NCBI GenBank assembly: GCA_001783065.1 | Contig: MFQN01000004.1 | Coordinates: 22,836-86,835 of the forward strand | Direction: 5' to 3' | Length of the DNA: 64,000 bases | Source: Candidatus Magasanikbacteria bacterium RIFCSPLOWO2_12_FULL_43_12 | Lineage (GTDB): Bacteria > Patescibacteriota > Patescibacteriia > Magasanikbacterales > UBA922 | Shown here: positions 1 through 64,000 of the stretch, piece by piece | Layout of the letters: every line of letters starts with the position of its first letter | Numbering within the stretch: position 1 is the first letter of the stretch | The notes under the pieces: model-generated | Told to the model about the DNA's origin: nothing | The model's input: the letters and a program-made list of their open reading frames with translations, nothing else | Database searches by the model: none | Translations under genes and position numbers: made by a program

Positions 1-56
1 TCAAGTTGATTAAAATCCTGCGCCACGGTTTCAATGTCAAAAACAACTGTGTTCAT
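1..56 (-). CDS. 5' part of a DEDD/RNase H-like 3'-5' exonuclease domain protein (runs off window)
   Basis: Manual translation MNTVVFDIETVAQDFNQL; 'VFDIET' is the ExoI motif of DEDD-type exonucleases. Confidence 0.6.
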   Translation of the reverse strand, partial: MNTVVFDIETVAQDFNQL

Positions 57-157
57 ATTATTCTGTTCTTATTTAATTAATCTAATATAACAAACTAACC
101 GACAAAAAACAATAAAAAAACCGCGTTAGTGGATTTTTTTAATGGAGAATTTTATAA

Positions 158-559
158 TTATTTTTTTTCTTCTTTCCTCACATATCCTTTTCCAGGCACC
201 TCTTTCATTCCTTTTACATCAATAACCCTTGCTATTTCCGGATCCCAATCCTTTTTAGTTTCACCTTCCGCAACGGAAGCGCCGCCCAGTGCCGCTTCCA
301 ATGCGCCGAGGTCATAACTGCCGGTTGGGTCCGGATCAACTGCTGAACTAACGCTTTTGGATACCCCGTCCGGTTCCTTAATTATAACCTTTCTATTTTG
401 TGCGGGTAACATTTCTGTCTTTTTTCTAAGTTTGACTCCGCAAGACTGACAAAAATTGCCCGGAGCTTTTCCTTCTTCCGCGGCAGACTCGCCACAACTG
501 GAACATAAACCGCCGCTTTTAATTTCGGCTGAATGTCTCCTTGGTGCTTCTCCGCTCAT
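158..559 (-). CDS. hypothetical protein with zinc ribbon
   Basis: CSSC...CQSC pairs in a 133-aa ORF. Confidence 0.5.
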   Translation of the reverse strand: MSGEAPRRHSAEIKSGGLCSSCGESAAEEGKAPGNFCQSCGVKLRKKTEMLPAQNRKVIIKEPDGVSKSVSSAVDPDPTGSYDLGALEAALGGASVAEGETKKDWDPEIARVIDVKGMKEVPGKGYVRKEEKK

Positions 560-577
560 ATTTTTAAATTATCTGAT

Positions 578-1774
578 TTATAACTGACTATTAACGGTTG
601 TATCCACAGCCCCGCCAACTGGCGCTGGCTGGTTCTGAAGTACTGGCTTGATTATCTCTGGTTTTATTTTTTTAACCCCCTCGTTCTCATTTTCACCATC
701 GTCTTTGATCTCTTTTTTAATTCCAGCGCTTTCTTCTTTAAATTCGTTTTTCAATTCTTGTTTTAACGCTTTAAGTTTAATAACCGCGCCCGGCTTATTT
801 ACCGGCAACGGCTTGACCGCCTCGCCATTTTTAATTTTTTCTAATTTGTTTTCTAATTTTTCTTGTTTAATTTCTTGTTTAAGTCCTTGTTTGTTTTCCA
901 AACGCTCCTCGCGTCTGTCTCCAAGCATCTCAACGCGATCCTGCCGCAATTCTTTAATTTGTTCTTTCGCCTGCTCTTTCACTGTTTCATCGCCCGCTTT
1001 AAATTCCTGCATCAATTCTGCTCTGCGCTCGCGATATTGTTTAACTTCCTCCGCGTGAGCTTCAATCCGGTCTTTTACCGCTTGCAAATGTTCGCGTGTC
1101 TCGGCTGGCGCGTTTTCATTGTTAATCGCGTTTAACAAACGACGCTCTTGAGCCGCGGCTTTTTCGCGCAGTTCATCAAACTTTTCCACCGCCCCCTCGG
1201 GAAGTTTTTCCTCTATCCTGTCCATTACCGCCTCGCGCCTGATTTGGTGCGTCGCGATATTGCGCAATAAACGCTGTCCCTCTTCATTTTTTTGCTCTAA
1301 AAGCCGTTCGCGGCGAGCCTCAACTTTTTCCATCATCTTCTGCGCCTGACCGATCACGCGATGAATGCGCGCTTGCACTTTTTGGTCTTCGGATTTCTGC
1401 GCCATCAACTCCGCTAATCGCATGCGCTCTTCCGCGAATTGCAATTGCTTTTCCGCTTTTTTAACCGGATTAAAAGTTAAACCGATTGAAACTTGTTCTT
1501 TCAGACCTTTCCACCATAAACCAAAACCTGATGGCACTTCTTTTGGCTCTTCTATCTTCATTCCTTCCAACTCTTCACTGACAACCGGCGTAGTCGGATT
1601 AACCGCGGTTACCGGAGTCGTAGCATCTGTTGTCGGCTGAACCGCGTCTGGGATCACGACTGTTGTCGGCTGATCAGAAGCAGGCAAAGCTGTCTCGCCC
1701 TGCGCCATAACCGGCGCGAACCACAAAACGACTAATATTACTAAAAAAATTAACCAATATCTCATAAAATACAT
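578..1774 (-). CDS. secreted coiled-coil protein (DUF5667-like)
   Basis: Signal peptide, P/T linker, 'LKEQVSIGLTFNPVKKAEKQLQFAEERMRLAE' motif, long charged helices. Confidence 0.6.
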   Translation of the reverse strand: MYFMRYWLIFLVILVVLWFAPVMAQGETALPASDQPTTVVIPDAVQPTTDATTPVTAVNPTTPVVSEELEGMKIEEPKEVPSGFGLWWKGLKEQVSIGLTFNPVKKAEKQLQFAEERMRLAELMAQKSEDQKVQARIHRVIGQAQKMMEKVEARRERLLEQKNEEGQRLLRNIATHQIRREAVMDRIEEKLPEGAVEKFDELREKAAAQERRLLNAINNENAPAETREHLQAVKDRIEAHAEEVKQYRERRAELMQEFKAGDETVKEQAKEQIKELRQDRVEMLGDRREERLENKQGLKQEIKQEKLENKLEKIKNGEAVKPLPVNKPGAVIKLKALKQELKNEFKEESAGIKKEIKDDGENENEGVKKIKPEIIKPVLQNQPAPVGGAVDTTVNSQL

Positions 1775-2097
1775 TTAAAAATTATCCGCCCAATCAGGCT
1801 ATCTATAGTATAGGCTAAAAAGAAAAGCGGGGCAACCCGCTTGTCCACATGTCTGGTTTTCCATCATCCTGCCGCCACTCGCGGCAAGAATAAAAAAACA
1901 GACACCAACAGCGCGATGCCTGCCAACAAGTAATAATAAACCAAAAAAATCGCGGAGTTTGACTGGGGCTCCGCCCCCGTATTTTTGTTTCGCATATTTT
2001 TATTTTGATTTTTGATTAATTACATTATTTTTATGTAATCAATGTTAATAGTATAGCACAAATTTGACCTTTTGTCAATAGTGTCGTACAATATAAT

Positions 2098-2209
2098 ATG
2101 CGAACTTACGAATACTTACGAAATTACGAACTACGAAACATGGCTTCGATCAACGTTTTTTCTAAATTTTCGTAGTTCGTAATTTCGCACCCTTTTCGTA
2201 TGTTCGCAT
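2098..2209. repeat. gene-less inverted-repeat element, ACGAA family
   Basis: Arms 2098-2138 and 2168-2209 match the arms flanking the GxxExxY gene at 16.4-17.0 kb; ends immediately before the Xer start codon. Confidence 0.85.
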
Positions 2210-3175
2210 ATGACCAAGACTCTTAGCAAATACCTCATCGACTTCCTGGAATATTTGGAAATAGAAAAAAACCGCAGCCAGCAGACGGTGCGGAATTATG
2301 ATTTTTATTTAAAAAGATTCATTGGTTGGTTTGGCGACAAAAGTCCGAAAAAACTGGAAGCGGAAAATGTGCGTCAATATCGCCTCTGGTTAAACCGGCT
2401 GGCTGACGCGCATGGGGATTCTTTGAGAAAAAACACACAAAATTATCATTTGATTGCTTTGCGTTCGTTTTTGAAATATCTAGCCAAACGCGATGTGAGG
2501 ACTCTGGCGGCGGAAAAAATTGAACTGATGAAAATGCCGGACCGCGAAGTAAGTTTTTTGGAAGGAAGTGATTTGAATAGACTGTTGGAAGCACCCTTAG
2601 CGAATAAGATACAAGATACAAACAACGAGACACAAACGACCGGAGATGCGGTATTGATTAAATATAGAGACAAGGCGATATTGGAGATGTTGTTTTCCAC
2701 CGGGTTGCGCGTGTCAGAGTTGGTTGGGTTAAAAAAAGATAAAGTTAATCTGGAAAAAGAAGAGTTTACCATCATGGGTAAAGGCAGAAAATCCCGCGTA
2801 GTTTTTTTGTCAGAGCAGGCGAGATATTGGCTGAAAAAATATTTGGAAACAAGGCAAGATATGAATCAATATTTATTTGTGTCGCATGATAAAAGAAGCG
2901 GCAAAACATTGGAACAGCCGCTGACGCCGAGATCGGTGCAGAGATTGGTGCAAAAATACGCGCGCGCGGCGGGAATTACTAAGCCGGTAACACCACATAC
3001 TTTGCGGCATTCCTACGCGACGGATTTATTGCAAAACGGCGCGGATATCCGCAGCGTGCAGACTATGCTTGGACACTCGTCAATTACCACCACGCAAATC
3101 TACACGCATATCACTGATAAAGAGCTGAAAAATATCTATAAAAAATTTCATGGCAAACAGAGGGGCAACAGTTGA
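2210..3175 (+). CDS. XerC/XerD-family tyrosine recombinase
   Basis: N-terminal SAM-like domain; TGLRVSEL, GKG, HTLRHSYATDLL, LGHS, TTQIY catalytic motifs. Confidence 0.93.
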   Translation: MTKTLSKYLIDFLEYLEIEKNRSQQTVRNYDFYLKRFIGWFGDKSPKKLEAENVRQYRLWLNRLADAHGDSLRKNTQNYHLIALRSFLKYLAKRDVRTLAAEKIELMKMPDREVSFLEGSDLNRLLEAPLANKIQDTNNETQTTGDAVLIKYRDKAILEMLFSTGLRVSELVGLKKDKVNLEKEEFTIMGKGRKSRVVFLSEQARYWLKKYLETRQDMNQYLFVSHDKRSGKTLEQPLTPRSVQRLVQKYARAAGITKPVTPHTLRHSYATDLLQNGADIRSVQTMLGHSSITTTQIYTHITDKELKNIYKKFHGKQRGNS

Positions 3176-3234
3176 CAATAATGAGTTTCTGGGCTAAAAT
3201 ATCGGCACAATTGTAAACTGAAAATTAATCGTAT

Positions 3235-3306
3235 GGCCCCGTAGTTCAATGGATAGAACACCCGCCTTCTAAGCAGGTAATCTTGGTTCGATTCCAAGCG
3301 GGGTCA
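3235..3306 (+). tRNA. tRNA-Arg (TCT)
   Basis: Cloverleaf GGCCCCG...CGGGGTC, anticodon loop CTTCTAA, GGTTCGATTCC. Confidence 0.9.
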
Positions 3307-3362
3307 CATAGAAAAAATTTTCAATTTGTAATTTATAATTTTTAATTATTGACATTAATTTT

Positions 3363-4109
3363 ATGTCAGAAATCCTAACTCCCGTCGCTATCGCGATTGG
3401 CATTCTCGTCATCATAAGCGTCCGGCAAGTAAATCAGTATCAGCGAGGCGTAAAATTCATGCTGGGAAAATATATCACCACCGCTGAACCGGGCTGGCGT
3501 TTGATAATTCCGATTATTCAAAGCTTGATCAAAATTGACATGCGCACCAAAGCTGTGGATGTGCCTCTGCAAGAAGCAATCACGAAAGATAATATCTCGG
3601 CTAAAATCAACGCGGTGATTTATTACAAAGTCGTTGACGCGGCCAAAGCGGTGCTGGAAGTGGAAAATTTTTGGAACGCGGTTTCCCAATTGGCGCAAAC
3701 GACGATGCGAAATGTCGTCGGCGAATTAGAGCTGGATGAATTGCTGGCCAACCGCGACACCGCGGCGCAGAGAATAAAAGAAATTATTGAAAATGCCGCC
3801 AGTCAGTGGGGAATCAAAGTGGAGGCGGTTGAACTGAAAGACATTGTCTTGCCGGAAAATATGCAGAGAGTAATCGCCCAGCAAGCCGAAGCCGAACGGG
3901 AAAAAAGATCAGTGATTATCAAAGCGAGCGGAGAAGTGATTGCCGCGGAAAACATCGCCAAAGCCGCCGCCATTCTGGCGCAATCACCCGGCGCGCTTCA
4001 CTTGCGGACATTGAGCACGATCAATGATTTAAGTTCAGACCAATCAAACACTGTTATCTTCGCGGTGCCGCTGGAAGTATTGCGGGCGTTTGAGCGACTG
4101 GGGAAATAA
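3363..4109 (+). CDS. SPFH/band-7 (stomatin-like) protein
   Basis: N-terminal TM, 'ITKDNIS', 'LAQTTMRNVVG', 'QAEAEREKR', 'ALHLRTL'. Confidence 0.92.
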   Translation: MSEILTPVAIAIGILVIISVRQVNQYQRGVKFMLGKYITTAEPGWRLIIPIIQSLIKIDMRTKAVDVPLQEAITKDNISAKINAVIYYKVVDAAKAVLEVENFWNAVSQLAQTTMRNVVGELELDELLANRDTAAQRIKEIIENAASQWGIKVEAVELKDIVLPENMQRVIAQQAEAEREKRSVIIKASGEVIAAENIAKAAAILAQSPGALHLRTLSTINDLSSDQSNTVIFAVPLEVLRAFERLGK

Positions 4110-4124
4110 ACGAATGGTGATCTT

Positions 4125-4609
4125 GCGTCTCCCCCCTACGAAGGGGAGAACAAGGGGGGTGTTCGCCAATCGCGGCTCACTTGTGTGGTGTTTGAAAATC
4201 GATAATATAATTTTCTATTTCTACTAATATACTTTCTAAATCCTCCCTCACCCGCTCGTCATCAAACCGCAAAACCGTTAAACCCAAATCTTCTATATAA
4301 TCCACCCGTCTCCTGTCATACGCTTCTTTCCCCTCGTGGCTGATGCCGTCTATTTCAATAACTAATTTTAATTCAAAACAAAAAAAGTCGGCAATGAAGT
4401 TACCGATTGGCTTCTGTCGCATAAACTTGTAACCTTGAAGGCGTCTATTTCTTAAACAATGCCACAACATCCGTTCAGCATAAGTGCGGCCTTTGCGTCG
4501 CAATTTACTGGCATATGATTTTAACTTGGGGTTGTATTGTATTTTCATGGTAGTGGTTTTGACACGAGCGAACACCCCCTCTGTCTCCCCCTTCGTAGGG
4601 GGAGGACGC
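4125..4609. mobile_element. inverted-repeat-flanked DUF559 cassette 1
   Basis: ~42-bp GC-rich arms 4125-4166 and 4568-4609 are imperfect reverse complements enclosing the ORF; mobility is inferred. Confidence 0.6.
4177..4548 (-). CDS. DUF559 (Vsr-like) endonuclease domain protein
   Basis: 'AERMLW', 'KFMRQKPIGNFIADF', 'LVIEIDGISH', 'DRRR', 'GLTVLRF'; start moved to MKIQYNPK. Confidence 0.9.
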   Translation of the reverse strand: MKIQYNPKLKSYASKLRRKGRTYAERMLWHCLRNRRLQGYKFMRQKPIGNFIADFFCFELKLVIEIDGISHEGKEAYDRRRVDYIEDLGLTVLRFDDERVREDLESILVEIENYIIDFQTPHK

Positions 4610-4700
4610 GCGCTCACTATTTATATTTTTAAATAGACTTTCAATTGACAAAAGAAAAAAAATTTAATATAATAGTCGCGTTTTATTAAGGAAGCATTTG

Positions 4701-4775
4701 GGTGACCATAGTTTAACGGTAAAACTGCGGATTGTGGATCCGCTATCGAGGGTTCAACTCCCTCTGGTCACCCCA
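4701..4775 (+). tRNA. tRNA-His (GTG)
   Basis: G-1, GTGACCA/TGGTCAC acceptor, loop TTGTGGA, encoded CCA. Confidence 0.93.
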
Positions 4776-4785
4776 ATGCTTCTTT

Positions 4786-5529
4786 TTATTCCCTTATATC
4801 CTTATACTCCTTCGTAAACGGTCTCTTGAAGACTAAAATCCAAAAAAAATTAAGGGCGTAGCGATAGCCGGTGATGAAAGCGCCTTCTTTGGCTAAACGC
4901 CTGCCGGAGCTTAAAATCGGCAGACTGAAAGTAAATTTAACCGGACCGACCGCGCGAATCCTGCGCGCGATGTCCGTATCTTCGCCGTAAAAACTTATGC
5001 TGGTGTCAAAACCGCCTATTTTTTCCAAAGCCGTTCTCCTAACGATAAAATTTCCGCCCTGCAACATCGCGCCCTTTTTAAAAAAAATCTCATTAAAAAT
5101 ATAAATCAAATAACCCAAACCATAAAAAATTTTTGTCTGGATTTTTGTCCACCGCGGCAAATCATAAAATACGCATGGGCCGGATAGAGCCGCCAAGTTT
5201 GGATTACCAGCAAATTCAGTGAAAACTTTTTTTAACCAACCTCCTGGCATTATATTATCCGCGTCGATGTTGGCGATCAAATCTCCCTTAGACGCCAAAA
5301 AACCCGCTTGGCGGGCAAACACTATTCCTTTTTTATTTTCATCAACAACTTTCACGCGTGGAAACGATAGCGCGATTTCTTTTGTCTTGTCAGTGCTCGC
5401 GTTGTTGACAACAATAATTTCCGCTTCGTAAAAATTATTTTTAATCTCTTTCAAAACCGATTCCAAACACCGGCCGATATTGGCTTCTTCATTGTGGGCG
5501 GGAATGATAAACGAAATAGCAAAACCCAT
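4786..5529 (-). CDS. glycosyltransferase family 2
   Basis: 'IIPAHNEE', 'VVNNASTDKT', 'IDAD', 'GGFD', 'GEDTD'. Confidence 0.92.
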   Translation of the reverse strand: MGFAISFIIPAHNEEANIGRCLESVLKEIKNNFYEAEIIVVNNASTDKTKEIALSFPRVKVVDENKKGIVFARQAGFLASKGDLIANIDADNIMPGGWLKKVFTEFAGNPNLAALSGPCVFYDLPRWTKIQTKIFYGLGYLIYIFNEIFFKKGAMLQGGNFIVRRTALEKIGGFDTSISFYGEDTDIARRIRAVGPVKFTFSLPILSSGRRLAKEGAFITGYRYALNFFWILVFKRPFTKEYKDIRE

Positions 5530-5537
5530 AACCCAGC

Positions 5538-5601
5538 TAACAAAACACAGAGAATTGGCGATTTGGCTCGTTGTGTTTTGTTAATTGTGTTATGAGTTCT
5601 G
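5538..5601. repeat. gene-less inverted-repeat element, AACACA/TGTGTT family
   Basis: taacaaaacacag ... tgtgttttgttaattgtgtt; same arms as the four-helix cassette at 6.1-6.6 kb. Confidence 0.7.
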
Positions 5602-5605
5602 AAAC

Positions 5606-6103
5606 TCACCAAATCGTCCCTTCGTTTATCGTCTCGTTCAGTGGATCGGAATTATAATATTGGCTCGTATCTTCGTCCACTGTAAATTCCGAACCGGAAT
5701 AGAGCGGTGTCGTCGGCTTGTTGTATTGTTGCGCCTTCAGCAAATATTTGTTGACAAATAAAGTTATGCTGAACGCGCTGAAAGTTATCAGCAGGCCGAT
5801 GACGCAATAACGAATTACTTTCTTCCCCTTTTCAACTTTTTCTTCCTCGCCGGCGGATAAAGTAATCAAAAAACCGGCGTAAACCATATAGAGTGTAAAC
5901 AAAACTCCCACTGTTCCAAGCATCACCTGAACCACCAGCGCCGCCACCTCTCTCGGGTCGCGAGCGTTGCCATAGTTCGCGCCCTTTGTCCCCGCGGCGG
6001 ATTGCAATTGGGTTTGCAGGTCGGTGGTGTAGTCGGCGGATGCTGGAAGAGCTGGCAACACGAAGGCAGACAGAATGATGATTGTAAAAAATAGTTTATA
6101 CAT
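5606..6103 (-). CDS. TrbC/VirB2-like pilin
   Basis: Signal peptide, two TM segments around 'YAGF...SAGEEEKVEKGKK...IGL'. Confidence 0.8.
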   Translation of the reverse strand: MYKLFFTIIILSAFVLPALPASADYTTDLQTQLQSAAGTKGANYGNARDPREVAALVVQVMLGTVGVLFTLYMVYAGFLITLSAGEEEKVEKGKKVIRYCVIGLLITFSAFSITLFVNKYLLKAQQYNKPTTPLYSGSEFTVDEDTSQYYNSDPLNETINEGTIW

Positions 6104-6154
6104 GGATTTAAAACACATAACACAATTAACAAAACACAGAGAATTGACGGTGGA

Positions 6155-6530
6155 CTATTTTCCTGCTTCTTTGCTTTTCTCTAAGCCGTTTATCAGACTC
6201 CACAGCATCGCCCCCACTTCGTCAAGGAGGCCCATTGTCTCTTGGTACTCTTTCTGGTTTATCCACTCTCTCTTTTAAACAGAAAAATATTAAATATTTA
6301 CACTCCTTACAAGAACCATACGCGGTTTCAAAAAACTGTATCTTTACTCCTGTCTTAAACCGCGCATGTCCCTCAACAAAATTTAACATTATTGAAATTA
6401 TTGCTCTTCTCAACTGGCTGGTGATGCCATAAATCTCTTCACGGGGAAACTTTTTTGTTAAATCATATACCAACATTATCAAATCGTGCGCTTTCCTTTT
6501 AAAAATTACGCCCATCCCGTCATTTCCCAT
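6155..6530 (-). pseudogene. four-helix-bundle protein (23S-IVS/Avd-like family), frameshifted
   Basis: 'TKKFPREEIYGITSQLRRA...NFVEG...AYGSCKE'; the family-like C-terminus WINQKEYQETMGLLDEVGAMLWSLI is in another frame after the AG run at ~6266-6276; stop at 6155. Confidence 0.8.
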
Positions 6531-6610
6531 ATTTTATTTGTTGTGTGTTTTGTATTTTATCGCTCGTCGTGGTTGTGTTTTGTTAATTGTGTTTTGTGTT
6601 CTGAACAACA

Positions 6611-7027
6611 TCACTTCGCAACATCGCCACCCTCTGTCACCAGCGCCGGCAGACGCGAGCCGATAAACAATGTAATACTGTAGGAAAATAATATTATTAT
6701 CAACCCGATAATCGCCATTCTCATTATCTTTCCGCCTTTCTCGGCTTTTTCTTCCTCGCCATGAGAAGTGAAATAATTATACCCGCCGTAGAATATTAAA
6801 ATTGTAAAAACAATGCCGGTTACCGCGAGTATCATCCTTACCACCCCCATTATCGCCAAACGCGGATCAATTGCTTCGGAAAACTGCGCTGTCTCTGCCC
6901 CGGCTTTCACCTGCCCCATCACATTTTCAGTAAGGTCGGCGGAAACCGGCGCCAAACCAAAAATTAAACTCAAACCCAAAGCAAATAGGGCTGTTAAAAT
7001 TAATTTGTGTTTTAGGAAAAAATACAT
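6611..7027 (-). CDS. TrbC/VirB2-like pilin
   Basis: 'YGGYNYFTSHGEEEKAEKGGK...AIIGLIII'; start at MYFFLK (the ORF-track extension runs through a repeat). Confidence 0.8.
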   Translation of the reverse strand: MYFFLKHKLILTALFALGLSLIFGLAPVSADLTENVMGQVKAGAETAQFSEAIDPRLAIMGVVRMILAVTGIVFTILIFYGGYNYFTSHGEEEKAEKGGKIMRMAIIGLIIILFSYSITLFIGSRLPALVTEGGDVAK

Positions 7028-7036
7028 ATTATTTAA

Positions 7037-7130
7037 GTCATTGCGAGGAACGAAGCCGAAGCGTAGTGACGAAGCAATCCAGAACGATCGCGATGGATTG
7101 CTTCGTCGTCTGCGGACTCCTCGCAATGAC
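7037..7130. repeat. REP-like palindrome GTCATTGCGAG...CTCGCAATGAC
   Basis: Terminal 11-bp inverted repeat with internal gaagcaatcc/ggattgcttc pair. Confidence 0.85.
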
Positions 7131-7150
7131 AGAATGCGTAATCGCTTATA

Positions 7151-7741
7151 TTATTTAAAATCGCTCGCCGAACAAACAGCGCCCGTGGTTTTCGTAATCT
7201 CTTTTGGCGTCGCTTTACAACCCAAATAGCCTTCACATTTCGCTATACATACCTCCCAAGATTCAACAGAATAATCGCAGTCTTTACCGGTCTCCCAAGG
7301 ATCGTCGCCGACTTTTTCACACACCTGGCAACAAATCACTTCCTCTCCTTCATCTTCTCCAGTAACGTCCGTCAACCTTGGCACCACAAAAGTGGTAATG
7401 CTGTATGCTCCGACTAAAATTATAAAACCGATAATTGAAGAAATAATAATTTTTTGCGCTTTTTCCACCGGCTCTTCCTCGCCGCGAGCTGTCATCCACA
7501 GCCAGCCGGCATACACCATCAGGACTAAAAAAATCACGCCGGTAAAAGATAGTATTATCGCGATAATAGAACCGACTGTTTCCGCGAACGTAGTTTCCGT
7601 TGTGTTTGGATTATACCCGGCGTCTTTTGCCGCTTTCTGCGTCGCGCCACTGCCGAAATCTAAAGCAAACGCGCTTGACGCGGCGCTAAATAGTAACACT
7701 GATATCAGACAGAAAAATAAAATTTTGCGAATCTTTGGCAT
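7151..7741 (-). CDS. TrbC/VirB2-like pilin with Cys-rich C-terminal domain
   Basis: 'YAGWLWMTARGEEEPVEKAQK'; tail with 8 Cys. Confidence 0.8.
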   Translation of the reverse strand: MPKIRKILFFCLISVLLFSAASSAFALDFGSGATQKAAKDAGYNPNTTETTFAETVGSIIAIILSFTGVIFLVLMVYAGWLWMTARGEEEPVEKAQKIIISSIIGFIILVGAYSITTFVVPRLTDVTGEDEGEEVICCQVCEKVGDDPWETGKDCDYSVESWEVCIAKCEGYLGCKATPKEITKTTGAVCSASDFK

Positions 7742-7756
7742 AGCGGAGTTCACAGA

Positions 7757-8377
7757 TTCCCTCCTCGGAGGAGGGCGAGGGAGGTGTTCGCCAACCTTCG
7801 CGAACACACCCCCTGCCCCTCTCCGAGAGGGGAAGTTACGAGTTCCCTCCTCGGAGGAGGGCGAGGAAGGTGTTATCCCTCTTTATGATGTTTAATCCAA
7901 TCATTAATAACTTCCCACACACCTTCCATATGACACTTAACTTGGTTCTCGGTAAATCGTAAAAACTTTATATCATTGCTTTCTAAAAACTTTTGTCTTT
8001 GGTTGTCGTAATGAATTTTTCCATCATGACTTATGCCATCCACTTCAATTGCCAACATCAGTTCGGAACAAAAAAAGTCTACAATATAGCGATACAGCGG
8101 TTTTTGACGGTGAAATTTATAACCCTCCAATTGTTTGCCACTTAAGTATTTCCACAAAAGAATTTCGGCCAGTGTAGAATTTAAACGCAAATTTCTTGCC
8201 CGTTCTTTCAGTTTCGGATCGTAAGGAATAAATTTTTTTATCATATTTTTTACCCCAGCGAACACACCCCTTGCCCCTCTCCGAGAGGGGAAGTTACGAG
8301 TTCCCTCCTCGGAGGAGGGCGAGGGAGGTGTTCGCCAACCTTCGCGAACACACCCCCTGCCCCTCTCCGAGAGGGGA
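7757..8377. mobile_element. REP/BIME-like cluster enclosing DUF559 cassette 2
   Basis: Identical 77-bp units at 7757-7833 and 8301-8377, built from alternating inverted CCCTCCTCGGAGGAGGG / CCCCTCTCCGAGAGGGG hairpins. Confidence 0.65.
7873..8244 (-). CDS. DUF559 endonuclease domain protein
   Basis: 'STLAEILLW', 'KFHRQKP', 'YIVDF', 'LAIEVDGISH', 'FLRF'. Confidence 0.9.
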   Translation of the reverse strand: MIKKFIPYDPKLKERARNLRLNSTLAEILLWKYLSGKQLEGYKFHRQKPLYRYIVDFFCSELMLAIEVDGISHDGKIHYDNQRQKFLESNDIKFLRFTENQVKCHMEGVWEVINDWIKHHKEG

Positions 8378-8386
8378 GTTGTTGAA

Positions 8387-8968
8387 CTACTTACACTCGC
8401 TCGCCGGCTTCAGCCCAATATATTTATATTCCAAACTAAGACATTCTTTTTCTGTCATTGGTTTTTGGGGACATTCTGTCTTGAACCAACCGGACATCCC
8501 TGTTTTGCACAATTTGCAACACTCAACTTTCGTTCCTCCGACTTCTTCGCTCGCGCCGCTGCCGCCGGTTTTGTTCAAAATCTTCGGCACAACAAAAGTT
8601 GTAATACTGTACGCGGCGACGACAATGACCATGCCAATGACCGCGGCGATAATTATTTCATGCGCTTTGCTAATCTGCTCTTCCTCGCCGCGCGCTGTCA
8701 TCCATAAATAACCGGCGTAAACCATTAAAATCAAAAACACCACGCCGAGCATTGATAACACGGCTTGAATCAAAAAACCGATGTTGCCGGAAAAGGTCGT
8801 TTCTGTCGCCGTGTCATATTTAGCTTGAGTTGCCGCGGTGTCCGCTTTTTCCCAGCCCAATAAACTTTGGGCTTTGACATTAGCGGTTGGAAAGAAAGAT
8901 AAAAACAAAACCGAACAAAAAAGAACAAAATTGAACGAAATTAGATTAATTCTTTCTACTCTGTTCAT
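8387..8968 (-). CDS. TrbC/VirB2-like pilin with Cys-rich C-terminal domain
   Basis: 'YAGYLWMTARGEEEQISKA'; tail CCKLC...C...C...C. Confidence 0.8.
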   Translation of the reverse strand: MNRVERINLISFNFVLFCSVLFLSFFPTANVKAQSLLGWEKADTAATQAKYDTATETTFSGNIGFLIQAVLSMLGVVFLILMVYAGYLWMTARGEEEQISKAHEIIIAAVIGMVIVVAAYSITTFVVPKILNKTGGSGASEEVGGTKVECCKLCKTGMSGWFKTECPQKPMTEKECLSLEYKYIGLKPASECK

Positions 8969-8982
8969 AACTAAATTATATC

Positions 8983-9618
8983 TCACTTTATCCATTTACA
9001 CACATTCTTACTACACATTTCTTCCGTATAAACAGAAGCGCAGATATCAGCCACCGTACTTACTTCAACCTCACATTCAACGTCTATGGAACTCCAATCA
9101 CAGACCGCTTCCCCGTCTACCTTCTGTTGGTCGCATTGTTCCGAGTCACTCTCTTTAATTTTTCCGCAATAATCCGCCGCTTTTGTCGCATCAAATGCGC
9201 ACCCAGCTTTTATTGATGTCTCATTTGTCTGTTCTGTGCTACCCCCGCCCAACTTCCCGCTGACAAAAGTCGTAATCGCGTAAGCGCTGGCGACGATGAA
9301 AAATCCGATTAGCGCCGCGGTGATTATTTTCTGCGCTTTGTCAACTTGTTCCTGTTCGCCGCGAGCCGTCATCCATAAATAACCGGCGTAAACCATTAAG
9401 ACCAAAAATATCATGCCGACCAAAGTTATCGCCGCGCCGATGCCAACGCCGATAACATCTTCGGGGTTCTCATAAACATTCGCTTTGGCGCCGTCTGACC
9501 CGGCGACTTTGTCAAATTTGCTCGCCGCGTCTTTCAACCCTTGCGCGTTAACCGCGACGGTTGTTAAAACCAAACCGGCCGAGATAATGAGAATTGTGGT
9601 GAGAATGGATTTTTTCAT
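8983..9618 (-). CDS. TrbC/VirB2-like pilin with Cys-rich C-terminal domain
   Basis: 'YAGYLWMTARGEQEQVDKAQK'; tail with 8 Cys. Confidence 0.8.
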   Translation of the reverse strand: MKKSILTTILIISAGLVLTTVAVNAQGLKDAASKFDKVAGSDGAKANVYENPEDVIGVGIGAAITLVGMIFLVLMVYAGYLWMTARGEQEQVDKAQKIITAALIGFFIVASAYAITTFVSGKLGGGSTEQTNETSIKAGCAFDATKAADYCGKIKESDSEQCDQQKVDGEAVCDWSSIDVECEVEVSTVADICASVYTEEMCSKNVCKWIK

Positions 9619-9659
9619 ACTCTGTTTTTTTACGCAAGCTGAACGTTAATCCGCTCGCC

Positions 9660-10245
9660 GAGACCTCATCCTTTGTCCTTCTCCTACGAGGAGAAGGAAA
9701 CCGCCCACTTCCTCTCTCCTCGTAGGAGAGGCGGGGTGAGGTCTCAACGGGCGTGTGTTAATTCCGCTATTTTTGTGTTAATAACTTTTAAGACTGTCTC
9801 TGCGTTATAAATGCAATCTTCATTCATTACTCTCATTATATTATATCCTTGTTTTTTAAGCCACGCTTCGCGCCGATTGTCATATTCAATTTGATCGTTA
9901 TGTATTCCACCGTCAACTTCAATTATTAACTTTAATCTGTGGCAGTAGAAATCAACCACAAAACCGCCGATACTTACTTGCCGTCTGAATTTGTAATTTA
10001 ATTCGCGATTCCGTAGTAATTGCCACAACGCATACTCCCCATCAGTAATATCCCGACGAAGCGACCGACGGCGGCGTTTGAGATAATCGCTTGGACGATT
10101 CCTGTCCCGAGGTTCGGTGGTTTTATTAGCTGGCATGTTCTATTTATGTCAGTTCCGATGAGACCTCATCCTTTGTCCTTCTCCTACGAGGAGAAGGAAA
10201 GTGATTGGAGACCCTCTCCTACCTCCCCCTACAAGGGGGAGGGCT
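9660..10245. mobile_element. repeat-flanked DUF559 cassette 3
   Basis: Perfect 41-bp direct repeat 9660-9700 / 10160-10200, with an inverted arm at 9709-9744. Confidence 0.6.
9744..10136 (-). CDS. DUF559 endonuclease domain protein
   Basis: 'TDGEYALW', 'KFRRQVSIGGFVVDFYC', 'IEVDGGIH', 'DNRREAWL'. Confidence 0.9.
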   Translation of the reverse strand: MPANKTTEPRDRNRPSDYLKRRRRSLRRDITDGEYALWQLLRNRELNYKFRRQVSIGGFVVDFYCHRLKLIIEVDGGIHNDQIEYDNRREAWLKKQGYNIMRVMNEDCIYNAETVLKVINTKIAELTHAR

Positions 10246-10270
10246 GCACAACTACCCCTCTCTCCCGCAA

Positions 10271-10933
10271 TTAATTCGTCTTTTTCCCTTCCGCCAGCGC
10301 CCAGCATTCGTCCGCGTCGGTGATGTTGTCATACCACGCGCCGTTATGCGACTCGCACAACTGATCTTCTTTGGTGCAGGTCTTAATATTTGTAACGCAA
10401 GTTTCCTGATCGGTTATTTCGCTATTCCACCAATGCGTGTTGCCAACATCCCAAAAACCGCCGACCGCTTCCACCTCATTCAAACAACACCCCAACGGCC
10501 CCTTCGGTTCAGCGGCAGGACCGCTTGTTGCCAGAGGGCCACCCCCTCCGCTTATCATCCTGCTCAAAACAAAATTCGTAATCGCGTAGGAGCCCACCAT
10601 AATAAACAAACCAATAATCGCTCCGATGATTATGTTTTGCGCTTTGGTTATTTGTTCTTCCTCGCCCCTTGCCATCAGCCAGGTGTAGCCACCGTAAAAT
10701 ATCAAGAGAAAAAATATAATGCCGCCGATACTGAACGCGGCTTTGGCGATTCTGCCTGCCAGCGGTTCAATATCAATCTCTTCAGCGCCGATTTTGGTGT
10801 TGGCGTCCGCCGCGAAGCCAGCGGCGTTTTGGGCAGTAAATTTTTCGGCAAAAACGGTTGATGCGGAAAATAAAAAAACAAAATATAACAAAATTGGACA
10901 AAATTTAACAAAATTTTTATTGGACAAAGACAT
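10271..10933 (-). CDS. TrbC/VirB2-like pilin with Cys-rich C-terminal domain
   Basis: 'YGGYTWLMARGEEEQITKAQ'; Cys/Trp-rich tail. Confidence 0.8.
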   Translation of the reverse strand: MSLSNKNFVKFCPILLYFVFLFSASTVFAEKFTAQNAAGFAADANTKIGAEEIDIEPLAGRIAKAAFSIGGIIFFLLIFYGGYTWLMARGEEEQITKAQNIIIGAIIGLFIMVGSYAITNFVLSRMISGGGGPLATSGPAAEPKGPLGCCLNEVEAVGGFWDVGNTHWWNSEITDQETCVTNIKTCTKEDQLCESHNGAWYDNITDADECWALAEGKKTN

Positions 10934-10944
10934 ATTTTTGCGTA

Positions 10945-11538
10945 TTACTCGTTACACGAACAGTGCGGACCGATTTTGGCTTCATCCTCTTCATGAAATT
11001 GACAAGTGCCTGATTTAGTCTCTGGGGAATCTGTAAGTGCCCCCCATGTAAAAGTACATGTTGAACCAGTCTGTTTGCCACCACAATCATTTTCATCAAG
11101 ACTCTCTTTAAATGGACAACAATTATTAGCTTTTGTGCATTCTACTGCGGTGTTGTTGTCGCCACCCCCCGACGATGCCGTTCCGGGACCAATACTCTTA
11201 AACACAAAATTTGTAATCGCGTAGGAGGCGAGGACAATGACAATGCCGATGATAGCGGCGGTAATAGTATCAAGCGCCTTGCTTTCCTGTTCCGAATTTC
11301 CGCGCGCGAGCATCCAAGTTAAACCGCCGTATAACATTAAGGCAAAAAACAAAACGCCTACCAGAGACAGGCCGGTGCCGAGTACACTGCCGATGAGGAC
11401 CGGGAGCTGTCCGGGGGCTGTTTTGTCCAACTTGGCCGCGCCAGCGGTTTCCTCAAGACCATATCCTGCCAAAACGATGGTTGGGGCGAAGATGAAAAGA
11501 CAGATGAGAAGAGAGAATAAAAATTTTTTGAAGGACAT
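10945..11538 (-). CDS. TrbC/VirB2-like pilin with Cys-rich C-terminal domain
   Basis: 'YGGLTWMLARGNSEQESKA'; tail with 8 Cys. Confidence 0.8.
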   Translation of the reverse strand: MSFKKFLFSLLICLFIFAPTIVLAGYGLEETAGAAKLDKTAPGQLPVLIGSVLGTGLSLVGVLFFALMLYGGLTWMLARGNSEQESKALDTITAAIIGIVIVLASYAITNFVFKSIGPGTASSGGGDNNTAVECTKANNCCPFKESLDENDCGGKQTGSTCTFTWGALTDSPETKSGTCQFHEEDEAKIGPHCSCNE

Positions 11539-11544
11539 ATTGTT

Positions 11545-12011
11545 AATTTTCAATTTTCAATTTCTAATTTTCAAACAATTTTTAATGAATTAATTTTTAA
11601 TTCCGCCGTTTTTGCGTAATGATGAAGAAATCTTATTGAATATCAAGGTCAGTTGATGTGCTTCGCTCCATAGCGGTCTTAATGTGGCTTTCAATTCTGT
11701 GTTTGTCGTTGCCAGCATCTCCAGCCAATACTTTGTTTCCTGAATTTCTTTGCGGCAGATAAAAATTTTATTTGCAAAATCTTTACGTGAGCTGGCCGCG
11801 TTCGCTTCGCAATAATTAGCCGCCACACTGGTTACTGATCTCCCTAATTGAATGATAATATTTCGATTTAAATCTTTAATTTTGATGGTGGCTAACAGTG
11901 CCATGACATCTTTACTGAATTTTTTAGTTCTTCCCTCCAAATCATACTGCATAATTGATTAATTCGGTAATTGAAAATTGTTTGAAAATTGGTAACTGAA
12001 AATTGAAAATT
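11545..12011. mobile_element. inverted-repeat-flanked four-helix-bundle cassette (AATTTTC family)
   Basis: 42-bp arms 11545-11586 and 11970-12011, 4 mismatches. Confidence 0.65.
11590..11952 (-). CDS. four-helix-bundle protein
   Basis: 'DLEGRT', 'QLGRSVTSVAANYCEA', 'SRKDFANK', 'KEIQETKYWL'. Confidence 0.9.
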   Translation of the reverse strand: MQYDLEGRTKKFSKDVMALLATIKIKDLNRNIIIQLGRSVTSVAANYCEANAASSRKDFANKIFICRKEIQETKYWLEMLATTNTELKATLRPLWSEAHQLTLIFNKISSSLRKNGGIKN

Positions 12012-12012
12012 C

Positions 12013-12420
12013 TCAGTACATATCTCCGGTCGTAGAATAATCATACCCGGTCGTGGCTTTGAACAACTGCGACATCACAAAGCGAGTAATGGAATAGGCG
12101 GCGAGGATAATAATCAGGCCAATAACCGCGGCGTAAAGAATCTTTTTCGCGTTGCCGGCTTTTTCCTCATCGCCTCCGGCTGTCATCCAGGTGAATCCGG
12201 CGTAAAGAACCAAAACAAGGGCGATGGTGCCGAGCAAGCCCAACGCCGCGCTGATAATCCGCGCGGTCGTGAACCGCACGTCTGTTTCGCCAAGCCCGGT
12301 TGCCTTGCCGTATTCCATACCGAGATAGGGGCCGGTTTCTTCAACTTGAGCATACGCGTTATTGCCCAAAAGGGTCAAGGCAAAAACCGCGAGAGTGATG
12401 ATGGGAAAAAGTTTTTTCAT
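12013..12420 (-). CDS. TrbC/VirB2-like pilin
   Basis: 'YAGFTWMTAGGDEEKAGNAKK...AAVIGLIIILAAY'. Confidence 0.85.
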   Translation of the reverse strand: MKKLFPIITLAVFALTLLGNNAYAQVEETGPYLGMEYGKATGLGETDVRFTTARIISAALGLLGTIALVLVLYAGFTWMTAGGDEEKAGNAKKILYAAVIGLIIILAAYSITRFVMSQLFKATTGYDYSTTGDMY

Positions 12421-12436
12421 AATAATTAAATATACC

Positions 12437-12538
12437 AATATACTAATGTACTAATGATACTAATGAATACGAATATTTAACATCAGGGGGTATTAGTATA
12501 CATTAGTATCATTAGTACTCTATTTGTATATTAGTATT
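12437..12538. repeat. mini inverted-repeat element, TACTAATG family (copy 1)
   Basis: tactaatgtactaatgatactaatg ... cattagtatcattagta; second copy at 46721-46824. Confidence 0.85.
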
Positions 12539-12635
12539 ATAAATTAATATTGTTACCGAGAAGCAGCCATCAAAACCGCCGATGGCCGCTTTAACGCTAA
12601 CAACATTCCCTCGAGGGGGTGTTGATTTTGTATGG

Positions 12636-13148
12636 TTAGTCTAGGGTTTCTTGAGTGGAATAATCTCCGCCTGTTGTGGCAGTATATAGCTGTTCAAGCA
12701 CGAACCGAGCTATCGCGTAAGCGCTCAAAATAATCGCCAGGCCCAAAATGCCGGCAAAAATGCGTTTTTTCGCTGTGCCAACTTTCTCATCATCGCCTCC
12801 GGCTGTCATCCATTCAAAACCGCCGACCAACATTATCACGACCGCGACGATACCCAGCAAACCCAACGCTACTCTAATAATGTTTGATATGGTTGTCCTC
12901 ACATCCTGCTTTCCCAAACCAGTATCTTTGACATAGTCTAAACCAACAATGAAATCGCCCTCTTCTTTACCGACATACACACATGCCTCATTCGTACAGC
13001 TGTACCCATCGCCGCAATCAGCATCTGTGGCACAAGTCTTTGCAAAGACCGTGGCTGGCGCGGACGGCAACAATATCAAACCAAACACAATAGAAGCGAG
13101 AACGGTCAGTAACACTTTATGCTTCGTAATTTTCGTTAACCAATACAT
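12636..13148 (-). CDS. TrbC/VirB2-like pilin with short N-terminal Cys module
   Basis: 'CATDADCGDGYSCTNEAC' before the core 'GGFEWMTAGGDDEKVGTAKK'. Confidence 0.85.
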   Translation of the reverse strand: MYWLTKITKHKVLLTVLASIVFGLILLPSAPATVFAKTCATDADCGDGYSCTNEACVYVGKEEGDFIVGLDYVKDTGLGKQDVRTTISNIIRVALGLLGIVAVVIMLVGGFEWMTAGGDDEKVGTAKKRIFAGILGLAIILSAYAIARFVLEQLYTATTGGDYSTQETLD

Positions 13149-13215
13149 ATTCTCACCCCCTTTCTTGTTTAAAATGATTCAAAACACAGAACACAATTAA
13201 CAGAACACATTGCGA

Positions 13216-13785
13216 TTACGACCCGTTCAGTTTTTCCTCCCATTTGCAGTTAGCGCCGCCGGATTGATTATTTTGTTCGCAGTCTTGCTGATCAATGGCT
13301 GCTTTAACGCTTGACTGATTGTTCTCCTCGCACAAACATTGATATTCTTTCTCTTTTTCCGGAACTTCCGACATTATTGGCGCAACAGGCGAAGGCCCTC
13401 CCGTGGCTCCAATCGCTTCCAAAACTAAATTCAGTATAGCATAAGCGCCAAAAATTAAAAATAGCCCGATTGCCGCCCACATCATTGTGTCTAAACCTTT
13501 CTTCACTTTTTCCGTATTGCCGGCTGAAGTAAGCCACAAAAACCCACCGTAAACAAAGGCCATTAAAACTAATGAGCCCACAACCCCCATCGCGCCCGCG
13601 ATGATATTGCCGATAAGCACCCGTATATCAGTCAATCCTTGCGGTTTTTCCGCGGTCCCACCCAAAGGATTGATTAGAGTAACGGTGGTTACGGGAGGAT
13701 CGGTTGGGCCGGCGGCAACAGTGATGGGAAATAGGACTGAAAATGAAAGTAAAATAATGATTAAAAATTTTTTCATATTAAACAT
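13216..13785 (-). CDS. TrbC/VirB2-like pilin with Cys-containing tail
   Basis: 'LINPLG', 'YGGFLWLTSAGNTEKVKKG'. Confidence 0.82.
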   Translation of the reverse strand: MFNMKKFLIIILLSFSVLFPITVAAGPTDPPVTTVTLINPLGGTAEKPQGLTDIRVLIGNIIAGAMGVVGSLVLMAFVYGGFLWLTSAGNTEKVKKGLDTMMWAAIGLFLIFGAYAILNLVLEAIGATGGPSPVAPIMSEVPEKEKEYQCLCEENNQSSVKAAIDQQDCEQNNQSGGANCKWEEKLNGS

Positions 13786-13789
13786 AGTA

Positions 13790-13963
13790 ACCTCCCCTCT
13801 CGAAAAAGGGCGGGTTGTAAATTCCCTCCTCGGAGGAGGGCGCGGGAGGTGTTCGTCAACACTCGCGAACACACCCCCTGCCCCTCTCCGAGAGGGGAGG
13901 TTACGATTGTTGTGTTTATTTTCGTAGTTCGTAATTTCGTATTCTTTTCGTATGTTCGCACAT
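13790..13963. repeat. GC-rich REP-like pair plus a solo ACGAA-family arm
   Basis: The ~13822-13898 unit resembles the 77-bp unit at 7757; 13920-13963 is an ACGAA-family arm. Confidence 0.8.
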
Positions 13964-15048
13964 CACTTTATCCCTCTAAACTCCGTATTCACATTCAAAA
14001 TTTCCAGCATCAAATCAATCGCCGCGTAAGCGACCATGGCGACCACGAGTCCGAGCGCGGCCGCGATCATTGTTTTCTTCCCGGTCTCCACCATTTCCGC
14101 GTTGCCCATAGAGACAATCATCTTGAAACCGCCATAAACGAAAAACGCGAATGCGAATGTGCCTAAAATCGCGAACATGCCGCTGGCGAAATTTATTATT
14201 AATTCCAATAAATTATTCACACTCCGGCAAGTCCCGGAAAACGCGCAGTCAGGCAAAGCGCCAGCATAGTCCTTCGGTTTTCCGTACTGGTTTTCTATCC
14301 AAGCGTCAACGGTGGAGGTGGTCTGCACCGGCGAAACGCCGGTGACGGAAAAATATATACTTCCATCAAGAGTTTGTGATTCTACTCCAGCGACAGGAAC
14401 AGATGCCTTTACTTTCAATTCATAAACTTTTGTTATCAGTTGTTCCGTTGATGTGTCCCAAACAATCTTTGCTTTTCCGCTTCCATCTTCATTTTTTAGC
14501 TCCGCGCTTAATTCCTCGCAATTAACGCATTTTATCTCAATTTCTTCTTTGGTGCCGACGGCCTCAATCTCCGCTGTGCCAATTTTCCCTTCTGTAACTG
14601 GGATCGGATTGCTTTTACTTCCTACATTTGTATTCCACTTCAAATTATACCATTTCACCCAGTCATACATTGTTGCTCCGTTAGTATCTGTGTAAGTTAC
14701 CGCATGATACAACTGACATTTTGGCGTGTCAGCTGTAACGCATACTTTTTTTTGATCAACCGCAAACTGTAAAAGATTTTCACAATCCTCTGTTTTTAAA
14801 AATTTGATAGTCTCATCAACATCCTTAAACGATATCTCTTCGGCCTCGGTTTCACCCAGCCCAATCTCCAATTCCTCCTCTGTATAATAACATCCTCCAT
14901 CTGAAGTCTGTTGAGAATATTTGCAATAACACTTATCACTATACGTCAAAAAAGCCGCGTTTTCTGAAGCATAAACATTTTGTACGTACACCAACACAAT
15001 CGCTAAACCAGCAATGATAGTGATTAGATATTTAATCTGATTCCGCAT
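13963..15048 (-). CDS. pilin-domain protein with large N-terminal Cys-containing extracellular region
   Basis: C-terminal 'YGGFKMIVSMGNAEMVETGKK...AAALGL' core preceded by CxxxGxC. Confidence 0.78.
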   Translation of the reverse strand: MRNQIKYLITIIAGLAIVLVYVQNVYASENAAFLTYSDKCYCKYSQQTSDGGCYYTEEELEIGLGETEAEEISFKDVDETIKFLKTEDCENLLQFAVDQKKVCVTADTPKCQLYHAVTYTDTNGATMYDWVKWYNLKWNTNVGSKSNPIPVTEGKIGTAEIEAVGTKEEIEIKCVNCEELSAELKNEDGSGKAKIVWDTSTEQLITKVYELKVKASVPVAGVESQTLDGSIYFSVTGVSPVQTTSTVDAWIENQYGKPKDYAGALPDCAFSGTCRSVNNLLELIINFASGMFAILGTFAFAFFVYGGFKMIVSMGNAEMVETGKKTMIAAALGLVVAMVAYAAIDLMLEILNVNTEFRGIK

Positions 15049-15057
15049 ACTATAAAC

Positions 15058-16431
15058 CTACATCGTCTGTTGAATTAACTTCGCCGCGTTGGTTAAAAGC
15101 TGGACATCTTTTTGATTCTCGCTCTTAGTGGAGCCTGACGGCTGTAAACTGTTGTGCAGCATTTCAGTAAATACTTTCGCGGCCGCTTCTTTATTTTTGC
15201 CTCTATACCAACTCTCGGCTTGCAAGATCGTGCTGACAAACGGTTTCAGCATCTCATTAGCTTCTTGATCTTTAATCTGCGAACGCAGAGGCGTGGGCCG
15301 CTTGGTCGCGTCAGTATATTTTTTTATATTATCCGGCGTAGTCATGAATCTTACGAAATCCCACGCTTCATCCTGATGTTTAGATTTTTTTACTACTGTT
15401 TCCAGCCAATAATTCGCCACATTCGTCGGCGAGGCTTCGTTCAGTTGCAAAATCGGCATAATTTCCAAATCCATTTGCGGAGCGCGGGCTTTGATAAGCG
15501 GGTAATCGTAGGCGAAACCGAAATAAAATACACTTTTGCCGGACGAGAAGTTTTCCAGCGCGTCTTTCATTGTTTCATTCCAGCTATAAACCTCTTTTGT
15601 CGGACGGGCGAAGTCGGTATAAAAACGCAACGCGACTAATGCCGGATGATTTGGTTTGCCGGCAGTGAGCCCGTCGGCAAAACTAACGCGGTTGCCCGAC
15701 GCCATTTTGGCTCCGCTTTGCGACATAAACAAAGAAAGAATATCAAACGCGCGGTCAATATTATTTCCGGTTCCTAAAGCAACGCCGGACTGAACAATGT
15801 CGCCTTTTTCATTGAACCGCGTGCTGGTCTTAACCGCGGCCATAAATTCATCCCAGGTCTTTGGCGCTTCCGCCACGCCGGATTTATCTAACAGTTCTTT
15901 ATTATAATATAAAGCCATGGTATCAAACGCGAGCGGTAGACCGTAAATTTTATTATCAATCACCGCGTCATCATAAACCGCGTTGACAAAGCTGTATTTA
16001 ATCGCGCTGACCGACGGCATTTTATTCTCTTCAATGGTAACGACCTGTTCTTTTGTATATTGACTCTTGATGTAAACATTCGCGACTTTCACGCTCGCGG
16101 GCATCGGCGCGAGCCAAGAAACATACCTGCGCAAATCGCGCGGACTCACAGAAATAATATCCGGCGGCACATCGTCGGCAAGAGCGCGCAATAATAATTG
16201 TTCAAGTTCCTCGCCGCGCACTTTACGGATGTTTATTTTTACATACGGCCTCTGCGCCTCGTATTCCTTCTTGAAAACGTCAAGCTGATCCAGATCATTA
16301 TAAACTGTCCAATAATTTAACTTGACCGGCTTAACCGCGGCGGCTTGCTCGGCGGAAAGACCCTTGCAACCGAAACCAAGCATGGTAACGAGGGTTAACA
16401 AAGAGAAAAGGGTTAGGTATTTTTTTAGCAT
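15058..16431 (-). CDS. extracellular solute-binding lipoprotein (family 1)
   Basis: Lipobox LGFG-C; 'PPDI', 'IYGLPL', 'LYYNKELL', 'PKTWDEF', 'AWDFVRFM'. Confidence 0.88.
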   Translation of the reverse strand: MLKKYLTLFSLLTLVTMLGFGCKGLSAEQAAAVKPVKLNYWTVYNDLDQLDVFKKEYEAQRPYVKINIRKVRGEELEQLLLRALADDVPPDIISVSPRDLRRYVSWLAPMPASVKVANVYIKSQYTKEQVVTIEENKMPSVSAIKYSFVNAVYDDAVIDNKIYGLPLAFDTMALYYNKELLDKSGVAEAPKTWDEFMAAVKTSTRFNEKGDIVQSGVALGTGNNIDRAFDILSLFMSQSGAKMASGNRVSFADGLTAGKPNHPALVALRFYTDFARPTKEVYSWNETMKDALENFSSGKSVFYFGFAYDYPLIKARAPQMDLEIMPILQLNEASPTNVANYWLETVVKKSKHQDEAWDFVRFMTTPDNIKKYTDATKRPTPLRSQIKDQEANEMLKPFVSTILQAESWYRGKNKEAAAKVFTEMLHNSLQPSGSTKSENQKDVQLLTNAAKLIQQTM

Positions 16432-16438
16432 ATTAATT

Positions 16439-16966
16439 ATGTGCGAACTTACGAAAAGAGTACGAAATTACGAACTACGAAAACTTGCTTTTTATTCAAT
16501 ACTCGTTAATCACTCTTTTTATAACCACGCCGCTGTGGGTAAAACAGGCGACGATGGCCAGCTTCAAATTCAATGCCACCAAATACTGTTTTGTTTGCGC
16601 TATCACTTGCGCCGACACAAACTGACCTCTCTTTAACTCTAAAACAATTTTATCATCAATCAAAAAATCTAAATAATATTTCCCTACCATGCTATCAAAG
16701 CACTTCAACGGCACATAATATTGCTCTTCAAATTTTAACGCTTCTTTTGTCAAACCGGCAGCCACGCCTTTCTGATAATAACTTTCCCTGTGTCCGCCGC
16801 CAAGTTGTTTAAACACCTCTATCAAAACTCCATTAATTTTAAAACTCAATTCCGGATACAGCAAGTCTTTCCTGCGCACAACATATTCCCTCCCCTGATA
16901 TGTCATAAATTTTCATTCTAAATTTCGTAGTTCGTAATTTCGTACTCTTTTCGTATGTTCGCACAT
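16439..16966. mobile_element. inverted-repeat-flanked GxxExxY cassette (ACGAA family)
   Basis: 44-bp arms 16439-16482 and 16923-16966 differ at one position. Confidence 0.7.
16496..16906 (-). CDS. GxxExxY protein (PD-(D/E)xK-like)
   Basis: 'LGGGHRESYYQ', 'YLDFLIDDKIVLELK', 'AQTKQYL'. Confidence 0.9.
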   Translation of the reverse strand: MTYQGREYVVRRKDLLYPELSFKINGVLIEVFKQLGGGHRESYYQKGVAAGLTKEALKFEEQYYVPLKCFDSMVGKYYLDFLIDDKIVLELKRGQFVSAQVIAQTKQYLVALNLKLAIVACFTHSGVVIKRVINEY

Positions 16967-16988
16967 TCCATAGTTCGCACATCCCACA

Positions 16989-17651
16989 TTACTCTACTGC
17001 AGAAAAGATGAACGATACTATCGTATAACTCGCGAAAATAACGAACAAACCGAGCGTGGCCCAGACGACGATGTTTTTCGCCTGCGTGGATCTTTCCGCG
17101 TTTCCGCCGGCCAGCATCCAAAGCACTCCGGCGTAGGCGAATAGCGCCAAAGCGATACTACCCATCAATCCCATCGCGACTTTGATAATATTGCCCAAAA
17201 CATTCTTTATATCAGTGTCCTCTAATGTATTTAGACCACTAACTGGTGGAATGTCCAATGCGGGCGCGGCATCAGAATCTTCGGCTGTATCTGTTTTTGT
17301 TATATTCCCCTCCCATTTGCAATTAAAATTCTCGCCATCTTTTTCTTGTAAAGGCAAGCAGCCAATCTCTGTTGTCTCTATGCTGAAACCTCCGCCTTTT
17401 TCACCATCACAATTACAGGCGGCTGTTTTTTCTTCTCCTGATGACCATTCACACTCATAACCAATATTACTGTCCGTCTCCGCGCAACCTTCCTCGTCAG
17501 CCGACGATTCCATGGTAGTCTTGCCGCCATCGCTGTCGGTGATTGTGCAAAAACACGTGCCATTATCCGCTAACGCTGTGTTTAATGAAAAAAACAAAAG
17601 ACCTGACGCTAAAAATATAAATAACAGTGAAAATAAAAACTTATTCTTCAT
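16989..17651 (-). CDS. TrbC/VirB2-like pilin with N-terminal Cys-rich repeats
   Basis: Two CxC...C...CxW modules; core 'YAGVLWMLAGGNAERSTQAK'. Confidence 0.8.
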   Translation of the reverse strand: MKNKFLFSLLFIFLASGLLFFSLNTALADNGTCFCTITDSDGGKTTMESSADEEGCAETDSNIGYECEWSSGEEKTAACNCDGEKGGGFSIETTEIGCLPLQEKDGENFNCKWEGNITKTDTAEDSDAAPALDIPPVSGLNTLEDTDIKNVLGNIIKVAMGLMGSIALALFAYAGVLWMLAGGNAERSTQAKNIVVWATLGLFVIFASYTIVSFIFSAVE

Positions 17652-18478
17652 ACTCTGTTTTTAAAAAACGACGCGGCATCCAAAAGAGCGTCCTGATTAC
17701 CGGTATCTAAATATTTTCCTTCGTATTCATAAGCGAAAAAATCTTTCTGGCGCGCCAATGTGTTGGCCGCTTCCGCGAGCCAAATTTCTCCGCTCCGGCC
17801 TCTCTTCTGTTTTAATAAAATCGGCCAAATGTCCGGAGTAAAAATATAGCGCATGCCGCCGACTATCAATCCCAACGGCGACACCAAATCAATTGCCGGC
17901 TTTTCAACAAACTCTTTCACTTTATAAGTCCGCTTATCAACAGTCGGCTCGCCATACACATTGCCATATTTAGTCATCATGTTTTTGTCCGCAATTTTCT
18001 GCACTCCGATCACCGACGCGGAAGTCTGTTGATAAACTTCCAACAATTGTTTAACTGCCGGAATCTTGCCGCTGATAATACTGTCAGCGTCAGAACAAAC
18101 AAACGGCTCTTTTCCAATCAACTCGCGCGCCATCAACAAGGCGTGGCCATTTCCGAACGGTCTTTCCTGATACACGAAACTAAATTTAACTTTTTTAAGC
18201 AAATCTATCAGCCCAGCTATTCTATCATACTTTCCGCATTTTTTTAATTCTTTTTCAAATCTCAAGTCGCGGGTGAAATAATGTTTGATCGCCTGCTTCT
18301 CGCGGCTGATGACAATAATAATATTTTTAATCCCGCTATCCGCCATCTCTTCCGCTATATACTGTAAAACCGGCTTATTCAAAACCGGCAGCATTTCCTT
18401 TGGGATGGATTTGGTAATCGGCAAAAAACGCGTGCCCAAACCGGCGGCGAGAATTATGCCTTTGTGTACTTTTTTCAT
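17648..18478 (-). CDS. galU: UTP--glucose-1-phosphate uridylyltransferase-like
   Basis: 'AAGLGTRFLPITKSIPKEMLP', 'GNGHA', 'VEKP', 'YLDTG'. Confidence 0.85.
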   Translation of the reverse strand: MKKVHKGIILAAGLGTRFLPITKSIPKEMLPVLNKPVLQYIAEEMADSGIKNIIIVISREKQAIKHYFTRDLRFEKELKKCGKYDRIAGLIDLLKKVKFSFVYQERPFGNGHALLMARELIGKEPFVCSDADSIISGKIPAVKQLLEVYQQTSASVIGVQKIADKNMMTKYGNVYGEPTVDKRTYKVKEFVEKPAIDLVSPLGLIVGGMRYIFTPDIWPILLKQKRGRSGEIWLAEAANTLARQKDFFAYEYEGKYLDTGNQDALLDAASFFKNRV

Positions 18479-18527
18479 ATACCATTATTCTACCAAAAAT
18501 TAAAAATTTTCACCAGCATCTAATTCA

Positions 18528-18609
18528 TAACTCATAACACAATTAACATAACACAACGGACCCGAACGCCAATCCTCTGTGTTTTGTTAATTGTGTTTTG
18601 TGTTCTGTT
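18528..18609. repeat. gene-less AACACA/TGTGTT-family inverted repeat
   Basis: ataacacaattaacataacaca ... tgtgttttgttaattgtgtttt; further copies at 13180-13210, 22648-22730 and 32436-32469. Confidence 0.75.
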
Positions 18610-20003
18610 TAAAGTTCTTCCCAGCTGATTAAATCATACACCGTTCCCACCGGAAAACCGGGCGGCGGGTAGTATTTCAGATTGCCGTCGTAGATGTGAT
18701 AGGTGTCAACAAAACCGGAAACCACATTGCCCCAGCCATTGACATATTTCCAACCGCCGCCTTGATAAGAAATCTGCGAGCCGAATATCGTCAAACTATC
18801 TTTCAAGCCATTATAATAATATGGATGGTAAAGTTTACTAAATTGCGACAGCATGGCGGCGTTAATTTCCATGTCGTTTGGCACATCATGCGGTATAACA
18901 ACATCGCCTTGCGCCAAAATGCCAACAACATCGTCGCTGGATTTTTCCGCGTAAAGTAAATTGTTGTTTATATACGCTTTTTTATACGGCTCCTGCACTG
19001 GAAACTTCCCCACTCCGACACTTACCCGGCCGTCAACCGTGCCTTCTATCCAAACGTCGTCTTCCACAAAAATCGCGCCTGTGGTCGGTATTGAGTAGGT
19101 GCCAACAAGCTGTTCATTACCGATATCATAACAATAAGTATTGCCACTCCAATACCACCCTTTCCATTTTTTATAAAGCCACTTGCCTTCGCCATAGTAA
19201 CAGTCGCGGCTGGTGACTTTATATAGTTTGTAAGTCGCGCCGGTGAAGACAATGTGCCAACCTTCTTTGCCGGAAGCAGTATAATGTGTCCCCGACTGAT
19301 CAGCCAAATCGCGGATATCAGATAAGTCCGCGGTTACGGAAAAAAAATCTATTTCCGGAACAGGATACTGCCAAAATGATTTCGGTCCGCCGCCGCCCCA
19401 AACACCGTTATGGGTTTGGTTTTGATATTTATATGTCTCTTTAGCGCTCTTTACCCAAGAATCTGTTGTGCCATCAAATCTTATTCCGCCATTGGAATGG
19501 GTGGTGCCGTGGACTTCCGTGGTAAAACTAAAATTCATGTTGGCGTTGGAGAGGAATGTATAGTCGGTCAACGCCGCGAATCCCAATCTGACTTGAAGCT
19601 CGCGTTTGGTCTGTGGTTCGGCGGTGGTCCAGCCGGTGGAACGGACAATCACCACGCTGCTGCCGGCCAGCGGCTCATCAATTTCCAAAGAATAATAGCC
19701 GATTACCGTCCCATTTTTATCTTCATAATCGTGCTGATATGGTCCGGGTTCGCCTCCGGTTCCGTCCCAATAATCCGTCGGCGAGTGCGCCAAATGCCAG
19801 CGGTAATAATTTATTCCGGCCTCGGCGATCTGAAACGCCAAGTCGCGATTGTGCTTGCGATTTGACGCTTTATTTTCAAAAATCGCGTAGCTCGCCACGC
19901 CGGAAATTATCATCATGCTTGCCACCGCGCCGAAAACCAAAACAAACATAAGGATGCTGCCACGATGCTTTGATGTGGATTGTTTATTTTTTTTGGATAA
20001 CAT
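18609..20003 (-). CDS. PilX-like type IV minor pilin
   Basis: 'HRG|SILMFVLVF' prepilin-like start, 'AFQIAEAGINY', C-terminal 'PPPGFP'. Confidence 0.75.
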   Translation of the reverse strand: MLSKKNKQSTSKHRGSILMFVLVFGAVASMMIISGVASYAIFENKASNRKHNRDLAFQIAEAGINYYRWHLAHSPTDYWDGTGGEPGPYQHDYEDKNGTVIGYYSLEIDEPLAGSSVVIVRSTGWTTAEPQTKRELQVRLGFAALTDYTFLSNANMNFSFTTEVHGTTHSNGGIRFDGTTDSWVKSAKETYKYQNQTHNGVWGGGGPKSFWQYPVPEIDFFSVTADLSDIRDLADQSGTHYTASGKEGWHIVFTGATYKLYKVTSRDCYYGEGKWLYKKWKGWYWSGNTYCYDIGNEQLVGTYSIPTTGAIFVEDDVWIEGTVDGRVSVGVGKFPVQEPYKKAYINNNLLYAEKSSDDVVGILAQGDVVIPHDVPNDMEINAAMLSQFSKLYHPYYYNGLKDSLTIFGSQISYQGGGWKYVNGWGNVVSGFVDTYHIYDGNLKYYPPPGFPVGTVYDLISWEEL

Positions 20004-20012
20004 AGTGTGCAG

Positions 20013-20143
20013 ATGTGCGAACATACGAAAAGGATACGAAATTACGAACTACGAACAGCGAATTGGGGTAAAAAATAAAAATATATATATCATCATGATA
20101 TTTCGTAGTTCGTAATTTCGTAATTGTTCGTAAGTTCGCACAT
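20013..20143. repeat. gene-less ACGAA-family inverted repeat
   Basis: Arms 20013-20055 and 20101-20143; solo arm at 20770-20812. Confidence 0.85.
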
Positions 20144-20146
20144 AAC

Positions 20147-20767
20147 TCAATTCCCTTTCAAATTCCTTATCATCGCCGCGCTTTCCACTTCCAGCGGCAC
20201 CGGGCTTTCGGTTGGGTCTTCTTCAAGCTCAAGACGCACGCGAATCATTCGCGCGTCAACCTCGTCAATCGGTTGGACCAGCGCGGCTTCAGTGCCGGTG
20301 TAATCTTCGTCATAATACAAAAACACTGGTTCGCTCTCTTCAAAATTCACCACGCTGTGCGCGATTTCAACCGTTTGCTCCGCGCCGGAATAGCTTAATG
20401 GACTACCGCTCGGTTTTATCACGCCCTTTTTTAATGTTGTCCCATCCAACCAGAACCTTACCCGTTCCCGCAAACTATCGTCATCAACGTTGGCGTAAAC
20501 AATCAGTTCATAATCACCCGCTTCTGCCAGCGGATAGCCGCCAATGCTGGATTCTTCCGCCTTTCTAACAACATCAACTACTTGCTGTAAAACTTTGCGG
20601 CCGTCGTTTTGGGTTTGCAATTGTCCAAAAATAATATCGCTGTAACGCAAACCATCAATAATCAACCAAACTACTGTTATGGCAATCATAGCGGAAATTC
20701 CCAAAGCCACCGATAACTCCACAATAGTAAATCCCTTGTGTTTCTTTGTGTTTTTTCTACGTATCAT
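20147..20767 (-). CDS. type IV prepilin (PilW-like)
   Basis: N-methylation motif KG|FTIVEL. Confidence 0.82.
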   Translation of the reverse strand: MIRRKNTKKHKGFTIVELSVALGISAMIAITVVWLIIDGLRYSDIIFGQLQTQNDGRKVLQQVVDVVRKAEESSIGGYPLAEAGDYELIVYANVDDDSLRERVRFWLDGTTLKKGVIKPSGSPLSYSGAEQTVEIAHSVVNFEESEPVFLYYDEDYTGTEAALVQPIDEVDARMIRVRLELEEDPTESPVPLEVESAAMIRNLKGN

Positions 20768-20814
20768 ATTTTCGTAGTTCGTAGTTTCGTAATTGTTCGT
20801 AAGTTCGCACATAA

Positions 20815-22608
20815 TTATTCACTCGTCATCTCCGCCCCAAAAATCATATCGCCGGAAACACTCACCGTCTGGGTATTGGTTTGATAGCCGGTCTTCGTTA
20901 TTTCAACCGTGTAATCTGTCGCTGACAAACCGCCAAAATATGACTGACCGGGCGGGGTGCAGGCATTGGTATAGGTGACCATCAAATCTGAAACTGTCGG
21001 TGTAACCGCGGTTGACGCAGTGCTTAAAAATAATTTATAGCGAAAATATCTATCGCCATTGTGTGTGCTGTTGATTGCGATGTTCTCGGCATCATAATAT
21101 GTCGCGGCTGTGCCATCCGGTCCCAAATAATTCCACGACGCGGGCGCTGAAACATCACTGGTGGCAATCTGCCAGCGGACAGAATCCGCGCCTGTCTCTG
21201 CCGGCTGGCCCAGCGGCTCCCAGATTAAATTAACAAAATTAACCGCGACGCCCAAATCAAACACTGATGATTCAAGCTCGCCGCTGGTAAGATAGTTTTG
21301 TCCGATTTTCGCGAGAACAATATCGCCGGCATTGTTCCCGTTAACATCAACTTTCCCATCATCGCTCCAATACTTTGTTTCGTCAACATAAGAAAGCTGG
21401 CCTGAACCGCCAGACCAGTCGGTCTGTCGCGTAAAACCGATTCCGGTGGTCTTGGTCTGGTCATAACTCCCGGCATAAGCGCGCACGCTCGCGTTGGAAA
21501 TCGGCTGATTCGTGGTATTATCAACGACATTAACCAACAAAGAATTACTCGTGTTGGCGCCGACTAAAAGTTGAACAGGTTGTGTGACGCCGGCAGGCAA
21601 ATCAATCGGTAAAATCGGGATTGACCCGATTAAATCATAACCGGAATTAACGCTCAAGCCATAAGAGTCCCACTCTAAATCAATTAAACTGCCAGCTCCA
21701 CCGGCATCAGTGGAAAAATCGTCGTCAACCTTGAAAACATCGGGTTCAACGCCAAATAGTTTCGTTCCTAAAACATGCAGAGAAACATTCCCAACCGCGG
21801 AACAATACGCGTTGGTGGTGGAAATATCCATTTGCGAAACCCTATCTATGGAAAAACTAATCTCGGTAACATTCTGCGCCTCCACTGATGCCGGCTCTTT
21901 CACCGGGTCCGGAATTGCCTCGCTCGGCGCTATGGTTTGGTCTATGGTGTATCCGTCTTTAGACACGGTGATACTATAGACGCCGATGCCCGCGCCCAAA
22001 TCAACCAATTTTAACATACCATCGTTGTCCGTCGTGTCTGTCAAATCAATGGTCGGATTAGTTTCAGTGGCGACAATATGAACATCCGCGCCGGAAACCG
22101 GATCGCCGTCAGCGTCAAACACTTCAATAAACAACGCGCCATGCGTCGGATCGCCTTCTAAAAGTTTCGGCGAAACATAGGTCGCCTCGCTCACTTTTTT
22201 TGTTTGGTTGCATTTGTCACAGATTATTTCCACCTCAACTAATTTATAGTCAGCCGGCGCGAGATCGTTGGGGTCGCCGCCGATAGTGCCATCAAATTCG
22301 TCGTCAATGTTTCTAATCGTGCGCGTAATTTCAAATTCAATTCCACTGCGGGTGGTTGTTACTGTTCTTTCTAACACGCCTGACGGACTGCCGTTGATAA
22401 TGCCGACATCTTCAAACGGCAGGTTGCGAATAATTTCCAGTTGTTCGTTCAAAAGCGCGGTTTCCAAAATTTTCATCCGCGAATAATAAACCGACTTGAA
22501 AACAAACTGAATGCCGGAATAAATTCCACTCATGAATAACAAAAACACGCCGAGCGCGACGACAATCTCGATAAGGGTGAAACCGCGGTGTGTATTTTTA
22601 TCTGCCAT
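20815..22608 (-). CDS. type IV prepilin with carboxypeptidase-regulatory-like beta domains (PilV-like)
   Basis: RG|FTLIEIVVA; 'PVSGADV', 'YSITVSKDGY'. Confidence 0.82.
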   Translation of the reverse strand: MADKNTHRGFTLIEIVVALGVFLLFMSGIYSGIQFVFKSVYYSRMKILETALLNEQLEIIRNLPFEDVGIINGSPSGVLERTVTTTRSGIEFEITRTIRNIDDEFDGTIGGDPNDLAPADYKLVEVEIICDKCNQTKKVSEATYVSPKLLEGDPTHGALFIEVFDADGDPVSGADVHIVATETNPTIDLTDTTDNDGMLKLVDLGAGIGVYSITVSKDGYTIDQTIAPSEAIPDPVKEPASVEAQNVTEISFSIDRVSQMDISTTNAYCSAVGNVSLHVLGTKLFGVEPDVFKVDDDFSTDAGGAGSLIDLEWDSYGLSVNSGYDLIGSIPILPIDLPAGVTQPVQLLVGANTSNSLLVNVVDNTTNQPISNASVRAYAGSYDQTKTTGIGFTRQTDWSGGSGQLSYVDETKYWSDDGKVDVNGNNAGDIVLAKIGQNYLTSGELESSVFDLGVAVNFVNLIWEPLGQPAETGADSVRWQIATSDVSAPASWNYLGPDGTAATYYDAENIAINSTHNGDRYFRYKLFLSTASTAVTPTVSDLMVTYTNACTPPGQSYFGGLSATDYTVEITKTGYQTNTQTVSVSGDMIFGAEMTSE

Positions 22609-22796
22609 CTTACGGTTTGATTTGAATATATTATATCATAAAAGAAAGACAGAACACAGAACCCAGTTAACAAAACACAACGAATCTCATCGTTAGTTCT
22701 ATGTGTCATGCTAATTGTGTTCTGTGTTTTGATGGCGACCTTGACTTTTCTCCATAAATCCACCATACTACACCAACTTAATCTTTAACACACTCT

Positions 22797-24071
22797 ATGC
22801 CCCACACCGCCAAAAAACTGGAAAAATCGCAGATTGAATTGACGATTACCGTCGCGCCGGCTGAATACCAAAAACATCTGGAAAGAGCCGCGCAGAAAAT
22901 ATCAGAACGGGCAGCCATCAAAGGCTTCCGCCCGGGCAAGGCGCCGTATGAAATGATAAAAAAAGAAATCGGCGAAATGAAAATAATGCAAGAAGCGCTT
23001 GAAGCCATTGTTCAGGCAAGTTTTTATGACGCGATAAAATCTGAAGGCGTAGAAACTGTGGGAATGCCGCAAATCAGCCTGGAAAAAATGGCGCCGGACA
23101 ATGACTTGACCTACAAGGCCACGGTTGCTTTGATGCCTAAAGTCAAGTTGTCTAATATAAAAAAGGTGTCTGTTAAAAAAGAAGTAAAAAAAGTTGAAGA
23201 CAAAGATATAGAAAAAACGCTGGATAGTTTGCGCGAAACGCGAGCAAAAGAAGTGATAAAAACCGGCAAAGCCGAAAATAATGACATGTTACTAATAGAT
23301 TTGGAAATGTTTTTAGACAAAATTCCGGTTGAAGGCGGGCAAGCCAGAGATTATCGCGTGTATTTGGGCGAGGATCATTATGTGCCCGGGTTTAATCAAC
23401 AGGCGGCTGGACTGCAAAAAGGCGATGAAAAAGAATTCGCCTTGGACTTTCCACCGAATCACTATCAAAAAAATCTCGCTGGCAAAAAAGTTAATTTCAA
23501 AATTAAAGTTAAAGATGTTTTTGAGCGGCAACTTCCGCCGGCTGACGATGAATTCGCGAAAATCCTCGGGCAAGAAAGTTTTACCAAACTGCAAGAGTTG
23601 ATGCGCCGCAATTTAACCGAAGAAGCGAAAAAACATGCCGAACAAAAATACGAAATTGAACTGCTGGACAACATGGTCGCCCAATCAGAATTTGAAGAAA
23701 TTCCGGAAGTTCTGCTTAACGCGGAACGGCAAAAAATGTTTTATGAATTAAAATCCGATCTGGAACATCACGGCATCACGATTGAAAAATATTTGGAAGA
23801 TATTAAAAAAACCAAGCAGGAAATGTTTGAGGAATTCCGCGCCCAAGCGGAAAAACGCGCCAAAGCCGCGCTGGTCTCCCGCCAAATCGCGAAAGAAAAT
23901 AACATAACCGCGGGAGATGAAGAAATTGATAAAGAGATAAAAATGATGGAAGATGTTTATAAGGACAACAAAGAGCGCGTGGAACGGTTGAAATTCCCCG
24001 AGGTCCGCAATGCCATTGCAATGTTAGTGCAAAACAGAAAGACGATTGAATGGATGAAGAGAGAGACATAG
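22797..24071 (+). CDS. tig: trigger factor
   Basis: 'GFRPGKAP' ribosome-binding motif, FKBP domain. Confidence 0.95.
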   Translation: MPHTAKKLEKSQIELTITVAPAEYQKHLERAAQKISERAAIKGFRPGKAPYEMIKKEIGEMKIMQEALEAIVQASFYDAIKSEGVETVGMPQISLEKMAPDNDLTYKATVALMPKVKLSNIKKVSVKKEVKKVEDKDIEKTLDSLRETRAKEVIKTGKAENNDMLLIDLEMFLDKIPVEGGQARDYRVYLGEDHYVPGFNQQAAGLQKGDEKEFALDFPPNHYQKNLAGKKVNFKIKVKDVFERQLPPADDEFAKILGQESFTKLQELMRRNLTEEAKKHAEQKYEIELLDNMVAQSEFEEIPEVLLNAERQKMFYELKSDLEHHGITIEKYLEDIKKTKQEMFEEFRAQAEKRAKAALVSRQIAKENNITAGDEEIDKEIKMMEDVYKDNKERVERLKFPEVRNAIAMLVQNRKTIEWMKRET

Positions 24072-24089
24072 GGTTTTTAAACTCACCAA

Positions 24090-24200
24090 CGAACACCTCC
24101 CTCGCCCTCCTCCGAGGAGGGAAATTATAAACTCCCCTCTCGAAGATGGGTGAAGAAATTTACAACCTCCCCTCTCGGAGAGGGGCAGGGGGTGTGTTCG
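24090..24200. repeat. GC-rich REP-like cluster (DUF559-associated family)
   Basis: cgaacacctccctcgccctcctccgaggaggg ... cccctctcggagaggggcagggggtgtgttcg. Confidence 0.8.
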
Positions 24201-24272
24201 TACGATGTTAGCTTGACTTTCTTGCCATATTATAATATACTCTACCCACACTTAATTTCCTCTTAAAATACT

Positions 24273-24539
24273 ATGCCAAACCTAAAAAACGCGAAAAAGG
24301 CGTTACGTCGGGCGAAAAAGCGGGCGCTCGGCAATGCCGTTGCCACAAAAATCTATAAAGACGCGGTGCGGATAATAAAGAAGGCGGTAGTTGCCGGAGA
24401 AACCGAACTGAAAGAAAAGCTCCGTTTAGCGCAAAAAGCGCTGGACAAGGCTGCTAAACGCGGAGTTATCAAAAAAAATACCGCCGGACGACGCTTCTCT
24501 CGCCTCATGGCGCAAATCAACAAAGTTGCAAAAAAATAA
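24273..24539 (+). CDS. rpsT: 30S ribosomal protein S20
   Basis: 'MPNLKNAKKALR', 'LDKAAKRGVIKKNTAGRR'. Confidence 0.95.
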   Translation: MPNLKNAKKALRRAKKRALGNAVATKIYKDAVRIIKKAVVAGETELKEKLRLAQKALDKAAKRGVIKKNTAGRRFSRLMAQINKVAKK

Positions 24540-24590
24540 AAACGTAGTAAAATAAATCCCAGTTAAGACTGGGATTTATTATTTAATAAT

Positions 24591-25136
24591 ATGTCAGAAT
24601 TAAAAGAAAATTTTCTCTCCGAAGTGGTCCGCGGCGATTACCTGCCAAACGCGGTTGGGGTTCCTCTCTCTCATATTCAAGGATGTGTGGCTGACAATGC
24701 TTTGGAAGACATTCTTCTTGAAGATTGGACGCTCCCGATGTTTTATGAACAATACAAAAACGGCGGCGCTAAGGGTTGGTTGTTAAAAGGTTGGGTTGTA
24801 AAAAATTTACCTGGACAATTTGCGAAGGTGGTGGAAGTATCACCGAAAAATACAGAGGCTGATTGCTTAAAAATTGTTGAGGGGGTCCCGGAGTTGAAAA
24901 AATGCCTTGAATACGCCGACTATTTGCGGAATCTGTTTCAGCGCAAAATTGATAATATCCGCGGCAGATTATCAACAGAAACCAACGAATTGTTGGCTAA
25001 GGAGCTTGGTGGTTTGTTAAACGATTTTAACGAACTGCGCCAGACCACCCGTTTTGATCCGGAAAAAGATCCTGAATACGAAAAACAAAAAGAGACTATT
25101 GAAGCGCCCCCAGAACCGCCAACTGACCGAAGATAA
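24591..25136 (+). CDS. hypothetical protein
   Basis: 181-aa ORF filling the gap; no recognised motif. Confidence 0.5.
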   Translation: MSELKENFLSEVVRGDYLPNAVGVPLSHIQGCVADNALEDILLEDWTLPMFYEQYKNGGAKGWLLKGWVVKNLPGQFAKVVEVSPKNTEADCLKIVEGVPELKKCLEYADYLRNLFQRKIDNIRGRLSTETNELLAKELGGLLNDFNELRQTTRFDPEKDPEYEKQKETIEAPPEPPTDRR

Positions 25137-25138
25137 AC

Positions 25139-26185
25139 CTACGCCGTCCCCACAAAAACATCCAACAATAACGACTGGTCGCCTTGGCCGGTCTTTGTTT
25201 TTACATCTAAATCCAACAAACGCTGATAAACGGTTTTTAATTTAGCCAAAGAATATTTTTTAACGAACACCAAAGACTTTTTTACGACAAACGGATGCAG
25301 ATTGAGTTTTTTCGCCAGCTGTTCACTCGGTAGATTATCTTCGCGGTCGTATAAATCCCGCAGTTCCAACAAAATTCTAAATTGCCGCAGAAGCATCGCA
25401 AAAACAAACTGCGCGTCCTCCCCCAATCGGTACTGCTCGCGAATCATTTTATACGCCTCTTTACTTCTCCCTGCCACCACCGCGTCAACGAGGTTGAAAA
25501 TGCTATCGTCGGCTTTTTCGTCAAGAAACAATTGAACATCGGCAAGCTCAATTTCGCGCCCTGTCATCGCGAGCCCCGGCACAGGGGCGTGGCGATCCAG
25601 CCCGTCGCCACTGGATTGCTTCGTCGCTCGTTCCTCGCTCCTCGCAATGACATATGCTATCAGTTGGTTTATAAGCGAATTCAGTCTCCACATATCCCCG
25701 CCAACATTCCGCGCCAAATATTGCACCGCTTGCTGGTCAATCTTTCCACCCCGTTCTTTAACTTCCTGCGTTATCCAACTATTTAATTTCACCCCAACCA
25801 ACAAATCAAACTTCTGACAAAACTTTTCTTTCGCCAAACACTTGAATAAATTTTCGGCTTCTTTGCCTTTGAATTTATCAGCGCCTTCCCAAAAAACCAA
25901 TACGGTCGCGTCCGACAAACTCTTCTTTTCTATTTTTTCTTGAAGTCCCGCCAACAAATCCTTATTTTTTGATAATAATAAATTTTCCAAAATAACCATT
26001 CGCTTCTCCGCCAAAAACGGCGTGGCTAAAATCTGCTCCCAAATTTTTCCATCTTCCTCTTTTTGACAATCCAAAATAGCCGCGTTATATCCACCCGGAT
26101 CGCGGTCTTTCTTGAACTTTTCTATCATTTTTTTTAGTTGTTGCCGGCTCCGGAACGTATCCGCGCCGTAGAGGAATATGATCAT
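25139..26185 (-). CDS. holA: DNA polymerase III delta subunit (with in-frame repeat insertion)
   Basis: 'MIIFLYGAD', 'PFLAEKRMV', 'IFNLVDAV', 'LHPFVVKK', 'DVKTKTG'. Confidence 0.9.
   Translation of the reverse strand: MIIFLYGADTFRSRQQLKKMIEKFKKDRDPGGYNAAILDCQKEEDGKIWEQILATPFLAEKRMVILENLLLSKNKDLLAGLQEKIEKKSLSDATVLVFWEGADKFKGKEAENLFKCLAKEKFCQKFDLLVGVKLNSWITQEVKERGGKIDQQAVQYLARNVGGDMWRLNSLINQLIAYVIARSEERATKQSSGDGLDRHAPVPGLAMTGREIELADVQLFLDEKADDSIFNLVDAVVAGRSKEAYKMIREQYRLGEDAQFVFAMLLRQFRILLELRDLYDREDNLPSEQLAKKLNLHPFVVKKSLVFVKKYSLAKLKTVYQRLLDLDVKTKTGQGDQSLLLDVFVGTA
25563..25651. repeat. REP-like palindrome inside holA
   Basis: gtcatcgcgag...ggattgcttcgtcg...ctcgcaatgac; same family as 7037-7130. 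Confidence 0.85.
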
Positions 26186-26188
26186 AAT

Positions 26189-26528
26189 AGCCCACTAATT
26201 GAGCGGCCACTAATAAAACTAATTTGCCACCCTCTTAGATTTTATTCCGTTCTACGATCGTGTTTTCAACCACAAAATCAATAAAATACCTGCCCATCCG
26301 CCTGCCATTATACATCAATACGCATTTTTGCTCTTTTTTATACAACTTTTTTCTATCTAACAGTTCCATCTCGTATGCTCTTTGATAATATTTCTCTTGA
26401 TAACCAAAACCCAATCTATTACTGACATTAAAAGCTAAACCTACCAACTCATAGCTTAATTCCGGATACAAAAGATCACCCTCCTTATTCATATTGGTGG
26501 CAATTAGTGGTCGCTTAATTAGTGGGCT
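26189..26528. mobile_element. inverted-repeat-flanked GxxExxY cassette 2 (CACTAATT family)
   Basis: 26-bp arms 26189-26214 and 26503-26528, 2 mismatches; solo arms at 28493-28528 and 47323-47388. Confidence 0.6.
26235..26492 (-). pseudogene. truncated GxxExxY protein
   Basis: 'LGFGYQEKYYQ', 'FIDFVVENTIVE' then stop; lacks the C-terminal third seen in the 16496 paralogue. Confidence 0.75.
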
Positions 26529-26529
26529 G

Positions 26530-27135
26530 TTATTTCAACTCCCCCCACCTTTTCCCCACACCGTCTTGGGGGGTATATTTCCGCAGAGATGGAAACGCTT
26601 TTAAAACCAAAACATACAAAAACACAACGACGGCCGGAATCACCAACATAAAAGAAATGGCCAGCCAAATAAACTGATAATTCTTCCTCACATAAAACAA
26701 ATAGCCAACCCCAGCGCCACAACTCATTGCGGCAAACATAATTAAAAGCGCCGACGACGCAAAGCTGTCCAAGACGAGTTTGCCAAAAACAGTGCGGCCT
26801 TCTGAAAGAACAATTGAATTAAGCAGGTTGCTTAACAGGAAGAACAACAAGACAAAAAAGAAAACCTTAACAATTTTGATGGTAAACTCAAAAATCTGTA
26901 GCGGCACCGAAAAATCATCATATTTTGTCAGTACTCGAGAACGACGAACAGCGATGATAAAACCCAACAATGGCGAAATTATGACCTGAAAACTGCGAAG
27001 TATTATAATGTCCATCCACCCATCTCTGGTGTTCCCCATCCAAAATGCCCCGAGACTCCAAAATTTTGTGGCGCCAGTAGTCCGGTTGTCCGCTGCAGTA
27101 AAACTTTTATTCCAAAATAATTTTATAACTTTCAT
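26530..27135 (-). CDS. hypothetical membrane protein
   Basis: About 4 hydrophobic segments. Confidence 0.55.
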   Translation of the reverse strand: MKVIKLFWNKSFTAADNRTTGATKFWSLGAFWMGNTRDGWMDIIILRSFQVIISPLLGFIIAVRRSRVLTKYDDFSVPLQIFEFTIKIVKVFFFVLLFFLLSNLLNSIVLSEGRTVFGKLVLDSFASSALLIMFAAMSCGAGVGYLFYVRKNYQFIWLAISFMLVIPAVVVFLYVLVLKAFPSLRKYTPQDGVGKRWGELK

Positions 27136-27186
27136 ATCGGTTCAATAATAGTTAAACAAAAATTTAATTTGAATTAACTGTTGTTT

Positions 27187-28365
27187 CTACATAGTAAAGT
27201 CAAGCCCCGTCTTTCCGCCATACGGATCGCAGTCTACTGGAAAGCAGTCAAGCTTGTCTGATATTAAATTTAATTCTGCCTTATGACAATCCTCTGTTCT
27301 GTTTTCTTCAAATCCGGAACGTGCTGAAATGCTGATCCCACCATACGTATTAAAGTCAATACCTTCGGCGGTGTATCTATTGTCCCAATTAGCAATCTTA
27401 AGGTGTGAATCGCAACTCCTTAACAATGAAATCATTTCCACGCAATCCCTGCCCTGTTCCAGTATTCTGTGCTTTTGCGCAATCACAACCCCTGAAAAAT
27501 CCTTAAACTCGGCGACATTGGTCGGTCCGGTCCGGTCTCCACCCCAAAAACCACTCCATGTCTTATGTTGGGTATCACCAAACAAATCCCCAGTTTTGCT
27601 AAACCGGTCATAAGCGGCAACGGCGTCCTTGGGAATTTTTAACAACTGGCTTCTGTAGGTGGTTTTCTTTATTGCCTCTATTAACGATTTATAATCGCTC
27701 TCTTTGACAACAACCCAATTAGCGCCGGCCCAGTTAGTAAAATTACCAACCTCATGCCTATACCAATCACCCATCCTCACGCTGTAACTTATGTGAAAAC
27801 CTAAATATTTTTCACCTTTAGCTGTTGTCTGCTCCTCTTTCTCAATCCAAACCGGAATAATATGTTTCTTAAAATAGCCGTTGTCCGCATCATAAGTAGA
27901 GTAAGTAGAGCAAGTGGAGACTGCCCCATCACAAGTAAGGCCCGCCCACCTACCATCTTCATAATAAAACACCGGATCATTAAAAATGGTGGACCACAAA
28001 TCAATAATCAATTTTTGTTCTTCCGTGATTATTGAATTAAGGTATTCAACTGACTTTTCTATCTTTTCTTTGTGCTCTATATTTTTCCTATCCCACTCTT
28101 CGCATACGGACACAACAGACTGTGGATCTTTTTGATACACACAGCGGCCTTCATATGGAAAATAAACGCCCCCGTCTTTTTCGCACAATTCCACTTTATT
28201 TTGAGTTATCTCAACTGCTCGCTCATTTGCTCGCTCCTCGTTGTTTCTTTCGACAAAACCCAGAATTGGCCTAATCAAAGATATGGCGGCAAAAAATAAA
28301 AACACCACAATGATTATTATACCAAAAATATAAGAGATTTTGCCGAGAATTCGTTTTTCACTCAT
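27187..28365 (-). CDS. hypothetical membrane-anchored Cys-containing protein
   Basis: N-terminal TM, 392 aa, multiple Cys. Confidence 0.6.
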   Translation of the reverse strand: MSEKRILGKISYIFGIIIIVVFLFFAAISLIRPILGFVERNNEERANERAVEITQNKVELCEKDGGVYFPYEGRCVYQKDPQSVVSVCEEWDRKNIEHKEKIEKSVEYLNSIITEEQKLIIDLWSTIFNDPVFYYEDGRWAGLTCDGAVSTCSTYSTYDADNGYFKKHIIPVWIEKEEQTTAKGEKYLGFHISYSVRMGDWYRHEVGNFTNWAGANWVVVKESDYKSLIEAIKKTTYRSQLLKIPKDAVAAYDRFSKTGDLFGDTQHKTWSGFWGGDRTGPTNVAEFKDFSGVVIAQKHRILEQGRDCVEMISLLRSCDSHLKIANWDNRYTAEGIDFNTYGGISISARSGFEENRTEDCHKAELNLISDKLDCFPVDCDPYGGKTGLDFTM

Positions 28366-28526
28366 ATGATATAAAAATTAAACACGCACAAAATCTGCGT
28401 GCATTGTTTTAAATAACAAAAAGTTCTGCTCATATTCTATCATGACGCGCGCTTTTTGTGAAACTAAAAAATCAGTGGTTTGCCTTATTTATATTAGTGG
28501 CAATTAGTGGTCGTCAAATTAGTGGA

Positions 28527-31232
28527 CTATAATTTCAAACCCCCCCACATCTTTCCCACACTTACACGCGCCTCCACCGGCACGTTTAATTTTACCACAT
28601 TCTCCATCGCGTCTTTTACTAATTTTGATGCTTCTTTTTCCAAACCCTTCTTAACCTCCAATACCAATTCATCGTGCACCTGCAAAATCAATCTCACATC
28701 GCTCTCGGACTTTATAGACTTTATGACTTTATGGACTTCAATCATGGCGAGCTTCATCAAATCCGCCGCTGTGCCCTGAATCGGCATATTGATCGCCATC
28801 CGCTCGCCGGCGGAACGCAGTTGAAAATTATCGGATTTTAATTCCGGAATATATCGCCGCCGGCCAAATAGCGTTTCAACATAACCTTCTTTCTTGGCAA
28901 ATTCTAAAGTTTGGTCAATGTATTTTTTCACGCTGGAGAATTTTTCAAAATATTTTTTTATAAAATCTTTCGCCTGCCACTGTGGCATTTTTGTTCGCCA
29001 TGCCAACCCGTAAGAACCCATGCCGTACAACACGCCGAAATTCACGGCTTTCGCCGCGTAGCGCATTTCTTTCGTTACTTTATCTAATGGGACATCATTG
29101 ATCGCCGCGGCGGTTGCTTGGTGAATATCCTCTCCGCGCTTGAACACTTCAATCATTGTTTTGTCTTTGGCCAATGACGCGACAATGCGTAATTCAATTT
29201 GAGAATAATCCGCCGCGATTAAATTGTTCCCGGCTTCGGCGACAAACGCGTTGCGAATTTCTTTGCCTAAATCAGTGCGAATCGGAATATTCTGCAAATT
29301 CGGTTCAGAGCTGGAAAGCCGTCCCGTGGTTGTTACCGCTTGATTAAAAGTCGTATGAATACGACCGGTTTTTTTGTTTACAAGCGTTGGCAAAACATCA
29401 ACATAAGTATTCTGCAATTTCGCCAATTCGCGATAATCGCGAATCATGCTGATAATGGGATGTTCGTCAATCAATTTCTCCAGTTCGGCGTCAGCGGTGG
29501 AATATCCGGTCTTCCCTTTTTTAATTTGTTCGCTCGGCAATTTTAATTTATCAAACAAAATATCGCGCAGCTGCGTCGGCGACGCGATATTAAATTCTTC
29601 GCCAGCCTCTTTTTGAATTTGTTTGTCAATTTTATTTATTTCTCCGGCGACATCTTTGGATAATTTTTTTAACACAACAGTGTCAATCGCGATGCCATTC
29701 AATTCCATCTCAGCCAAAACCGGTATTAATTTCATCTCCACTTTTTCAAACAAACCAAAATCTTCCATATCCGCCAGCTTTTTCTTTTGTATTTCGTAAG
29801 CTTTTAAAATCAGCTGTAATTCTTCGGCCACTTGTTTTGGATTAGCGCCAAACAAACTGCTTTGGTCTGATCCGCCCTGAATCTCCTGCCCCAGCTCGCG
29901 CAAAATAATGCTTTTTGCGTCATGGGCGCGGGTACTGGAGTTGATCAGGTAGGATGCGATCATGGTGTCAAACAGGTGAGCGAAGTCTGTAAAGTCTATA
30001 AAGTCGTAAAGTCTATAAAGTACTTTGATGAGTTGTTTGAGGTCGTGGCCAACGAGGATCTTGTCTTTTGAATAGAACACGGATTTAACGGATTGAACGG
30101 ATTTGGACGGATCAGAGAGAAAATAACCGGACGAGCCGACGACAAAAACCAATCCTAACAAGTCGCTGTTTAAAATGTCCGTCCCGCTCAAAATTTCCTT
30201 GCAGGCAAAAACATCCGCGCCATTTATCGCTTTCTCTAATTCACCAATGTTCTTCTCATCAATCTCAATCATTCTCATCTCGTTCTTTCTCGTCTTCGCT
30301 CCTACATCCTCCACCCTACGTCCTCCGCCCTCGCTCTCCCCGCCCGGCAACCTCTTAATCAACGAGAAAAACTCAAACTTCCTCAACAAATCAACCACGC
30401 TCTGTCGGTCAAAATCTTTCATCGCGCAGTCTTCCAGCTTAAAATCTAATCCAGGCACGTCTCTCACCACTGTCGCCAATTTTTTACTCATCATGGCGCT
30501 GTCTTTTCCATCTAAAAGTTTTTTAATCACGCCCTCTGTAAAAAACTTTCGGACTTCGGACTTCGGACTTCGGACTTGCGCGTATATCTCCATAATTCCG
30601 CCGATTTTCTCAATCAACTCCGTCGCCGTCTTTTCCCCAATCCCCGGCACGCCCGGAATATTATCCGACGCGTCACCGCACAAAGATTTGTAATCAACAA
30701 TATGTTCGGGCCCAAAACCATATTTCTTTTGGACTTCATCAATATCATACATCACAATATCGCTCATGCCTTTTCTTAGCGCGTAAACACTGGTGTCCTC
30801 ATCAACCAACTGCAGAAGGTCCATATCGCCGCTCACTACAATATTTTTCATTTTGATTTTTTCATTTTCAACTTTAGCCACGATAGTGGCGATAACGTCA
30901 TCGGCTTCGAAGCCTGCTTGTTTTAAAATCGGCAGACCGAACGCCTCAACAACTTTATGAACCAATGGAATTTGATCATACAGTTCTTGATCCGCTTTCA
31001 CCCGTTTGGCTTTATAACCATCATAAATTTTATCGCGAAAAGTTCCGCCGGCAACATCAAAGCTAACCGCCAAATAATCCGGTTTTAAATCTTTAATCAC
31101 TTTCAACAGCATTGAAGTGAAACCATACACCGCGTTCACCATCGTGCCTTTGACCATCATCGGCGGCAGGGCGTGGTAAGCTCTGTGTATTATTGCGTTG
31201 CCATCTATAATAACAAACTTTTTGGTATCCAT
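28527..31232 (-). CDS. polA: DNA polymerase I
   Basis: 5'-3' exonuclease 'IDGNAIIHRAYHA', 'GDASDNIPGVPGIG'; polymerase 'TGRLSSSEPNLQNIP', 'DYSQIELR', 'QVHDEL'. Confidence 0.97.
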   Translation of the reverse strand: MDTKKFVIIDGNAIIHRAYHALPPMMVKGTMVNAVYGFTSMLLKVIKDLKPDYLAVSFDVAGGTFRDKIYDGYKAKRVKADQELYDQIPLVHKVVEAFGLPILKQAGFEADDVIATIVAKVENEKIKMKNIVVSGDMDLLQLVDEDTSVYALRKGMSDIVMYDIDEVQKKYGFGPEHIVDYKSLCGDASDNIPGVPGIGEKTATELIEKIGGIMEIYAQVRSPKSEVRKFFTEGVIKKLLDGKDSAMMSKKLATVVRDVPGLDFKLEDCAMKDFDRQSVVDLLRKFEFFSLIKRLPGGESEGGGRRVEDVGAKTRKNEMRMIEIDEKNIGELEKAINGADVFACKEILSGTDILNSDLLGLVFVVGSSGYFLSDPSKSVQSVKSVFYSKDKILVGHDLKQLIKVLYRLYDFIDFTDFAHLFDTMIASYLINSSTRAHDAKSIILRELGQEIQGGSDQSSLFGANPKQVAEELQLILKAYEIQKKKLADMEDFGLFEKVEMKLIPVLAEMELNGIAIDTVVLKKLSKDVAGEINKIDKQIQKEAGEEFNIASPTQLRDILFDKLKLPSEQIKKGKTGYSTADAELEKLIDEHPIISMIRDYRELAKLQNTYVDVLPTLVNKKTGRIHTTFNQAVTTTGRLSSSEPNLQNIPIRTDLGKEIRNAFVAEAGNNLIAADYSQIELRIVASLAKDKTMIEVFKRGEDIHQATAAAINDVPLDKVTKEMRYAAKAVNFGVLYGMGSYGLAWRTKMPQWQAKDFIKKYFEKFSSVKKYIDQTLEFAKKEGYVETLFGRRRYIPELKSDNFQLRSAGERMAINMPIQGTAADLMKLAMIEVHKVIKSIKSESDVRLILQVHDELVLEVKKGLEKEASKLVKDAMENVVKLNVPVEARVSVGKMWGGLKL

Positions 31233-31269
31233 ACCCAACAATTTTACATCTTAATGAGAGAATTGGCAA

Positions 31270-31297
31270 TAAAAAAAGCTCCTATGTAACATCGGAG
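31270..31297 (-). terminator. intrinsic terminator
   Basis: Minus strand GCTCC-gatgttacata-GGAGC followed by a T run. Confidence 0.55.
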
Positions 31298-31502
31298 CGG
31301 AGTTTATTTTATGGGAGTTTGGGAGGGCGAAATCAGAGCAAGTCTGTTTCAACCCTCCCAGTGAAGCTTTTCCAAAGACCAGCCCCACACTGGGGCTATT
31401 CCGAGTTTTACCTCGGTAAAAAGAACAACTAGTTTTGAGACCGGACGCATGGTCCGATCACGAACCTTCCGGGGGCGACCGCTCCCGAGGATCCGCAACG
31501 GT

Positions 31503-31853
31503 TCAGCCGACGCTGGTGATGCCGCAGTATCCAGTGATGTTGGGAGGTGGAGGGGAGTGGATGAACGCGACGCGCAGCGCCGGCTGATCCTCGCCCATGA
31601 AGATGGCGACGTTGCGGAATATCACGCCGATGTCTCCCGCGACACTTCCGCGGTTGAGCAGGACGACGAGGGCCACGTTGTCGAAACAGATTGAAATGTC
31701 GCAGGCCGCAACCCCACCGTCGCTAGCCAGCGTGTCGCCCGAGCGGGCAGAGTTTGCCGACTGATCGGTCGGCGGGCCGGTCGTCCGCTCGTTCGCCGAA
31801 GCGGTCGCTCCGGCGAGAACGAGCACAACCGCAATGCCAAGAATTTTCTTCAT
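31503..31853 (-). CDS. GC-rich orphan secreted protein
   Basis: Signal peptide MKKILGIAVVLVLAGATASA; AGAGGAAG upstream; visibly higher GC than flanks. Confidence 0.6.
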   Translation of the reverse strand: MKKILGIAVVLVLAGATASANERTTGPPTDQSANSARSGDTLASDGGVAACDISICFDNVALVVLLNRGSVAGDIGVIFRNVAIFMGEDQPALRVAFIHSPPPPNITGYCGITSVG

Positions 31854-32051
31854 GTCTTCCTCTGTTGGTTGCGCACTATTGTAATCGCTGTCCGACTCCC
31901 CAAACCAGACACTCTTGTCTCATTCCTTGGATTCACCAAAATTCGTCTGCCGTCCTCCTTTGCCGACAGCCAAGGTAGAGAAAGATTCCCCACAACAGCA
32001 CCCCCATGCCGTATATGGTGTGTCTGCCTCGGTTCGCCGAGACGTGGAATT

Positions 32052-32080
32052 AATTATAATTATTTAGAAACAAAAAGTCA
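32052..32080 (-). promoter_or_regulatory. sigma70-type promoter
   Basis: TTGACT-17 nt-TATAAT on the minus strand. Confidence 0.65.
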
Positions 32081-32109
32081 AACAAAACCAGCCGATTAGG
32101 CTGGTGTTG

Positions 32110-32181
32110 AGGTACCGATGGGAATTGCACCCATGCATAGAGGTTTTGCAGACCTCTGCCTTACTGCTTGGCTACGGTACC
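32110..32181 (-). tRNA. tRNA-Cys (GCA)
   Basis: GGTACCG acceptor, GAGGT-CTGCAAA-ACCTC anticodon arm; T-loop reads TGCAATT. Confidence 0.88.
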
Positions 32182-32258
32182 GCGATTTAATTTTCAATTT
32201 GTAAATGCCGATTTCATTGAGCGCCCCCGACAAAGTCGGAACAATTTTGTATCTAAAT

Positions 32259-32336
32259 CTCCCCTCTCGGAGAGGGGCGGGGGGTGTGTTCGCAAAGGTT
32301 TGCGAACACCTCCCTCGCCCTCCTCCGAGGAGGGAG
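32259..32336. repeat. GC-rich REP-like pair (DUF559-associated family)
   Basis: Reverse-complement match to the 77-bp unit at 7757. Confidence 0.8.
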
Positions 32337-32468
32337 TTAACCTGTGATTGTTTAAAATTAAAAATTCGCTAATACTATACCACAAATAAACCCGCACTTC
32401 AAGACCACAAACCCGCCTCGTTGGCGGGTTTTTCGTGTGGGTTTTGTTAATTGTGTTTTGTGTTCTGT

Positions 32469-32975
32469 TTAGTAAATATCCATCTTCACCCTCTTCACTC
32501 CAAACTCTTTTGCCATTTCCCGCGTCGGCATCCAGACATCAATCCGGCCATAGCCATAACGCTCATTCATGCGGTCGCGGACCACGAAAGTTTTATCGCC
32601 GAACAATTCCGGCAGTTTTATATGCTTATTTATTGTCAAAAAATTCGCGGCAATGGTATTGCCTTCGCCGAATTGAGCATATGCCTCGCATAAGTCAAAA
32701 CCTTTGGCGGCAATACATGGTGTGCTGTCGGTTTGGTCTGGTGTGCTGGAATAAGCCGTCACTACCACCAAAATTGTCCGCACCGGCTCGCGGTCGGAGG
32801 ATGTCGGCAGTTCAGACGGCTCAATCGCATTGACAAAATCCAACCTAAGCAAGTCAACCAGAGACACGGCTTCAGCCAATTGCGGTTTGCCTGCAGATAC
32901 AACAAAACTGATTATTGCCAACACGGCAACCGCTCTTTTTATCCAAGTTTTTTGGCTTTTGTTAAGTAAACTCAT
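32469..32975 (-). CDS. 3D-domain protein
   Basis: 'TAYSSTPDQTDSTPCIAA', 'IAANFL', 'VRDRMN', 'IDVWM'. Confidence 0.85.
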   Translation of the reverse strand: MSLLNKSQKTWIKRAVAVLAIISFVVSAGKPQLAEAVSLVDLLRLDFVNAIEPSELPTSSDREPVRTILVVVTAYSSTPDQTDSTPCIAAKGFDLCEAYAQFGEGNTIAANFLTINKHIKLPELFGDKTFVVRDRMNERYGYGRIDVWMPTREMAKEFGVKRVKMDIY

Positions 32976-33073
32976 AACCGCGACATTATACCACAAATTG
33001 GCCATTTTGTCAAGGTGTGATATAATGTAAAAAGACTGATTTTACACACAAAAATAGCTTAAATAGGCCAAAT

Positions 33074-35908
33074 ATGAGTAGTGGGGATAACCGCCGCCGA
33101 GTTTACGGCTATACGACAAAAAACCACCATTCGGTGATTAGAAAGGCCGGCGGCCGGTTTTGGAGAAAGCTCGGCTGGTTGGCGCTGGTTGGGTTGGTTT
33201 TTGTATTTTTAATTGGCACGATTATGGTTGCTTGGGCCAGCCGCGACCTGCCGGACCCTGACAAACTAACAGACCGGAAGGTCGCCCAAAGCACAAAAAT
33301 ACTTGACCGCACCGGCGAACACCTGCTTTACGAAGTTTACGCGCAAGAAAAAAGAACTTTGGTTGAACTGGATCAGGTGCCGCAGTTTTTGATCAATGGG
33401 GTTATCGCCACCGAAGACACGGAGTTTTTCCAACACAAAGGCATCAGGCCGTTAAGCATTTTGCGCGCGGTTGTTTACGGCGTGTTCACCAACAAACGAA
33501 TCGGCGGCACCTCAACCTTAACTCAACAATTGGTGAAGAACGCCGTGCTGACCAATGAAAGAAAAATCACCCGCAAAATTAAAGAAATTATTTTATCCAT
33601 CCGCTTGGAACAAAAATACACCAAGGAACAAATTTTGAAAATTTATTTCAATGAAATTCCTTACGGCTCAACCAATTACGGCGTTGAGTCCGCCGCGCAA
33701 AGTTATTTTGGAAAACATGTTTCAGATGTTACGCTTGCCGAGGCCGCGACGCTCGCCGGTCTGCCAAAAGCGCCGTCGCTTTATTTGAACGACCCGGACA
33801 AATTAAAAAACCGCCGCGATTTTGTTTTGGAAAGAATGGTCGCGGAAGATTATATTTCCCGTGAAGAAGCTGACGCGGCGCAAGCCGAGCCATTAAAAAT
33901 CAAACAAAAAATTGAAAACATTCAGGCGCCTCATTTTACGCTTTATGTCAAAGGACAGCTGGTGGACATGTTCGGCGAACAACTTGTTGATACTGGCGGA
34001 CTGAAAGTAATCACTTCGCTTGATTGGGAAAAACAGCAGGCCGCGGAACTGGCGATAAAAGAAAATGAAAAAAGCTTATTGGAAGCGGGCGCCAACAACG
34101 CGGCGCTGATGGCGATGGATCCAAAAAATGGACAAATCTTATCAATGATCGGGTCGCGGGATTTTTTTGATGAAACAATTGACGGCCAATTTAATGTCGC
34201 GACTCTTGGCAAACGCCAGCCCGGATCGTCTTTCAAACCGATTATTTACGCCGCGGCGTTTGAAAAAGGATATACTCCGGATACTGTTCTTTTTGATGTG
34301 CTGACGAATTTCGCGGTTTCCGGAAAACCCTATCAACCGGTTGACTATGACTCCAAAGAGCGCGGGCCGGTAAGCATGCGGCAGGCCTTGCAGGGCTCGC
34401 TGAATATCCCCGCGGTGCAAACAATGTATTTGGTCGGGCAAGACAAGTCGGTTGAATTTGCCAAAAAAATGGGTTATACGACCTTGAGCGACGGCGAGTT
34501 TGGTTTGACGCTCGTATTGGGCGGCGGAGAAATAAAACTGCTTGATCATGTTCGCGCTTACTCTGTCTTTGCCGCTAACGGAAATAAATTTGAACCGGTC
34601 AGTATTTTACGCGTGGAAGACAGTGTTGGCGGCACTTTGTTTGAATGGAAAAAAACCAAAGGCGAAAAGGTCCTGGATGAAAAAATTACCGCGACAATTT
34701 CCAATGTCTTGAGCGATGACGCCTCTCGCGCGTATATGTTCGGCGCCGGCGGGACGCTGACACTGCCGAATCGTTCTGTGGCCGCAAAAACCGGCACCAC
34801 AAACAATTATGTTGACGCGTGGACAATCGGTTACACCCCGAGTTTTGTCGCCGGGGTCTGGGCCGGCAACACGGACAACACACAAATGAAACAAGGGTAT
34901 GGCGGCAGTAAAGTCGCTGGCGTTATCTGGAATAAATTTATGCGCGAGGCGTTAAAAAACGCGCCGGTGGAGGCTTTCCCGGAAGCGCCGCCAAATGACG
35001 CGGAGAAGCCAATTTTACGCGGCTCAACCGGCGGGGCGATTACACTATCAATAGATAAATTAACCGGCAAACTCGCGTCCAGTTCAACGCCGGAAAAATA
35101 TATTATCCAACGCTCTTACTTGCCGGCGCACTCAATTTTGCACTATGTAAACAAAGACGACCCGCGCGGACCGGCGCTTGAAAATCCAGCTGATGACCCG
35201 CAGTATCAAATCTGGGAAAACGCGATTCAAGACTGGATAAAAAGAACCAAAGAAAAAAATCCTGATTGGCAAATCAGTTTTGAAGACCCGCCAACTGAAT
35301 ATGACGACACACATTCTTCAGAATTGGCCCCGACAATAGAAATTATTTATCCAACTGACGGAGCAGTGTTATACTCGCGGCAAATTGATACTAATTTTCG
35401 CTTTGGCGCGCCTCGCGGAGTAACTCGGGTGTCATACAAAATTGACGCGCGTTATGTTGGTGTGATAAAAGCCCCGCCGTTTAACTTAAACTACTACGCG
35501 AAGTGGTTGGAGTCCGGAGCGCACACTTTAATTATTTTGGCGGAAGATGATATTGGAAATAAAACCGAACAAACAATTAATTTTACTTTGCAGGCCGGCG
35601 AAGAGCCGCCGAGCGTTTCTTGGGTGGAAAAAAATAAAACCGTTTCGCAAAATAATTTTCCTATCCGGCTCGCGTTAGAACCTTTTAAGTTGGAACAAAT
35701 TAAAGAGATACTAATTTACCAACAAAAGTCCGGTGAAGAAAAAACTATTTTAACAACAATAACCGACTTTTCAAATCTTTTTAACAACCAAATTCTTTTT
35801 ACCTGGAGCTCCGCGCCGGAAACAGGTGTTTGGACTTTAATCGCGGAAGTAAAACCAAAAAACGGCGGACAAACCAAATCTGAAGTGGTGGAAATACTTG
35901 TGAAATAA
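33074..35908 (+). CDS. class A penicillin-binding protein (transglycosylase/transpeptidase)
   Basis: 'ATEDTEFF', 'STLTQQLVKN', 'RKIKE', 'RQPGSSFKP', 'SLN', 'KTGTT'. Confidence 0.95.
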   Translation: MSSGDNRRRVYGYTTKNHHSVIRKAGGRFWRKLGWLALVGLVFVFLIGTIMVAWASRDLPDPDKLTDRKVAQSTKILDRTGEHLLYEVYAQEKRTLVELDQVPQFLINGVIATEDTEFFQHKGIRPLSILRAVVYGVFTNKRIGGTSTLTQQLVKNAVLTNERKITRKIKEIILSIRLEQKYTKEQILKIYFNEIPYGSTNYGVESAAQSYFGKHVSDVTLAEAATLAGLPKAPSLYLNDPDKLKNRRDFVLERMVAEDYISREEADAAQAEPLKIKQKIENIQAPHFTLYVKGQLVDMFGEQLVDTGGLKVITSLDWEKQQAAELAIKENEKSLLEAGANNAALMAMDPKNGQILSMIGSRDFFDETIDGQFNVATLGKRQPGSSFKPIIYAAAFEKGYTPDTVLFDVLTNFAVSGKPYQPVDYDSKERGPVSMRQALQGSLNIPAVQTMYLVGQDKSVEFAKKMGYTTLSDGEFGLTLVLGGGEIKLLDHVRAYSVFAANGNKFEPVSILRVEDSVGGTLFEWKKTKGEKVLDEKITATISNVLSDDASRAYMFGAGGTLTLPNRSVAAKTGTTNNYVDAWTIGYTPSFVAGVWAGNTDNTQMKQGYGGSKVAGVIWNKFMREALKNAPVEAFPEAPPNDAEKPILRGSTGGAITLSIDKLTGKLASSSTPEKYIIQRSYLPAHSILHYVNKDDPRGPALENPADDPQYQIWENAIQDWIKRTKEKNPDWQISFEDPPTEYDDTHSSELAPTIEIIYPTDGAVLYSRQIDTNFRFGAPRGVTRVSYKIDARYVGVIKAPPFNLNYYAKWLESGAHTLIILAEDDIGNKTEQTINFTLQAGEEPPSVSWVEKNKTVSQNNFPIRLALEPFKLEQIKEILIYQQKSGEEKTILTTITDFSNLFNNQILFTWSSAPETGVWTLIAEVKPKNGGQTKSEVVEILVK

Positions 35909-35969
35909 TTAATTCTTTGATAAAATTCGTTATTTTTATAGACTTTACAGACTTTTGGACTTTATGGAC

Positions 35970-37094
35970 TTATTGTCGTATCGGCATCACCACATAAACA
36001 TAGTCGTCTTTGTTTTTTGCCCTAAACACACAGGGCGTGTCGCTGCTGTTTACTCCGAACTCACCGTCTTCGCTGTTTAAATTTTGCAGCCCGTCCAACA
36101 CATACCGGTGGTTTAATAAAATTGAATTTTCTTCACCAAGCACTTCTGATTCTATTTCCGAGGAGTGTTCGCCTGTTTGCGTACTAGTGGAAGAAAGCCC
36201 GATTGTTCCTTGGCTTGCGTTTAAATCAAATGAAACCGCGTTTACCCCGGAAGCAGTGAACAGACTGGCGGTTTTTATTTTATTAACCATAAGACCAACC
36301 GGGAAGCTCGCGGTTGTTTTTGTTTTTGTTGGAATAATTTGCGCGTAATCAGGATACTTACCCTCAACCAAACGAGAGCTTACCTCAAAATCATCGTAAC
36401 GCGCCGCAATTTGTCCTTCGCTTAACCAGAGTCTGATTTTTGTTTCTCCTTGTTTGTTTTTTGCCAAAGACACCAGTCGCGCCAATTCATAAACCGTGCG
36501 AGAAGGAACAATCGCCCGCGCCTCTTCTGTTCCCTGCTCAACTTCAAGTTTTTTTTCCGCCAAACGATAGGAGTCCGTCGCCGCCACTAATAGTCCTGGG
36601 TAGCGCTCGGTAAACAGGCCAAAATAAACCCCGGACAATTCCGGCCTAATTTCATTTTTCGCGCAAGCCAAAACAACCCGAGACAAAGAATCTTTAAACA
36701 TCTCCGCGTTTACTGTGTACGCGTGTTTTTCTTCAATCTCCGGCACAACCGGGTACTCGTCTGCCGGCGTTCCTTTAATTTTTGTTGAGGAGTTTCCACA
36801 TTTGATAAAAACCTCGTTTTCTTGCAGACTTACTTCTACTTGTTCGTCTGGTAAAAGATGAACAAAGTCAGTAAGTGTTTTGGCTGGCACGGTAAACGAC
36901 CCCGCCTCGTCAACCTTGGCGCGCAAGGATGTTTTTATCGCCATTTCAAGGTTTGTCGCCACCAAACGAACACCGGCTGCTTCGGCTTGAATTAAGATGT
37001 TCATCAAAATCGGCAGGCTGGCATGGCGCCCGGCAACGCCACTCACCAAATCCAACGAATACGACAGGTTTTCTTTAGTACAAATAAATTTCAT
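35970..37094 (-). CDS. dnaN: DNA polymerase III beta clamp
   Basis: 'ATNLE', 'ATDSYRLA', 'GKYPDY', C-terminal 'VMPIR'. Confidence 0.96.
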   Translation of the reverse strand: MKFICTKENLSYSLDLVSGVAGRHASLPILMNILIQAEAAGVRLVATNLEMAIKTSLRAKVDEAGSFTVPAKTLTDFVHLLPDEQVEVSLQENEVFIKCGNSSTKIKGTPADEYPVVPEIEEKHAYTVNAEMFKDSLSRVVLACAKNEIRPELSGVYFGLFTERYPGLLVAATDSYRLAEKKLEVEQGTEEARAIVPSRTVYELARLVSLAKNKQGETKIRLWLSEGQIAARYDDFEVSSRLVEGKYPDYAQIIPTKTKTTASFPVGLMVNKIKTASLFTASGVNAVSFDLNASQGTIGLSSTSTQTGEHSSEIESEVLGEENSILLNHRYVLDGLQNLNSEDGEFGVNSSDTPCVFRAKNKDDYVYVVMPIRQ

Positions 37095-37348
37095 ATCGTT
37101 GTTTGTTACTATTAATCGATTTGTTTATTATATTTATATATAGTAGTAGATAGTAGGGGCGGTGAATTTGGTGTAGAAGTCGTTTTTTGCGCCGAACTAA
37201 AACAAATTTTAGGTGGACAAGTTTGTTGTTGTTTTGTTATCAAACTGTTGTTGTTTTTAGAAAAAGTTTTTTATCGGTGGAAAAACTGTGTATGTTTGTT
37301 GCGAATAATAACAATGTTCGAACAAGTAAAACACAACTTTTACACAGC
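37095..37348. promoter_or_regulatory. dnaA-dnaN intergenic region, probable oriC part
   Basis: AT-rich tract ~37110-37145 and degenerate DnaA-box-like 9-mers (ggtggacaa, ggtggaaaa, tgcgaataa). Confidence 0.6.
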
Positions 37349-38752
37349 TTATCCAGCGTTTGTGAACAATTTTTGTCTGATTACTTCAATATCTTGTTTT
37401 AATTTTAAATCATTTTCCATTTCAATGCCGATTTTGGTGTGCGCGTGCATGGCGGTGGTGTGGTCTCTGCCGCCCAGCTCATCACCAATTGCCGGATAAG
37501 ACATTTTTAATTCTTTGCGCAACAAAAACATAATGATTTGGCGCGGCCCGGCCAAGCGTTTTTCCCTGCTCTTGCCGGCGATGTCGTCAAGACCAATACC
37601 ATAAAAATCAGCGACAACACCAATAATATCTTTCGGTGTGGCGGAGCGCTTTAGGTTTTGCGCTTCAAGTGTGGATAAAACCGAGCGAACAGACTCTTTG
37701 TCCGGCGCAAGGTTTTTTAATTGGTGATAGGCGATTATTTTATTAAGCGCGCCCTCAAGCTCTCTAATGTTGCTTTGAATTGACGCGGCAACCATTTGGA
37801 CAAGCTCCGGATCAATAATAAATCTCTTCTCTTGGCATTTTGATTGTAAAATCGCGGCGCGAGTTTCCATATCCGGGGCGGCAATATCAACAATCATTCC
37901 CCACTCAAAACGGCTGCGCAAACGATCTTCCAAAGACGGAATCGCTTTTGGCGGACGATCCGAAGTCATTACCACTTGTTTGCGCTGTTGGTGGAGTTCG
38001 TTGAAAGTGTGAAAAAATTCTTCTTGAGTCTGCTCTTTGCCGCCAATGAACTGGATGTCATCAATTAAAAGCAAGTCAACATTGCGGTAGCGATCTTTAA
38101 ATTCTTTTCCTCGCCCCTCTTTAATTGAAGAAACAAAATCATTGGTAAAACGTTCGGAACTTACATAAAGTATCTTTGTTTGCGGGTTTTTCTCTAAAAA
38201 ACCATGACCAATGGCCTGTATAAGGTGGGTTTTACCTAGACCAACACCACCATAAACAAAAAGCGGATTATAAGCATCACCTGGCCGGTTCACCACCGCT
38301 TGCGCCGCCGCATGCGCCAATTCGTTTCCCTTCCCGACAACAAAGGTGTCAAAAGTGTATTTTTGATTCAAACCAAATTTGATACCATTTTGGCCGCCCG
38401 GCTTGTTTGTTTGGGGCGGTGGTGTGGTGTTGATAGGTTGTTGGCCGGTTATTTGTGTTATCACGGCGGGAGCAACCACACATTCGTGTTCAACCGCATT
38501 TTTTATGTTTTCAACTCGGTACTCAACCCTTTTTAATGGTTTTCCAGTCACTTTTTCCAGTATTTTTACCACATCAGAGTGATGTTTTTTCTCCAACCAG
38601 TTTTTAGCAAAAGCGCTTGGAACACAAATAACCACCTGGCCGTTTTCATATCCAGAAATGCCAGTATGGTGGAACCAAGTGGTAAAATTGGCTTTAGTTA
38701 GCTTTAATTCAAACTCCGCCAACACCGCTTGCCAGATTTCGTGGGTAGTCAT
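37349..38752 (-). CDS. dnaA: chromosomal replication initiator DnaA
   Basis: 'YNPLFVYGGVGLGKTHL', 'LLIDDIQF', 'QEEFFHTFN', 'GGRDHTT'. Confidence 0.98.
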   Translation of the reverse strand: MTTHEIWQAVLAEFELKLTKANFTTWFHHTGISGYENGQVVICVPSAFAKNWLEKKHHSDVVKILEKVTGKPLKRVEYRVENIKNAVEHECVVAPAVITQITGQQPINTTPPPQTNKPGGQNGIKFGLNQKYTFDTFVVGKGNELAHAAAQAVVNRPGDAYNPLFVYGGVGLGKTHLIQAIGHGFLEKNPQTKILYVSSERFTNDFVSSIKEGRGKEFKDRYRNVDLLLIDDIQFIGGKEQTQEEFFHTFNELHQQRKQVVMTSDRPPKAIPSLEDRLRSRFEWGMIVDIAAPDMETRAAILQSKCQEKRFIIDPELVQMVAASIQSNIRELEGALNKIIAYHQLKNLAPDKESVRSVLSTLEAQNLKRSATPKDIIGVVADFYGIGLDDIAGKSREKRLAGPRQIIMFLLRKELKMSYPAIGDELGGRDHTTAMHAHTKIGIEMENDLKLKQDIEVIRQKLFTNAG

Positions 38753-38828
38753 ATTTTTTCTTTTGTTCTATTCTATCACACATTTTATAAAGCAAAAATG
38801 GCTTAAAATAAGCCAAAAGTGAGTAAAT

Positions 38829-38857
38829 TGTGGACAAACTGTGGATAGTGGGGATAA
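38829..38857. promoter_or_regulatory. DnaA-box cluster upstream of dnaA
   Basis: tgtggacaa, tgtggatag and tggggataa, each one mismatch from TGTGGATAA. Confidence 0.75.
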
Positions 38858-38866
38858 AAGAGCGAA

Positions 38867-38982
38867 AATTCACCCAATTCACCTAATTCCTAATTCACCT
38901 AATAAAACACCAAATTTTAAAATTTTACATTTAGATTTGGAAATTTTATTAGAAATTAGGTGAATTAGATCTTAGGTGAATT
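38867..38982. repeat. mini inverted-repeat element, AATTCACCT family
   Basis: aattcacccaattcacctaattcctaattcaccta ... ttaggtgaattagatcttaggtgaatt. Confidence 0.75.
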
Positions 38983-39064
38983 GCTTATTGAGATTTTGTC
39001 TCAACTTCTTGACTTGTCATTTAATTTGTATTATACTTACTTCACTCTTAATACTACAAACCCT

Positions 39065-39241
39065 ATGCCAAAACGCACTTACCAACCAAACAAGCGTCGG
39101 AGAGCGAAAAAACATGGTTTTCGCTCCAGAATGAAGACCCAAGACGGCCGCGCGGTCTTGAAAAGACGTCGAGTCAAGGGCAGAAAGAAACTTACCGTGA
39201 GCGACGAGCGCAAAGGCAAACGCACCAAAAGGACACATTAA
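39065..39241 (+). CDS. rpmH: 50S ribosomal protein L34
   Basis: '[23 protein letters not shown]'. Confidence 0.96.
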
Positions 39242-39307
39242 AACTTATAAACATTTAAACAAAGGCGGCGTGTGTCGCCTTTTGTGTTTTTATGTTAGAA
39301 TGTTAAT

Positions 39308-39691
39308 ATGATCCCGCAAGAAAATCGTCTAAAACACATGAAAGATTTTGAAATACTCTTTAAAGAGGGCAGATTTTTTGCCGGCAAATTTATTACCGCG
39401 AAAGTTTGGAAAATAGAGCCGGAAAAGTATCCTCGGCGGAAATATAACGCGGACGATTTGAAAATTGGTTTTGTTGTCAGCGTTAAGGTTAGCAAAAGCG
39501 CGGTTAAACGCAATCGAATTAAACGGCAAATGCGAGAAGTTGTTCGTTTGTTGTTGAAAGACGGGAAGCTGAAAACCGGTTTTCATGTTTCTATTATGGC
39601 GAAGCCTGGGACTGTTGGGGTGGAGTATAAAGAGATAGAGAGAGATATTAAAATGGTGTTGGAGAGAGCGGGGGTGGTGGGGGTAGATTGA
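39308..39691 (+). CDS. rnpA: ribonuclease P protein component
   Basis: 'GFVVSVKVSKSAVKRNRIKR'. Confidence 0.93.
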   Translation: MIPQENRLKHMKDFEILFKEGRFFAGKFITAKVWKIEPEKYPRRKYNADDLKIGFVVSVKVSKSAVKRNRIKRQMREVVRLLLKDGKLKTGFHVSIMAKPGTVGVEYKEIERDIKMVLERAGVVGVD

Positions 39692-39759
39692 GATAGGTGG
39701 AGATAAATGGAGATACATAGATGAAGAATATTTAGATTATAGTTTTTAACTAAAAATAT

Positions 39760-40317
39760 ATGTCACAAATTTGGAAAAGTATCATTATTATCATTATTAT
39801 GGTGGTCGTGGTTGTTGGTGGGGTTTACTTTTGGCAACAAAACAAAGAGGTTAAAAATCAATCAGCTGCGCGACAAGAAACAAAAGACCAAGAAGTATTT
39901 AAAGGAAGCGGATTTTCATTTGTTTATCCTTCTAAGTATGTTGCTGACGAGAAAGGGTTATGGACGGAAGAGGGGTATGAATGGCATCTTAATCCACCGG
40001 AAACTTGTAGCTTTTGTCACACGCCATATATTGCGGTAAAAGCAGAAGCCACGAATCAAACATTAACACAATATATTATTACCAACCTCGCGTTACCAGG
40101 GAATAGTCTGAAAGAGGCGTTTCAACAAGGGGGTATATCGTATGAAGAAATAAAAATTGGCGGCAGAGAATATATAAAAATTACCACAGACGAGATGGTT
40201 TTAACAACAGGGTACTATCTAAAAAATAAAAACACAGTTGTTTCTTTTCAGGTTTTTGGGGAGGGACAAGATGAAAACGAATTAAAAGAAATTGTTGGAA
40301 GTTTGGTGTTTGAGTAA
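39760..40317 (+). CDS. membrane-anchored hypothetical protein (PsbP-like features)
   Basis: N-terminal TM, 'GFSFVYP', C-terminal 'IVGSLVF'. Confidence 0.6.
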   Translation: MSQIWKSIIIIIIMVVVVVGGVYFWQQNKEVKNQSAARQETKDQEVFKGSGFSFVYPSKYVADEKGLWTEEGYEWHLNPPETCSFCHTPYIAVKAEATNQTLTQYIITNLALPGNSLKEAFQQGGISYEEIKIGGREYIKITTDEMVLTTGYYLKNKNTVVSFQVFGEGQDENELKEIVGSLVFE

Positions 40318-40561
40318 AAATGTGAAATTACGTTTTATTCTCCTTCTTCTTATCCGTCTCTACCAAAAAACCCTCTCTCCCGATCATGGTTGGTTTAAAT
40401 TTTTACACCCGCGCGGTTACTGCCGGTTTTACCCCACCTGTTCCGAGTACGCCTATCAGGTAATAAAAAAAAGAGGAATCATGATTGGGATTCCGAAAGC
40501 GATTTGGCGGGTGTTGAGGTGTAATCCATGGAGCGGTGGCGGGATTGATTCGCCGAAGTAA
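40292..40561 (+). CDS. yidD: membrane protein insertion efficiency factor
   Basis: 'YQKTLSPDHG', 'CRFYPTCSEY', 'RCNPW'; start uncertain. Confidence 0.92.
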   Translation: MLEVWCLSKNVKLRFILLLLIRLYQKTLSPDHGWFKFLHPRGYCRFYPTCSEYAYQVIKKRGIMIGIPKAIWRVLRCNPWSGGGIDSPK

Positions 40562-40591
40562 TTTGAATCATTTGATGTTAGTCATTCATTA

Positions 40592-40787
40592 CGCCCCGTA
40601 GGGGCGGTTGATAGTAGCCAGGCCTTTTAAGGCCTGGAAAGGATAAAATAAGTTTCAAAAGTCCCGTAGGGACGACAGAAACGGTGGCGCTTCAGCAAGG
40701 TTCTGTCGTCCCTACGGGACTGGTGTTGTTTGACTGGATTACCAGGCACTAAAGTGCCTGGCCACTGTCGAGCGTCCCTAACGGGAC
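40592..40787. repeat. REP/BIME-like composite, GTCCCGTAGGGAC family (copy 1)
   Basis: Four GYCCC-N3-4-GGGRC hairpins alternating with CCAGG...CCTGG hairpins, overall inverted symmetry. Confidence 0.85.
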
Positions 40788-40841
40788 TTTTGCGCGAGCG
40801 TTTGTTTTTCATCAATGATGGGTGTATTCCGCAATTAATTA

Positions 40842-41075
40842 TCACCTATCATCTATCTCTATTATTTTTTTCCTCCCCGTCTTTCCGCTAATAATTTTCA
40901 CACCATCTTTTTTTACCCCAAACTCTTTCGCCAAAAATTTCACCAACTCCTCATTCGCCTTGCCGTCAACCGGCGGGGCTTTTAGTTTTATTTTCAACGT
41001 GCCATCCGCCAGCTTACCGACAATTTCATTTTTGCCGGCGTGCGGGATGACTTTAATTTTTATTATTTGGGGCAT
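40842..41075 (-). CDS. DUF167 (YggU/UPF0235) protein
   Basis: 'APPVDGKANEELVKFLAK', 'ISGKTGRKK'; the ORF-track extension runs through a repeat. Confidence 0.88.
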   Translation of the reverse strand: MPQIIKIKVIPHAGKNEIVGKLADGTLKIKLKAPPVDGKANEELVKFLAKEFGVKKDGVKIISGKTGRKKIIEIDDR

Positions 41076-41095
41076 AGAAATTTGGCGCCGGTCAG

Positions 41096-41173
41096 CTCCC
41101 TCCTCGGAGGAGGGCGGGGGAGGTGTTGGTGGTGGGACAGCGAACACACCCCTCGCCCCTCTCTGAGAGGGGA
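41096..41173. repeat. GC-rich REP-like pair (DUF559-associated family)
   Basis: ccctcctcggaggaggg ... cccctctctgagagggg. Confidence 0.78.
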
Positions 41174-41219
41174 ATTTTCGAACCATTGGATCCACAATCT
41201 CTCCGAGAGAGAGGTTTTG

Positions 41220-42305
41220 TTATAAATCTATTGATGGTTTTTCCAGTTGCATCGGCTCAACCGTCCGCTCGCCTTCCGTGATTTTCACCACATCTTTCTC
41301 TATTTTAGCAAACTCTTTGTAAGAAGTATTGTAGTGATTAACGACCGTGCCCAAACTTACGCCTAATTTTTTCATATATTCTTCGTAAGATAACAAATGT
41401 TTTCCCAACTGTTCCACCTGTTGGCGGATCTCTTTGGCCGACTCCTCAATCTGTAAGGCGCGCAGGCCCTGCATTACTGTTTGAAGGTAAGCGAAGAACG
41501 ATGTCGGCGACACGATTATCACATGTTTTTCTTTGAAAGCGTATTCAATCAGGTCTTGGGTGTTGAGTTTTATCGCGCCGACCTGATTAATCAACAAATC
41601 GTAATAAATCCCTTCCGCCGGAATAAACATAAACGCGAAATCCATCGTCCCCTCTTTTGGTTTGATGTATTTGCTGGTTTCGTCAATCCGTTTTTTCAAA
41701 TCTTGTTTAAACAGTTTTTCCAACTCTTCGTGCCGGGCGGTATCTTTTTCTTCCAAAATGCGATTATAATTTTCCAAACTGAATTTTGAATCAATCGGGA
41801 TTATCTTGTCTTTAATGAAAATCGCCGCGTCAACAATATCGCCGTCGGAAAATTTGTACTGCATTTCATAAGCGCCTGGCGGCATCACGTTTTTCAAAAC
41901 ATTTTCCAAATAATATTCGCCCAGCACCCCGCGGTGTTTCGGATTTTTCAAAACATTCTCCAGACCCTGCAACTGTTCAGCGACCCCGACCACCTGCTTG
42001 TTGGTTTCATCCAATTTGGCGAGTTTTTCTGTTATGTCCGTAATGATTTTGACCGACTGGCCGAATTGTTGTTGAATTGTTTTGTGCATGTTTGCTTGCG
42101 TGTCATTAACAATTTTATGCGTGTCAGTCATTTTTTGATCCATTACACGCGACAAATCTTGGATTTGATTTTGCAGCATCACAAACAAATTTTGCTCGCC
42201 TTCTTTGGGTTTTTGCAAGGCGGAGAGTTTTTTGTATAACAAGACGAAACCGATCAGCAGGGCGATTGACAAGGCAGATAAGAAGAGGATTAAGAGTGTT
42301 TGCAT
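41220..42305 (-). CDS. rmuC: DNA recombination protein RmuC
   Basis: 'RGVLGEYYLE', 'IPIDSKF', 'SKYI', 'FMFIPAEG', 'SPTS'. Confidence 0.92.
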   Translation of the reverse strand: MQTLLILFLSALSIALLIGFVLLYKKLSALQKPKEGEQNLFVMLQNQIQDLSRVMDQKMTDTHKIVNDTQANMHKTIQQQFGQSVKIITDITEKLAKLDETNKQVVGVAEQLQGLENVLKNPKHRGVLGEYYLENVLKNVMPPGAYEMQYKFSDGDIVDAAIFIKDKIIPIDSKFSLENYNRILEEKDTARHEELEKLFKQDLKKRIDETSKYIKPKEGTMDFAFMFIPAEGIYYDLLINQVGAIKLNTQDLIEYAFKEKHVIIVSPTSFFAYLQTVMQGLRALQIEESAKEIRQQVEQLGKHLLSYEEYMKKLGVSLGTVVNHYNTSYKEFAKIEKDVVKITEGERTVEPMQLEKPSIDL

Positions 42306-42444
42306 AACCAATCATTTAATTTTTTGTTAAGCTCTCCCAACATTTTAACATATGTTAAGCGCTTCGTGAATACTTAACAAAAAGAAAGGAAACCTGATAT
42401 TTTTATTATTTTCCTGTTCTTCCCCACGCCATTTCAAAAATAAT

Positions 42445-42945
42445 TTAGCCCCCCACAAACTCCAATGACATTTTTACCGAGGCATTGTTTGATGGAAGCA
42501 AAACCACTTGTTTTGGATATCGTTTTTTTAAAGAGGAAATAAATTCGTCGGCCCAGCCGGGGCACAACACTTGGACGCCGGCGAAGTCAATAAAAATTTT
42601 TTCTTTACCCGAAATTTTTTTTGCCAATAAGGGCTGAAGAGCAAGCCACGTTTGTTGTCCATATGGTCTGGCGCTTAAAAAACGTCCAAACTTTTTTAAA
42701 TGAATAGTAACAGAGAGCGCTTCTGAGACATTATTTATTTTCGGCAAATTTTTTTCCAACGGAAGGTGGTAGTAGACTCGCGGTGGTTTGCCGGTTTTAG
42801 CAAGTAGTCCCCTATTTTGCAGTTTTTTTAATTGCCTAAAAATTGCTGGCGCGCCAAAGCCAGTGTAGTTAACCAGTTTTTTCGGCGATGCCTGTCGGTT
42901 TTTCTTTATGAAGTCCAGTATTTTTTGGCTGGTGTCTGTTTTCAT
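42445..42945 (-). CDS. HTH plus STAS-like (DUF4325) protein
   Basis: N-terminal winged HTH; C-terminal 'IDFAGVQVLCPGWADEF'. Confidence 0.7.
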   Translation of the reverse strand: MKTDTSQKILDFIKKNRQASPKKLVNYTGFGAPAIFRQLKKLQNRGLLAKTGKPPRVYYHLPLEKNLPKINNVSEALSVTIHLKKFGRFLSARPYGQQTWLALQPLLAKKISGKEKIFIDFAGVQVLCPGWADEFISSLKKRYPKQVVLLPSNNASVKMSLEFVGG

Positions 42946-43203
42946 AGTTTATGATATATAATATATAGTATATAGTATAGGGTAAGTTTTGTCAAGTAAT
43001 TTATCCACAAGGCTTCGTCTCGCCATGGCGGGACTACGCCATTGCAAGCAAGGCGCCAATCGATCCTTCCTGTTATTCTGCAGGCTGTGTGGCGGTTTTT
43101 TGTTATTGACAAAATTAGTTTTTAGTTCTAAATTATACCCTATCTGCCAAGTGCATGGAGACCATACCATGTGTTCGTGGATAAGTAAAGAAAGGAGTTA
43201 ATT

Positions 43204-43470
43204 ATGAGATCCGGGCCGCCACCATGTTATAATGGTAACAACAAGATGTGCATTGCGGCGATTTCACCGTCCACATGTCCCGGCTATGATGTGTTGGTCT
43301 GCGGTGATCAACTAAGCCCATCGGTCGTGGCCAGGGATCAAAAAAGCACAAAACGAGTCGCGTCAAGTGCGAGAACAAACAACAGCAACAAACCCACTCC
43401 CACCACTCCGCTCGGTCAGCACCCGCTTTGCCCACGCCACGATTTCGGCGAAGGCTCGGACGACACTTAG
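43204..43470 (+). CDS. small Cys/Pro-rich orphan protein
   Basis: AAGGAG RBS, upstream TTGACA, downstream hairpin. Confidence 0.45.
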   Translation: MRSGPPPCYNGNNKMCIAAISPSTCPGYDVLVCGDQLSPSVVARDQKSTKRVASSARTNNSNKPTPTTPLGQHPLCPRHDFGEGSDDT

Positions 43471-43614
43471 GCATGCCTGCTCTTTTCTCGCGGGGGTCTT
43501 GGTTTCTACACCATGACCCTCGCGCCTAAATCCATTGTCAAAGGATGGCTATTCAAGGGCCTTGCAAAAGTTTTTATTTTCGTGTAGAATTATTGAGAAA
43601 GCAAAATAAATTTT

Positions 43615-43689
43615 GCCCCCATAGTTCAACGGATAGAACAGGCCCGTCCTAAGGGCAAAATGTGTGTTCAATTCATGCTGGGGGCACCA
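43615..43689 (+). tRNA. tRNA-Arg (CCT)
   Basis: GCCCCCA/TGGGGGC acceptor, loop GTCCTAA, encoded CCA. Confidence 0.85.
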
Positions 43690-43722
43690 AGTAATTGAAA
43701 ATTATAAATTAAAAATTAACGA

Positions 43723-43796
43723 GGGCCTATGGTCTAGTGGTATGACATCGCATTCGCATTGCGGGGGCGGCAGTTCGATTCTGCCTAGGTCCACCA
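43723..43796 (+). tRNA. tRNA-Ala (CGC)
   Basis: G3:U70 pair, loop TTCGCAT, encoded CCA. Confidence 0.9.
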
Positions 43797-44068
43797 AAAA
43801 ACACCAAAAAACGAAAAATAGTGTAGAGTGTTGTATACTTTCGTGATAAAAATGGAGCACGGAGCACGTAACATGGAACAACGATTGAGTGGTGAGGGAA
43901 GAGATAAAAGTCAGTTCCATATGGAACTGGAAAATATTAGCGAGGCAAGGAAAAATATTAAGATTGAGCAGAGAAAACGTGTCGTAAAATATTTTTAGTA
44001 TAATTTAGCAAACCACCATGTGTTTTATTGACAAGTTTTAGGAGTAGTGATACAATTTCGTGGTCTGA

Positions 44069-44142
44069 GGGCCGTTAGCTCAGCTGGCTAGAGCGTCTCG
44101 ATGGCATCGAGAAGGTCGCTGGTTCAAGTCCAGTACGGTCCA
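44069..44142 (+). tRNA. tRNA-Ala (GGC)
   Basis: G3:U70 pair, TCTCG-ATGGCAT-CGAGA anticodon arm. Confidence 0.92.
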
Positions 44143-44217
44143 CAAACAATGGTCTCACCAAGGGGCCTTTTTGTATTATGTTGCTCGTGTAGGAGATCTG
44201 TGGTATAATGATCTTGT

Positions 44218-44886
44218 ATGGATGACCACACAAAAGAAAAAATAAAAGAACTTCGTGAGAAAGGCATGACCTATGGAGAAATAAAAAAAATACTGGGTCT
44301 TTCTGTACCAAAGAGCTCTTTGTCTTTTTACTGTAAAGGTGTTGGTGTGCCGGCTGATTACCAAAGTAAAATTAAGAGATTAAATATTGAAAATTTAAAT
44401 AAAGCTCGCGTATTGGCCAAAAGACAACAACAGGAAGCCAGGAACAGGTATTTGAAAAGTCTTTACTCAACCAACCAGCATCTTAGGAACAAGATTGATG
44501 TTCCAGATACAGCAAAATTACTACTTGCCTCATTGTATTTGGCAGAGGGTGGAAAAACTCAAAGAGGATCGTTGGTTTTTGGCAATTCAGATCCGAAAAT
44601 AATTAAACTTTTCTTGTTTTTACTTAGAAAGGCGTACACAATTGATGATAGGAAGTTTCGTTGTACTGTTCAGTGTCGCGCCGATCAAGATACTGAGAGG
44701 TTAAAAAATTTTTGGTCCAACATAACTCGAATACCCACTGGACAGTTTTACAAAGCACAGGTTGATAAACGGACGGTGGGCAAAAAAACACTAAAGCAAG
44801 GCTATTCTGGTGTCTGTCGCATAGATTACTTTTCTGCCGGTATCTTTAACGAATTGGGGGTAATTGGGACAATAATGACCGAATGA
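44218..44886 (+). CDS. HTH plus LAGLIDADG-like domain protein
   Basis: 'LREKGMTYGEI...KSSLS' HTH; 'LASLYLAEGGK', 'FGNSDPKII', 'FWSNIT'. Confidence 0.6.
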   Translation: MDDHTKEKIKELREKGMTYGEIKKILGLSVPKSSLSFYCKGVGVPADYQSKIKRLNIENLNKARVLAKRQQQEARNRYLKSLYSTNQHLRNKIDVPDTAKLLLASLYLAEGGKTQRGSLVFGNSDPKIIKLFLFLLRKAYTIDDRKFRCTVQCRADQDTERLKNFWSNITRIPTGQFYKAQVDKRTVGKKTLKQGYSGVCRIDYFSAGIFNELGVIGTIMTE

Positions 44887-44941
44887 TCAGTGTTCATAAA
44901 CAGCAACTTTATTTGAGGTTTTAAATTTAAGATTTTATTTT

Positions 44942-46039
44942 ATGTTATCAATCGGAATAGTCGGCTTGCCAAATGTCGGTAAATCAACGCTATTTAACGC
45001 TCTGACGCGCAGTAAACAGGCGGATGCGCAGAATTACCCTTTTTGCACGATTGAGCCCAACGTGGGCGTTGTAGAGGTCCCAGACGAGCGTTTAGCCCAG
45101 CTTGCCGAAGTCTCAAAATCAAAAAAAGTCATCCCAACCGCGATTCAGTTCGTTGACATCGCCGGTTTGGTTAAAGGCGCTTCCGAAGGCGCCGGTTTGG
45201 GCAATAAATTTTTATCTCACATCAGAGAAGTTGACGCGATTGTTCAGGTTGTCCGCGCGTTTTCCGACAGCAACGTTGTTCATGTGCAAAATCGCGTTGA
45301 TCCAAAAGAAGACGCGGAAATTATTAATTTAGAGCTAATTTTAGCGGATTTACAAACAATTGGAAAAAAGTTGGATACTACAAAAAAAGGCGCCAAAGGC
45401 AAAGTTGATGATAAAATTAAGGCTGAAATTGAAGTTTTGGAAAAGGTGTTGGATAGTTTGCAAGTTGGCAAGTTTGCAAGCGCGCAAGTGTATAGCGATG
45501 ATGAGGTGGCTATTGTGAGAGACTTGCATTTGTTGACGATGAAACCAGTGCTTTATGTGGTGAATGTGGACGAGAGTCAAAAGTCCATAAAGTCTTTAAA
45601 GTCAGTAAAGTCCGACGAATTGAATTTTGGTGATGCGGTTGAACACATAGAAATCAGCGCCAAAGTGGAAGCTGAGGTGGCGGAGTTGTCGCCGGAAGAG
45701 GCAAGGCAGTATTTGAAAGAGTTGGGGATTGAAAAAACCGGCTTAGATAAGCTAATTTTGGCCGGTTACAAGCTTCTGGATTTAGTTACTTTTCTTACTT
45801 CCGGCGAGCCGGAAACCCGCGCGTGGACTGTAAAACGCGGCACAAAAGGCCCGGAAGCCGCAGGCGTCATTCACACCGACTTTATCAAGGGTTATATCAA
45901 GGCCGATGTCTGCGATTGGCAAGATTTTGTCCAGTTTGGCGGTTGGAGCGGGATTAAAACATCAGGGAAGTTAAGATTGGAAGGGAAAGAATATGAAGTG
46001 AGAGATGGGGATGTTTGTTACTTTCATATAGCAACTTGA
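44942..46039 (+). CDS. ychF: redox-regulated ATPase YchF
   Basis: 'GIVGLPNVGKSTLFNALT', 'NYPFCTIEPN', 'DIAGLVKGAS', TGS domain. Confidence 0.96.
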   Translation: MLSIGIVGLPNVGKSTLFNALTRSKQADAQNYPFCTIEPNVGVVEVPDERLAQLAEVSKSKKVIPTAIQFVDIAGLVKGASEGAGLGNKFLSHIREVDAIVQVVRAFSDSNVVHVQNRVDPKEDAEIINLELILADLQTIGKKLDTTKKGAKGKVDDKIKAEIEVLEKVLDSLQVGKFASAQVYSDDEVAIVRDLHLLTMKPVLYVVNVDESQKSIKSLKSVKSDELNFGDAVEHIEISAKVEAEVAELSPEEARQYLKELGIEKTGLDKLILAGYKLLDLVTFLTSGEPETRAWTVKRGTKGPEAAGVIHTDFIKGYIKADVCDWQDFVQFGGWSGIKTSGKLRLEGKEYEVRDGDVCYFHIAT

Positions 46040-46100
46040 TTTGGTTCGTCTTTTTGTTATTGCATCGATTTTAAATTTTGATTTTTCAATTTTAAATTCG

Positions 46101-46211
46101 CAATAGTATACAACACTCTATACTATTGTGGATAACTCTGGGGAAAACTTGGCTAAAATGTGGATAACTTTTCATTTTTTAACCCAATAGTATACACTAG
46201 TGTATACTATT
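46101..46211. promoter_or_regulatory. two palindromic operator-like sites and two perfect DnaA boxes
   Basis: caatagtata-N8-tatactattg (46101-46128); perfect 26-bp palindrome 46186-46211; TGTGGATAA at 46127 and 46159. Confidence 0.65.
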
Positions 46212-46274
46212 TTTATTTAACAAGATTATTTTTTTGCTAAAATTAGCTTAAAATTATAAAAACAGCCCAAACCC

Positions 46275-46303
46275 TTGACAAGTGTTGAAAAATGTGCTAT
46301 ACT
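46275..46303 (+). promoter_or_regulatory. sigma70-type promoter
   Basis: TTGACA-17 nt-TATACT. Confidence 0.75.
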
Positions 46304-46309
46304 ATTAAT

Positions 46310-46700
46310 ATACTATAAAAATTGTTCTTTAAAAGTCAGGATTTGTTCCTTCTGAATTTATTCAGGTGGAGCACTTCCCTTTTTACTACTTAAAATTTCG
46401 AGCTTACCATTTATTAGCTCCCGACTCAATCGGGCAAAACAAAAACAAAAGCCAAAAATTAATGGCTAGCTCGAAACGGTGACTTCCCATTTATGCGCTT
46501 TGTGCCTTCGGGCCGAATCGTAGGGAATGTCTACCTTATGGCGGTAGAAAGGAGACTACTGTCCCCAAGGACAGTCGCGTTTCAGGTATTCTAAGTGTAT
46601 TTTAAACAAATACCTTTAGATTACCTGAAAGGCGTATCCTGGGGATACTGAGGCGGCACGCCGTTAAGTTATTTACCTAGGGCGCTTGACCGCCTTTTTT
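46310..46700 (+). ncRNA. candidate structured non-coding RNA (unassigned)
   Basis: No ORF >=60 aa; contiguous hairpins; bounded by a promoter and AGGCGG...CCGCCT-T5. Confidence 0.55.
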
Positions 46701-46720
46701 AATATACGAGTTTAACATAC

Positions 46721-46824
46721 GAATATACTAATGTACTAATGATACTAAATGTATACTAATCCCTTTGATGTTAAATATTCGTATCCATTAGTATCATTAG
46801 TACTCTATATCGTATATTAGTATT
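46721..46824. repeat. mini inverted-repeat element, TACTAATG family (copy 2)
   Basis: Arms near-identical to 12437-12538; central core reversed. Confidence 0.85.
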
Positions 46825-46930
46825 GTTGCTACTCTTGACAGCGGTGCGTTATTATTTTATACTGTCAGCCCTTGCGTTAGTTGCGGTTTTTATTTATAAT
46901 ACTATCGTATTATTCGGTAATGTTAATTAT

Positions 46931-47323
46931 ATGACCAAGAAGATTAGCGCGTTCAGCAAAGATTTTTTGGACAAGATCAACGGTTTGCTTTTGTCGGAAA
47001 AAACCAGACTGGAAAGCGAGTTATCAAAATTTACCACAAAAAACAAGCATATCAAAGGTGATTACGATGCGGAGTTTCCTGAATATGGCGATAAAGATGA
47101 CGAGAACGCTCAAGAGATCGCGCAATATACCGCGGACAAACCGATGGAGATCGCGTTGGAAAAAGAATTGCGCGACGTAAATAAGTCTTTGGAACGTCTA
47201 AAGAAAGACGATTATGGTGTCTGCAAATATTGTGATAAGCCGATTGATGAAAAGAGGTTGTTAGCTCGACCGACATCAGGCGCGTGTGTGAGCTGTAAGA
47301 AGGCGTTGACGGACGAAATTTAA
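46931..47323 (+). CDS. TraR/DksA C4 zinc-finger protein
   Basis: 'YGVCKYCDKPIDEKRLLARPTSGACVSC'; start at MTKKIS. Confidence 0.9.
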   Translation: MTKKISAFSKDFLDKINGLLLSEKTRLESELSKFTTKNKHIKGDYDAEFPEYGDKDDENAQEIAQYTADKPMEIALEKELRDVNKSLERLKKDDYGVCKYCDKPIDEKRLLARPTSGACVSCKKALTDEI

Positions 47324-47389
47324 GCCCACTAATTTGGCGACCACAAATGCCCACCAATTCGGCGACCACCAATCAACACTAATAAAACT

Positions 47390-47881
47390 ATGTTGAGAAA
47401 CGATTTCCGTCTATTTGTTTGCATACTGATAGGCGGATTTTTTTTATTGGCAGACCAGCTGTTGAAGTCGGTGGCGAGGAGCAATCCGGATTTTGAGTAC
47501 TACATCATTGGCAAGTGGCTGGGATGGGAATATATGGCTAATCCCGGTATCGCGTTTTCTCTGCCGTTTCCAAATTGGTTGTTGGTTTTAATCACACCGT
47601 TGATTATTTTCGGATTGATTGTTTGGTTAATTAAATTATCCAGCAAGAAGTCGTCTATCTCTTATCTCTTATCTCTTATATTAATCATTTTCGGCGCGTT
47701 ATCTAATTTTATAGACAGGGTATTGTTTGCGGCCACGATTGATTATCTACGCGTTTTGACAGGGGTGATAAATTTGGCGGATGTGGGGATTGTGGCGGGA
47801 GCGGGGATGTTGGTGGTAGAAGGTTGGGGGACGAAGAGACAAAATGGTGGCAAGAGGTTGTTTTTTGGGAAAAGAGTTTAA
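47390..47881 (+). CDS. lspA: lipoprotein signal peptidase II
   Basis: 'DQLLK', 'NPGIAFS', 'GALSNFIDR', 'NLADV'. Confidence 0.9.
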   Translation: MLRNDFRLFVCILIGGFFLLADQLLKSVARSNPDFEYYIIGKWLGWEYMANPGIAFSLPFPNWLLVLITPLIIFGLIVWLIKLSSKKSSISYLLSLILIIFGALSNFIDRVLFAATIDYLRVLTGVINLADVGIVAGAGMLVVEGWGTKRQNGGKRLFFGKRV

Positions 47882-48365
47882 AGAAAAATGCGTGGGGCGG
47901 AAAACAACCGAAGGTTTTGTTATAATATTAAAAGAGAATGGGATTGAAGCAGATGAAAGTTTGGCGGTCAAGCTGCAGGTGGAAAAGGATGGAATTTATA
48001 AAAAAATAATAAAGAAAAAATTAAAAAGCGTGTTTAGAAAAAAGATAACAGATATCATTTTACAACTTGTTGAGAGAAAAAAGGTTCTGGCGGTGGCGAC
48101 ATCAGGGTCAAGAGAAGAAGTGGAGATTATTTTAGGCAAAGACGGGCTGGACTTGAAGAAAAATTTTAGTTATATTGTTACCGGGGAAGATGTGAAGAAA
48201 GGGAAACCGCATCCGGAAATTTATAGAAAAGTCGCCAAGATCGCTCGGGTGAAACTTAATAAATGTTTAGTTTTTGAAGATACAGGGGTTGGGGTTGTCT
48301 CGGCTTTTAGAGCGGGGATGAATGTGGTGGCCGTGCCCAGTGAATTTACCAAAGGGCAAGATTAG
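47844..48365 (+). pseudogene. HAD-family phosphatase fragment
   Basis: 'AVATS', 'KPHPEIY', 'VFEDTGVGV' present; N-terminal DxD motif I absent; ends abruptly. Confidence 0.65.
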
Positions 48366-48546
48366 AGAACTTAGGGTGGATTTTAGCAAAGATAAACACA
48401 GGATTTTTTATTTTACTATGATTGGCAAGAAAATAATTTTGTTACATGCTTTTAGAAAAAACACAAAAAAGACACCGCTATCAGAAATTAATACAGCGAT
48501 TAACAACTATCATGATGTTATAAATAATTTCCGATTGTATGACTAA
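48343..48546 (+). pseudogene. C-terminal half of a RelE-like (Gp49/DUF891) toxin
   Basis: 'KIRELRV...HRIFYF...IILLHAFRKNTKKTP'; no family-like N-terminus. Confidence 0.7.
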
Positions 48547-48826
48547 AAATATTAGTAATGATTTTGGTCAATACTTAAAAAAGGAATTAAAAAATTCCAG
48601 ATTTAAAAAGATGTTTGATGAATATGGCGAGCAATTGGAAGTGGCTTACCAGATTTTGCAGTTGCGCAAAAAACAAAAAGTGTCGCAATGCCAATTGGCC
48701 AAAAAAATCGGTACTACTCAAAGCAATGTGGCAAGGATGGAGGCCGGTAAACAGAATTTTTCAACAGATATGCTGGTGAGGGTGGCTTCGGCGTTAGGAA
48801 AGAAGTTGGAAGTGAGGTTTGTGTGA
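48539..48826 (+). CDS. XRE-family HTH antitoxin
   Basis: 'SQCQLAKKIGTTQSNVARMEAG'. Confidence 0.88.
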   Translation: MTKNISNDFGQYLKKELKNSRFKKMFDEYGEQLEVAYQILQLRKKQKVSQCQLAKKIGTTQSNVARMEAGKQNFSTDMLVRVASALGKKLEVRFV

Positions 48827-49161
48827 GACGACCAACAAGGAGGGGAATAAATTTTGTTAAACAAAAAATACTCTTAAAGAGTATTTTTATTTTAGTAAGG
48901 AAAATGGGCTGGTTAGCGCTATTGTCCTCACCCTTGCGGGGGGCTGCCGTTCGAAGTTGTTTTGTTGGTTTTTACTTTATATTATTCCACAAAAAATTAA
49001 ATAAAAAACCACCCATAATTTTCTATTAGTTGTATTTTTGGAAACCAAGCTTAATCTATCATAACCCTAAGATAATTTCAAGCCTAACTCACTGTTTAAA
49101 CACGGCCTTTAAAAAGAGTAAAATAAAAATGACCGTCGGGTCATTTAAAAATTAATTTCAC

Positions 49162-49347
49162 AGTCCCATCAGGGACGATAGATAATAGCCAGGCACTTTA
49201 GTGCCTGGAACCAGAATCAACAAACACTCAAAGTCCCGTAAGGACGACACAAAGCACTTCTGCCGTCCCTACGGGACTACGATTTAAATATGAATTTTTT
49301 CCAGGGCATAAATGCCCTGGCTACTATCTGGCGTCCCTATCGGGACT
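49162..49347. repeat. REP/BIME-like composite, GTCCCGTAGGGAC family (copy 2)
   Basis: Same architecture as 40592-40787. Confidence 0.85.
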
Positions 49348-49397
49348 TTGGTAGACATATTTCATGCTCAATATTCCATGTTCCGTCTCGCGCCGCC

Positions 49398-50918
49398 TCA
49401 CTCCACCTTCGCCCTATACTGCAACGCCTCTGCCACATGTTCAGTCGCGATATCGTCAACGCCGCCGAGGTCGGCGATGGTGCGGGCGAGTTTGAGGATG
49501 CGATGATAGCCGCGGGCCGAGAGATGCATTTGGGTTACGGCCTGGCGGAGAAGATCAATTGATTGGTCGTTTAATTTGCAAAACTCCCTGATATCTTTGT
49601 TTTTCATTTCGCTGTTCGCTTGATACGGCGAATTTTTTAATCTGACTCTCTGCCGTTCGCGCGCGGCCTCAACCCGTTCGCGAATTTTTTCCGAAGATTC
49701 GGCCAGTTCTTCTTTAGCAAGTTTTTCAAATTTCACTCGCGGCACTTCCACGTGCAGATCAATGCGGTCCAACAGAGGGCCGCTGATTTTTTTTCGGTAG
49801 CGCGAGATTTGCATCGGCGAACAAGCGCAGGTTCTATCCGGGTCGGTCGCGTAACCGCACGGACAGGGATTTTGGCTGGCGACAAGAGTGAAGCTGGCCG
49901 GAAAAGTAATCGTTCCTTGGGCGCGAGAGATAGTGACAACGCCGTCTTCCAGCGGCTGGCGCAAACTTTCCAAAACCGTGCGCGGAAATTCCGGAAATTC
50001 ATCTAAAAACAAAACCCCGCGATGGGCAAGAGAAATTTCTCCGGGCCGCGGAAATTTTCCGCCGCCGACAAGCGCGACATCTGACGCGCTATGGTGCGGC
50101 GCGCGAAATGGGCGTTCGGTGATTAACGGCATTTCTTCCGGCAACATGCCGGCAACGGAATAAATTTTTGTTACTTCAATCGCTTCGTCCGCGGTCATTT
50201 GCGGCAGAATTGACGGCAGGGTTCTCGCCAGCAAAGTTTTGCCAGACCCGGGCGGGCCGGAGAGCAAAATGTTGTGCGCGCCGGAAGCCGCGATTTCCAT
50301 CGCCCGCTTAACATATTCCTGTCCTTTTATATAGGCCATGTCCATTTCGTAAACAGAGCGGGAAAATAATTTGCTGATTTCTTGCGGTGGAAGCGGGGCG
50401 ATTTGTTCGAATTCAGACAAGTGGTTGACGATCGCGCGAAAAGACTCCACCGGATAGATTTCAATACCGGAAATCAGTCCGGCCTCTCTCGCGTTGCTCG
50501 CCGGCACAAAAATTTTTTGGTACCCGGCCTGTTTCGCGTAAATCGCCAACGGCAAAATTCCAGTGGTGCGCCGAAGTTTTCCGTCTAACGCCAACTCGCC
50601 GATGAATATTGAATTATTCAAATCCAATTCCGGCAATTCTAGCGCGGTGTACATGCCGACAGCCATCGGCAAATCAAAAGACGATCCTTCTTTGCGCACA
50701 TCCGCCGGCGCGAGGTTAATTAAAATCCGGTGGCCGTTTGGAAAATGCAATTCGCTATTTTTCCACGCCGCCCGGATTCTTTCTTTAGCTTCTTGTATCG
50801 CGGTGTCAGGCAAGCCCACGATTTGAAAATTCGGGAAACCTTTGCCAAGATCAATCTCCACGGTAATCGGCGCGCAGTCCAATCCGACCGTGGTGGAGGA
50901 ATTTATTTTTGTGTACAT
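49398..50918 (-). CDS. comM: YifB/ComM Mg-chelatase-family ATPase
   Basis: 'INLAPAD', 'GPPGSGKT', 'PGEISLAHRGVLFLDE', 'NPCPCG'. Confidence 0.95.
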   Translation of the reverse strand: MYTKINSSTTVGLDCAPITVEIDLGKGFPNFQIVGLPDTAIQEAKERIRAAWKNSELHFPNGHRILINLAPADVRKEGSSFDLPMAVGMYTALELPELDLNNSIFIGELALDGKLRRTTGILPLAIYAKQAGYQKIFVPASNAREAGLISGIEIYPVESFRAIVNHLSEFEQIAPLPPQEISKLFSRSVYEMDMAYIKGQEYVKRAMEIAASGAHNILLSGPPGSGKTLLARTLPSILPQMTADEAIEVTKIYSVAGMLPEEMPLITERPFRAPHHSASDVALVGGGKFPRPGEISLAHRGVLFLDEFPEFPRTVLESLRQPLEDGVVTISRAQGTITFPASFTLVASQNPCPCGYATDPDRTCACSPMQISRYRKKISGPLLDRIDLHVEVPRVKFEKLAKEELAESSEKIRERVEAARERQRVRLKNSPYQANSEMKNKDIREFCKLNDQSIDLLRQAVTQMHLSARGYHRILKLARTIADLGGVDDIATEHVAEALQYRAKVE

Positions 50919-50920
50919 AC

Positions 50921-52288
50921 TTATTTTACGTATTGGAACGGGTTGACGCGGCGGCCGTTGACGCGGACTTCAAAGTGAACATGGGGACCGGTTGAGCGTC
51001 CGGTAGATCCCATAGCGGCGATGGTTTGGCCTTGCGAAACCGATTCGCCGACCTTAACATACAAACGCGAATTGTGGCCGTAAAGAGTGATTATTCCGCC
51101 GCCATGGTCAATTATAACATAACAGCCATAGCCGCCATTCCAGCCGCACTGCGAGCGGGTAACTGTCCCCCCCCGCGAGGCATAGATTGGTATGCCAACC
51201 GGGCCGGCAATATCTATGCCAGTATGCCGCCAGGTAAAGTATTGCGTAATTCTGCGCACGGTTGTCGGCCATAAATAACCCGAACCAGCCGGCAGGTTAA
51301 TTGAAGAGGGTGGGGCCGAGATACTGCCAAACTGGGTGTAAACACGGCTTGGAGCGTAAACAGGCTGTGGTTTTAATCCATCAGGAATTACCAAACCTTC
51401 GCCAACAACAACATCAGACCCATCTTCTTTTAATTTATTGAATTTAATTATTTTTTCAACATCGGATTTGTAGAGTTTGGCGATTTTCGCGATCGTGTCG
51501 CCTTTCTTGACAGTATGAACAAGTCCGGACACCGGCAAGATTTTTAATTCATTTCCCGGCCGGATGTATGAACGTTCGGTTAAGTTGTTAGCCCAAAGCA
51601 CGGTGAGCACGCTAATGTGATATTTTTCCGCGATACTGCCGATAGTGTCGCCGGTTTGCACAACATGCAAGACAATTTGTGTTCTGGTCGGACCGGAAGT
51701 TGAGCCGGGGATAATCGCGCCGGGCAAGATGGTTGGTTTTGATAAAGCGGTTCCGCCCGCGCTGATAGACGCGATGTCTTGCGGCTGAATTGGTTGGATA
51801 GCGGCGCCGGTTGTTACTCCCGGTTGCGCGCCAACCGCGCCTTCTTTCCAGTTTGGCGCCGTAGTTCCTTGGTTAGAAACAGAAACCGTTTCAAAGGTTA
51901 TTTCTTCAAGACTGAAATCTTGTTCGCCCGGGCCGACAATCTTGTAGAGCAGTGTTTTTTGGCCGGTGATTTCAGTCGTGTCGCGCGTGTAAAGGCGGCT
52001 GTGCGGGATCATTAAAAAGACAACGATCAAAAAAATAATTACTTGGAGCACTCCTCTGCTGCCAAAAAATTCAGCCGCCCGATTTCCTTGGGTCAAATGA
52101 AGCTTGTTAGTCAGTTTTTTTAAACGAAAGCCGATTTTTAAAATCCTAAAGCCAAAAAAGTTTTTCGCGGCAAGGCCGGTTTTTATAAACAAAAAAGAAA
52201 ACCGTGCTAACGACCAAATTAGGCCTCGTTTTAGGTAAACCAAAGTTTTTAGGCCAATCAGCAGTATTTTGTGGTAGTTGATAGGCAT
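50921..52288 (-). CDS. LysM/M23 peptidoglycan endopeptidase
   Basis: Two LysM domains; 'HTGIDI', 'YGH', 'STGPHVHFEV'. Confidence 0.93.
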   Translation of the reverse strand: MPINYHKILLIGLKTLVYLKRGLIWSLARFSFLFIKTGLAAKNFFGFRILKIGFRLKKLTNKLHLTQGNRAAEFFGSRGVLQVIIFLIVVFLMIPHSRLYTRDTTEITGQKTLLYKIVGPGEQDFSLEEITFETVSVSNQGTTAPNWKEGAVGAQPGVTTGAAIQPIQPQDIASISAGGTALSKPTILPGAIIPGSTSGPTRTQIVLHVVQTGDTIGSIAEKYHISVLTVLWANNLTERSYIRPGNELKILPVSGLVHTVKKGDTIAKIAKLYKSDVEKIIKFNKLKEDGSDVVVGEGLVIPDGLKPQPVYAPSRVYTQFGSISAPPSSINLPAGSGYLWPTTVRRITQYFTWRHTGIDIAGPVGIPIYASRGGTVTRSQCGWNGGYGCYVIIDHGGGIITLYGHNSRLYVKVGESVSQGQTIAAMGSTGRSTGPHVHFEVRVNGRRVNPFQYVK

Positions 52289-52435
52289 AAAACAGAAGGT
52301 AGATATTATCTACCTATTTTGTCTCTCTGTCAACGATTAAAGTATAGCATAGATTGGGCCGTTGATTAAGTGTTTTGGGATTTTAAAACAAAACCACCCA
52401 CAAGCTGTGGGTGACTAAAGAAGCGCCGGCATTAT

Positions 52436-52696
52436 TTATTGGTAAATATCGTGATCTCCCACAGAATGAAAACACACCATATTTTTGTCTTTGGAGAATT
52501 CAAAAATTATTCGGTATTTATAGCTGACAGAAAAAGATAAAAAGCCGCTCAATTTGCCTTTTAGCCGGTGTGTTTTTAGTTTGGGATCAAATATGTTTTT
52601 GCGGAAAAGCGCTTCTTGCTCCTCGGCAATAGTTTTAATGGCGCTGGGCAGTTTTTTGTATTCCCGAGCGAATTTTGGGCTGTAAATTATCTCCAT
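52436..52696 (-). CDS. RelE/YafQ-superfamily toxin
   Basis: 'LKTHRLKGKL', 'YRIIFEF', 'VGDHDIY'. Confidence 0.85.
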   Translation of the reverse strand: MEIIYSPKFAREYKKLPSAIKTIAEEQEALFRKNIFDPKLKTHRLKGKLSGFLSFSVSYKYRIIFEFSKDKNMVCFHSVGDHDIYQ

Positions 52697-52708
52697 ATCC
52701 GGCGGAGA

Positions 52709-52924
52709 CTACCTTAAATTTTTTAAAGATTTTAAAACTTTGCCCTTGCCAGCTGCGATTTCTAGACGGCTCTTGTTTAATTCTTTCAGAAGCTGGTTTT
52801 CTTGCCAGTCTCTTAGCAGTTCTCTAAAAAATTCACTGGTTGAAGAGTAGGATCCGGTTTTAACGGCGTTTTTAACCGTTTTGACCATGAGAGGGGGGAG
52901 AGACAGGTTGAGTACTTGACGCAT
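52709..52924 (-). CDS. ribbon-helix-helix antitoxin
   Basis: 'VLNLSLP', 'YSSTSEFFRELLR'. Confidence 0.8.
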   Translation of the reverse strand: MRQVLNLSLPPLMVKTVKNAVKTGSYSSTSEFFRELLRDWQENQLLKELNKSRLEIAAGKGKVLKSLKNLR

Positions 52925-53284
52925 AGGCGTAAAATTAATTGTATTACATTGTAATACAATAGTATCATGGAGCAAAAACTTTGTCAAGCGCTTGTGCAGA
53001 TCCAAATTATTTTCTCACCCCACAATCATTGTGTTGTGTCTCGCGTCAGTCCTGTCTGGAGAGCTGGCGCGGGATCACTTTCGTGTCTCCTTGTAGTTGC
53101 CGGGCTGAATAAGTTCACCCACATTCTGGACTCCTAATCAGGGTCTATATGAGACAATTTTGTATATATAAAGGTATCAACCAGCAGGATTTTGTGGTAG
53201 TTGATGGGCATTTTTTGAATAGCGCTGATTTAGATAGATTTTGTCGGATTACACAGATTTTGGAACAACAGCGGATTATAAAAT

Positions 53285-54445
53285 TTAGTCAATAAACAAT
53301 GGATTGCTACTGTCAATGATTTTGACTTTCACGCGATATTGGTTTTCAAAAGCCCTGGTATTTATATTTTGTTTTTTCCATTTGATTTCATAAGCGGAAA
53401 TTCTTCCGCCTTCTTTTACGATCATGTCCACCTCGCTCTTTGCCTTTGAACGCCAAAAAAACAGATTTCTTTTTCGGCCAAAGAGCAAATTGTGTTTGGC
53501 AAATTCCGCCACTACCCAGTTCTCCCACAATTGGCCGATGTCGCTTCGCAACGGATTTAAAGAAAATTCATTCAAGATGGCGTTTCTGACACCAGTGTCA
53601 TAGAAATAAATTTTGCGGCTTTTTGAAATTTCCTTTCTCGGATTTGTGCTGAATGCCGGCAAGCGAAAAATTACAAAAGTTTCTTCCAGTAAGTCAAGAT
53701 ATTTGTTGATCGTAGCCTTGTTGATTCCCAAACCGCTCGCCAACTCGTTCACGGAGACCTCCGCGCCAGCTTGATGCGCCAACAGCATCAATAATTTTTT
53801 GATTAAATCCGGAGTTTTAATCAAGCCGAGCTGGAGCACGTCTTTTAGCAGGTAGTCTGACACCAGATTTAATAAATATTGCTGTTTATCCGCGGAATTA
53901 ATCGTTTCCGGATAATTGCCAAAAACCAGAGATTGGATCAACAGAGAGTTTATTTGCGGCCCGAAATTTTTATTCAAAGCGGCATTTTCATAGGTGGCGG
54001 AATACCACGGCTGGCTGGCGACGACCTCTTTAAATAAAAACGGAGACAGGAAAAGTTTTTCGTTCCGTCCAGTCAGGCTTTCCGCGGGTTGATTTATCAG
54101 GTCTAAACTTGAAGAACCAAGCAAAAAAATTTTTGGATTAACTGACGCGTCATACCAGCCTTTGATAATCTGGCCGGTATTTTTTAATCTTTGCGCCTCA
54201 TCAATGATAAGGTAGCTTGGCTCACCGATTGTTTTCATGGCCTGAAACGGCTCCAATGTTGACATGGCCAAAAACCTGTTCTTATCCACCTCAATATCCA
54301 AATTTAAAAACGCCGTCTTTTCATTGGCCAGAATGTGTCTTATTAACGTGGTTTTGCCAACCTGCCGCGCTCCTAAGATTATTAGAACCTTGCTATTTTT
54401 GAGCGTTTTTGACAGAATCTCTTCAGCGATCCTTTTTATATACAT
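53285..54445 (-). CDS. AAA ATPase with DUF4143 domain
   Basis: 'GARQVGKTT', 'IDEAQ', 'ESLTGR', 'KIYFYDTG', 'EVD...YEIK'. Confidence 0.9.
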   Translation of the reverse strand: MYIKRIAEEILSKTLKNSKVLIILGARQVGKTTLIRHILANEKTAFLNLDIEVDKNRFLAMSTLEPFQAMKTIGEPSYLIIDEAQRLKNTGQIIKGWYDASVNPKIFLLGSSSLDLINQPAESLTGRNEKLFLSPFLFKEVVASQPWYSATYENAALNKNFGPQINSLLIQSLVFGNYPETINSADKQQYLLNLVSDYLLKDVLQLGLIKTPDLIKKLLMLLAHQAGAEVSVNELASGLGINKATINKYLDLLEETFVIFRLPAFSTNPRKEISKSRKIYFYDTGVRNAILNEFSLNPLRSDIGQLWENWVVAEFAKHNLLFGRKRNLFFWRSKAKSEVDMIVKEGGRISAYEIKWKKQNINTRAFENQYRVKVKIIDSSNPLFID

Positions 54446-54795
54446 AAAAAATAGATTATTCTATATACCGTAGTATATCAAATAATATATAATTTGTCAA
54501 TAGAAGTCTCTTTCTGTTGTATTTTGTTGTTGTGTCAACTTGCCCAAAGCGATTTCGGATCGATCGAAATGGAGTCGGTGGGTGGGTAGAGTATAGCACA
54601 AATTCAGTCCGGGATTAAGTCCAAGACGTATGTGGCCTTGTATATGGCATTATCCACATGTCATTTTATTTTTTAAAAAAAGGCGGCGTGTCTTGACTCT
54701 TTTAACATTTTATGTAAATATATTAACGTCAAGTTGCCGGGCATGGTGTCCGGAAATACTAGACGAGATGTCAAGAAAGATGAGGAGGATGGAAC

Positions 54796-55275
54796 GTGAA
54801 TACCAAGTGGACTCCCGGGCTGGTCAAAGATGTGCAGGCCTTACTGATCATCACTGGCTACGATAAGAGCGGCCGGCTGAACGCCGACGGCGACCTCGGC
54901 GAGCACACACGGAATGCCTTGTTGGCATTTCAGGCGCACGAGGAGCTCGAGCAGACCGGAGAACTGAACGAGGAAGTGCTTCAGCACATGGCCAACCATT
55001 TCTTCGACCCGTCGGCAGGTGGGGTGGATCCTATCAAGAGAATCCAGGCGGCCATGTTCCTTGAAGGCTTTGACTCCGGCGGCGAGCTCATCGTCGATGG
55101 CGTTCTTGGCGAGCACACACAGAAGATGCTTCCGCTCCTCACCGCACACTACTACGTCATGAACAGGAGCTACTGCATCGATCTCCCCGAGGCCGATGAG
55201 AAAGCGCCGGACGGTTGCCGCGCCGAGACCGTCGATGTGCCGCCGAACGGCGAGGGCGAGCGCAACCGGCTCTAG
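54796..55275 (+). CDS. peptidoglycan-binding domain protein, GC-rich
   Basis: Two 'DG.LGEHT' PG-binding repeats; GGAGGA RBS before GTG. Confidence 0.75.
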   Translation: MNTKWTPGLVKDVQALLIITGYDKSGRLNADGDLGEHTRNALLAFQAHEELEQTGELNEEVLQHMANHFFDPSAGGVDPIKRIQAAMFLEGFDSGGELIVDGVLGEHTQKMLPLLTAHYYVMNRSYCIDLPEADEKAPDGCRAETVDVPPNGEGERNRL

Positions 55276-55682
55276 CCGAATGCGGCTCGAACCATCCACC
55301 TTCCGTTTCTTCCACACGACATCCAATCTCTCGTTGGGTGCGCGCCGCAAGCCCATCCAACTCCCCAAGGTGACAACTTTTCACTTTAGGGAGATGGGTT
55401 TGCAAAAATAATAAAACCACCTATAGAAATATGGATGGTTTTTTGTTTTGTTTACACAGCCGTCTTTTTGCGGAGGATGTATATTTTGTTTATGAAATGT
55501 TAAACGGATTAAAATTTTGTTTTAGCAGATTTTGGACAGGGTAGATAAACTTGCTAACATTTTTTTATAGGGTTGGTACAAAATAAGTTTAACACTGATT
55601 ATTACAAAACACAATCTTGACTTTTATCGTCCGTCTTTCTATAATATACCCCGTTAAACCATCTAACTCTTAACTCAATATT

Positions 55683-57674
55683 ATGCTCGGAACATGGCTT
55701 TTGGTTCTTCTACCGGCAGTAGCGGCGATTGTTTACGGCATCGCGCTGATTTTTTTAATAAACAAGTTGCCGGCCGGCACGGATCGGATGCAAGCGATCG
55801 CGCGGGCGATTGAAGACGGCGCGAAAGCGTATTTAAAACGCCAATTTAGCACGATTGCTTTAGTCGCGGTGGTATTTTTTGCCGTGTTGTGGTGGTTTTT
55901 GGGTTGGAAAACAGGTTTGGGATTTTTGATCGGCGCCGCATTTTCCGGTTTAGCCGGTTATTTGGGCATGCGTGTTTCTGTTAAAGCCAATGTTAGGACA
56001 ACCGAAGCCGCGAAAAAGGGGCTTAAACAAGCGCTTGATGTGGCTGTTAAGGGCGGATCAATTACCGGTCTGTTAGTCGTTGGTTTAGGGCTTTTGGGTG
56101 TTGGTGGTTTTTATTTAATTTTTAAAGATATTAATTCTTTGATTGGTTTAGCCTTCGGCGGAAGTTTAATCTCTATATTTGCCAGAATTGGCGGCGGAAT
56201 TTTTACCAAGGCCGCTGATGTTGGCGCGGATTTGGTCGGCAAAGTTGAAAAAGGAATTCCGGAAGACGACCCGAGGAATCCGGCGGTCATCGCGGATAAT
56301 GTAGGCGACAATGTTGGCGATTGCGCCGGCATGGCCGCGGATTTGTTTGAAACTTACGCGGTTACGGCTGTCGCGGCAATGGTGCTCGGCGCCCTAACTT
56401 TCAAAGGTAATGAATCCGCGATTATGTTTCCGCTGATTTTGGGCGGAATTTCAATTATTGCCTCCATTATTGGAACATTTTTTATCAAACTTGGCAAAAA
56501 GAAAAACATCATGGCCGCGTTATATAAAGGATTGGTGGCGGCGGGAGTGTTGGCTTTCATCGGTTTTTATTTCGCCAGCCGCGCTTACGCTGGTGATTTG
56601 GGATTATCCGTTAAACAATTATTGGGAAGCGCGTTAGCCGGTTTAATTTTAACCGGACTAATGGTTTGGATTACCGAGTACTATACTTCAACAAAATACG
56701 GGCCGGTAAAATCAATTGCCAAAGCTTCTGAAACCGGACACGGCACAAATGTCATCACCGGTTTGGCAGTATCAATGAAAGCAACCGCTTTGCCGGTGAT
56801 TTTTATCGTGGCGGCAGTGCTTGTCGCGTTTAATTTAGCCGGAATTTATGGCGTGGCAATCGCGGCTATGGCAATGCTATCTTTGGCCGGAATAATCGTA
56901 ACAATTGACGCTTATGGTCCAATCACTGATAATGCCGGCGGCATTGCCGAGATGGCGGAATTGGGCGAGGAAGTTCGCGCGGTGACTGATCCGTTGGACG
57001 CGGTCGGCAACACAACCAAAGCGGTAACCAAAGGTTACGCGATTGCTTCCGCCGGTTTGGCCGCGTTGGTTTTGTTCGCGGATTTCACGCATAAATTAGT
57101 TGAGCGCGGAATTTCGTCAGTATTTAAAATTGACGACCCGTTAGTTTTGGCCGGATTATTTATCGGCGGTCTTCTACCATATTTATTCGGTTCGTTGTTA
57201 ATGCAGTCAGTCGGCAAAGTCGCCGGCAAAGTGGTGGAAGAAGTGCGCCGGCAATTTAAAGAAATTGCCGGAATTATGGATGGGCGCGGCAAGCCGGATT
57301 ACGCGAAATGCGTTGATATTGTTACCAAAGGCGCGATTGGTCAAATGGTTTTACCAGCATTGATTCCGGTTGTCGCGCCGATTTTAGTTGGGATATTTTT
57401 AGGCGCCGCGGCATTAGGCGGCCTTCTGGTTGGAACAATTGTCACCGGTTTGTTTGTCGCGATTTCCATGACAGCCGGCGGAGGCGCGTGGGATAACGCG
57501 AAAAAATATATTGAAAGCGGAAATTACGGCGGCAAGGGTTCGTTCGCGCATCAAGCCGCTGTGACTGGTGATACAGTCGGTGATCCATACAAAGACACCG
57601 CCGGTCCGGCGATTAATCCGATGATAAAAGTTGCAAATATAGTTGCGTTGTTGATAGTGGGGTTATTAAAATAA
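55683..57674 (+). CDS. hppA: membrane-bound pyrophosphatase (K+-independent H+-PPase signature)
   Basis: '[11 protein letters not shown]', 'DNVGDNVGD', 'GNTTKA' (Lys form), '[10 protein letters not shown]'. Confidence 0.95.
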
Positions 57675-57787
57675 AAAAATTGGAAGACTCAAAGATTGTC
57701 CCGCAGTGAGCGGGATCCAGCTGTGGCGGGAAAAAATTACGACACCTCCGATTGCGGGGGGTGTTTTATTGACAAATATTTTAATAT

Positions 57788-57808
57788 GGTGTACACTTAA
57801 GATACACC
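57788..57808. promoter_or_regulatory. palindromic operator in TA promoter
   Basis: ggtgta-N9-tacacc overlapping the -10 region downstream of TTGACA at 57769. Confidence 0.5.
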
Positions 57809-57828
57809 TTAATAAATAATAAAAATAT

Positions 57829-58080
57829 ATGGTTACCAAACTTGTCGGTGTGAAGGAGTTTCGCCAGAATATCGCTTCTTATTACCGTAAATCAATTAAG
57901 AATGATTGGCGGTTTTTAATCATGAACCGCAACCAGCCGATTTTTGAAGTCAAGCCAATCAGCCGCAAAAACGCCACTTTGGAAAAGTTGTATGCTGACA
58001 TTGCCAAAGCGCGCGATGATTATAAACAAGGTAGATACTATACAGCGGAAGAGGTAAGAAAACAGCTGGGGATTGATTAA
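57829..58080 (+). CDS. Phd/YefM-like antitoxin
   Basis: 'VGVKEFRQN', 'IMNRNQP'; precedes a RelE gene. Confidence 0.75.
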   Translation: MVTKLVGVKEFRQNIASYYRKSIKNDWRFLIMNRNQPIFEVKPISRKNATLEKLYADIAKARDDYKQGRYYTAEEVRKQLGID

Positions 58081-58083
58081 AAT

Positions 58084-58353
58084 ATGATTTCTCTCCCGCA
58101 TTACACGACACAAGCCGCTGAAGATTTGAAAAGAATAGAAAAAATGACAGCGCAAAGAATTTTGGATAAAGTTGACTTCTACTGTCGGCAAAGCAATCCA
58201 TTGCATTACGCCAAAAAACTTACAAATTTTTCCGGCGGGCGGTACCGTTTTCGTGTTGGCGATTACCGAGTTATTTTTGATCTTGATGAAAGAGGGAATA
58301 TAATAATTTTGGTGATTTTGACGGTTCGCCATCGGCGGGAGGCGTATGATTAA
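58084..58353 (+). CDS. RelE/ParE toxin
   Basis: 'YRFRVGDYRVIF', 'HRREAY'. Confidence 0.9.
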   Translation: MISLPHYTTQAAEDLKRIEKMTAQRILDKVDFYCRQSNPLHYAKKLTNFSGGRYRFRVGDYRVIFDLDERGNIIILVILTVRHRREAYD

Positions 58354-58465
58354 TTCAATAAATAGTTTGTGGATTTAGAAAAAAATTGTTGTGCAATCCA
58401 GATCAATACGGTATACTATACAAAAGAAGGCCGTGGTTTAAATTAATTAATTAAATCGTAAAACT

Positions 58466-58849
58466 ATGTTAGAACAATTGGCGCAATACAACAACATCGG
58501 ACTTTTCGTTCTTCGTTTGGCAGTGGCAATAATTTTTATTTATCACTCCTTGCCGAAGTTTAAGAACACAAAAGGCATGGCGCAGATGATGGGCGCGCCA
58601 GCTGGAGCGATATTGGCGCTTGGCGCGGTGGAGTTTTTATCGGCCGTTGGGTTGGCGCTTGGCATCTACTCGCAATTTGCCGCGTTGTTTTTGGCGATTA
58701 TAATGGTCGGCGCCATGGGAATGAAAATAATGAAATGGAAAGTTCCGTTCGCGGCGATGGATAAAAACGGTTGGGAATTTGATTTGATTTTGTTTGCCGC
58801 CAGTGTCGCTATTCTGTTCGGTGGCGGTGGAACAATCGGATTATTATGA
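58466..58849 (+). CDS. DoxX-family membrane protein
   Basis: 'LRLAVAIIFIYH..PK', 'GWEFDL'. Confidence 0.85.
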   Translation: MLEQLAQYNNIGLFVLRLAVAIIFIYHSLPKFKNTKGMAQMMGAPAGAILALGAVEFLSAVGLALGIYSQFAALFLAIIMVGAMGMKIMKWKVPFAAMDKNGWEFDLILFAASVAILFGGGGTIGLL

Positions 58850-59244
58850 CAGCCTATGCTTTGTTGTTTACTTTGGCAGCGGTTGGTTTAAGTGAAACAG
58901 TTTATCTTATCCGCAAAAGAATGGCCGCGGAAAAACCGGTTTGTTTGATTGGCGAAAGTTGTAGTTTGGTTCTGGAAAGCAAATACAGCAAGCTCTTCGG
59001 AGTTCATAATGATATTTTAGGTTTGTTGTTCTACATCACGGCCTTGTTTATTTCTGGATTTTTAGTAATTGGCGTTGAGCCGCTCATGTTTTGGAATTTT
59101 ATTTTTAAACTTTCAGTCGCGGTTGGATCGCTTCTGTCGCTGTTTCTTACCTATTTGCAATGGAGAGTGATTAAAGCGTGGTGTTTCTGGTGTTTGATGT
59201 CGGCCGTGACTATTTGGTTGATGGGGGTGATACTTATTCTATGA
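58846..59244 (+). CDS. vitamin K epoxide reductase (VKOR) family protein
   Basis: 'CLIGESC', 'SKYSKLFG', 'WCFWC'. Confidence 0.88.
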   Translation: MTAYALLFTLAAVGLSETVYLIRKRMAAEKPVCLIGESCSLVLESKYSKLFGVHNDILGLLFYITALFISGFLVIGVEPLMFWNFIFKLSVAVGSLLSLFLTYLQWRVIKAWCFWCLMSAVTIWLMGVILIL

Positions 59245-59621
59245 ACAAAACCAGCTTTCACATTTTGCGAGTCGGGTTGGCAATCACTTTTTTGTGGGTT
59301 GGGGTTTTGATTTTGAAAAATCCGGAGGCGTGGGGCGGGTATTTACAGCCATGGGCGAATGAATTGCTGTTAGTTCCGATAGAACAAGCAATGATTGGCG
59401 CGGCGATTCTTGATATTGTCATCGGCGTGTTTTTGCTGGCGGATATTTTTACCTGGCTCGCGGCGCTTGTCGGCGCTGTCCATCTAATTATTGTGCTCGC
59501 GGTGAGCGGCATCAGTGATATAACGGTGCGGGATATCGGGCTTTTGGCCGCGGCGCTGGCGATATTCGTTGATTCTCTACCACAAGCAATTATCAATCGG
59601 ATTAATTTTTTAAAAAAATAA
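59241..59621 (+). CDS. DoxX-like membrane protein
   Basis: 'LRVGLAITFLW.G', 'RDIGLL'. Confidence 0.75.
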   Translation: MNKTSFHILRVGLAITFLWVGVLILKNPEAWGGYLQPWANELLLVPIEQAMIGAAILDIVIGVFLLADIFTWLAALVGAVHLIIVLAVSGISDITVRDIGLLAAALAIFVDSLPQAIINRINFLKK

Positions 59622-59622
59622 T

Positions 59623-60057
59623 ATGAATAAAATAATCATCACTATCGTCATTATTATCATTGTGATTTTTGGCGGGTATTTTATCTTCAGGGGGGCAGAC
59701 CAGCCGACACCATCAGCTCCCCCAATAATAAATCAGCCGGAGGCAGCCGTTCCAGTCGTTGAAGAAAAAATAATAACCTATACTGATTCCGGTTTTTCAC
59801 CGGCGACGCTTACGATCAAAAAAGGCGAAACAGTTGTTTTCAAAAACCAAAGCGCGCAGTCCATGTGGCCGGCGTCAGCTTTTCATCCGACCCACACCGC
59901 TTATCCAACCACCGGCGGATGTCTTGGCAGCACCCTTGACGCCTGTAAGGGCGTACAGCTTGGTGAAAGTTGGTCGTTTCAATTTGATTTTGTCGGCAAT
60001 TGGAAATATCACGATCACTTGAATCCAAGCAATTTTGGTACGATTGTTGTGGAATAA
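59623..60057 (+). CDS. membrane-anchored cupredoxin-like protein
   Basis: 'GFSPATLTIKKGETVVFKN', 'HPTH', 'WKYHDHLNP'. Confidence 0.8.
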   Translation: MNKIIITIVIIIIVIFGGYFIFRGADQPTPSAPPIINQPEAAVPVVEEKIITYTDSGFSPATLTIKKGETVVFKNQSAQSMWPASAFHPTHTAYPTTGGCLGSTLDACKGVQLGESWSFQFDFVGNWKYHDHLNPSNFGTIVVE

Positions 60058-60142
60058 TTGACAATCGGCAACTGACAATTAACAACAAATGATTAACAAA
60101 AGGCAACAAAAAAATACCCCGACAACTTTGTCGGAGTATTTT

Positions 60143-60487
60143 CTATATTATTTTTATTCCGTATTTTAGTATCTCATGCGCCACGGGATTTATTTTCGGG
60201 TTAAATTGTCCGGGATGAAATCCGTGAGACTCAATCAGGCTAAAATCCATACGCATGGCACGGCTTAGTTTTTCTGTTTTTTTATCCCAAGTTTTAAATG
60301 CCGGCGAAATTATCGCGAGGTCAATATCACTGTCTTTGTGCTGCGTCCCTTTTGCCCATGAGCCGAAAAGATAGGCGTTTTTGATGGGAACACCCTGTTT
60401 TTCCAACATTGTCAAATAGCCCCAAATGCAGGAACTTACGGCAAGCGGGAGATTTTTTTTGCTTCGTTTTTTTATTTTTAAAGTCAT
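60143..60487 (-). CDS. minimal nucleotidyltransferase (MNT)
   Basis: 'LFGSWAKG...DSDIDLAIIS'. Confidence 0.85.
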   Translation of the reverse strand: MTLKIKKRSKKNLPLAVSSCIWGYLTMLEKQGVPIKNAYLFGSWAKGTQHKDSDIDLAIISPAFKTWDKKTEKLSRAMRMDFSLIESHGFHPGQFNPKINPVAHEILKYGIKII

Positions 60488-60608
60488 ATATTTATGACAG
60501 GCTTGTATGAATAAAATGTATCATTTTTTGTTTTTTCGTCCGTCGTTCACTCAAAATTGGGGGGGGGGGCGAATTCGTCAATCACTGGTAGTATGAAAAA
60601 AACTATTA

Positions 60609-60848
60609 TTACTTCAATGCATCCCAAATTTGTTCTTCGTCAAAACCCCATTCTAACATTTTTTTGAAGATTTTCATGTTGATAAATTTGTGAAGATTGT
60701 TTTGGATGGTGTATTTATGTTCTGTGTTAGGATGCTTAATTAAAACATGGCTTCCTTTGCCATGTTTCGTTTCCACAATTAATCCTAATTTTGTACATGC
60801 CTTAATCCATTGAGATTGTGTAATGTCAGAAAAACTTCTACTAGGCAT
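60609..60848 (-). CDS. HicA-like toxin
   Basis: 'GKGSHVLIKHP'. Confidence 0.7.
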   Translation of the reverse strand: MPSRSFSDITQSQWIKACTKLGLIVETKHGKGSHVLIKHPNTEHKYTIQNNLHKFINMKIFKKMLEWGFDEEQIWDALK

Positions 60849-61182
60849 AGACGTTTTGTTTTATTGTTATAGGTTCATTGTTTCCTCGTAAGAGGATATC
60901 GTTGCAAAGATAAGCAGGAATTTTAAAGTACGTAAAAATAGCATCCTTTATAGAAGAAGAGATGTTTTGGGTGCTAGTACCACCAGTTATAATGCCATCA
61001 AAATTTGTCGATTCGGCAGTCCACGATCCGTCGGGATATTGTTCAATTTTAAATTCTACACTGCCAATTGTGTCAATTTCTTTTTTCATTTTAATTACCC
61101 GTTCATCATTTGTTTCATTAAAATTATATCCCATTTTTCTAGCCAAAGTTGATAAGTTGTACATGTATCTATTTAGACGCAT
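60841..61182 (-). CDS. HicB-like protein
   Basis: 'DGSWTAES...GIITGG...IKDAI'; overlaps the HicA-like start. Confidence 0.55.
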   Translation of the reverse strand: MRLNRYMYNLSTLARKMGYNFNETNDERVIKMKKEIDTIGSVEFKIEQYPDGSWTAESTNFDGIITGGTSTQNISSSIKDAIFTYFKIPAYLCNDILLRGNNEPITIKQNVYA

Positions 61183-61300
61183 AAATTTCGTTTATATTAA
61201 GTTGTTTATATTATATCACAGAGTTTGGTAATTTTATATATTAATATCTTGTTTGTCAAGGTTGAGTCTTGTACACATCCATGATAGTGGTAGCTGGTTT

Positions 61301-61486
61301 TTAGCTCAACTTTCTTACCACCCCAGCGTCTGCGTCCACTTCTATTAAATCGCCGTCATGGAAAATTTTGGTGGCGATTTTTACGCCGATGACGCAGGGT
61401 TTTTTGAGTTCACGGGCAACAATCGCGGCATGGCAGAGGGTGCCGCCTTCGTCAGTAACAATTGCCGCGGCTTTTTTGATTTCACA
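61301..61486 (-). pseudogene. remnant of a PEP-utilising (phosphohistidine swivel) domain
   Basis: Manual translation [31 protein letters not shown]...[12 protein letters not shown]; in-frame stop upstream and no start. Confidence 0.8.
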
Positions 61487-61638
61487 TCAATTTGTTGATT
61501 TTTTTGTTTTTGTATAAGGATATTTTTTAGGTACCCAACAAGGATTATTAAAAAGTCAACAAACCAACTCAACAAACCAAATTACATTGTAAAAATTAAA
61601 GAAATGATGTATTCTAATAATGGTTTAATAAGACGGAT

Positions 61639-63102
61639 ATGAAAATTTTGAAATGGGTAAAATTAGTAGAGCGGGAGTCCGATTTTTGGAAAAATTACAT
61701 GATGATATCCTCAACAGGAGACATTAAGAAAGTTTTTGATTGCACAATCAAAGAGAGATTAACTACTCGTAGGGGAATGACCTTTATACACAGCATGAAT
61801 CCAAAGGCGGTTTGGAATTGTAGCTTACAAATTGAAGAGAAACTAGAGAGTAATCCAAAATTTACAGAAAAAATGAATCGGGTATTTATTGAATCACAAA
61901 AAAAATTATTAGATATTAATAAACAGCTGGAAAAAGTAAGTCTTAGTAAATTAACCAATGAAAAATTAGTCGGACTTTATAATCAATTTTGTGAAGCATA
62001 CAAGGGGCTGTATGCCGCTTTTCACCTGGCTGTTTATATAGATAGTATAGAAGACAAGGCAAAAGGTTGGTTATTAGATGAATTAAAAAAGATCGGGCAA
62101 AATAAAGATTTTGATAATTATTTTATAAAACTTTCGGCTTGGCCAGAGCCCAGTTTACTGCAAAAAGAAGAATTATCATTGCTTGGGATAGCGGTTAAGA
62201 TAAAAACAAAAAAAGGAAACACAGACCAGCTATTAGACAAACACACCGTTAAATTCGCTGGATTACCAGTCGTCAACGACGAAACTAAACCATGGGACAA
62301 AAAATATTTTCAAGCCCAATTGGGCAAACTGTTAACCAAACCCCAAGGCAAGCTTATGAAAGATTTGATGGAATCGCACTCGTATCGCAGCCAAATTAAA
62401 AAAAATCAATTGACTTTATTTAAAGAATTGAAGGTGCCCCAATTAATACAAAATTTTTTTCATCTTATTGGGTTATCGACATGGATTAGACTAGAATCAA
62501 GGAATACATTTGCGCTGTCGCATTATGCCTCAAGAAGTTTATTTAGAGAGATTGGTCGTAGAAATAATTTAACATCGGAGGATATAAAATGGTTAATCCC
62601 AAGCGAGACCAAGACCCTGATATTTACTGGCAGGCTTCCAAGCGCCAAAAAATTAAACGAAAGAAAATTCGCATCCGTTTTGTTGTTCCGTAACGGGAAG
62701 CACATAATTTTTGAAGGTAGAAAAGCGGACAAATTTATAAAAAAAGAAGTTGAGGAATTACCACCACTTTCAATACCCGATTTTATCAAAGGTGCAATTG
62801 CTTATACTGGTATTGCGCAAGGGGTAGTGAGACTGATTCTTTCCCAAAAAGATGTCGCAAAAATGCAACAGGGCGATATTTTGGTTGCGCGCATGACTAC
62901 CCCTGAAATTGTACCGGCGGCGCGGCTGGCGGCGGCAATTGTAACCGATGAGGGTGGCATAACGTGTCACGCAGCTATAATTTCCCGCGAATTAAAAATC
63001 CCCTGTGTTGTTGGTACAAAATTTGCTACTAAAATGTTAGAAGACAACGATATGATTATTGTTGACGCAAACAGAGGTATTGTTAAAAAATTAAAAATGT
63101 AA
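61639..63102 (+). CDS. protein with C-terminal PEP-utilising mobile domain
   Basis: 'ILVARMTTP', '[24 protein letters not shown]'. Confidence 0.85.
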   Translation: MKILKWVKLVERESDFWKNYMMISSTGDIKKVFDCTIKERLTTRRGMTFIHSMNPKAVWNCSLQIEEKLESNPKFTEKMNRVFIESQKKLLDINKQLEKVSLSKLTNEKLVGLYNQFCEAYKGLYAAFHLAVYIDSIEDKAKGWLLDELKKIGQNKDFDNYFIKLSAWPEPSLLQKEELSLLGIAVKIKTKKGNTDQLLDKHTVKFAGLPVVNDETKPWDKKYFQAQLGKLLTKPQGKLMKDLMESHSYRSQIKKNQLTLFKELKVPQLIQNFFHLIGLSTWIRLESRNTFALSHYASRSLFREIGRRNNLTSEDIKWLIPSETKTLIFTGRLPSAKKLNERKFASVLLFRNGKHIIFEGRKADKFIKKEVEELPPLSIPDFIKGAIAYTGIAQGVVRLILSQKDVAKMQQGDILVARMTTPEIVPAARLAAAIVTDEGGITCHAAIISRELKIPCVVGTKFATKMLEDNDMIIVDANRGIVKKLKM

Positions 63103-63104
63103 AT

Positions 63105-64000
63105 ATGCCAAGATCATCACTTGATCGCGAGCGTCCAGATTTTAGCGAAAGAACAGGAGAACAAAGGATTGAAGTGTTTGAAGGGGTAGAGGGAACACGC
63201 AAGGCCATTGAAAGAATTATTGAAGCCGGTAAAGATTATCAACATTTTATTGGCTATCCCAATACAAAGTGGGAAAAAGAGAATACAGAATGGGCGCGGA
63301 AAAATATTGTTCCCAAAAAGGTTGCCGCAGGAATACGATCAACAGGCATTTATTATCCCACAGAAACCATCAAAAATATTTGGCAATCAACAAGTAACAA
63401 CGAATTTCGTGATGTAAGTCTGTTGTCGGAAAATTTTCAGTTGCCTCTAAGATTCTATATTTATGGGCACACTGTTTTGTTTATTGAAGAAGTTGGGAAC
63501 GACTTCCGTTCCTTAGAAGTAACAGATCCACGTATTGCCGGAGAAATGAAAGAAATTTTTGAACGGTTTTTGACAAGTGCAGATGCCACAAAAGAAAAAG
63601 AAGGAAACGGACGCGAGATTGATTTATATCTTATTCGTCACGGTGAAGCAGAGTCACAAGAGAAAACAGCCAAACTATCTTCAAAAGGAAAATTACAAGC
63701 CGAAGTAGCCACACTGCGTATTCTATCGGATATTTGGAGCCAAGGTGGTGGACTGCTTAAGTTTCAAAATAGCCCGACTCTTCGTGCGCAAGAAACCTGC
63801 GATATTATGCGTACAACATCACAAAGAATTGTAGAAAGTTCTGAGCACAGCCCGATAAAACTTTATGATTCTCGTCAATCTAAATTTTTAGAAGCAGCTG
63901 GAGTCATTGGTCCTTTAATGAAGATGGGGGTACCATATGAAGAAGCTGTTGAACACTGGTTAACCAATCCGGAGGTGGTTGAAGGGAAAACGCCGCGAAT
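63105..64000 (+). CDS. partial: TrmB-effector-like domain fused to a histidine phosphatase
   Basis: Manual translation: 'IEVFEGVEG...FYIYGHTV...IAGEMKEIFE', then 'LYLIRHGEAE', 'LSSKGKLQA', 'SPTLRAQET'; runs off window. Confidence 0.7.
   Translation, partial: MPRSSLDRERPDFSERTGEQRIEVFEGVEGTRKAIERIIEAGKDYQHFIGYPNTKWEKENTEWARKNIVPKKVAAGIRSTGIYYPTETIKNIWQSTSNNEFRDVSLLSENFQLPLRFYIYGHTVLFIEEVGNDFRSLEVTDPRIAGEMKEIFERFLTSADATKEKEGNGREIDLYLIRHGEAESQEKTAKLSSKGKLQAEVATLRILSDIWSQGGGLLKFQNSPTLRAQETCDIMRTTSQRIVESSEHSPIKLYDSRQSKFLEAAGVIGPLMKMGVPYEEAVEHWLTNPEVVEGKTPR

Follow-up and report, generated by a model that had tools for sequence, protein, structure and literature searches.

Some twenty parallel families of genes and repeats occupy intergenic gaps in a Magasanikbacteria genome and shift position from one related species to another, probably spread by their own proteins

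In the 64,000-nucleotide stretch of DNA analysed here (the window), seven small genes lie between repeat arms. They belong to a set of some twenty parallel gene-and-repeat families, which occupy intergenic gaps and shift position from one related species to another. The reading that we favour, with some reserve, is that the cassettes are selfish and act at the DNA level: gene-plus-repeat units comparable to REP/RAYT and Ssn/SRM but built on new proteins, each of which probably propagates its cognate repeat.

A first-pass annotation, made from the letters alone, had listed three DUF559, two four-helix-bundle and two GxxExxY genes, and Pfam bore out all seven positions and families, with E-values of 4e-31 to 6e-35 for DUF559, 4e-22 and 1e-12 for 23S_rRNA_IVP, and 2e-20 and 7e-14 for PDDEXK_3. 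No DDE-type transposase domain was matched in the seven cassettes. As had also been stated, six of the seven genes lie in minus-strand runs, co-oriented with their neighbours; the exception, at 4177, is convergent with an SPFH gene. The claim of inverted arms at each gene stood only in part. Six inverted arm pairs were mapped, but the arm pairs of the DUF559 genes at 7873 (7757-7872, 8262-8377) and 9744 (9660-9700, 10160-10200) are self-complementary units repeated directly, and the latter cassette folded into local hairpins without a stem joining the arms. The genes at 6155 and 26235 are broken. The fold of GxxExxY gene D is predicted to be nearest to Cas4, MGME1 and lambda exonuclease. Table 1 also gives the state of several sites in two congeners, G001 and G002 (~85% protein identity, ~80% DNA identity), with which the genome was compared.

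Table 1. Cassettes and gene-less arm copies mapped in the window
Feature	Position	Strand	Remarks
DUF559 cassette 1, downstream arm	4104..4166	-	BoxC-like GC hairpin, family A; inverted with 4568-4630
DUF559 gene 1, 123 aa, intact	4177..4548	-	Pfam; located elsewhere in G002 (dN/dS 0.11)
DUF559 cassette 1, upstream arm	4568..4630	-	
Four-helix cassette B, downstream arm	6107..6138	-	Heptad array, family B; inverted with 6574-6605
Four-helix-bundle gene B	6155..6530	-	Frameshift in GA run near 6265; open ORF 6222-6530
Four-helix cassette B, upstream arm	6574..6605	-	Family B
DUF559 cassette 2, downstream arm	7757..7872	-	Palindromic doublet, direct copy of 8262-8377
DUF559 gene 2, 123 aa	7873..8244	-	Same junction: four-helix cassette in G002, empty doublet in G001
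DUF559 cassette 2, upstream arm	8262..8377	-	
DUF559 cassette 3, downstream hairpin arm	9660..9729	-	Inverted pair 9689-9729/10180-10220
DUF559 gene 3, 130 aa	9744..10136	-	Same junction in G001: GIY-YIG/SRM cassette
DUF559 cassette 3, upstream hairpin arm	10160..10250	-	
Four-helix cassette C, downstream arm	11538..11595	-	AATTTTC heptads, family C; inverted with 11961-12018; ends at ATG of next pilin gene
Four-helix-bundle gene C, 120 aa, intact	11590..11952	-	Pfam
Four-helix cassette C, upstream arm	11961..12018	-	Family C; starts at stop of previous pilin gene
GxxExxY cassette D, downstream arm	16439..16482	-	Family D (TACGAA); inverted with 16923-16966
GxxExxY gene D, 136 aa, PD-(D/E)XK site intact	16496..16906	-	D80, E90, K92, Q104, Y108 invariant
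GxxExxY cassette D, upstream arm	16923..16966	-	Family D
GxxExxY cassette E, downstream arm	26184..26214	-	CACTAAT (E) family; inverted with 26503-26533; ends at ATG of holA
GxxExxY gene E	26235..26492	-	Internal deletion of ~107 nt relative to intact G002 copy
GxxExxY cassette E, upstream arm	26503..26533	-	Family E
Gene-less doublet, TACGAA (D) family	2095..2208	.	
Gene-less doublet, AACACA (B) family	5520..5603	.	Both inner ends of B cassette kept in spacer
Gene-less doublet, SRM-like (L) family	7038..7131	.	Cognate genes: GIY-YIG cassettes at other sites of the genome
Gene-less doublet, TACTAAT (F) family	12419..12550	.	Cognate GxxExxY genes on contigs C8 and C32
Solo arm, family B	13178..13209	.	
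Family A doublet and solo D arm, one junction	13781..13963	.	B four-helix gene here in G002
Gene-less doublet, family B	18524..18607	.	
Gene-less doublet, family D	20013..20143	.	
Solo arm, family D	20770..20812	.	Between stop and following ATG
Gene-less doublet, family B	22650..22732	.	
Gene-less doublet, family A	24094..24197	.	

Arms accompany these genes well beyond the window. Counting an inverted-arm score of at least 30 as positive, we found them at 152/171 cellular four-helix, 96/109 GxxExxY and 32/42 cellular DUF559 loci, versus only 14 of 843 other ORFs of the genome itself. Thus, the prospect that arms would be no commoner beside these genes than at random did not materialize. Among viral DUF559 loci, only 8/45 had arms. 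Nor are arms confined to cassettes, and the first-pass annotation had overlooked many gene-less occurrences in the window and the genome. A census counted ~414 arm copies from 22 of the 24 library families, and none in a shuffled genome. Most are gene-less doublets or single arms lying between a stop codon and the following ATG, and together these outnumber cassettes roughly 10:1. About half of the co-oriented junctions (116/244) are occupied, the median gap between an arm and the downstream ATG is 3.5-11.5 nt, and 32 of the 414 arms, together with 7 cassettes, are found around the pilin array in 2% of the genome. Left and right arms retain conserved differences. One asymmetric spacer is common to 9 of the 13 F doublets, in both directions relative to host genes, and two of these nine have their arm types exchanged with respect to the spacer. 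Four-helix remnants were found between arms on contig C11. A decay series runs from the cassette through the internally deleted cassette and the gene-less doublet to the solo arm. Families P, R and T in G000, and V in G001 (83% complete), had no intact cognate gene in the assembly, though abundant, and several G001 cassettes had their own arm in only one or two copies.

Fixation at orthologous positions would have spoken against mobile cassettes. It was not found: B, C and D cassettes occupy other junctions in the congeners, the intact G002 relative of gene B stands at a different junction, the 12419..12550 junction carries a D-type GxxExxY cassette in G001, and the site of gene E is there a precise empty site (stop-T-ATG). 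Many other occupied junctions are likewise plain stop-T-ATG in a congener. Of 61 jointly occupied junctions, 35 hold different families. Since about half of the syntenic operon junctions of this 1-Mb genome are occupied and most turn over, these families contribute greatly to the change of intergenic DNA in CPR bacteria. Distinct downstream neighbours numbered 118 among 148 four-helix loci and 63 among 88 GxxExxY loci; two F cassettes ~96% alike occupy two separate sites. Two DUF559 copies with an identical truncation also stand at two sites: an already broken cassette was copied. No consistent target duplication appeared at 30 filled/empty pairs, for which ~80% DNA identity is too low a resolution, and no clean excision joint was seen in the contig data, which are uninformative on excision. 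The occupied junctions coincide across genomes, in 61/71 cases versus ~34 expected (odds ratio 13). This is far above chance, and selfish insertion alone is an insufficient explanation of it.

The pairing of one protein with one repeat, proposed for all three families, was supported for four-helix and GxxExxY genes and not for DUF559 at the sub-family level. A separate word belongs to each of 6 armed genes of the four-helix and 5 of the GxxExxY type, except that two GxxExxY copies have a word in common. Protein and arm distances gave a Mantel rho of 0.75 for four-helix (n=152) and 0.53 for GxxExxY (n=96), with 0/499 permutations as high; these values are inflated by gene-arm co-inheritance, kin are non-independent, and the loci had been gathered by similarity to the genome's own proteins. 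Without the dominant clade, rho was 0.32 and 0.28, respectively. At 45-60% protein identity, arm similarity (0.43 and 0.34) exceeded that of coding windows (0.21 and 0.25) and host flanks (0.11). For DUF559, no protein-arm correlation was detected (rho 0.01, 222/499 permutations as high). In an in-trans test, gene-less copies of family D matched the resident cassette variant in 19/22 cases in G000 and 11/13 in G001; the same test failed for family C (18/40 and 6/10). The cassette genes evolve under purifying selection, with dN/dS of 0.02-0.12 in eight pairs, one pair being saturated.

These properties recall two known systems. Like REP/RAYT, the cassettes comprise a gene flanked by its cognate repeat, in several parallel groups per genome, with gene-less inverted doublets with shared spacers dispersed in extragenic space (PMC3116915). 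Unlike the single hairpins of REP/RAYT, the arms of four-helix and GxxExxY cassettes are arrays of 7-11 nt units in tandem, and here the cassettes themselves switch junction between congeners, with ~22 families in 1 Mb. By Pfam, moreover, the seven proteins are not HUH/Y1 enzymes. The earlier statement that the window has no Y1 transposase or reverse transcriptase (RT) was right, but the genome has both elsewhere: Y1_Tnp matched two genes, on contigs C5 and C6 only, and RT gave four matches at three loci, on C6, C7 and C29 only. The genome also carries one true RAYT/REP unit, laid out as the cassettes are. Ssn/SRM (NTS) consists of single-domain GIY-YIG ssDNA nucleases flanked by their own hairpin repeat (PMC11893778), and the likeness lies in a tiny stand-alone nuclease bracketed by a genome-wide, homolog-specific repeat and in clusters near pilin or surface genes (PMC11893778). 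None of the seven proteins is a single-domain GIY-YIG by Pfam, but two other cassettes in the genome encode one; the L family with these genes shows the same layout, fits the Ssn/SRM class and competes for the same junctions as the window cassettes. The folds here are instead Vsr-like, Cas4-like PD-(D/E)XK and four-helix bundle, and Ssn/SRM is described, in the sections drawn on, for cleavage and transformation control, not cassette movement (PMC11893778). The four-helix protein is also homologous to DGR Avd, a pentameric barrel binding nucleic acid (10.1101/2023.10.23.563531), although the cassette genes have no adjoining RT; conversely, the one four-helix gene next to an RT, a DGR-type gene on C29, has no arms.

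If the cassettes are selfish units, each protein would bind its cognate repeat as single-stranded DNA, spreading the cassette and gene-less arm copies. The nuclease types (DUF559/Vsr-like, GxxExxY/Cas4-like, GIY-YIG/Ssn) may nick at or near their own repeat. Repair or recombination could then copy the unit into a stop-to-start gap, presumably the one kind of site that a dense genome tolerates. The four-helix pentamer, for which we know of no catalytic site or activity, would grip four to five heptads per arm and borrow a host or neighbour nuclease. Expression from the transcript of the host operon may account for the co-orientation of cassettes, and new families would arrive by transformation, ComEC being present in the genome. 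Several results count against this reading: abundant families without an intact cognate gene, cassettes whose arm has only one or two copies, the failure of the in-trans test in family C, and, for DUF559, the missing protein-arm correlation and the few viral loci with arms.

A possibility, which we consider unlikely, was that the proteins serve the host at the RNA level by binding the single-stranded repeat in mRNA near start codons and controlling translation or stability of the genes so tagged, with the host retaining one repeat or another wherever a junction requires it and families replacing each other. The short distance from arm to ATG, the occupancy of about half of the co-oriented junctions, the occupation of the same junctions in congeners even with a different family, and purifying selection all agree with it. 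Moreover, the four-helix homolog Avd binds RNA (10.1101/2023.10.23.563531), and the same idea has been put forward for Beggiatoa TAACTGA heptamers (PMC4679880). However, solo arms lie in both orientations at co-oriented junctions (69 vs 81), genes are often broken (2 of 7 in the window), the congeners differ in the families that they carry at a junction, a plain stop-T-ATG stands in a congener at many of the occupied junctions, and the nuclease sites of GxxExxY and DUF559 proteins are intact.

IVS-like processing, wherein the operon's RNA would fold arm on arm and lose the gene or spacer to RNase III, the cassette being tolerated or tuning operon stoichiometry, seemed to us improbable as the main explanation; it may occur as a side effect. 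Arm stems of 28-52 bp are possible in six of the seven cassettes, the genome encodes RNase III, and four-helix ORFs are known in RNase III-cut 23S rRNA IVSs (PMC4990558). Yet the RNA-level stem suggested by the first-pass annotation found no support on the mRNA strand, where G·U-compatible and A·C mismatches, counted with no positive control, were 149 vs 154 in 120 four-helix loci, 58 vs 65 in 85 GxxExxY loci and 41 vs 51 in 29 DUF559 loci; this absence of G·U excess argues against such a stem. None of 135 four-helix loci was without protein-coding neighbours on both sides. Left/right arm differences, the excess of solo arms (150) over doublets (73), and clade-specific arm words, needless for a plain stem, also weigh against it.

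We give only a slim chance to passive hitch-hiking, whereby arms are recombination hot spots, cassettes move only within larger transformation-swapped tracts, for instance along with the variable 3' ends of pilin genes, and the proteins have no role in the spread. It would suit the crowding of arms at the pilin array, the divergence of pilin 3' halves between congeners, ComEC, and the E. coli ycjD site, which is exchanged for a multi-gene island and not left empty, but it leaves unexplained the moves to unrelated junctions, the clade-specific words and the match between resident D cassettes and gene-less copies. A programmed switch in which inverted arms flip the enclosed gene is very improbable: predicted inversion targets contain more DUF559 genes than expected (odds ratio 14; PMC9881135), arm types are swapped in some F doublets, and a tyrosine recombinase lies at 2210-3175, but the latter is syntenic and conserved like housekeeping Xer, and, against the inversion earlier envisaged, the gene is co-oriented with both neighbours in 103/135 four-helix and 60/78 GxxExxY cassettes.

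The selfish-unit reading also bears on repeats described elsewhere. As in 23S rRNA IVSs (S23p), a four-helix-bundle ORF lies within terminal inverted repeats (PMC4990558), which in most of the cassettes can likewise form a long stem round the ORF. The cassettes, in contrast, stand at mRNA operon junctions between protein genes, not in rRNA, show no sign of RNA-stem selection and have many gene-less copies; an rRNA IVS may be one such cassette landed in 23S. A wider and tentative proposal is that S23p/Avd-type four-helix pentamers and GxxExxY nucleases drive bacterial heptamer repeats, and DUF559 BoxC, as transposase-free mobile units, rRNA IVSs being stray insertions. Each clade would read a 7-11 nt word (AAT-phase, ANC-phase etc.), and a five-subunit ring on four to five heptads would carry the gene that encodes it, and doublets without a gene, into stop-start junctions. 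If true, the mobile class would lack a transposase and would comprise a natural library of single-strand binders, each specific to a word. Sequence-specific single-strand binders or nickases might be drawn from the dozens of natural protein-word pairs, as happened with Ssn.

Two predictions outside this genome held. First, E. coli ycjD (DUF559) adjoins BoxC: TM_ECO no. 9 lies 167 nt past the ycjD stop and a second copy over the stop; unlike the cassettes here, ycjD is repeat-flanked on one side only. Family A arms resemble BoxC/PIT/TM_ECO in being GC hairpins followed by a G-rich tract (PMC4666352). The published consensus had 0 strict matches genome-wide, 3 within two changes and 26 within four (0 in shuffled sequence), and none within four changes in the window; judged by sequence, family A repeats are relatives of BoxC/TM_ECO and not members. 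In the sections drawn on, the BoxC/TM_ECO paper describes no gene for mobility, and neither ycjD nor DUF559 is named in the main text (PMC4666352). Second, Xanthomonas XCC0516, the solved four-helix pentamer, adjoins a GGGAATC array that begins 6 nt beyond the stop of accB and runs into the start of XCC0516. Like the arms here, GGGAATC (PMC4692102) and TAACTGA (PMC4679880) occur in operons as arrays of four units, in many cases paired as inverted doublets, within a few bases of a stop or start codon. XCC0516 differs in that the relevant part of the source lists no downstream arm (PMC4692102). The portions used of these two papers do not tie the arrays to a four-helix gene (PMC4692102, PMC4679880), and the terms four-helix, GxxExxY and DUF559 are absent from the Beggiatoa supplement (PMC4679880). 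The reading thus offers a candidate function for three very common uncharacterised families, DUF559, four-helix and GxxExxY, and a candidate cause for the unexplained Xanthomonas GGGAATC arrays and E. coli BoxC. It is testable without the uncultured host, as the XCC0516 pentamer structure is solved and ycjD is present in E. coli K-12.

The first-pass annotation had claimed that seven small genes of three families each sit between inverted arms of a repeat family, and all seven genes, their families and their flanking arms proved real in the window (C4:22836-86835 of a genome, G000, of 1.05 Mb in 34 contigs and 99.6% complete). Two of the seven are broken. Close relatives of the window genes came from Patescibacteria. 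When full-length cellular genes were scored for inverted arms under one scheme (score ≥30), arms flanked 152/171 four-helix-bundle, 96/109 GxxExxY and 32/42 DUF559 genes versus 14/843 other G000 ORFs scored in the same way, so that arms are indeed commoner beside these genes than elsewhere. This survey excluded partial matches and those with <200 nt of flank, thereby keeping 176/202 four-helix, 109/134 GxxExxY and 87/118 DUF559 matches, with viral loci counted apart. Along the window, arms were enriched ~3.5-fold at 4-27 kb.

Features of the window and one related locus (window positions unless a contig is named)
Position	Feature	Remark
4177	DUF559 cassette	BoxC-like arms
5606-17651	T4SS-type pilin gene array	junctions house 5/7 cassettes
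6155	four-helix-bundle cassette B	AACACA arms; gene frameshifted
7873	DUF559 cassette	arms: palindromic units, directly repeated
9744	DUF559 cassette	arms: palindromic units, directly repeated
11590	four-helix-bundle cassette C	AATTTTC arms
about 12550-12630	hairpin-rich stretch, ~85 nt	past the stop of pilin gene 12636
16496	GxxExxY cassette D	TACGAA arms
25139-26185	holA (DNA polymerase III delta)	
25563-25651	SRM-like repeat	in frame within holA, ~28 extra residues
26235	GxxExxY cassette E	CACTAAT arms; ~107-nt deletion vs congener G002
26530-27135	gene between polA and cassette E	end duplicates final polA codons
27187-28365	gene between polA and cassette E	
40595-40790	REP doublet	
49162-49349	REP doublet	
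C29:15617-16813	split reverse transcriptase matches beside an armless Avd-like gene	probable broken DGR

Across G000 we counted matches to 7 DUF559, 7 four-helix, 5 GxxExxY, 3 GIY-YIG and 2 Y1 genes. Six four-helix genes are armed, with one repeat word apiece, and the seventh lies beside a reverse transcriptase (RT) gene without arms. Three GxxExxY genes have both arms and use three words, while the other two, cut by contig ends, have a common fourth word. SRM-like arms accompany two GIY-YIG genes, and REP arms one Y1 gene. A search with 24 arm families returned 414 copies belonging to 22 of them and none in a block-shuffled genome; a seed search yielded 138 inverted pairs, 88 with a spacer <120 nt. 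Four-helix arms are heptad arrays (period 7 was best in 240/304 arms, and 132/235 had 4-5 units), GxxExxY arms have periods of 7-11 with a mode of 8, and those of DUF559 genes form GC hairpins akin to BoxC. Cassettes occupy stop-to-start gaps, starting at medians of 0.5-1 nt after the upstream stop and ending 3.5-11.5 nt before the downstream ATG. Both neighbours were co-oriented at 103/135 four-helix and 60/78 GxxExxY loci, against a G000 background of 530/825.

The proposed pairing of one protein with one repeat found support in two families and none in the third. Arm 5-mer similarity followed protein identity for four-helix (rho 0.75, 152 loci) and GxxExxY genes (rho 0.53, 96 loci), and 0/499 permutations reached the observed value in either case; in contrast, DUF559 proteins and arms showed no correlation (rho 0.01). 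Without the dominant clade, rho fell to 0.32 and 0.28, respectively. At 45-60% protein identity, arms resembled each other more than coding windows or host flanks did, a figure that their repetitiveness inflates. Arms of the C clade hold an AAT phase, and in the B clade 93% of units have C at position 3. Gene-less D copies carried the variant of the resident cassette in 19/22 and 11/13 cases, and the in-trans test of family C gave no match signal (18/40 and 6/10 gene-less copies). Because kin are not independent and genes travel with their arms, the correlation indicates conserved pairing, not binding.

Two predictions were tested in model organisms. The solved four-helix gene XCC0516 of Xanthomonas adjoins, as expected, an unexplained GGGAATC array, whose four units begin 6 nt past the accB stop and overlap the XCC0516 start (PMC4692102, S2 Table A, row 15). 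With 242/4240 genes being repeat-associated, chance is ~6%, and no downstream arm is listed for XCC0516. E. coli ycjD likewise adjoins BoxC, with TM_ECO no. 9 at 167 nt beyond its stop, which an inverted BoxC copy overlaps, and another hairpin on the 5' side. These two outside cases are suggestive of the protein-repeat idea and fall short of proof. As for the Beggiatoa heptamers, the supplement of PMC4679880 contains no term for a candidate cognate gene, be it four-helix, GxxExxY or DUF559. The ycjD gene is carried by 3378/5426 genomes; its locus was rejected as a strain-level empty site, as the three non-carriers examined have an efflux island there (TetR regulator, MFS transporter). The E. 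coli sapF-fabI junction (loci L544-L547) has ycjD or this island as alternative occupants.

Cassettes fixed at orthologous positions would have spoken against mobility. We compared G000 with two syntenic congeners, G001 (687 kb, nearly all) and G002 (224 of roughly 800 kb), at a median protein identity of 85%, and nearly all pilin-region junctions were differently occupied. The junction of DUF559 7873 has a C-type four-helix cassette in G002 and an empty doublet in G001; that of DUF559 9744 has a GIY-YIG cassette in G001; that of four-helix C has a D-type GxxExxY cassette in another genome, G006; and upstream of holA, where G000 has cassette E, G001 reads a precise stop-T-ATG. By counts that rest on crude ORF calls and an arm library built mostly from G000, 116 of 244 co-oriented syntenic junctions were occupied in G000, 71 in G001 (an under-count, given the origin of the library) and 61 in both, with the same family in only 26/61. 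With G002, the 82 junctions gave 38 (G000), 36 (G002) and 31 (both), 15 having the same family. Joint occupancy was well beyond chance (odds ratios of 13 for G001 and 35 for G002), even where families differ. No consistent target-site duplication was seen by eye in 30 filled/empty pairs, whose divergence is too high to resolve one. Between congeners the pilin genes (49-90% identity) keep conserved 5' parts, their cysteine-rich 3' parts being divergent. The hairpin-rich stretch, possibly a structured RNA or a terminator, is near-identical in G001 where adjoining repeats are replaced. Both genes between polA and cassette E are missing there in G001 and G002.

Intact cassette genes had dN/dS of 0.02-0.12, comparable to host genes (0.07). 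Deletion-bearing cassettes with four-helix remnants were found, and the two inner ends of a B cassette survive in the spacers of B doublets. One spacer is common to nine of the 13 F doublets, which lie in either orientation. Solo arms, too, face both ways (69 vs 81), next to 73 doublets. A DUF559 cassette with an identical truncation stands at two sites, which points to copying in trans.

By sequence and structural model, the proteins appear suited to work on single-strand DNA. DUF559 retains an ExDGxxH site and its profile matches the mobile-intron endonuclease 3r3p (E 5e-5). GxxExxY retains D-ExK and QxxxY; the structures closest to its model (pLDDT 92) are Cas4, MGME1 and lambda exonuclease. 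The fold search put Cas4 at the top (E 4e-4, TM 0.46-0.55) and did not bear out a match to T7 endonuclease I (E 0.1). The four-helix profile matches the five-chain entries 2rld and 2gsc. Spaced repeats are read by TRAP rings, and homing endonucleases use Vsr-like, GIY-YIG and PD-(D/E)XK folds. GxxExxY domains also occur fused to larger proteins, in open frames of 280-870 aa (L148, L151, L253 and other loci), with arms still present in at least two cases.

We lean towards reading the cassettes as selfish units of gene and repeat that act on single-stranded DNA, a reading that does not account for the joint occupancy. An action at the RNA level would find arms able to pair and an RNase III gene in G000; on mRNA, G·U-type mismatches were not above A·C ones (149 vs 154 for four-helix, 58 vs 65 for GxxExxY, 41 vs 51 for DUF559), in a comparison run without a positive control. 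Regulation of the mRNA is unlikely, and processing like that of 23S rRNA intervening sequences a little more so. Hitch-hiking inside larger exchanged tracts we consider improbable, and inversion very improbable. The joints seen in contigs from eight DNA sequencing runs all lay at repeats and had short sides, too little to speak for or against excision or inversion.

As selfish units, the cassettes would resemble REP/RAYT and Ssn/SRM in mode of working while belonging to neither. The role proposed for cassette DUF559 differs from that of a Caulobacter DUF559 protein, which PMC12907096 reports to cause an SOS response in vivo and interprets as a repair enzyme. We found no published description of such cassettes in a search whose coverage stopped short of subscription journals and bioRxiv supplements; that they form a new class is a tentative proposal, which we rather doubt. 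The RAYT gene that belongs to the two REP doublets of the window lies on contig C6. Besides the split matches on C29, there are more RT matches on C6 and C7. The SRM-like insert in holA is missing in G002, and G001 has a different, shorter hairpin at the equal position.

Follow-up and report, generated by a model that had tools for sequence, protein, structure and literature searches.

MITEs are defined by terminal inverted repeats, gene-less derivatives, a target-site duplication and an autonomous IS partner. Terminal inverted repeats, gene-less derivatives and a position beside coding sequences, which MITEs and autonomous IS show in the available part of PMC3733652, are also present in the cassette described here, in which a GxxExxY nuclease gene lies between two inverted arms. 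The cassette differs in that no target-site duplication was found and it has no known transposase family, in that solo arms predominate in the source genome, and in that arms replace other repeats. A further likeness is to REP/REPIN sequences with RAYT and to TIRtrons, for which the available sections of PMC3116915 and PMC3733652 describe an enzyme gene within its own inverted repeats, family-specific dispersed copies located beside or inside ORFs, and gene-less pairs able to fold into hairpins, all as in the cassette. However, the cassette enzyme is a PD-(D/E)XK nuclease and the RAYT enzyme an HUH/Y1 transposase, and the cassette arm is a phased array of direct units, whereas a REP is a short palindrome. 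Additionally, singlets outnumber doublets 5:1 in the source genome and show no stronger decay, contrary to the REPs in the available text of PMC3116915, whose singlets are more diverged and whose doublets predominate.

Short phased repeats a few bases ahead of start codons, and reversed inside ORFs, are described in PMC4679880 as TAACTGA heptamers of Beggiatoaceae, Cyanobacteria and Bacteroidetes. They differ from the arms in unit sequence and in that the available text of PMC4679880 links no enclosed gene to them and contains neither "nuclease" nor "helix bundle". By analogy, the TAACTGA repeats may belong to the same class as the arms; no mechanism of spread is evident in the available text, and the cassette would allow ideas on how short phased repeats came to lie at start codons to be tested directly. 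The ORF-bearing rRNA intervening sequences (IVS; PF05635; PMC4990558, as far as the available text describes them) likewise have a small ORF, which occupies the loop of a long stem, and PF05635 family members occur with arms in the window. In contrast, the arms of the cassette are located in mRNA junctions and coding loops and enclose a nuclease gene, and the cassette itself lies between two protein genes, without an rRNA gene.

By the defining tests of the MITE, REPIN and IVS families, the feature lies outside all three. A published description of a nuclease-arm element was not found in the literature searched, outside which most subscription journals and supplements lie; the evidence on slot turnover and on single arms is new in this analysis. 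If GxxExxY mobilises its own arms, which is a provisional view, the cassette would be a mobile element of ~0.5 kb that fails the MITE, REPIN and IVS tests, and through it bacteria with small genomes would quickly reshape their gene junctions and protein loops.

Anatomy and setting of the cassette

The window is the whole stretch of 64,000 nt that was analysed (G000:C4:22836-86835), and G000 is the source genome, of 1.05 Mb in 34 contigs and 99.6% complete. The cassette and its host genes are arranged as follows.

15058..16431, minus strand: solute-binding protein, host gene downstream of the cassette, with an ortholog in 38 of 41 genomes
16439..16482, plus strand: downstream cassette arm, made of five RCGAA units phased at 8, 11, 8 and 7
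16496..16906, minus strand: GxxExxY gene, 136 aa, PD-(D/E)XK fold
16923..16966, minus strand: upstream cassette arm, differing from the downstream arm by one mismatch, with its outer end 22 nt past the stop codon of the pilin-like gene
16972..16982, minus strand: extra partial outer end (the first 11 nt of the arm), placed after the stop codon of the pilin gene and before the complete arm
16989..17651, minus strand: T4SS pilin-like host gene, upstream of the cassette

The two arms are 44 nt each and 98% complementary, with the single mismatch that the first-pass annotation had described; its coordinates throughout are correct within 2 nt. The outer end of the downstream arm lies 7 nt ahead of the start codon of the solute-binding-protein gene. 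The flank inverted-repeat score of the cassette gene is 83, against a median of 16, and a score of at least 83 is reached by only 2 of the 971 ORFs of G000, the second of which coincides in its coordinates with a Y1 transposase gene. The RNA fold z-score of the cassette is -5.4, and the stem is present in the predicted fold. These values, with the reversed-pattern control described below, show that the arrangement did not arise by chance.

Additional genes with repeats of their own lie in the window, interleaved with its pilin-like array.

4177-4617, 7873-8265 and 9744-10136: three DUF559 genes with their own flanking repeats
6222-6530 and 11590-11952: two four-helix-bundle genes with their own flanking repeats

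These are parallel cassette families on the same junctions.

Properties of the GxxExxY protein

The 136-aa protein matches TIGR04256 with 75.9 bits (cut-off 35) and PF13366 with 73.8 bits (cut-off 22), and the family motif is present in the region of residues 36-42, which places it in the GxxExxY family. These are the only two profile matches of the protein; none was found to DDE, serine, tyrosine or HUH/Y1 transposases. A GxxExxY gene is present in 54 of the 401 genomes of the phylum. GxxExxY/PDDEXK_3 (PF13366) is a widespread family listed as function unknown in the available text of PMC3424549, and in the accessible part of a paper on reverse transcriptases GxxExxY appears only incidentally, as a neighbouring gene.

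In 97 aligned homologs chosen from the 150 listed, with fusions and fragments left out, E90 is invariant and G36, E41, D80, K92, Q104 and Y108 are at least 90% conserved; the fold and the E...D...ExK catalytic set are those of the PD-(D/E)XK group. The predicted structure (pLDDT 93) shares the PD-(D/E)XK core with its best fold matches, Cas4 SSO0001 (4ic1; Z 8.4, rmsd 3.0 over 99 residues), the BpuSI nuclease domain (3s1s; Z 8.4) and Hjc (1gef; Z 7.1), at identities of 11-18% only. The fold is generic, a Z of 8.4 being near the usual background. These scores of a modelled structure indicate the fold and not the substrate. T7 endonuclease I gives a profile match at E=0.09, and the fold comparison found no solved structure of a close relative.

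A comparison of the G000 and G001 genes reveals a dN of 0.23 and a dS of 2.6 (dN/dS ~0.1), and two G000 GxxExxY paralogs of another clade differ by a dN of 0.021 and a dS of 0.174. In the tree, the G000 protein pairs with that of G006 (97/92), which belongs to another genus; the ACGAA arm unit is common to G000 and G006, and the same-genus G001 has a TGCGAA variant. An enzyme role of GxxExxY is likely, and the earlier proposal of this protein as the candidate enzyme of the system is a good one; the conserved catalytic residues and the covariation of arms and cassettes argue for it.

Arm copies in the source genome

A genome-wide search with a 21-nt core, a count that the first-pass annotation had called for, reveals 21 arms at 18 sites in G000: one cassette, two empty pairs and 15 solo arms. 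The arms are built of five RCGAA-type units with spacing 8, 10-12, 8 and 7 nt. Both empty pairs fall within the window, which also holds two solo arms that had been noticed before.

2096..2211: empty pair, beginning right after a promoter-like site, its terminal AT overlapping the xer start codon
13920..13963, minus strand: solo arm overlapping the stop codon of the gene 13963-15048
20013..20143: empty pair with an unrelated spacer, 3 nt past a stop codon and 9 nt ahead of a start codon
20770..20812, minus strand: solo arm 2 nt past a stop codon

The core search returns the pair 20013-20143 and both solo arms as they had been described, and the pair placed at 2098-2209 needs only to be extended to 2096-2211, its terminal AT having been omitted. 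The solo arm 13920..13963 is followed by a palindrome of the type that flanks the DUF559 genes. The inner flank TTCTAAAT that the cassette was said to share with a gene-less pair is common to it and the 2096 pair only, at 10 of 12 nt; the random-sequence rate of such a match is 0.0003, or ~1% after correction for 40 comparisons.

The adjacency of arms to start and stop codons also holds across the genome, with an outer end at most 9 nt from such a codon in 15 of the 18 intergenic arms; one of the remaining three lies at 22 nt and two are at promoter-like sites, as judged by eye. Three solo arms are in frame within genes (C4:10253, C20:28237 and C33:3163). Single arms make up 15 of the 17 non-cassette sites, and they carry 0.6 mismatches per arm, versus 0.5 for paired arms, and are thus no more decayed. 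The solo arm at G000:C34:5899-5960 is extended at its inner end by two further 7-nt units in tandem, and it supplies the stop codon of the upstream gene.

Covariation of arms and cassettes

Arm copies were compared in 41 genomes, in all of which (41/41) a reversed-pattern control gives 0. The G000 core motif occurs 21 times in G000, 6 times in G006, 5 times in G002 and not at all in the other 38. The G006 variant is found 25 times in G006, 0 times in G000 and once elsewhere, the G009 variant 18 times in G009 and once elsewhere, and G001 has 12 arms of its own variant and 3 ACGAA-type arms in 686 kb. Arms are therefore not equally abundant in genomes that lack the cassette clade, an outcome that the first-pass annotation had named as contrary to its view; abundance is found almost only alongside a resident matching cassette. 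Within G000, the three apparently unbroken cassette families have 19, 7 and 23 arm copies and the truncated GxxExxY gene has 1, beside which a diverged second arm copy is present. The G017 gene has two internal stops, and two of the 4 arm matches in that genome are its own arms.

Among GxxExxY loci in general (63 submitted, 61 with full flanks), inverted arms above the 95th percentile of cross-locus controls are present at 52 of 61. The more alike two proteins are, the more alike their arms tend to be (Mantel rho 0.33, p 0.0005, n=48), a value inflated by the non-independence of kin. A 14-nt pattern, short enough for the control also to give matches, is matched in 24 of 401 genomes of the phylum; a GxxExxY gene is present in 13 of these 24, versus 54 of 401 overall, and in 4 of the 5 genomes with at least 2 matches.

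The arms thus constitute a cognate-specific repeat family, with exceptions in G002, in G014 and G009, and in G082. G002 has ~11 arms of the clade, and its 91%-complete assembly contains no cognate GxxExxY gene above 36% identity, the level of the best protein match. For the apparently intact G002:C35 gene, the 634 kb examined contain no arms but its own 2. Only 5 matches accompany the intact gene of G014, and the G014 pattern is matched 8 times in G009; G082 has ACGAA-type empty pairs without a GxxExxY match. Genes can be absent from draft genomes because contigs break at arms, as seen in other sequencing runs. The covariation could also arise if the cassette were only a template or founder copy. 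G000, G001, G006 and G009 provide natural cognate protein-arm sets for a comparison of cross-specificity.

Polymorphism of arm sites and exchange of repeats

The sites were compared with those of G001 and G002, same-genus relatives that are sisters at 86.6% and ~82% from G000. At the cassette junction, G001 has an empty pair of another arm family, G002 has a palindrome like those on either side of the DUF559 gene at 9744, and several more distant relatives have a short plain spacer. Sites are thus polymorphic between relatives, the absence of which would have counted against the idea of movement. For 14 of the 17 non-cassette sites the corresponding place in G001 was located, where the G000 variant is present at 0 of 14 and G001's own variant at the same place in 2 of 14; among 13 sites placed in G002 (634 kb), one has the same arm, one the first 11 nt, and two the TGCGAA variant. 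By eye, most of the remaining placed sites hold other repeat families. The 20770-20812 junction is occupied in G001 by an empty pair of G001's own variant. At C3:33862, G001 is empty, G000 has 45 additional bases (one arm), and G002 has one arm of another variant at the same base. Because relatives carry a different repeat or none at the arm sites, the feature is likely to be a selfish mobile element; it is real, and very likely mobile.

Whole cassettes move, as revealed by the C32 and C8 cassettes of another clade, which are 95% identical and have the same upstream arm and different upstream DNA. No joint that skips 16439-16966, as expected of an excision product, is present among the 15 of 34 joints listed from contigs of four runs, and a metagenome pattern scan gave no strain-level empty allele in its 12 loci, 10 of which are the same genome (at least 99.9%) and 2 relatives; a scan of genome contigs gave only 3 loci.

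A given slot may hold an arm of one family in one genome and of another family in the next, so that arms are exchanged for one another. In the xer gene (2210-3175 in the window; L127 in G002), one loop is filled by different arm families in G000, G001, G002 and G006, its length (15-33 residues in the 19 of 23 rows parsed) being too variable to show replacement. A loop of the C33 gene has 7 residues in G014 and G021, 21-27 in G000, G001, G002 and G006, and, by eye, ~24 in G012; the long loops are filled by different repeats, with the KF.KDED.A flank kept in G000, G006 and G012. The stacking of repeats is polar, a CGAA-type arm lying outer to a CAATTT-type repeat in 13 of 67 cases and inner in 0 of 67. 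With a crude repeat mask, a test for the reuse of slots gives 7/11 versus 59/301 in G001 (p=0.002) and 6/8 versus 90/251 in G002 (p=0.055), which is no more than suggestive of reuse.

Proposed mechanism and alternative explanations

On balance, we lean towards a mechanism in which a cognate nuclease binds and cuts the arm and host repair puts an arm, a pair or a cassette into tolerated slots. The cassette would be a minimal selfish element, in which inverted arms, each with five RCGAA units in phase, enclose a single PD-(D/E)XK nuclease gene. This view builds on what is observed, namely the anatomy of the cassette, the polymorphic sites, the exchange of repeats in slots, the covariation of arms and cassettes and the conserved catalytic residues. 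We infer the following order of events, from binding to repair: the GxxExxY protein, predicted to bind the phased units of its own arm variant, would cut at the outer end of the arm, after which host repair would place arm DNA (one arm, an empty pair, rarely a whole cassette) at a new site. Copies would persist in tolerated slots, be it beside a stop codon, a start codon or a promoter or within a protein loop that varies, and arriving arms would stack beside or displace older repeats of any family.

A possible variant, which we put forward only tentatively, is that the unit of spread is a single arm that overwrites DNA: the nuclease would nick the target, in many cases a repeat already present or a site that briefly matches the outer end of the arm, and the arm would be copied in with the loss of ~40 target bases. 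A glycosyltransferase loop bears on this point. In 11 of 22 parsed orthologs (30 loci), G000 among them, the loop has 23 residues, and in G000 it is filled by the 44-nt arm; G006 has its own arm there in 22 residues, and G001, G002, G015 and G022 have other repeats in 24-36 residues. The loop is of native length despite the arm, and therefore native sequence was lost as arms entered. One-step overwriting is not thereby proven, because nested repeats in G001 show that insertion followed by deletion is possible, and such a two-step course, whose nested intermediates are seen in G001, is the plainer alternative. If true, overwriting would be a natural process resembling prime editing, and would explain the native-length loops and the exchange of an arm of one family for that of another; the same idea could be extended to the heptamer repeats that precede start codons in other phyla.

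Under a further explanation, which we regard as unlikely, all arm families are moved in trans by one common machine, which may be a RAYT/IS200-type enzyme, a reverse transcriptase or host repair. The GxxExxY, four-helix-bundle and DUF559 genes would then serve as cargo, as templates or as specificity factors, and the cutting would be done by another enzyme. The arms around the four-helix-bundle genes have the same design as the GxxExxY arms, which is the strongest reason for caution on the enzyme role; the four-helix-bundle family is not known to have a nuclease activity. The occupation of the same slots by different families, the arms of G002 without a found gene, and two Y1 transposase genes located in G000 elsewhere than the cassette also argue for a common machine. 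However, the Y1 genes have unrelated palindromic flanks of their own, the catalytic residues of GxxExxY are conserved under purifying selection, and broken genes have few dispersed arms.

The first-pass annotation had proposed autonomous and non-autonomous, MITE-like forms. A mobile family with gene-bearing and gene-less forms at polymorphic sites is indeed present, whereas the classic MITE model fits only in part, in view of the lack of an observed target duplication, the single arms at 15 of 17 sites, the exchange of arms at shared sites and the G002 arms without a gene. In its strict form, with the arms as terminal inverted repeats, the pair as sole mobile unit, GxxExxY as transposase and solo arms as decayed pairs, this explanation appears quite improbable. 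It would account for the inner flank that 2096-2211 shares with the cassette, for the duplication of a whole cassette (C32/C8) and for G001, where pairs predominate (4 empty pairs among 12 arms, with spacers related by eye); pairs are also found in G344 and G082. However, the search for target duplications that had been suggested gave none in the sequence bordering the arms, either of the cassette or of the two pairs. Moreover, G000 has 15 solo versus 3 paired sites, with solos equally conserved, a single arm of a different variant occupies one base in two species (C3:33862), the arm-bearing glycosyltransferase loop is of modal native length, and a DDE or HUH family match is lacking. The terminal AT of the G000 arms is AC in the G001 variant, and an overlap of 2-3 nt would fit the solo site C3:33862.

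It is very improbable that the arms are immobile elements that the host selects at gene ends for regulation or mRNA structure and that gene conversion keeps uniform, since, although their outer ends hug start and stop codons, some slots are common to several genera and a regulatory role is proposed for the analogous TAACTGA repeats in the available text of PMC4679880, the same variant is kept at 0 of 14 orthologous sites in G001 and in full at 1 of 13 in G002, arms are also present in coding loops, and their abundance follows the resident nuclease cassette.

Additional GxxExxY loci

One junction, which we take to be lemA-htpX from translations read by eye (L009, L010, L011, L068 and L292), carries differently armed GxxExxY cassettes in four genomes and a solo arm in G006. 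The names topA, secY, PEP synthase, lemA, htpX and the C20 glycosyltransferase are likewise presumptive identifications by eye. The orthologous cassettes L025 (G002) and L030 (G000) differ at the same position in both arms, and their sequences suggest that the two arms were homogenised in place. GxxExxY domains are fused to RuvC (3) and RuvX, and lie within or beside RecG, asparagine synthase, GatB and glycosyltransferase domains (proteins P0040, P0062, P0108, P0118, P0122, P0136, P0083, P0148 and P0138); whole cassettes may be in frame in essential genes. L066, an armed GxxExxY locus of 60% identity whose contig bears the title Gammaproteobacteria, is either a horizontal transfer or a case of misbinning.

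A second GxxExxY gene in the window, at 26157-26561, is truncated. Its arm and the upstream gene end recur 2000 nt away (28483-28561; 79 nt, 84%), and the repeat brackets two ORFs without a Pfam match. The G002 ortholog of this gene is ~107 bases longer, looks intact and directly follows a polA-like end.
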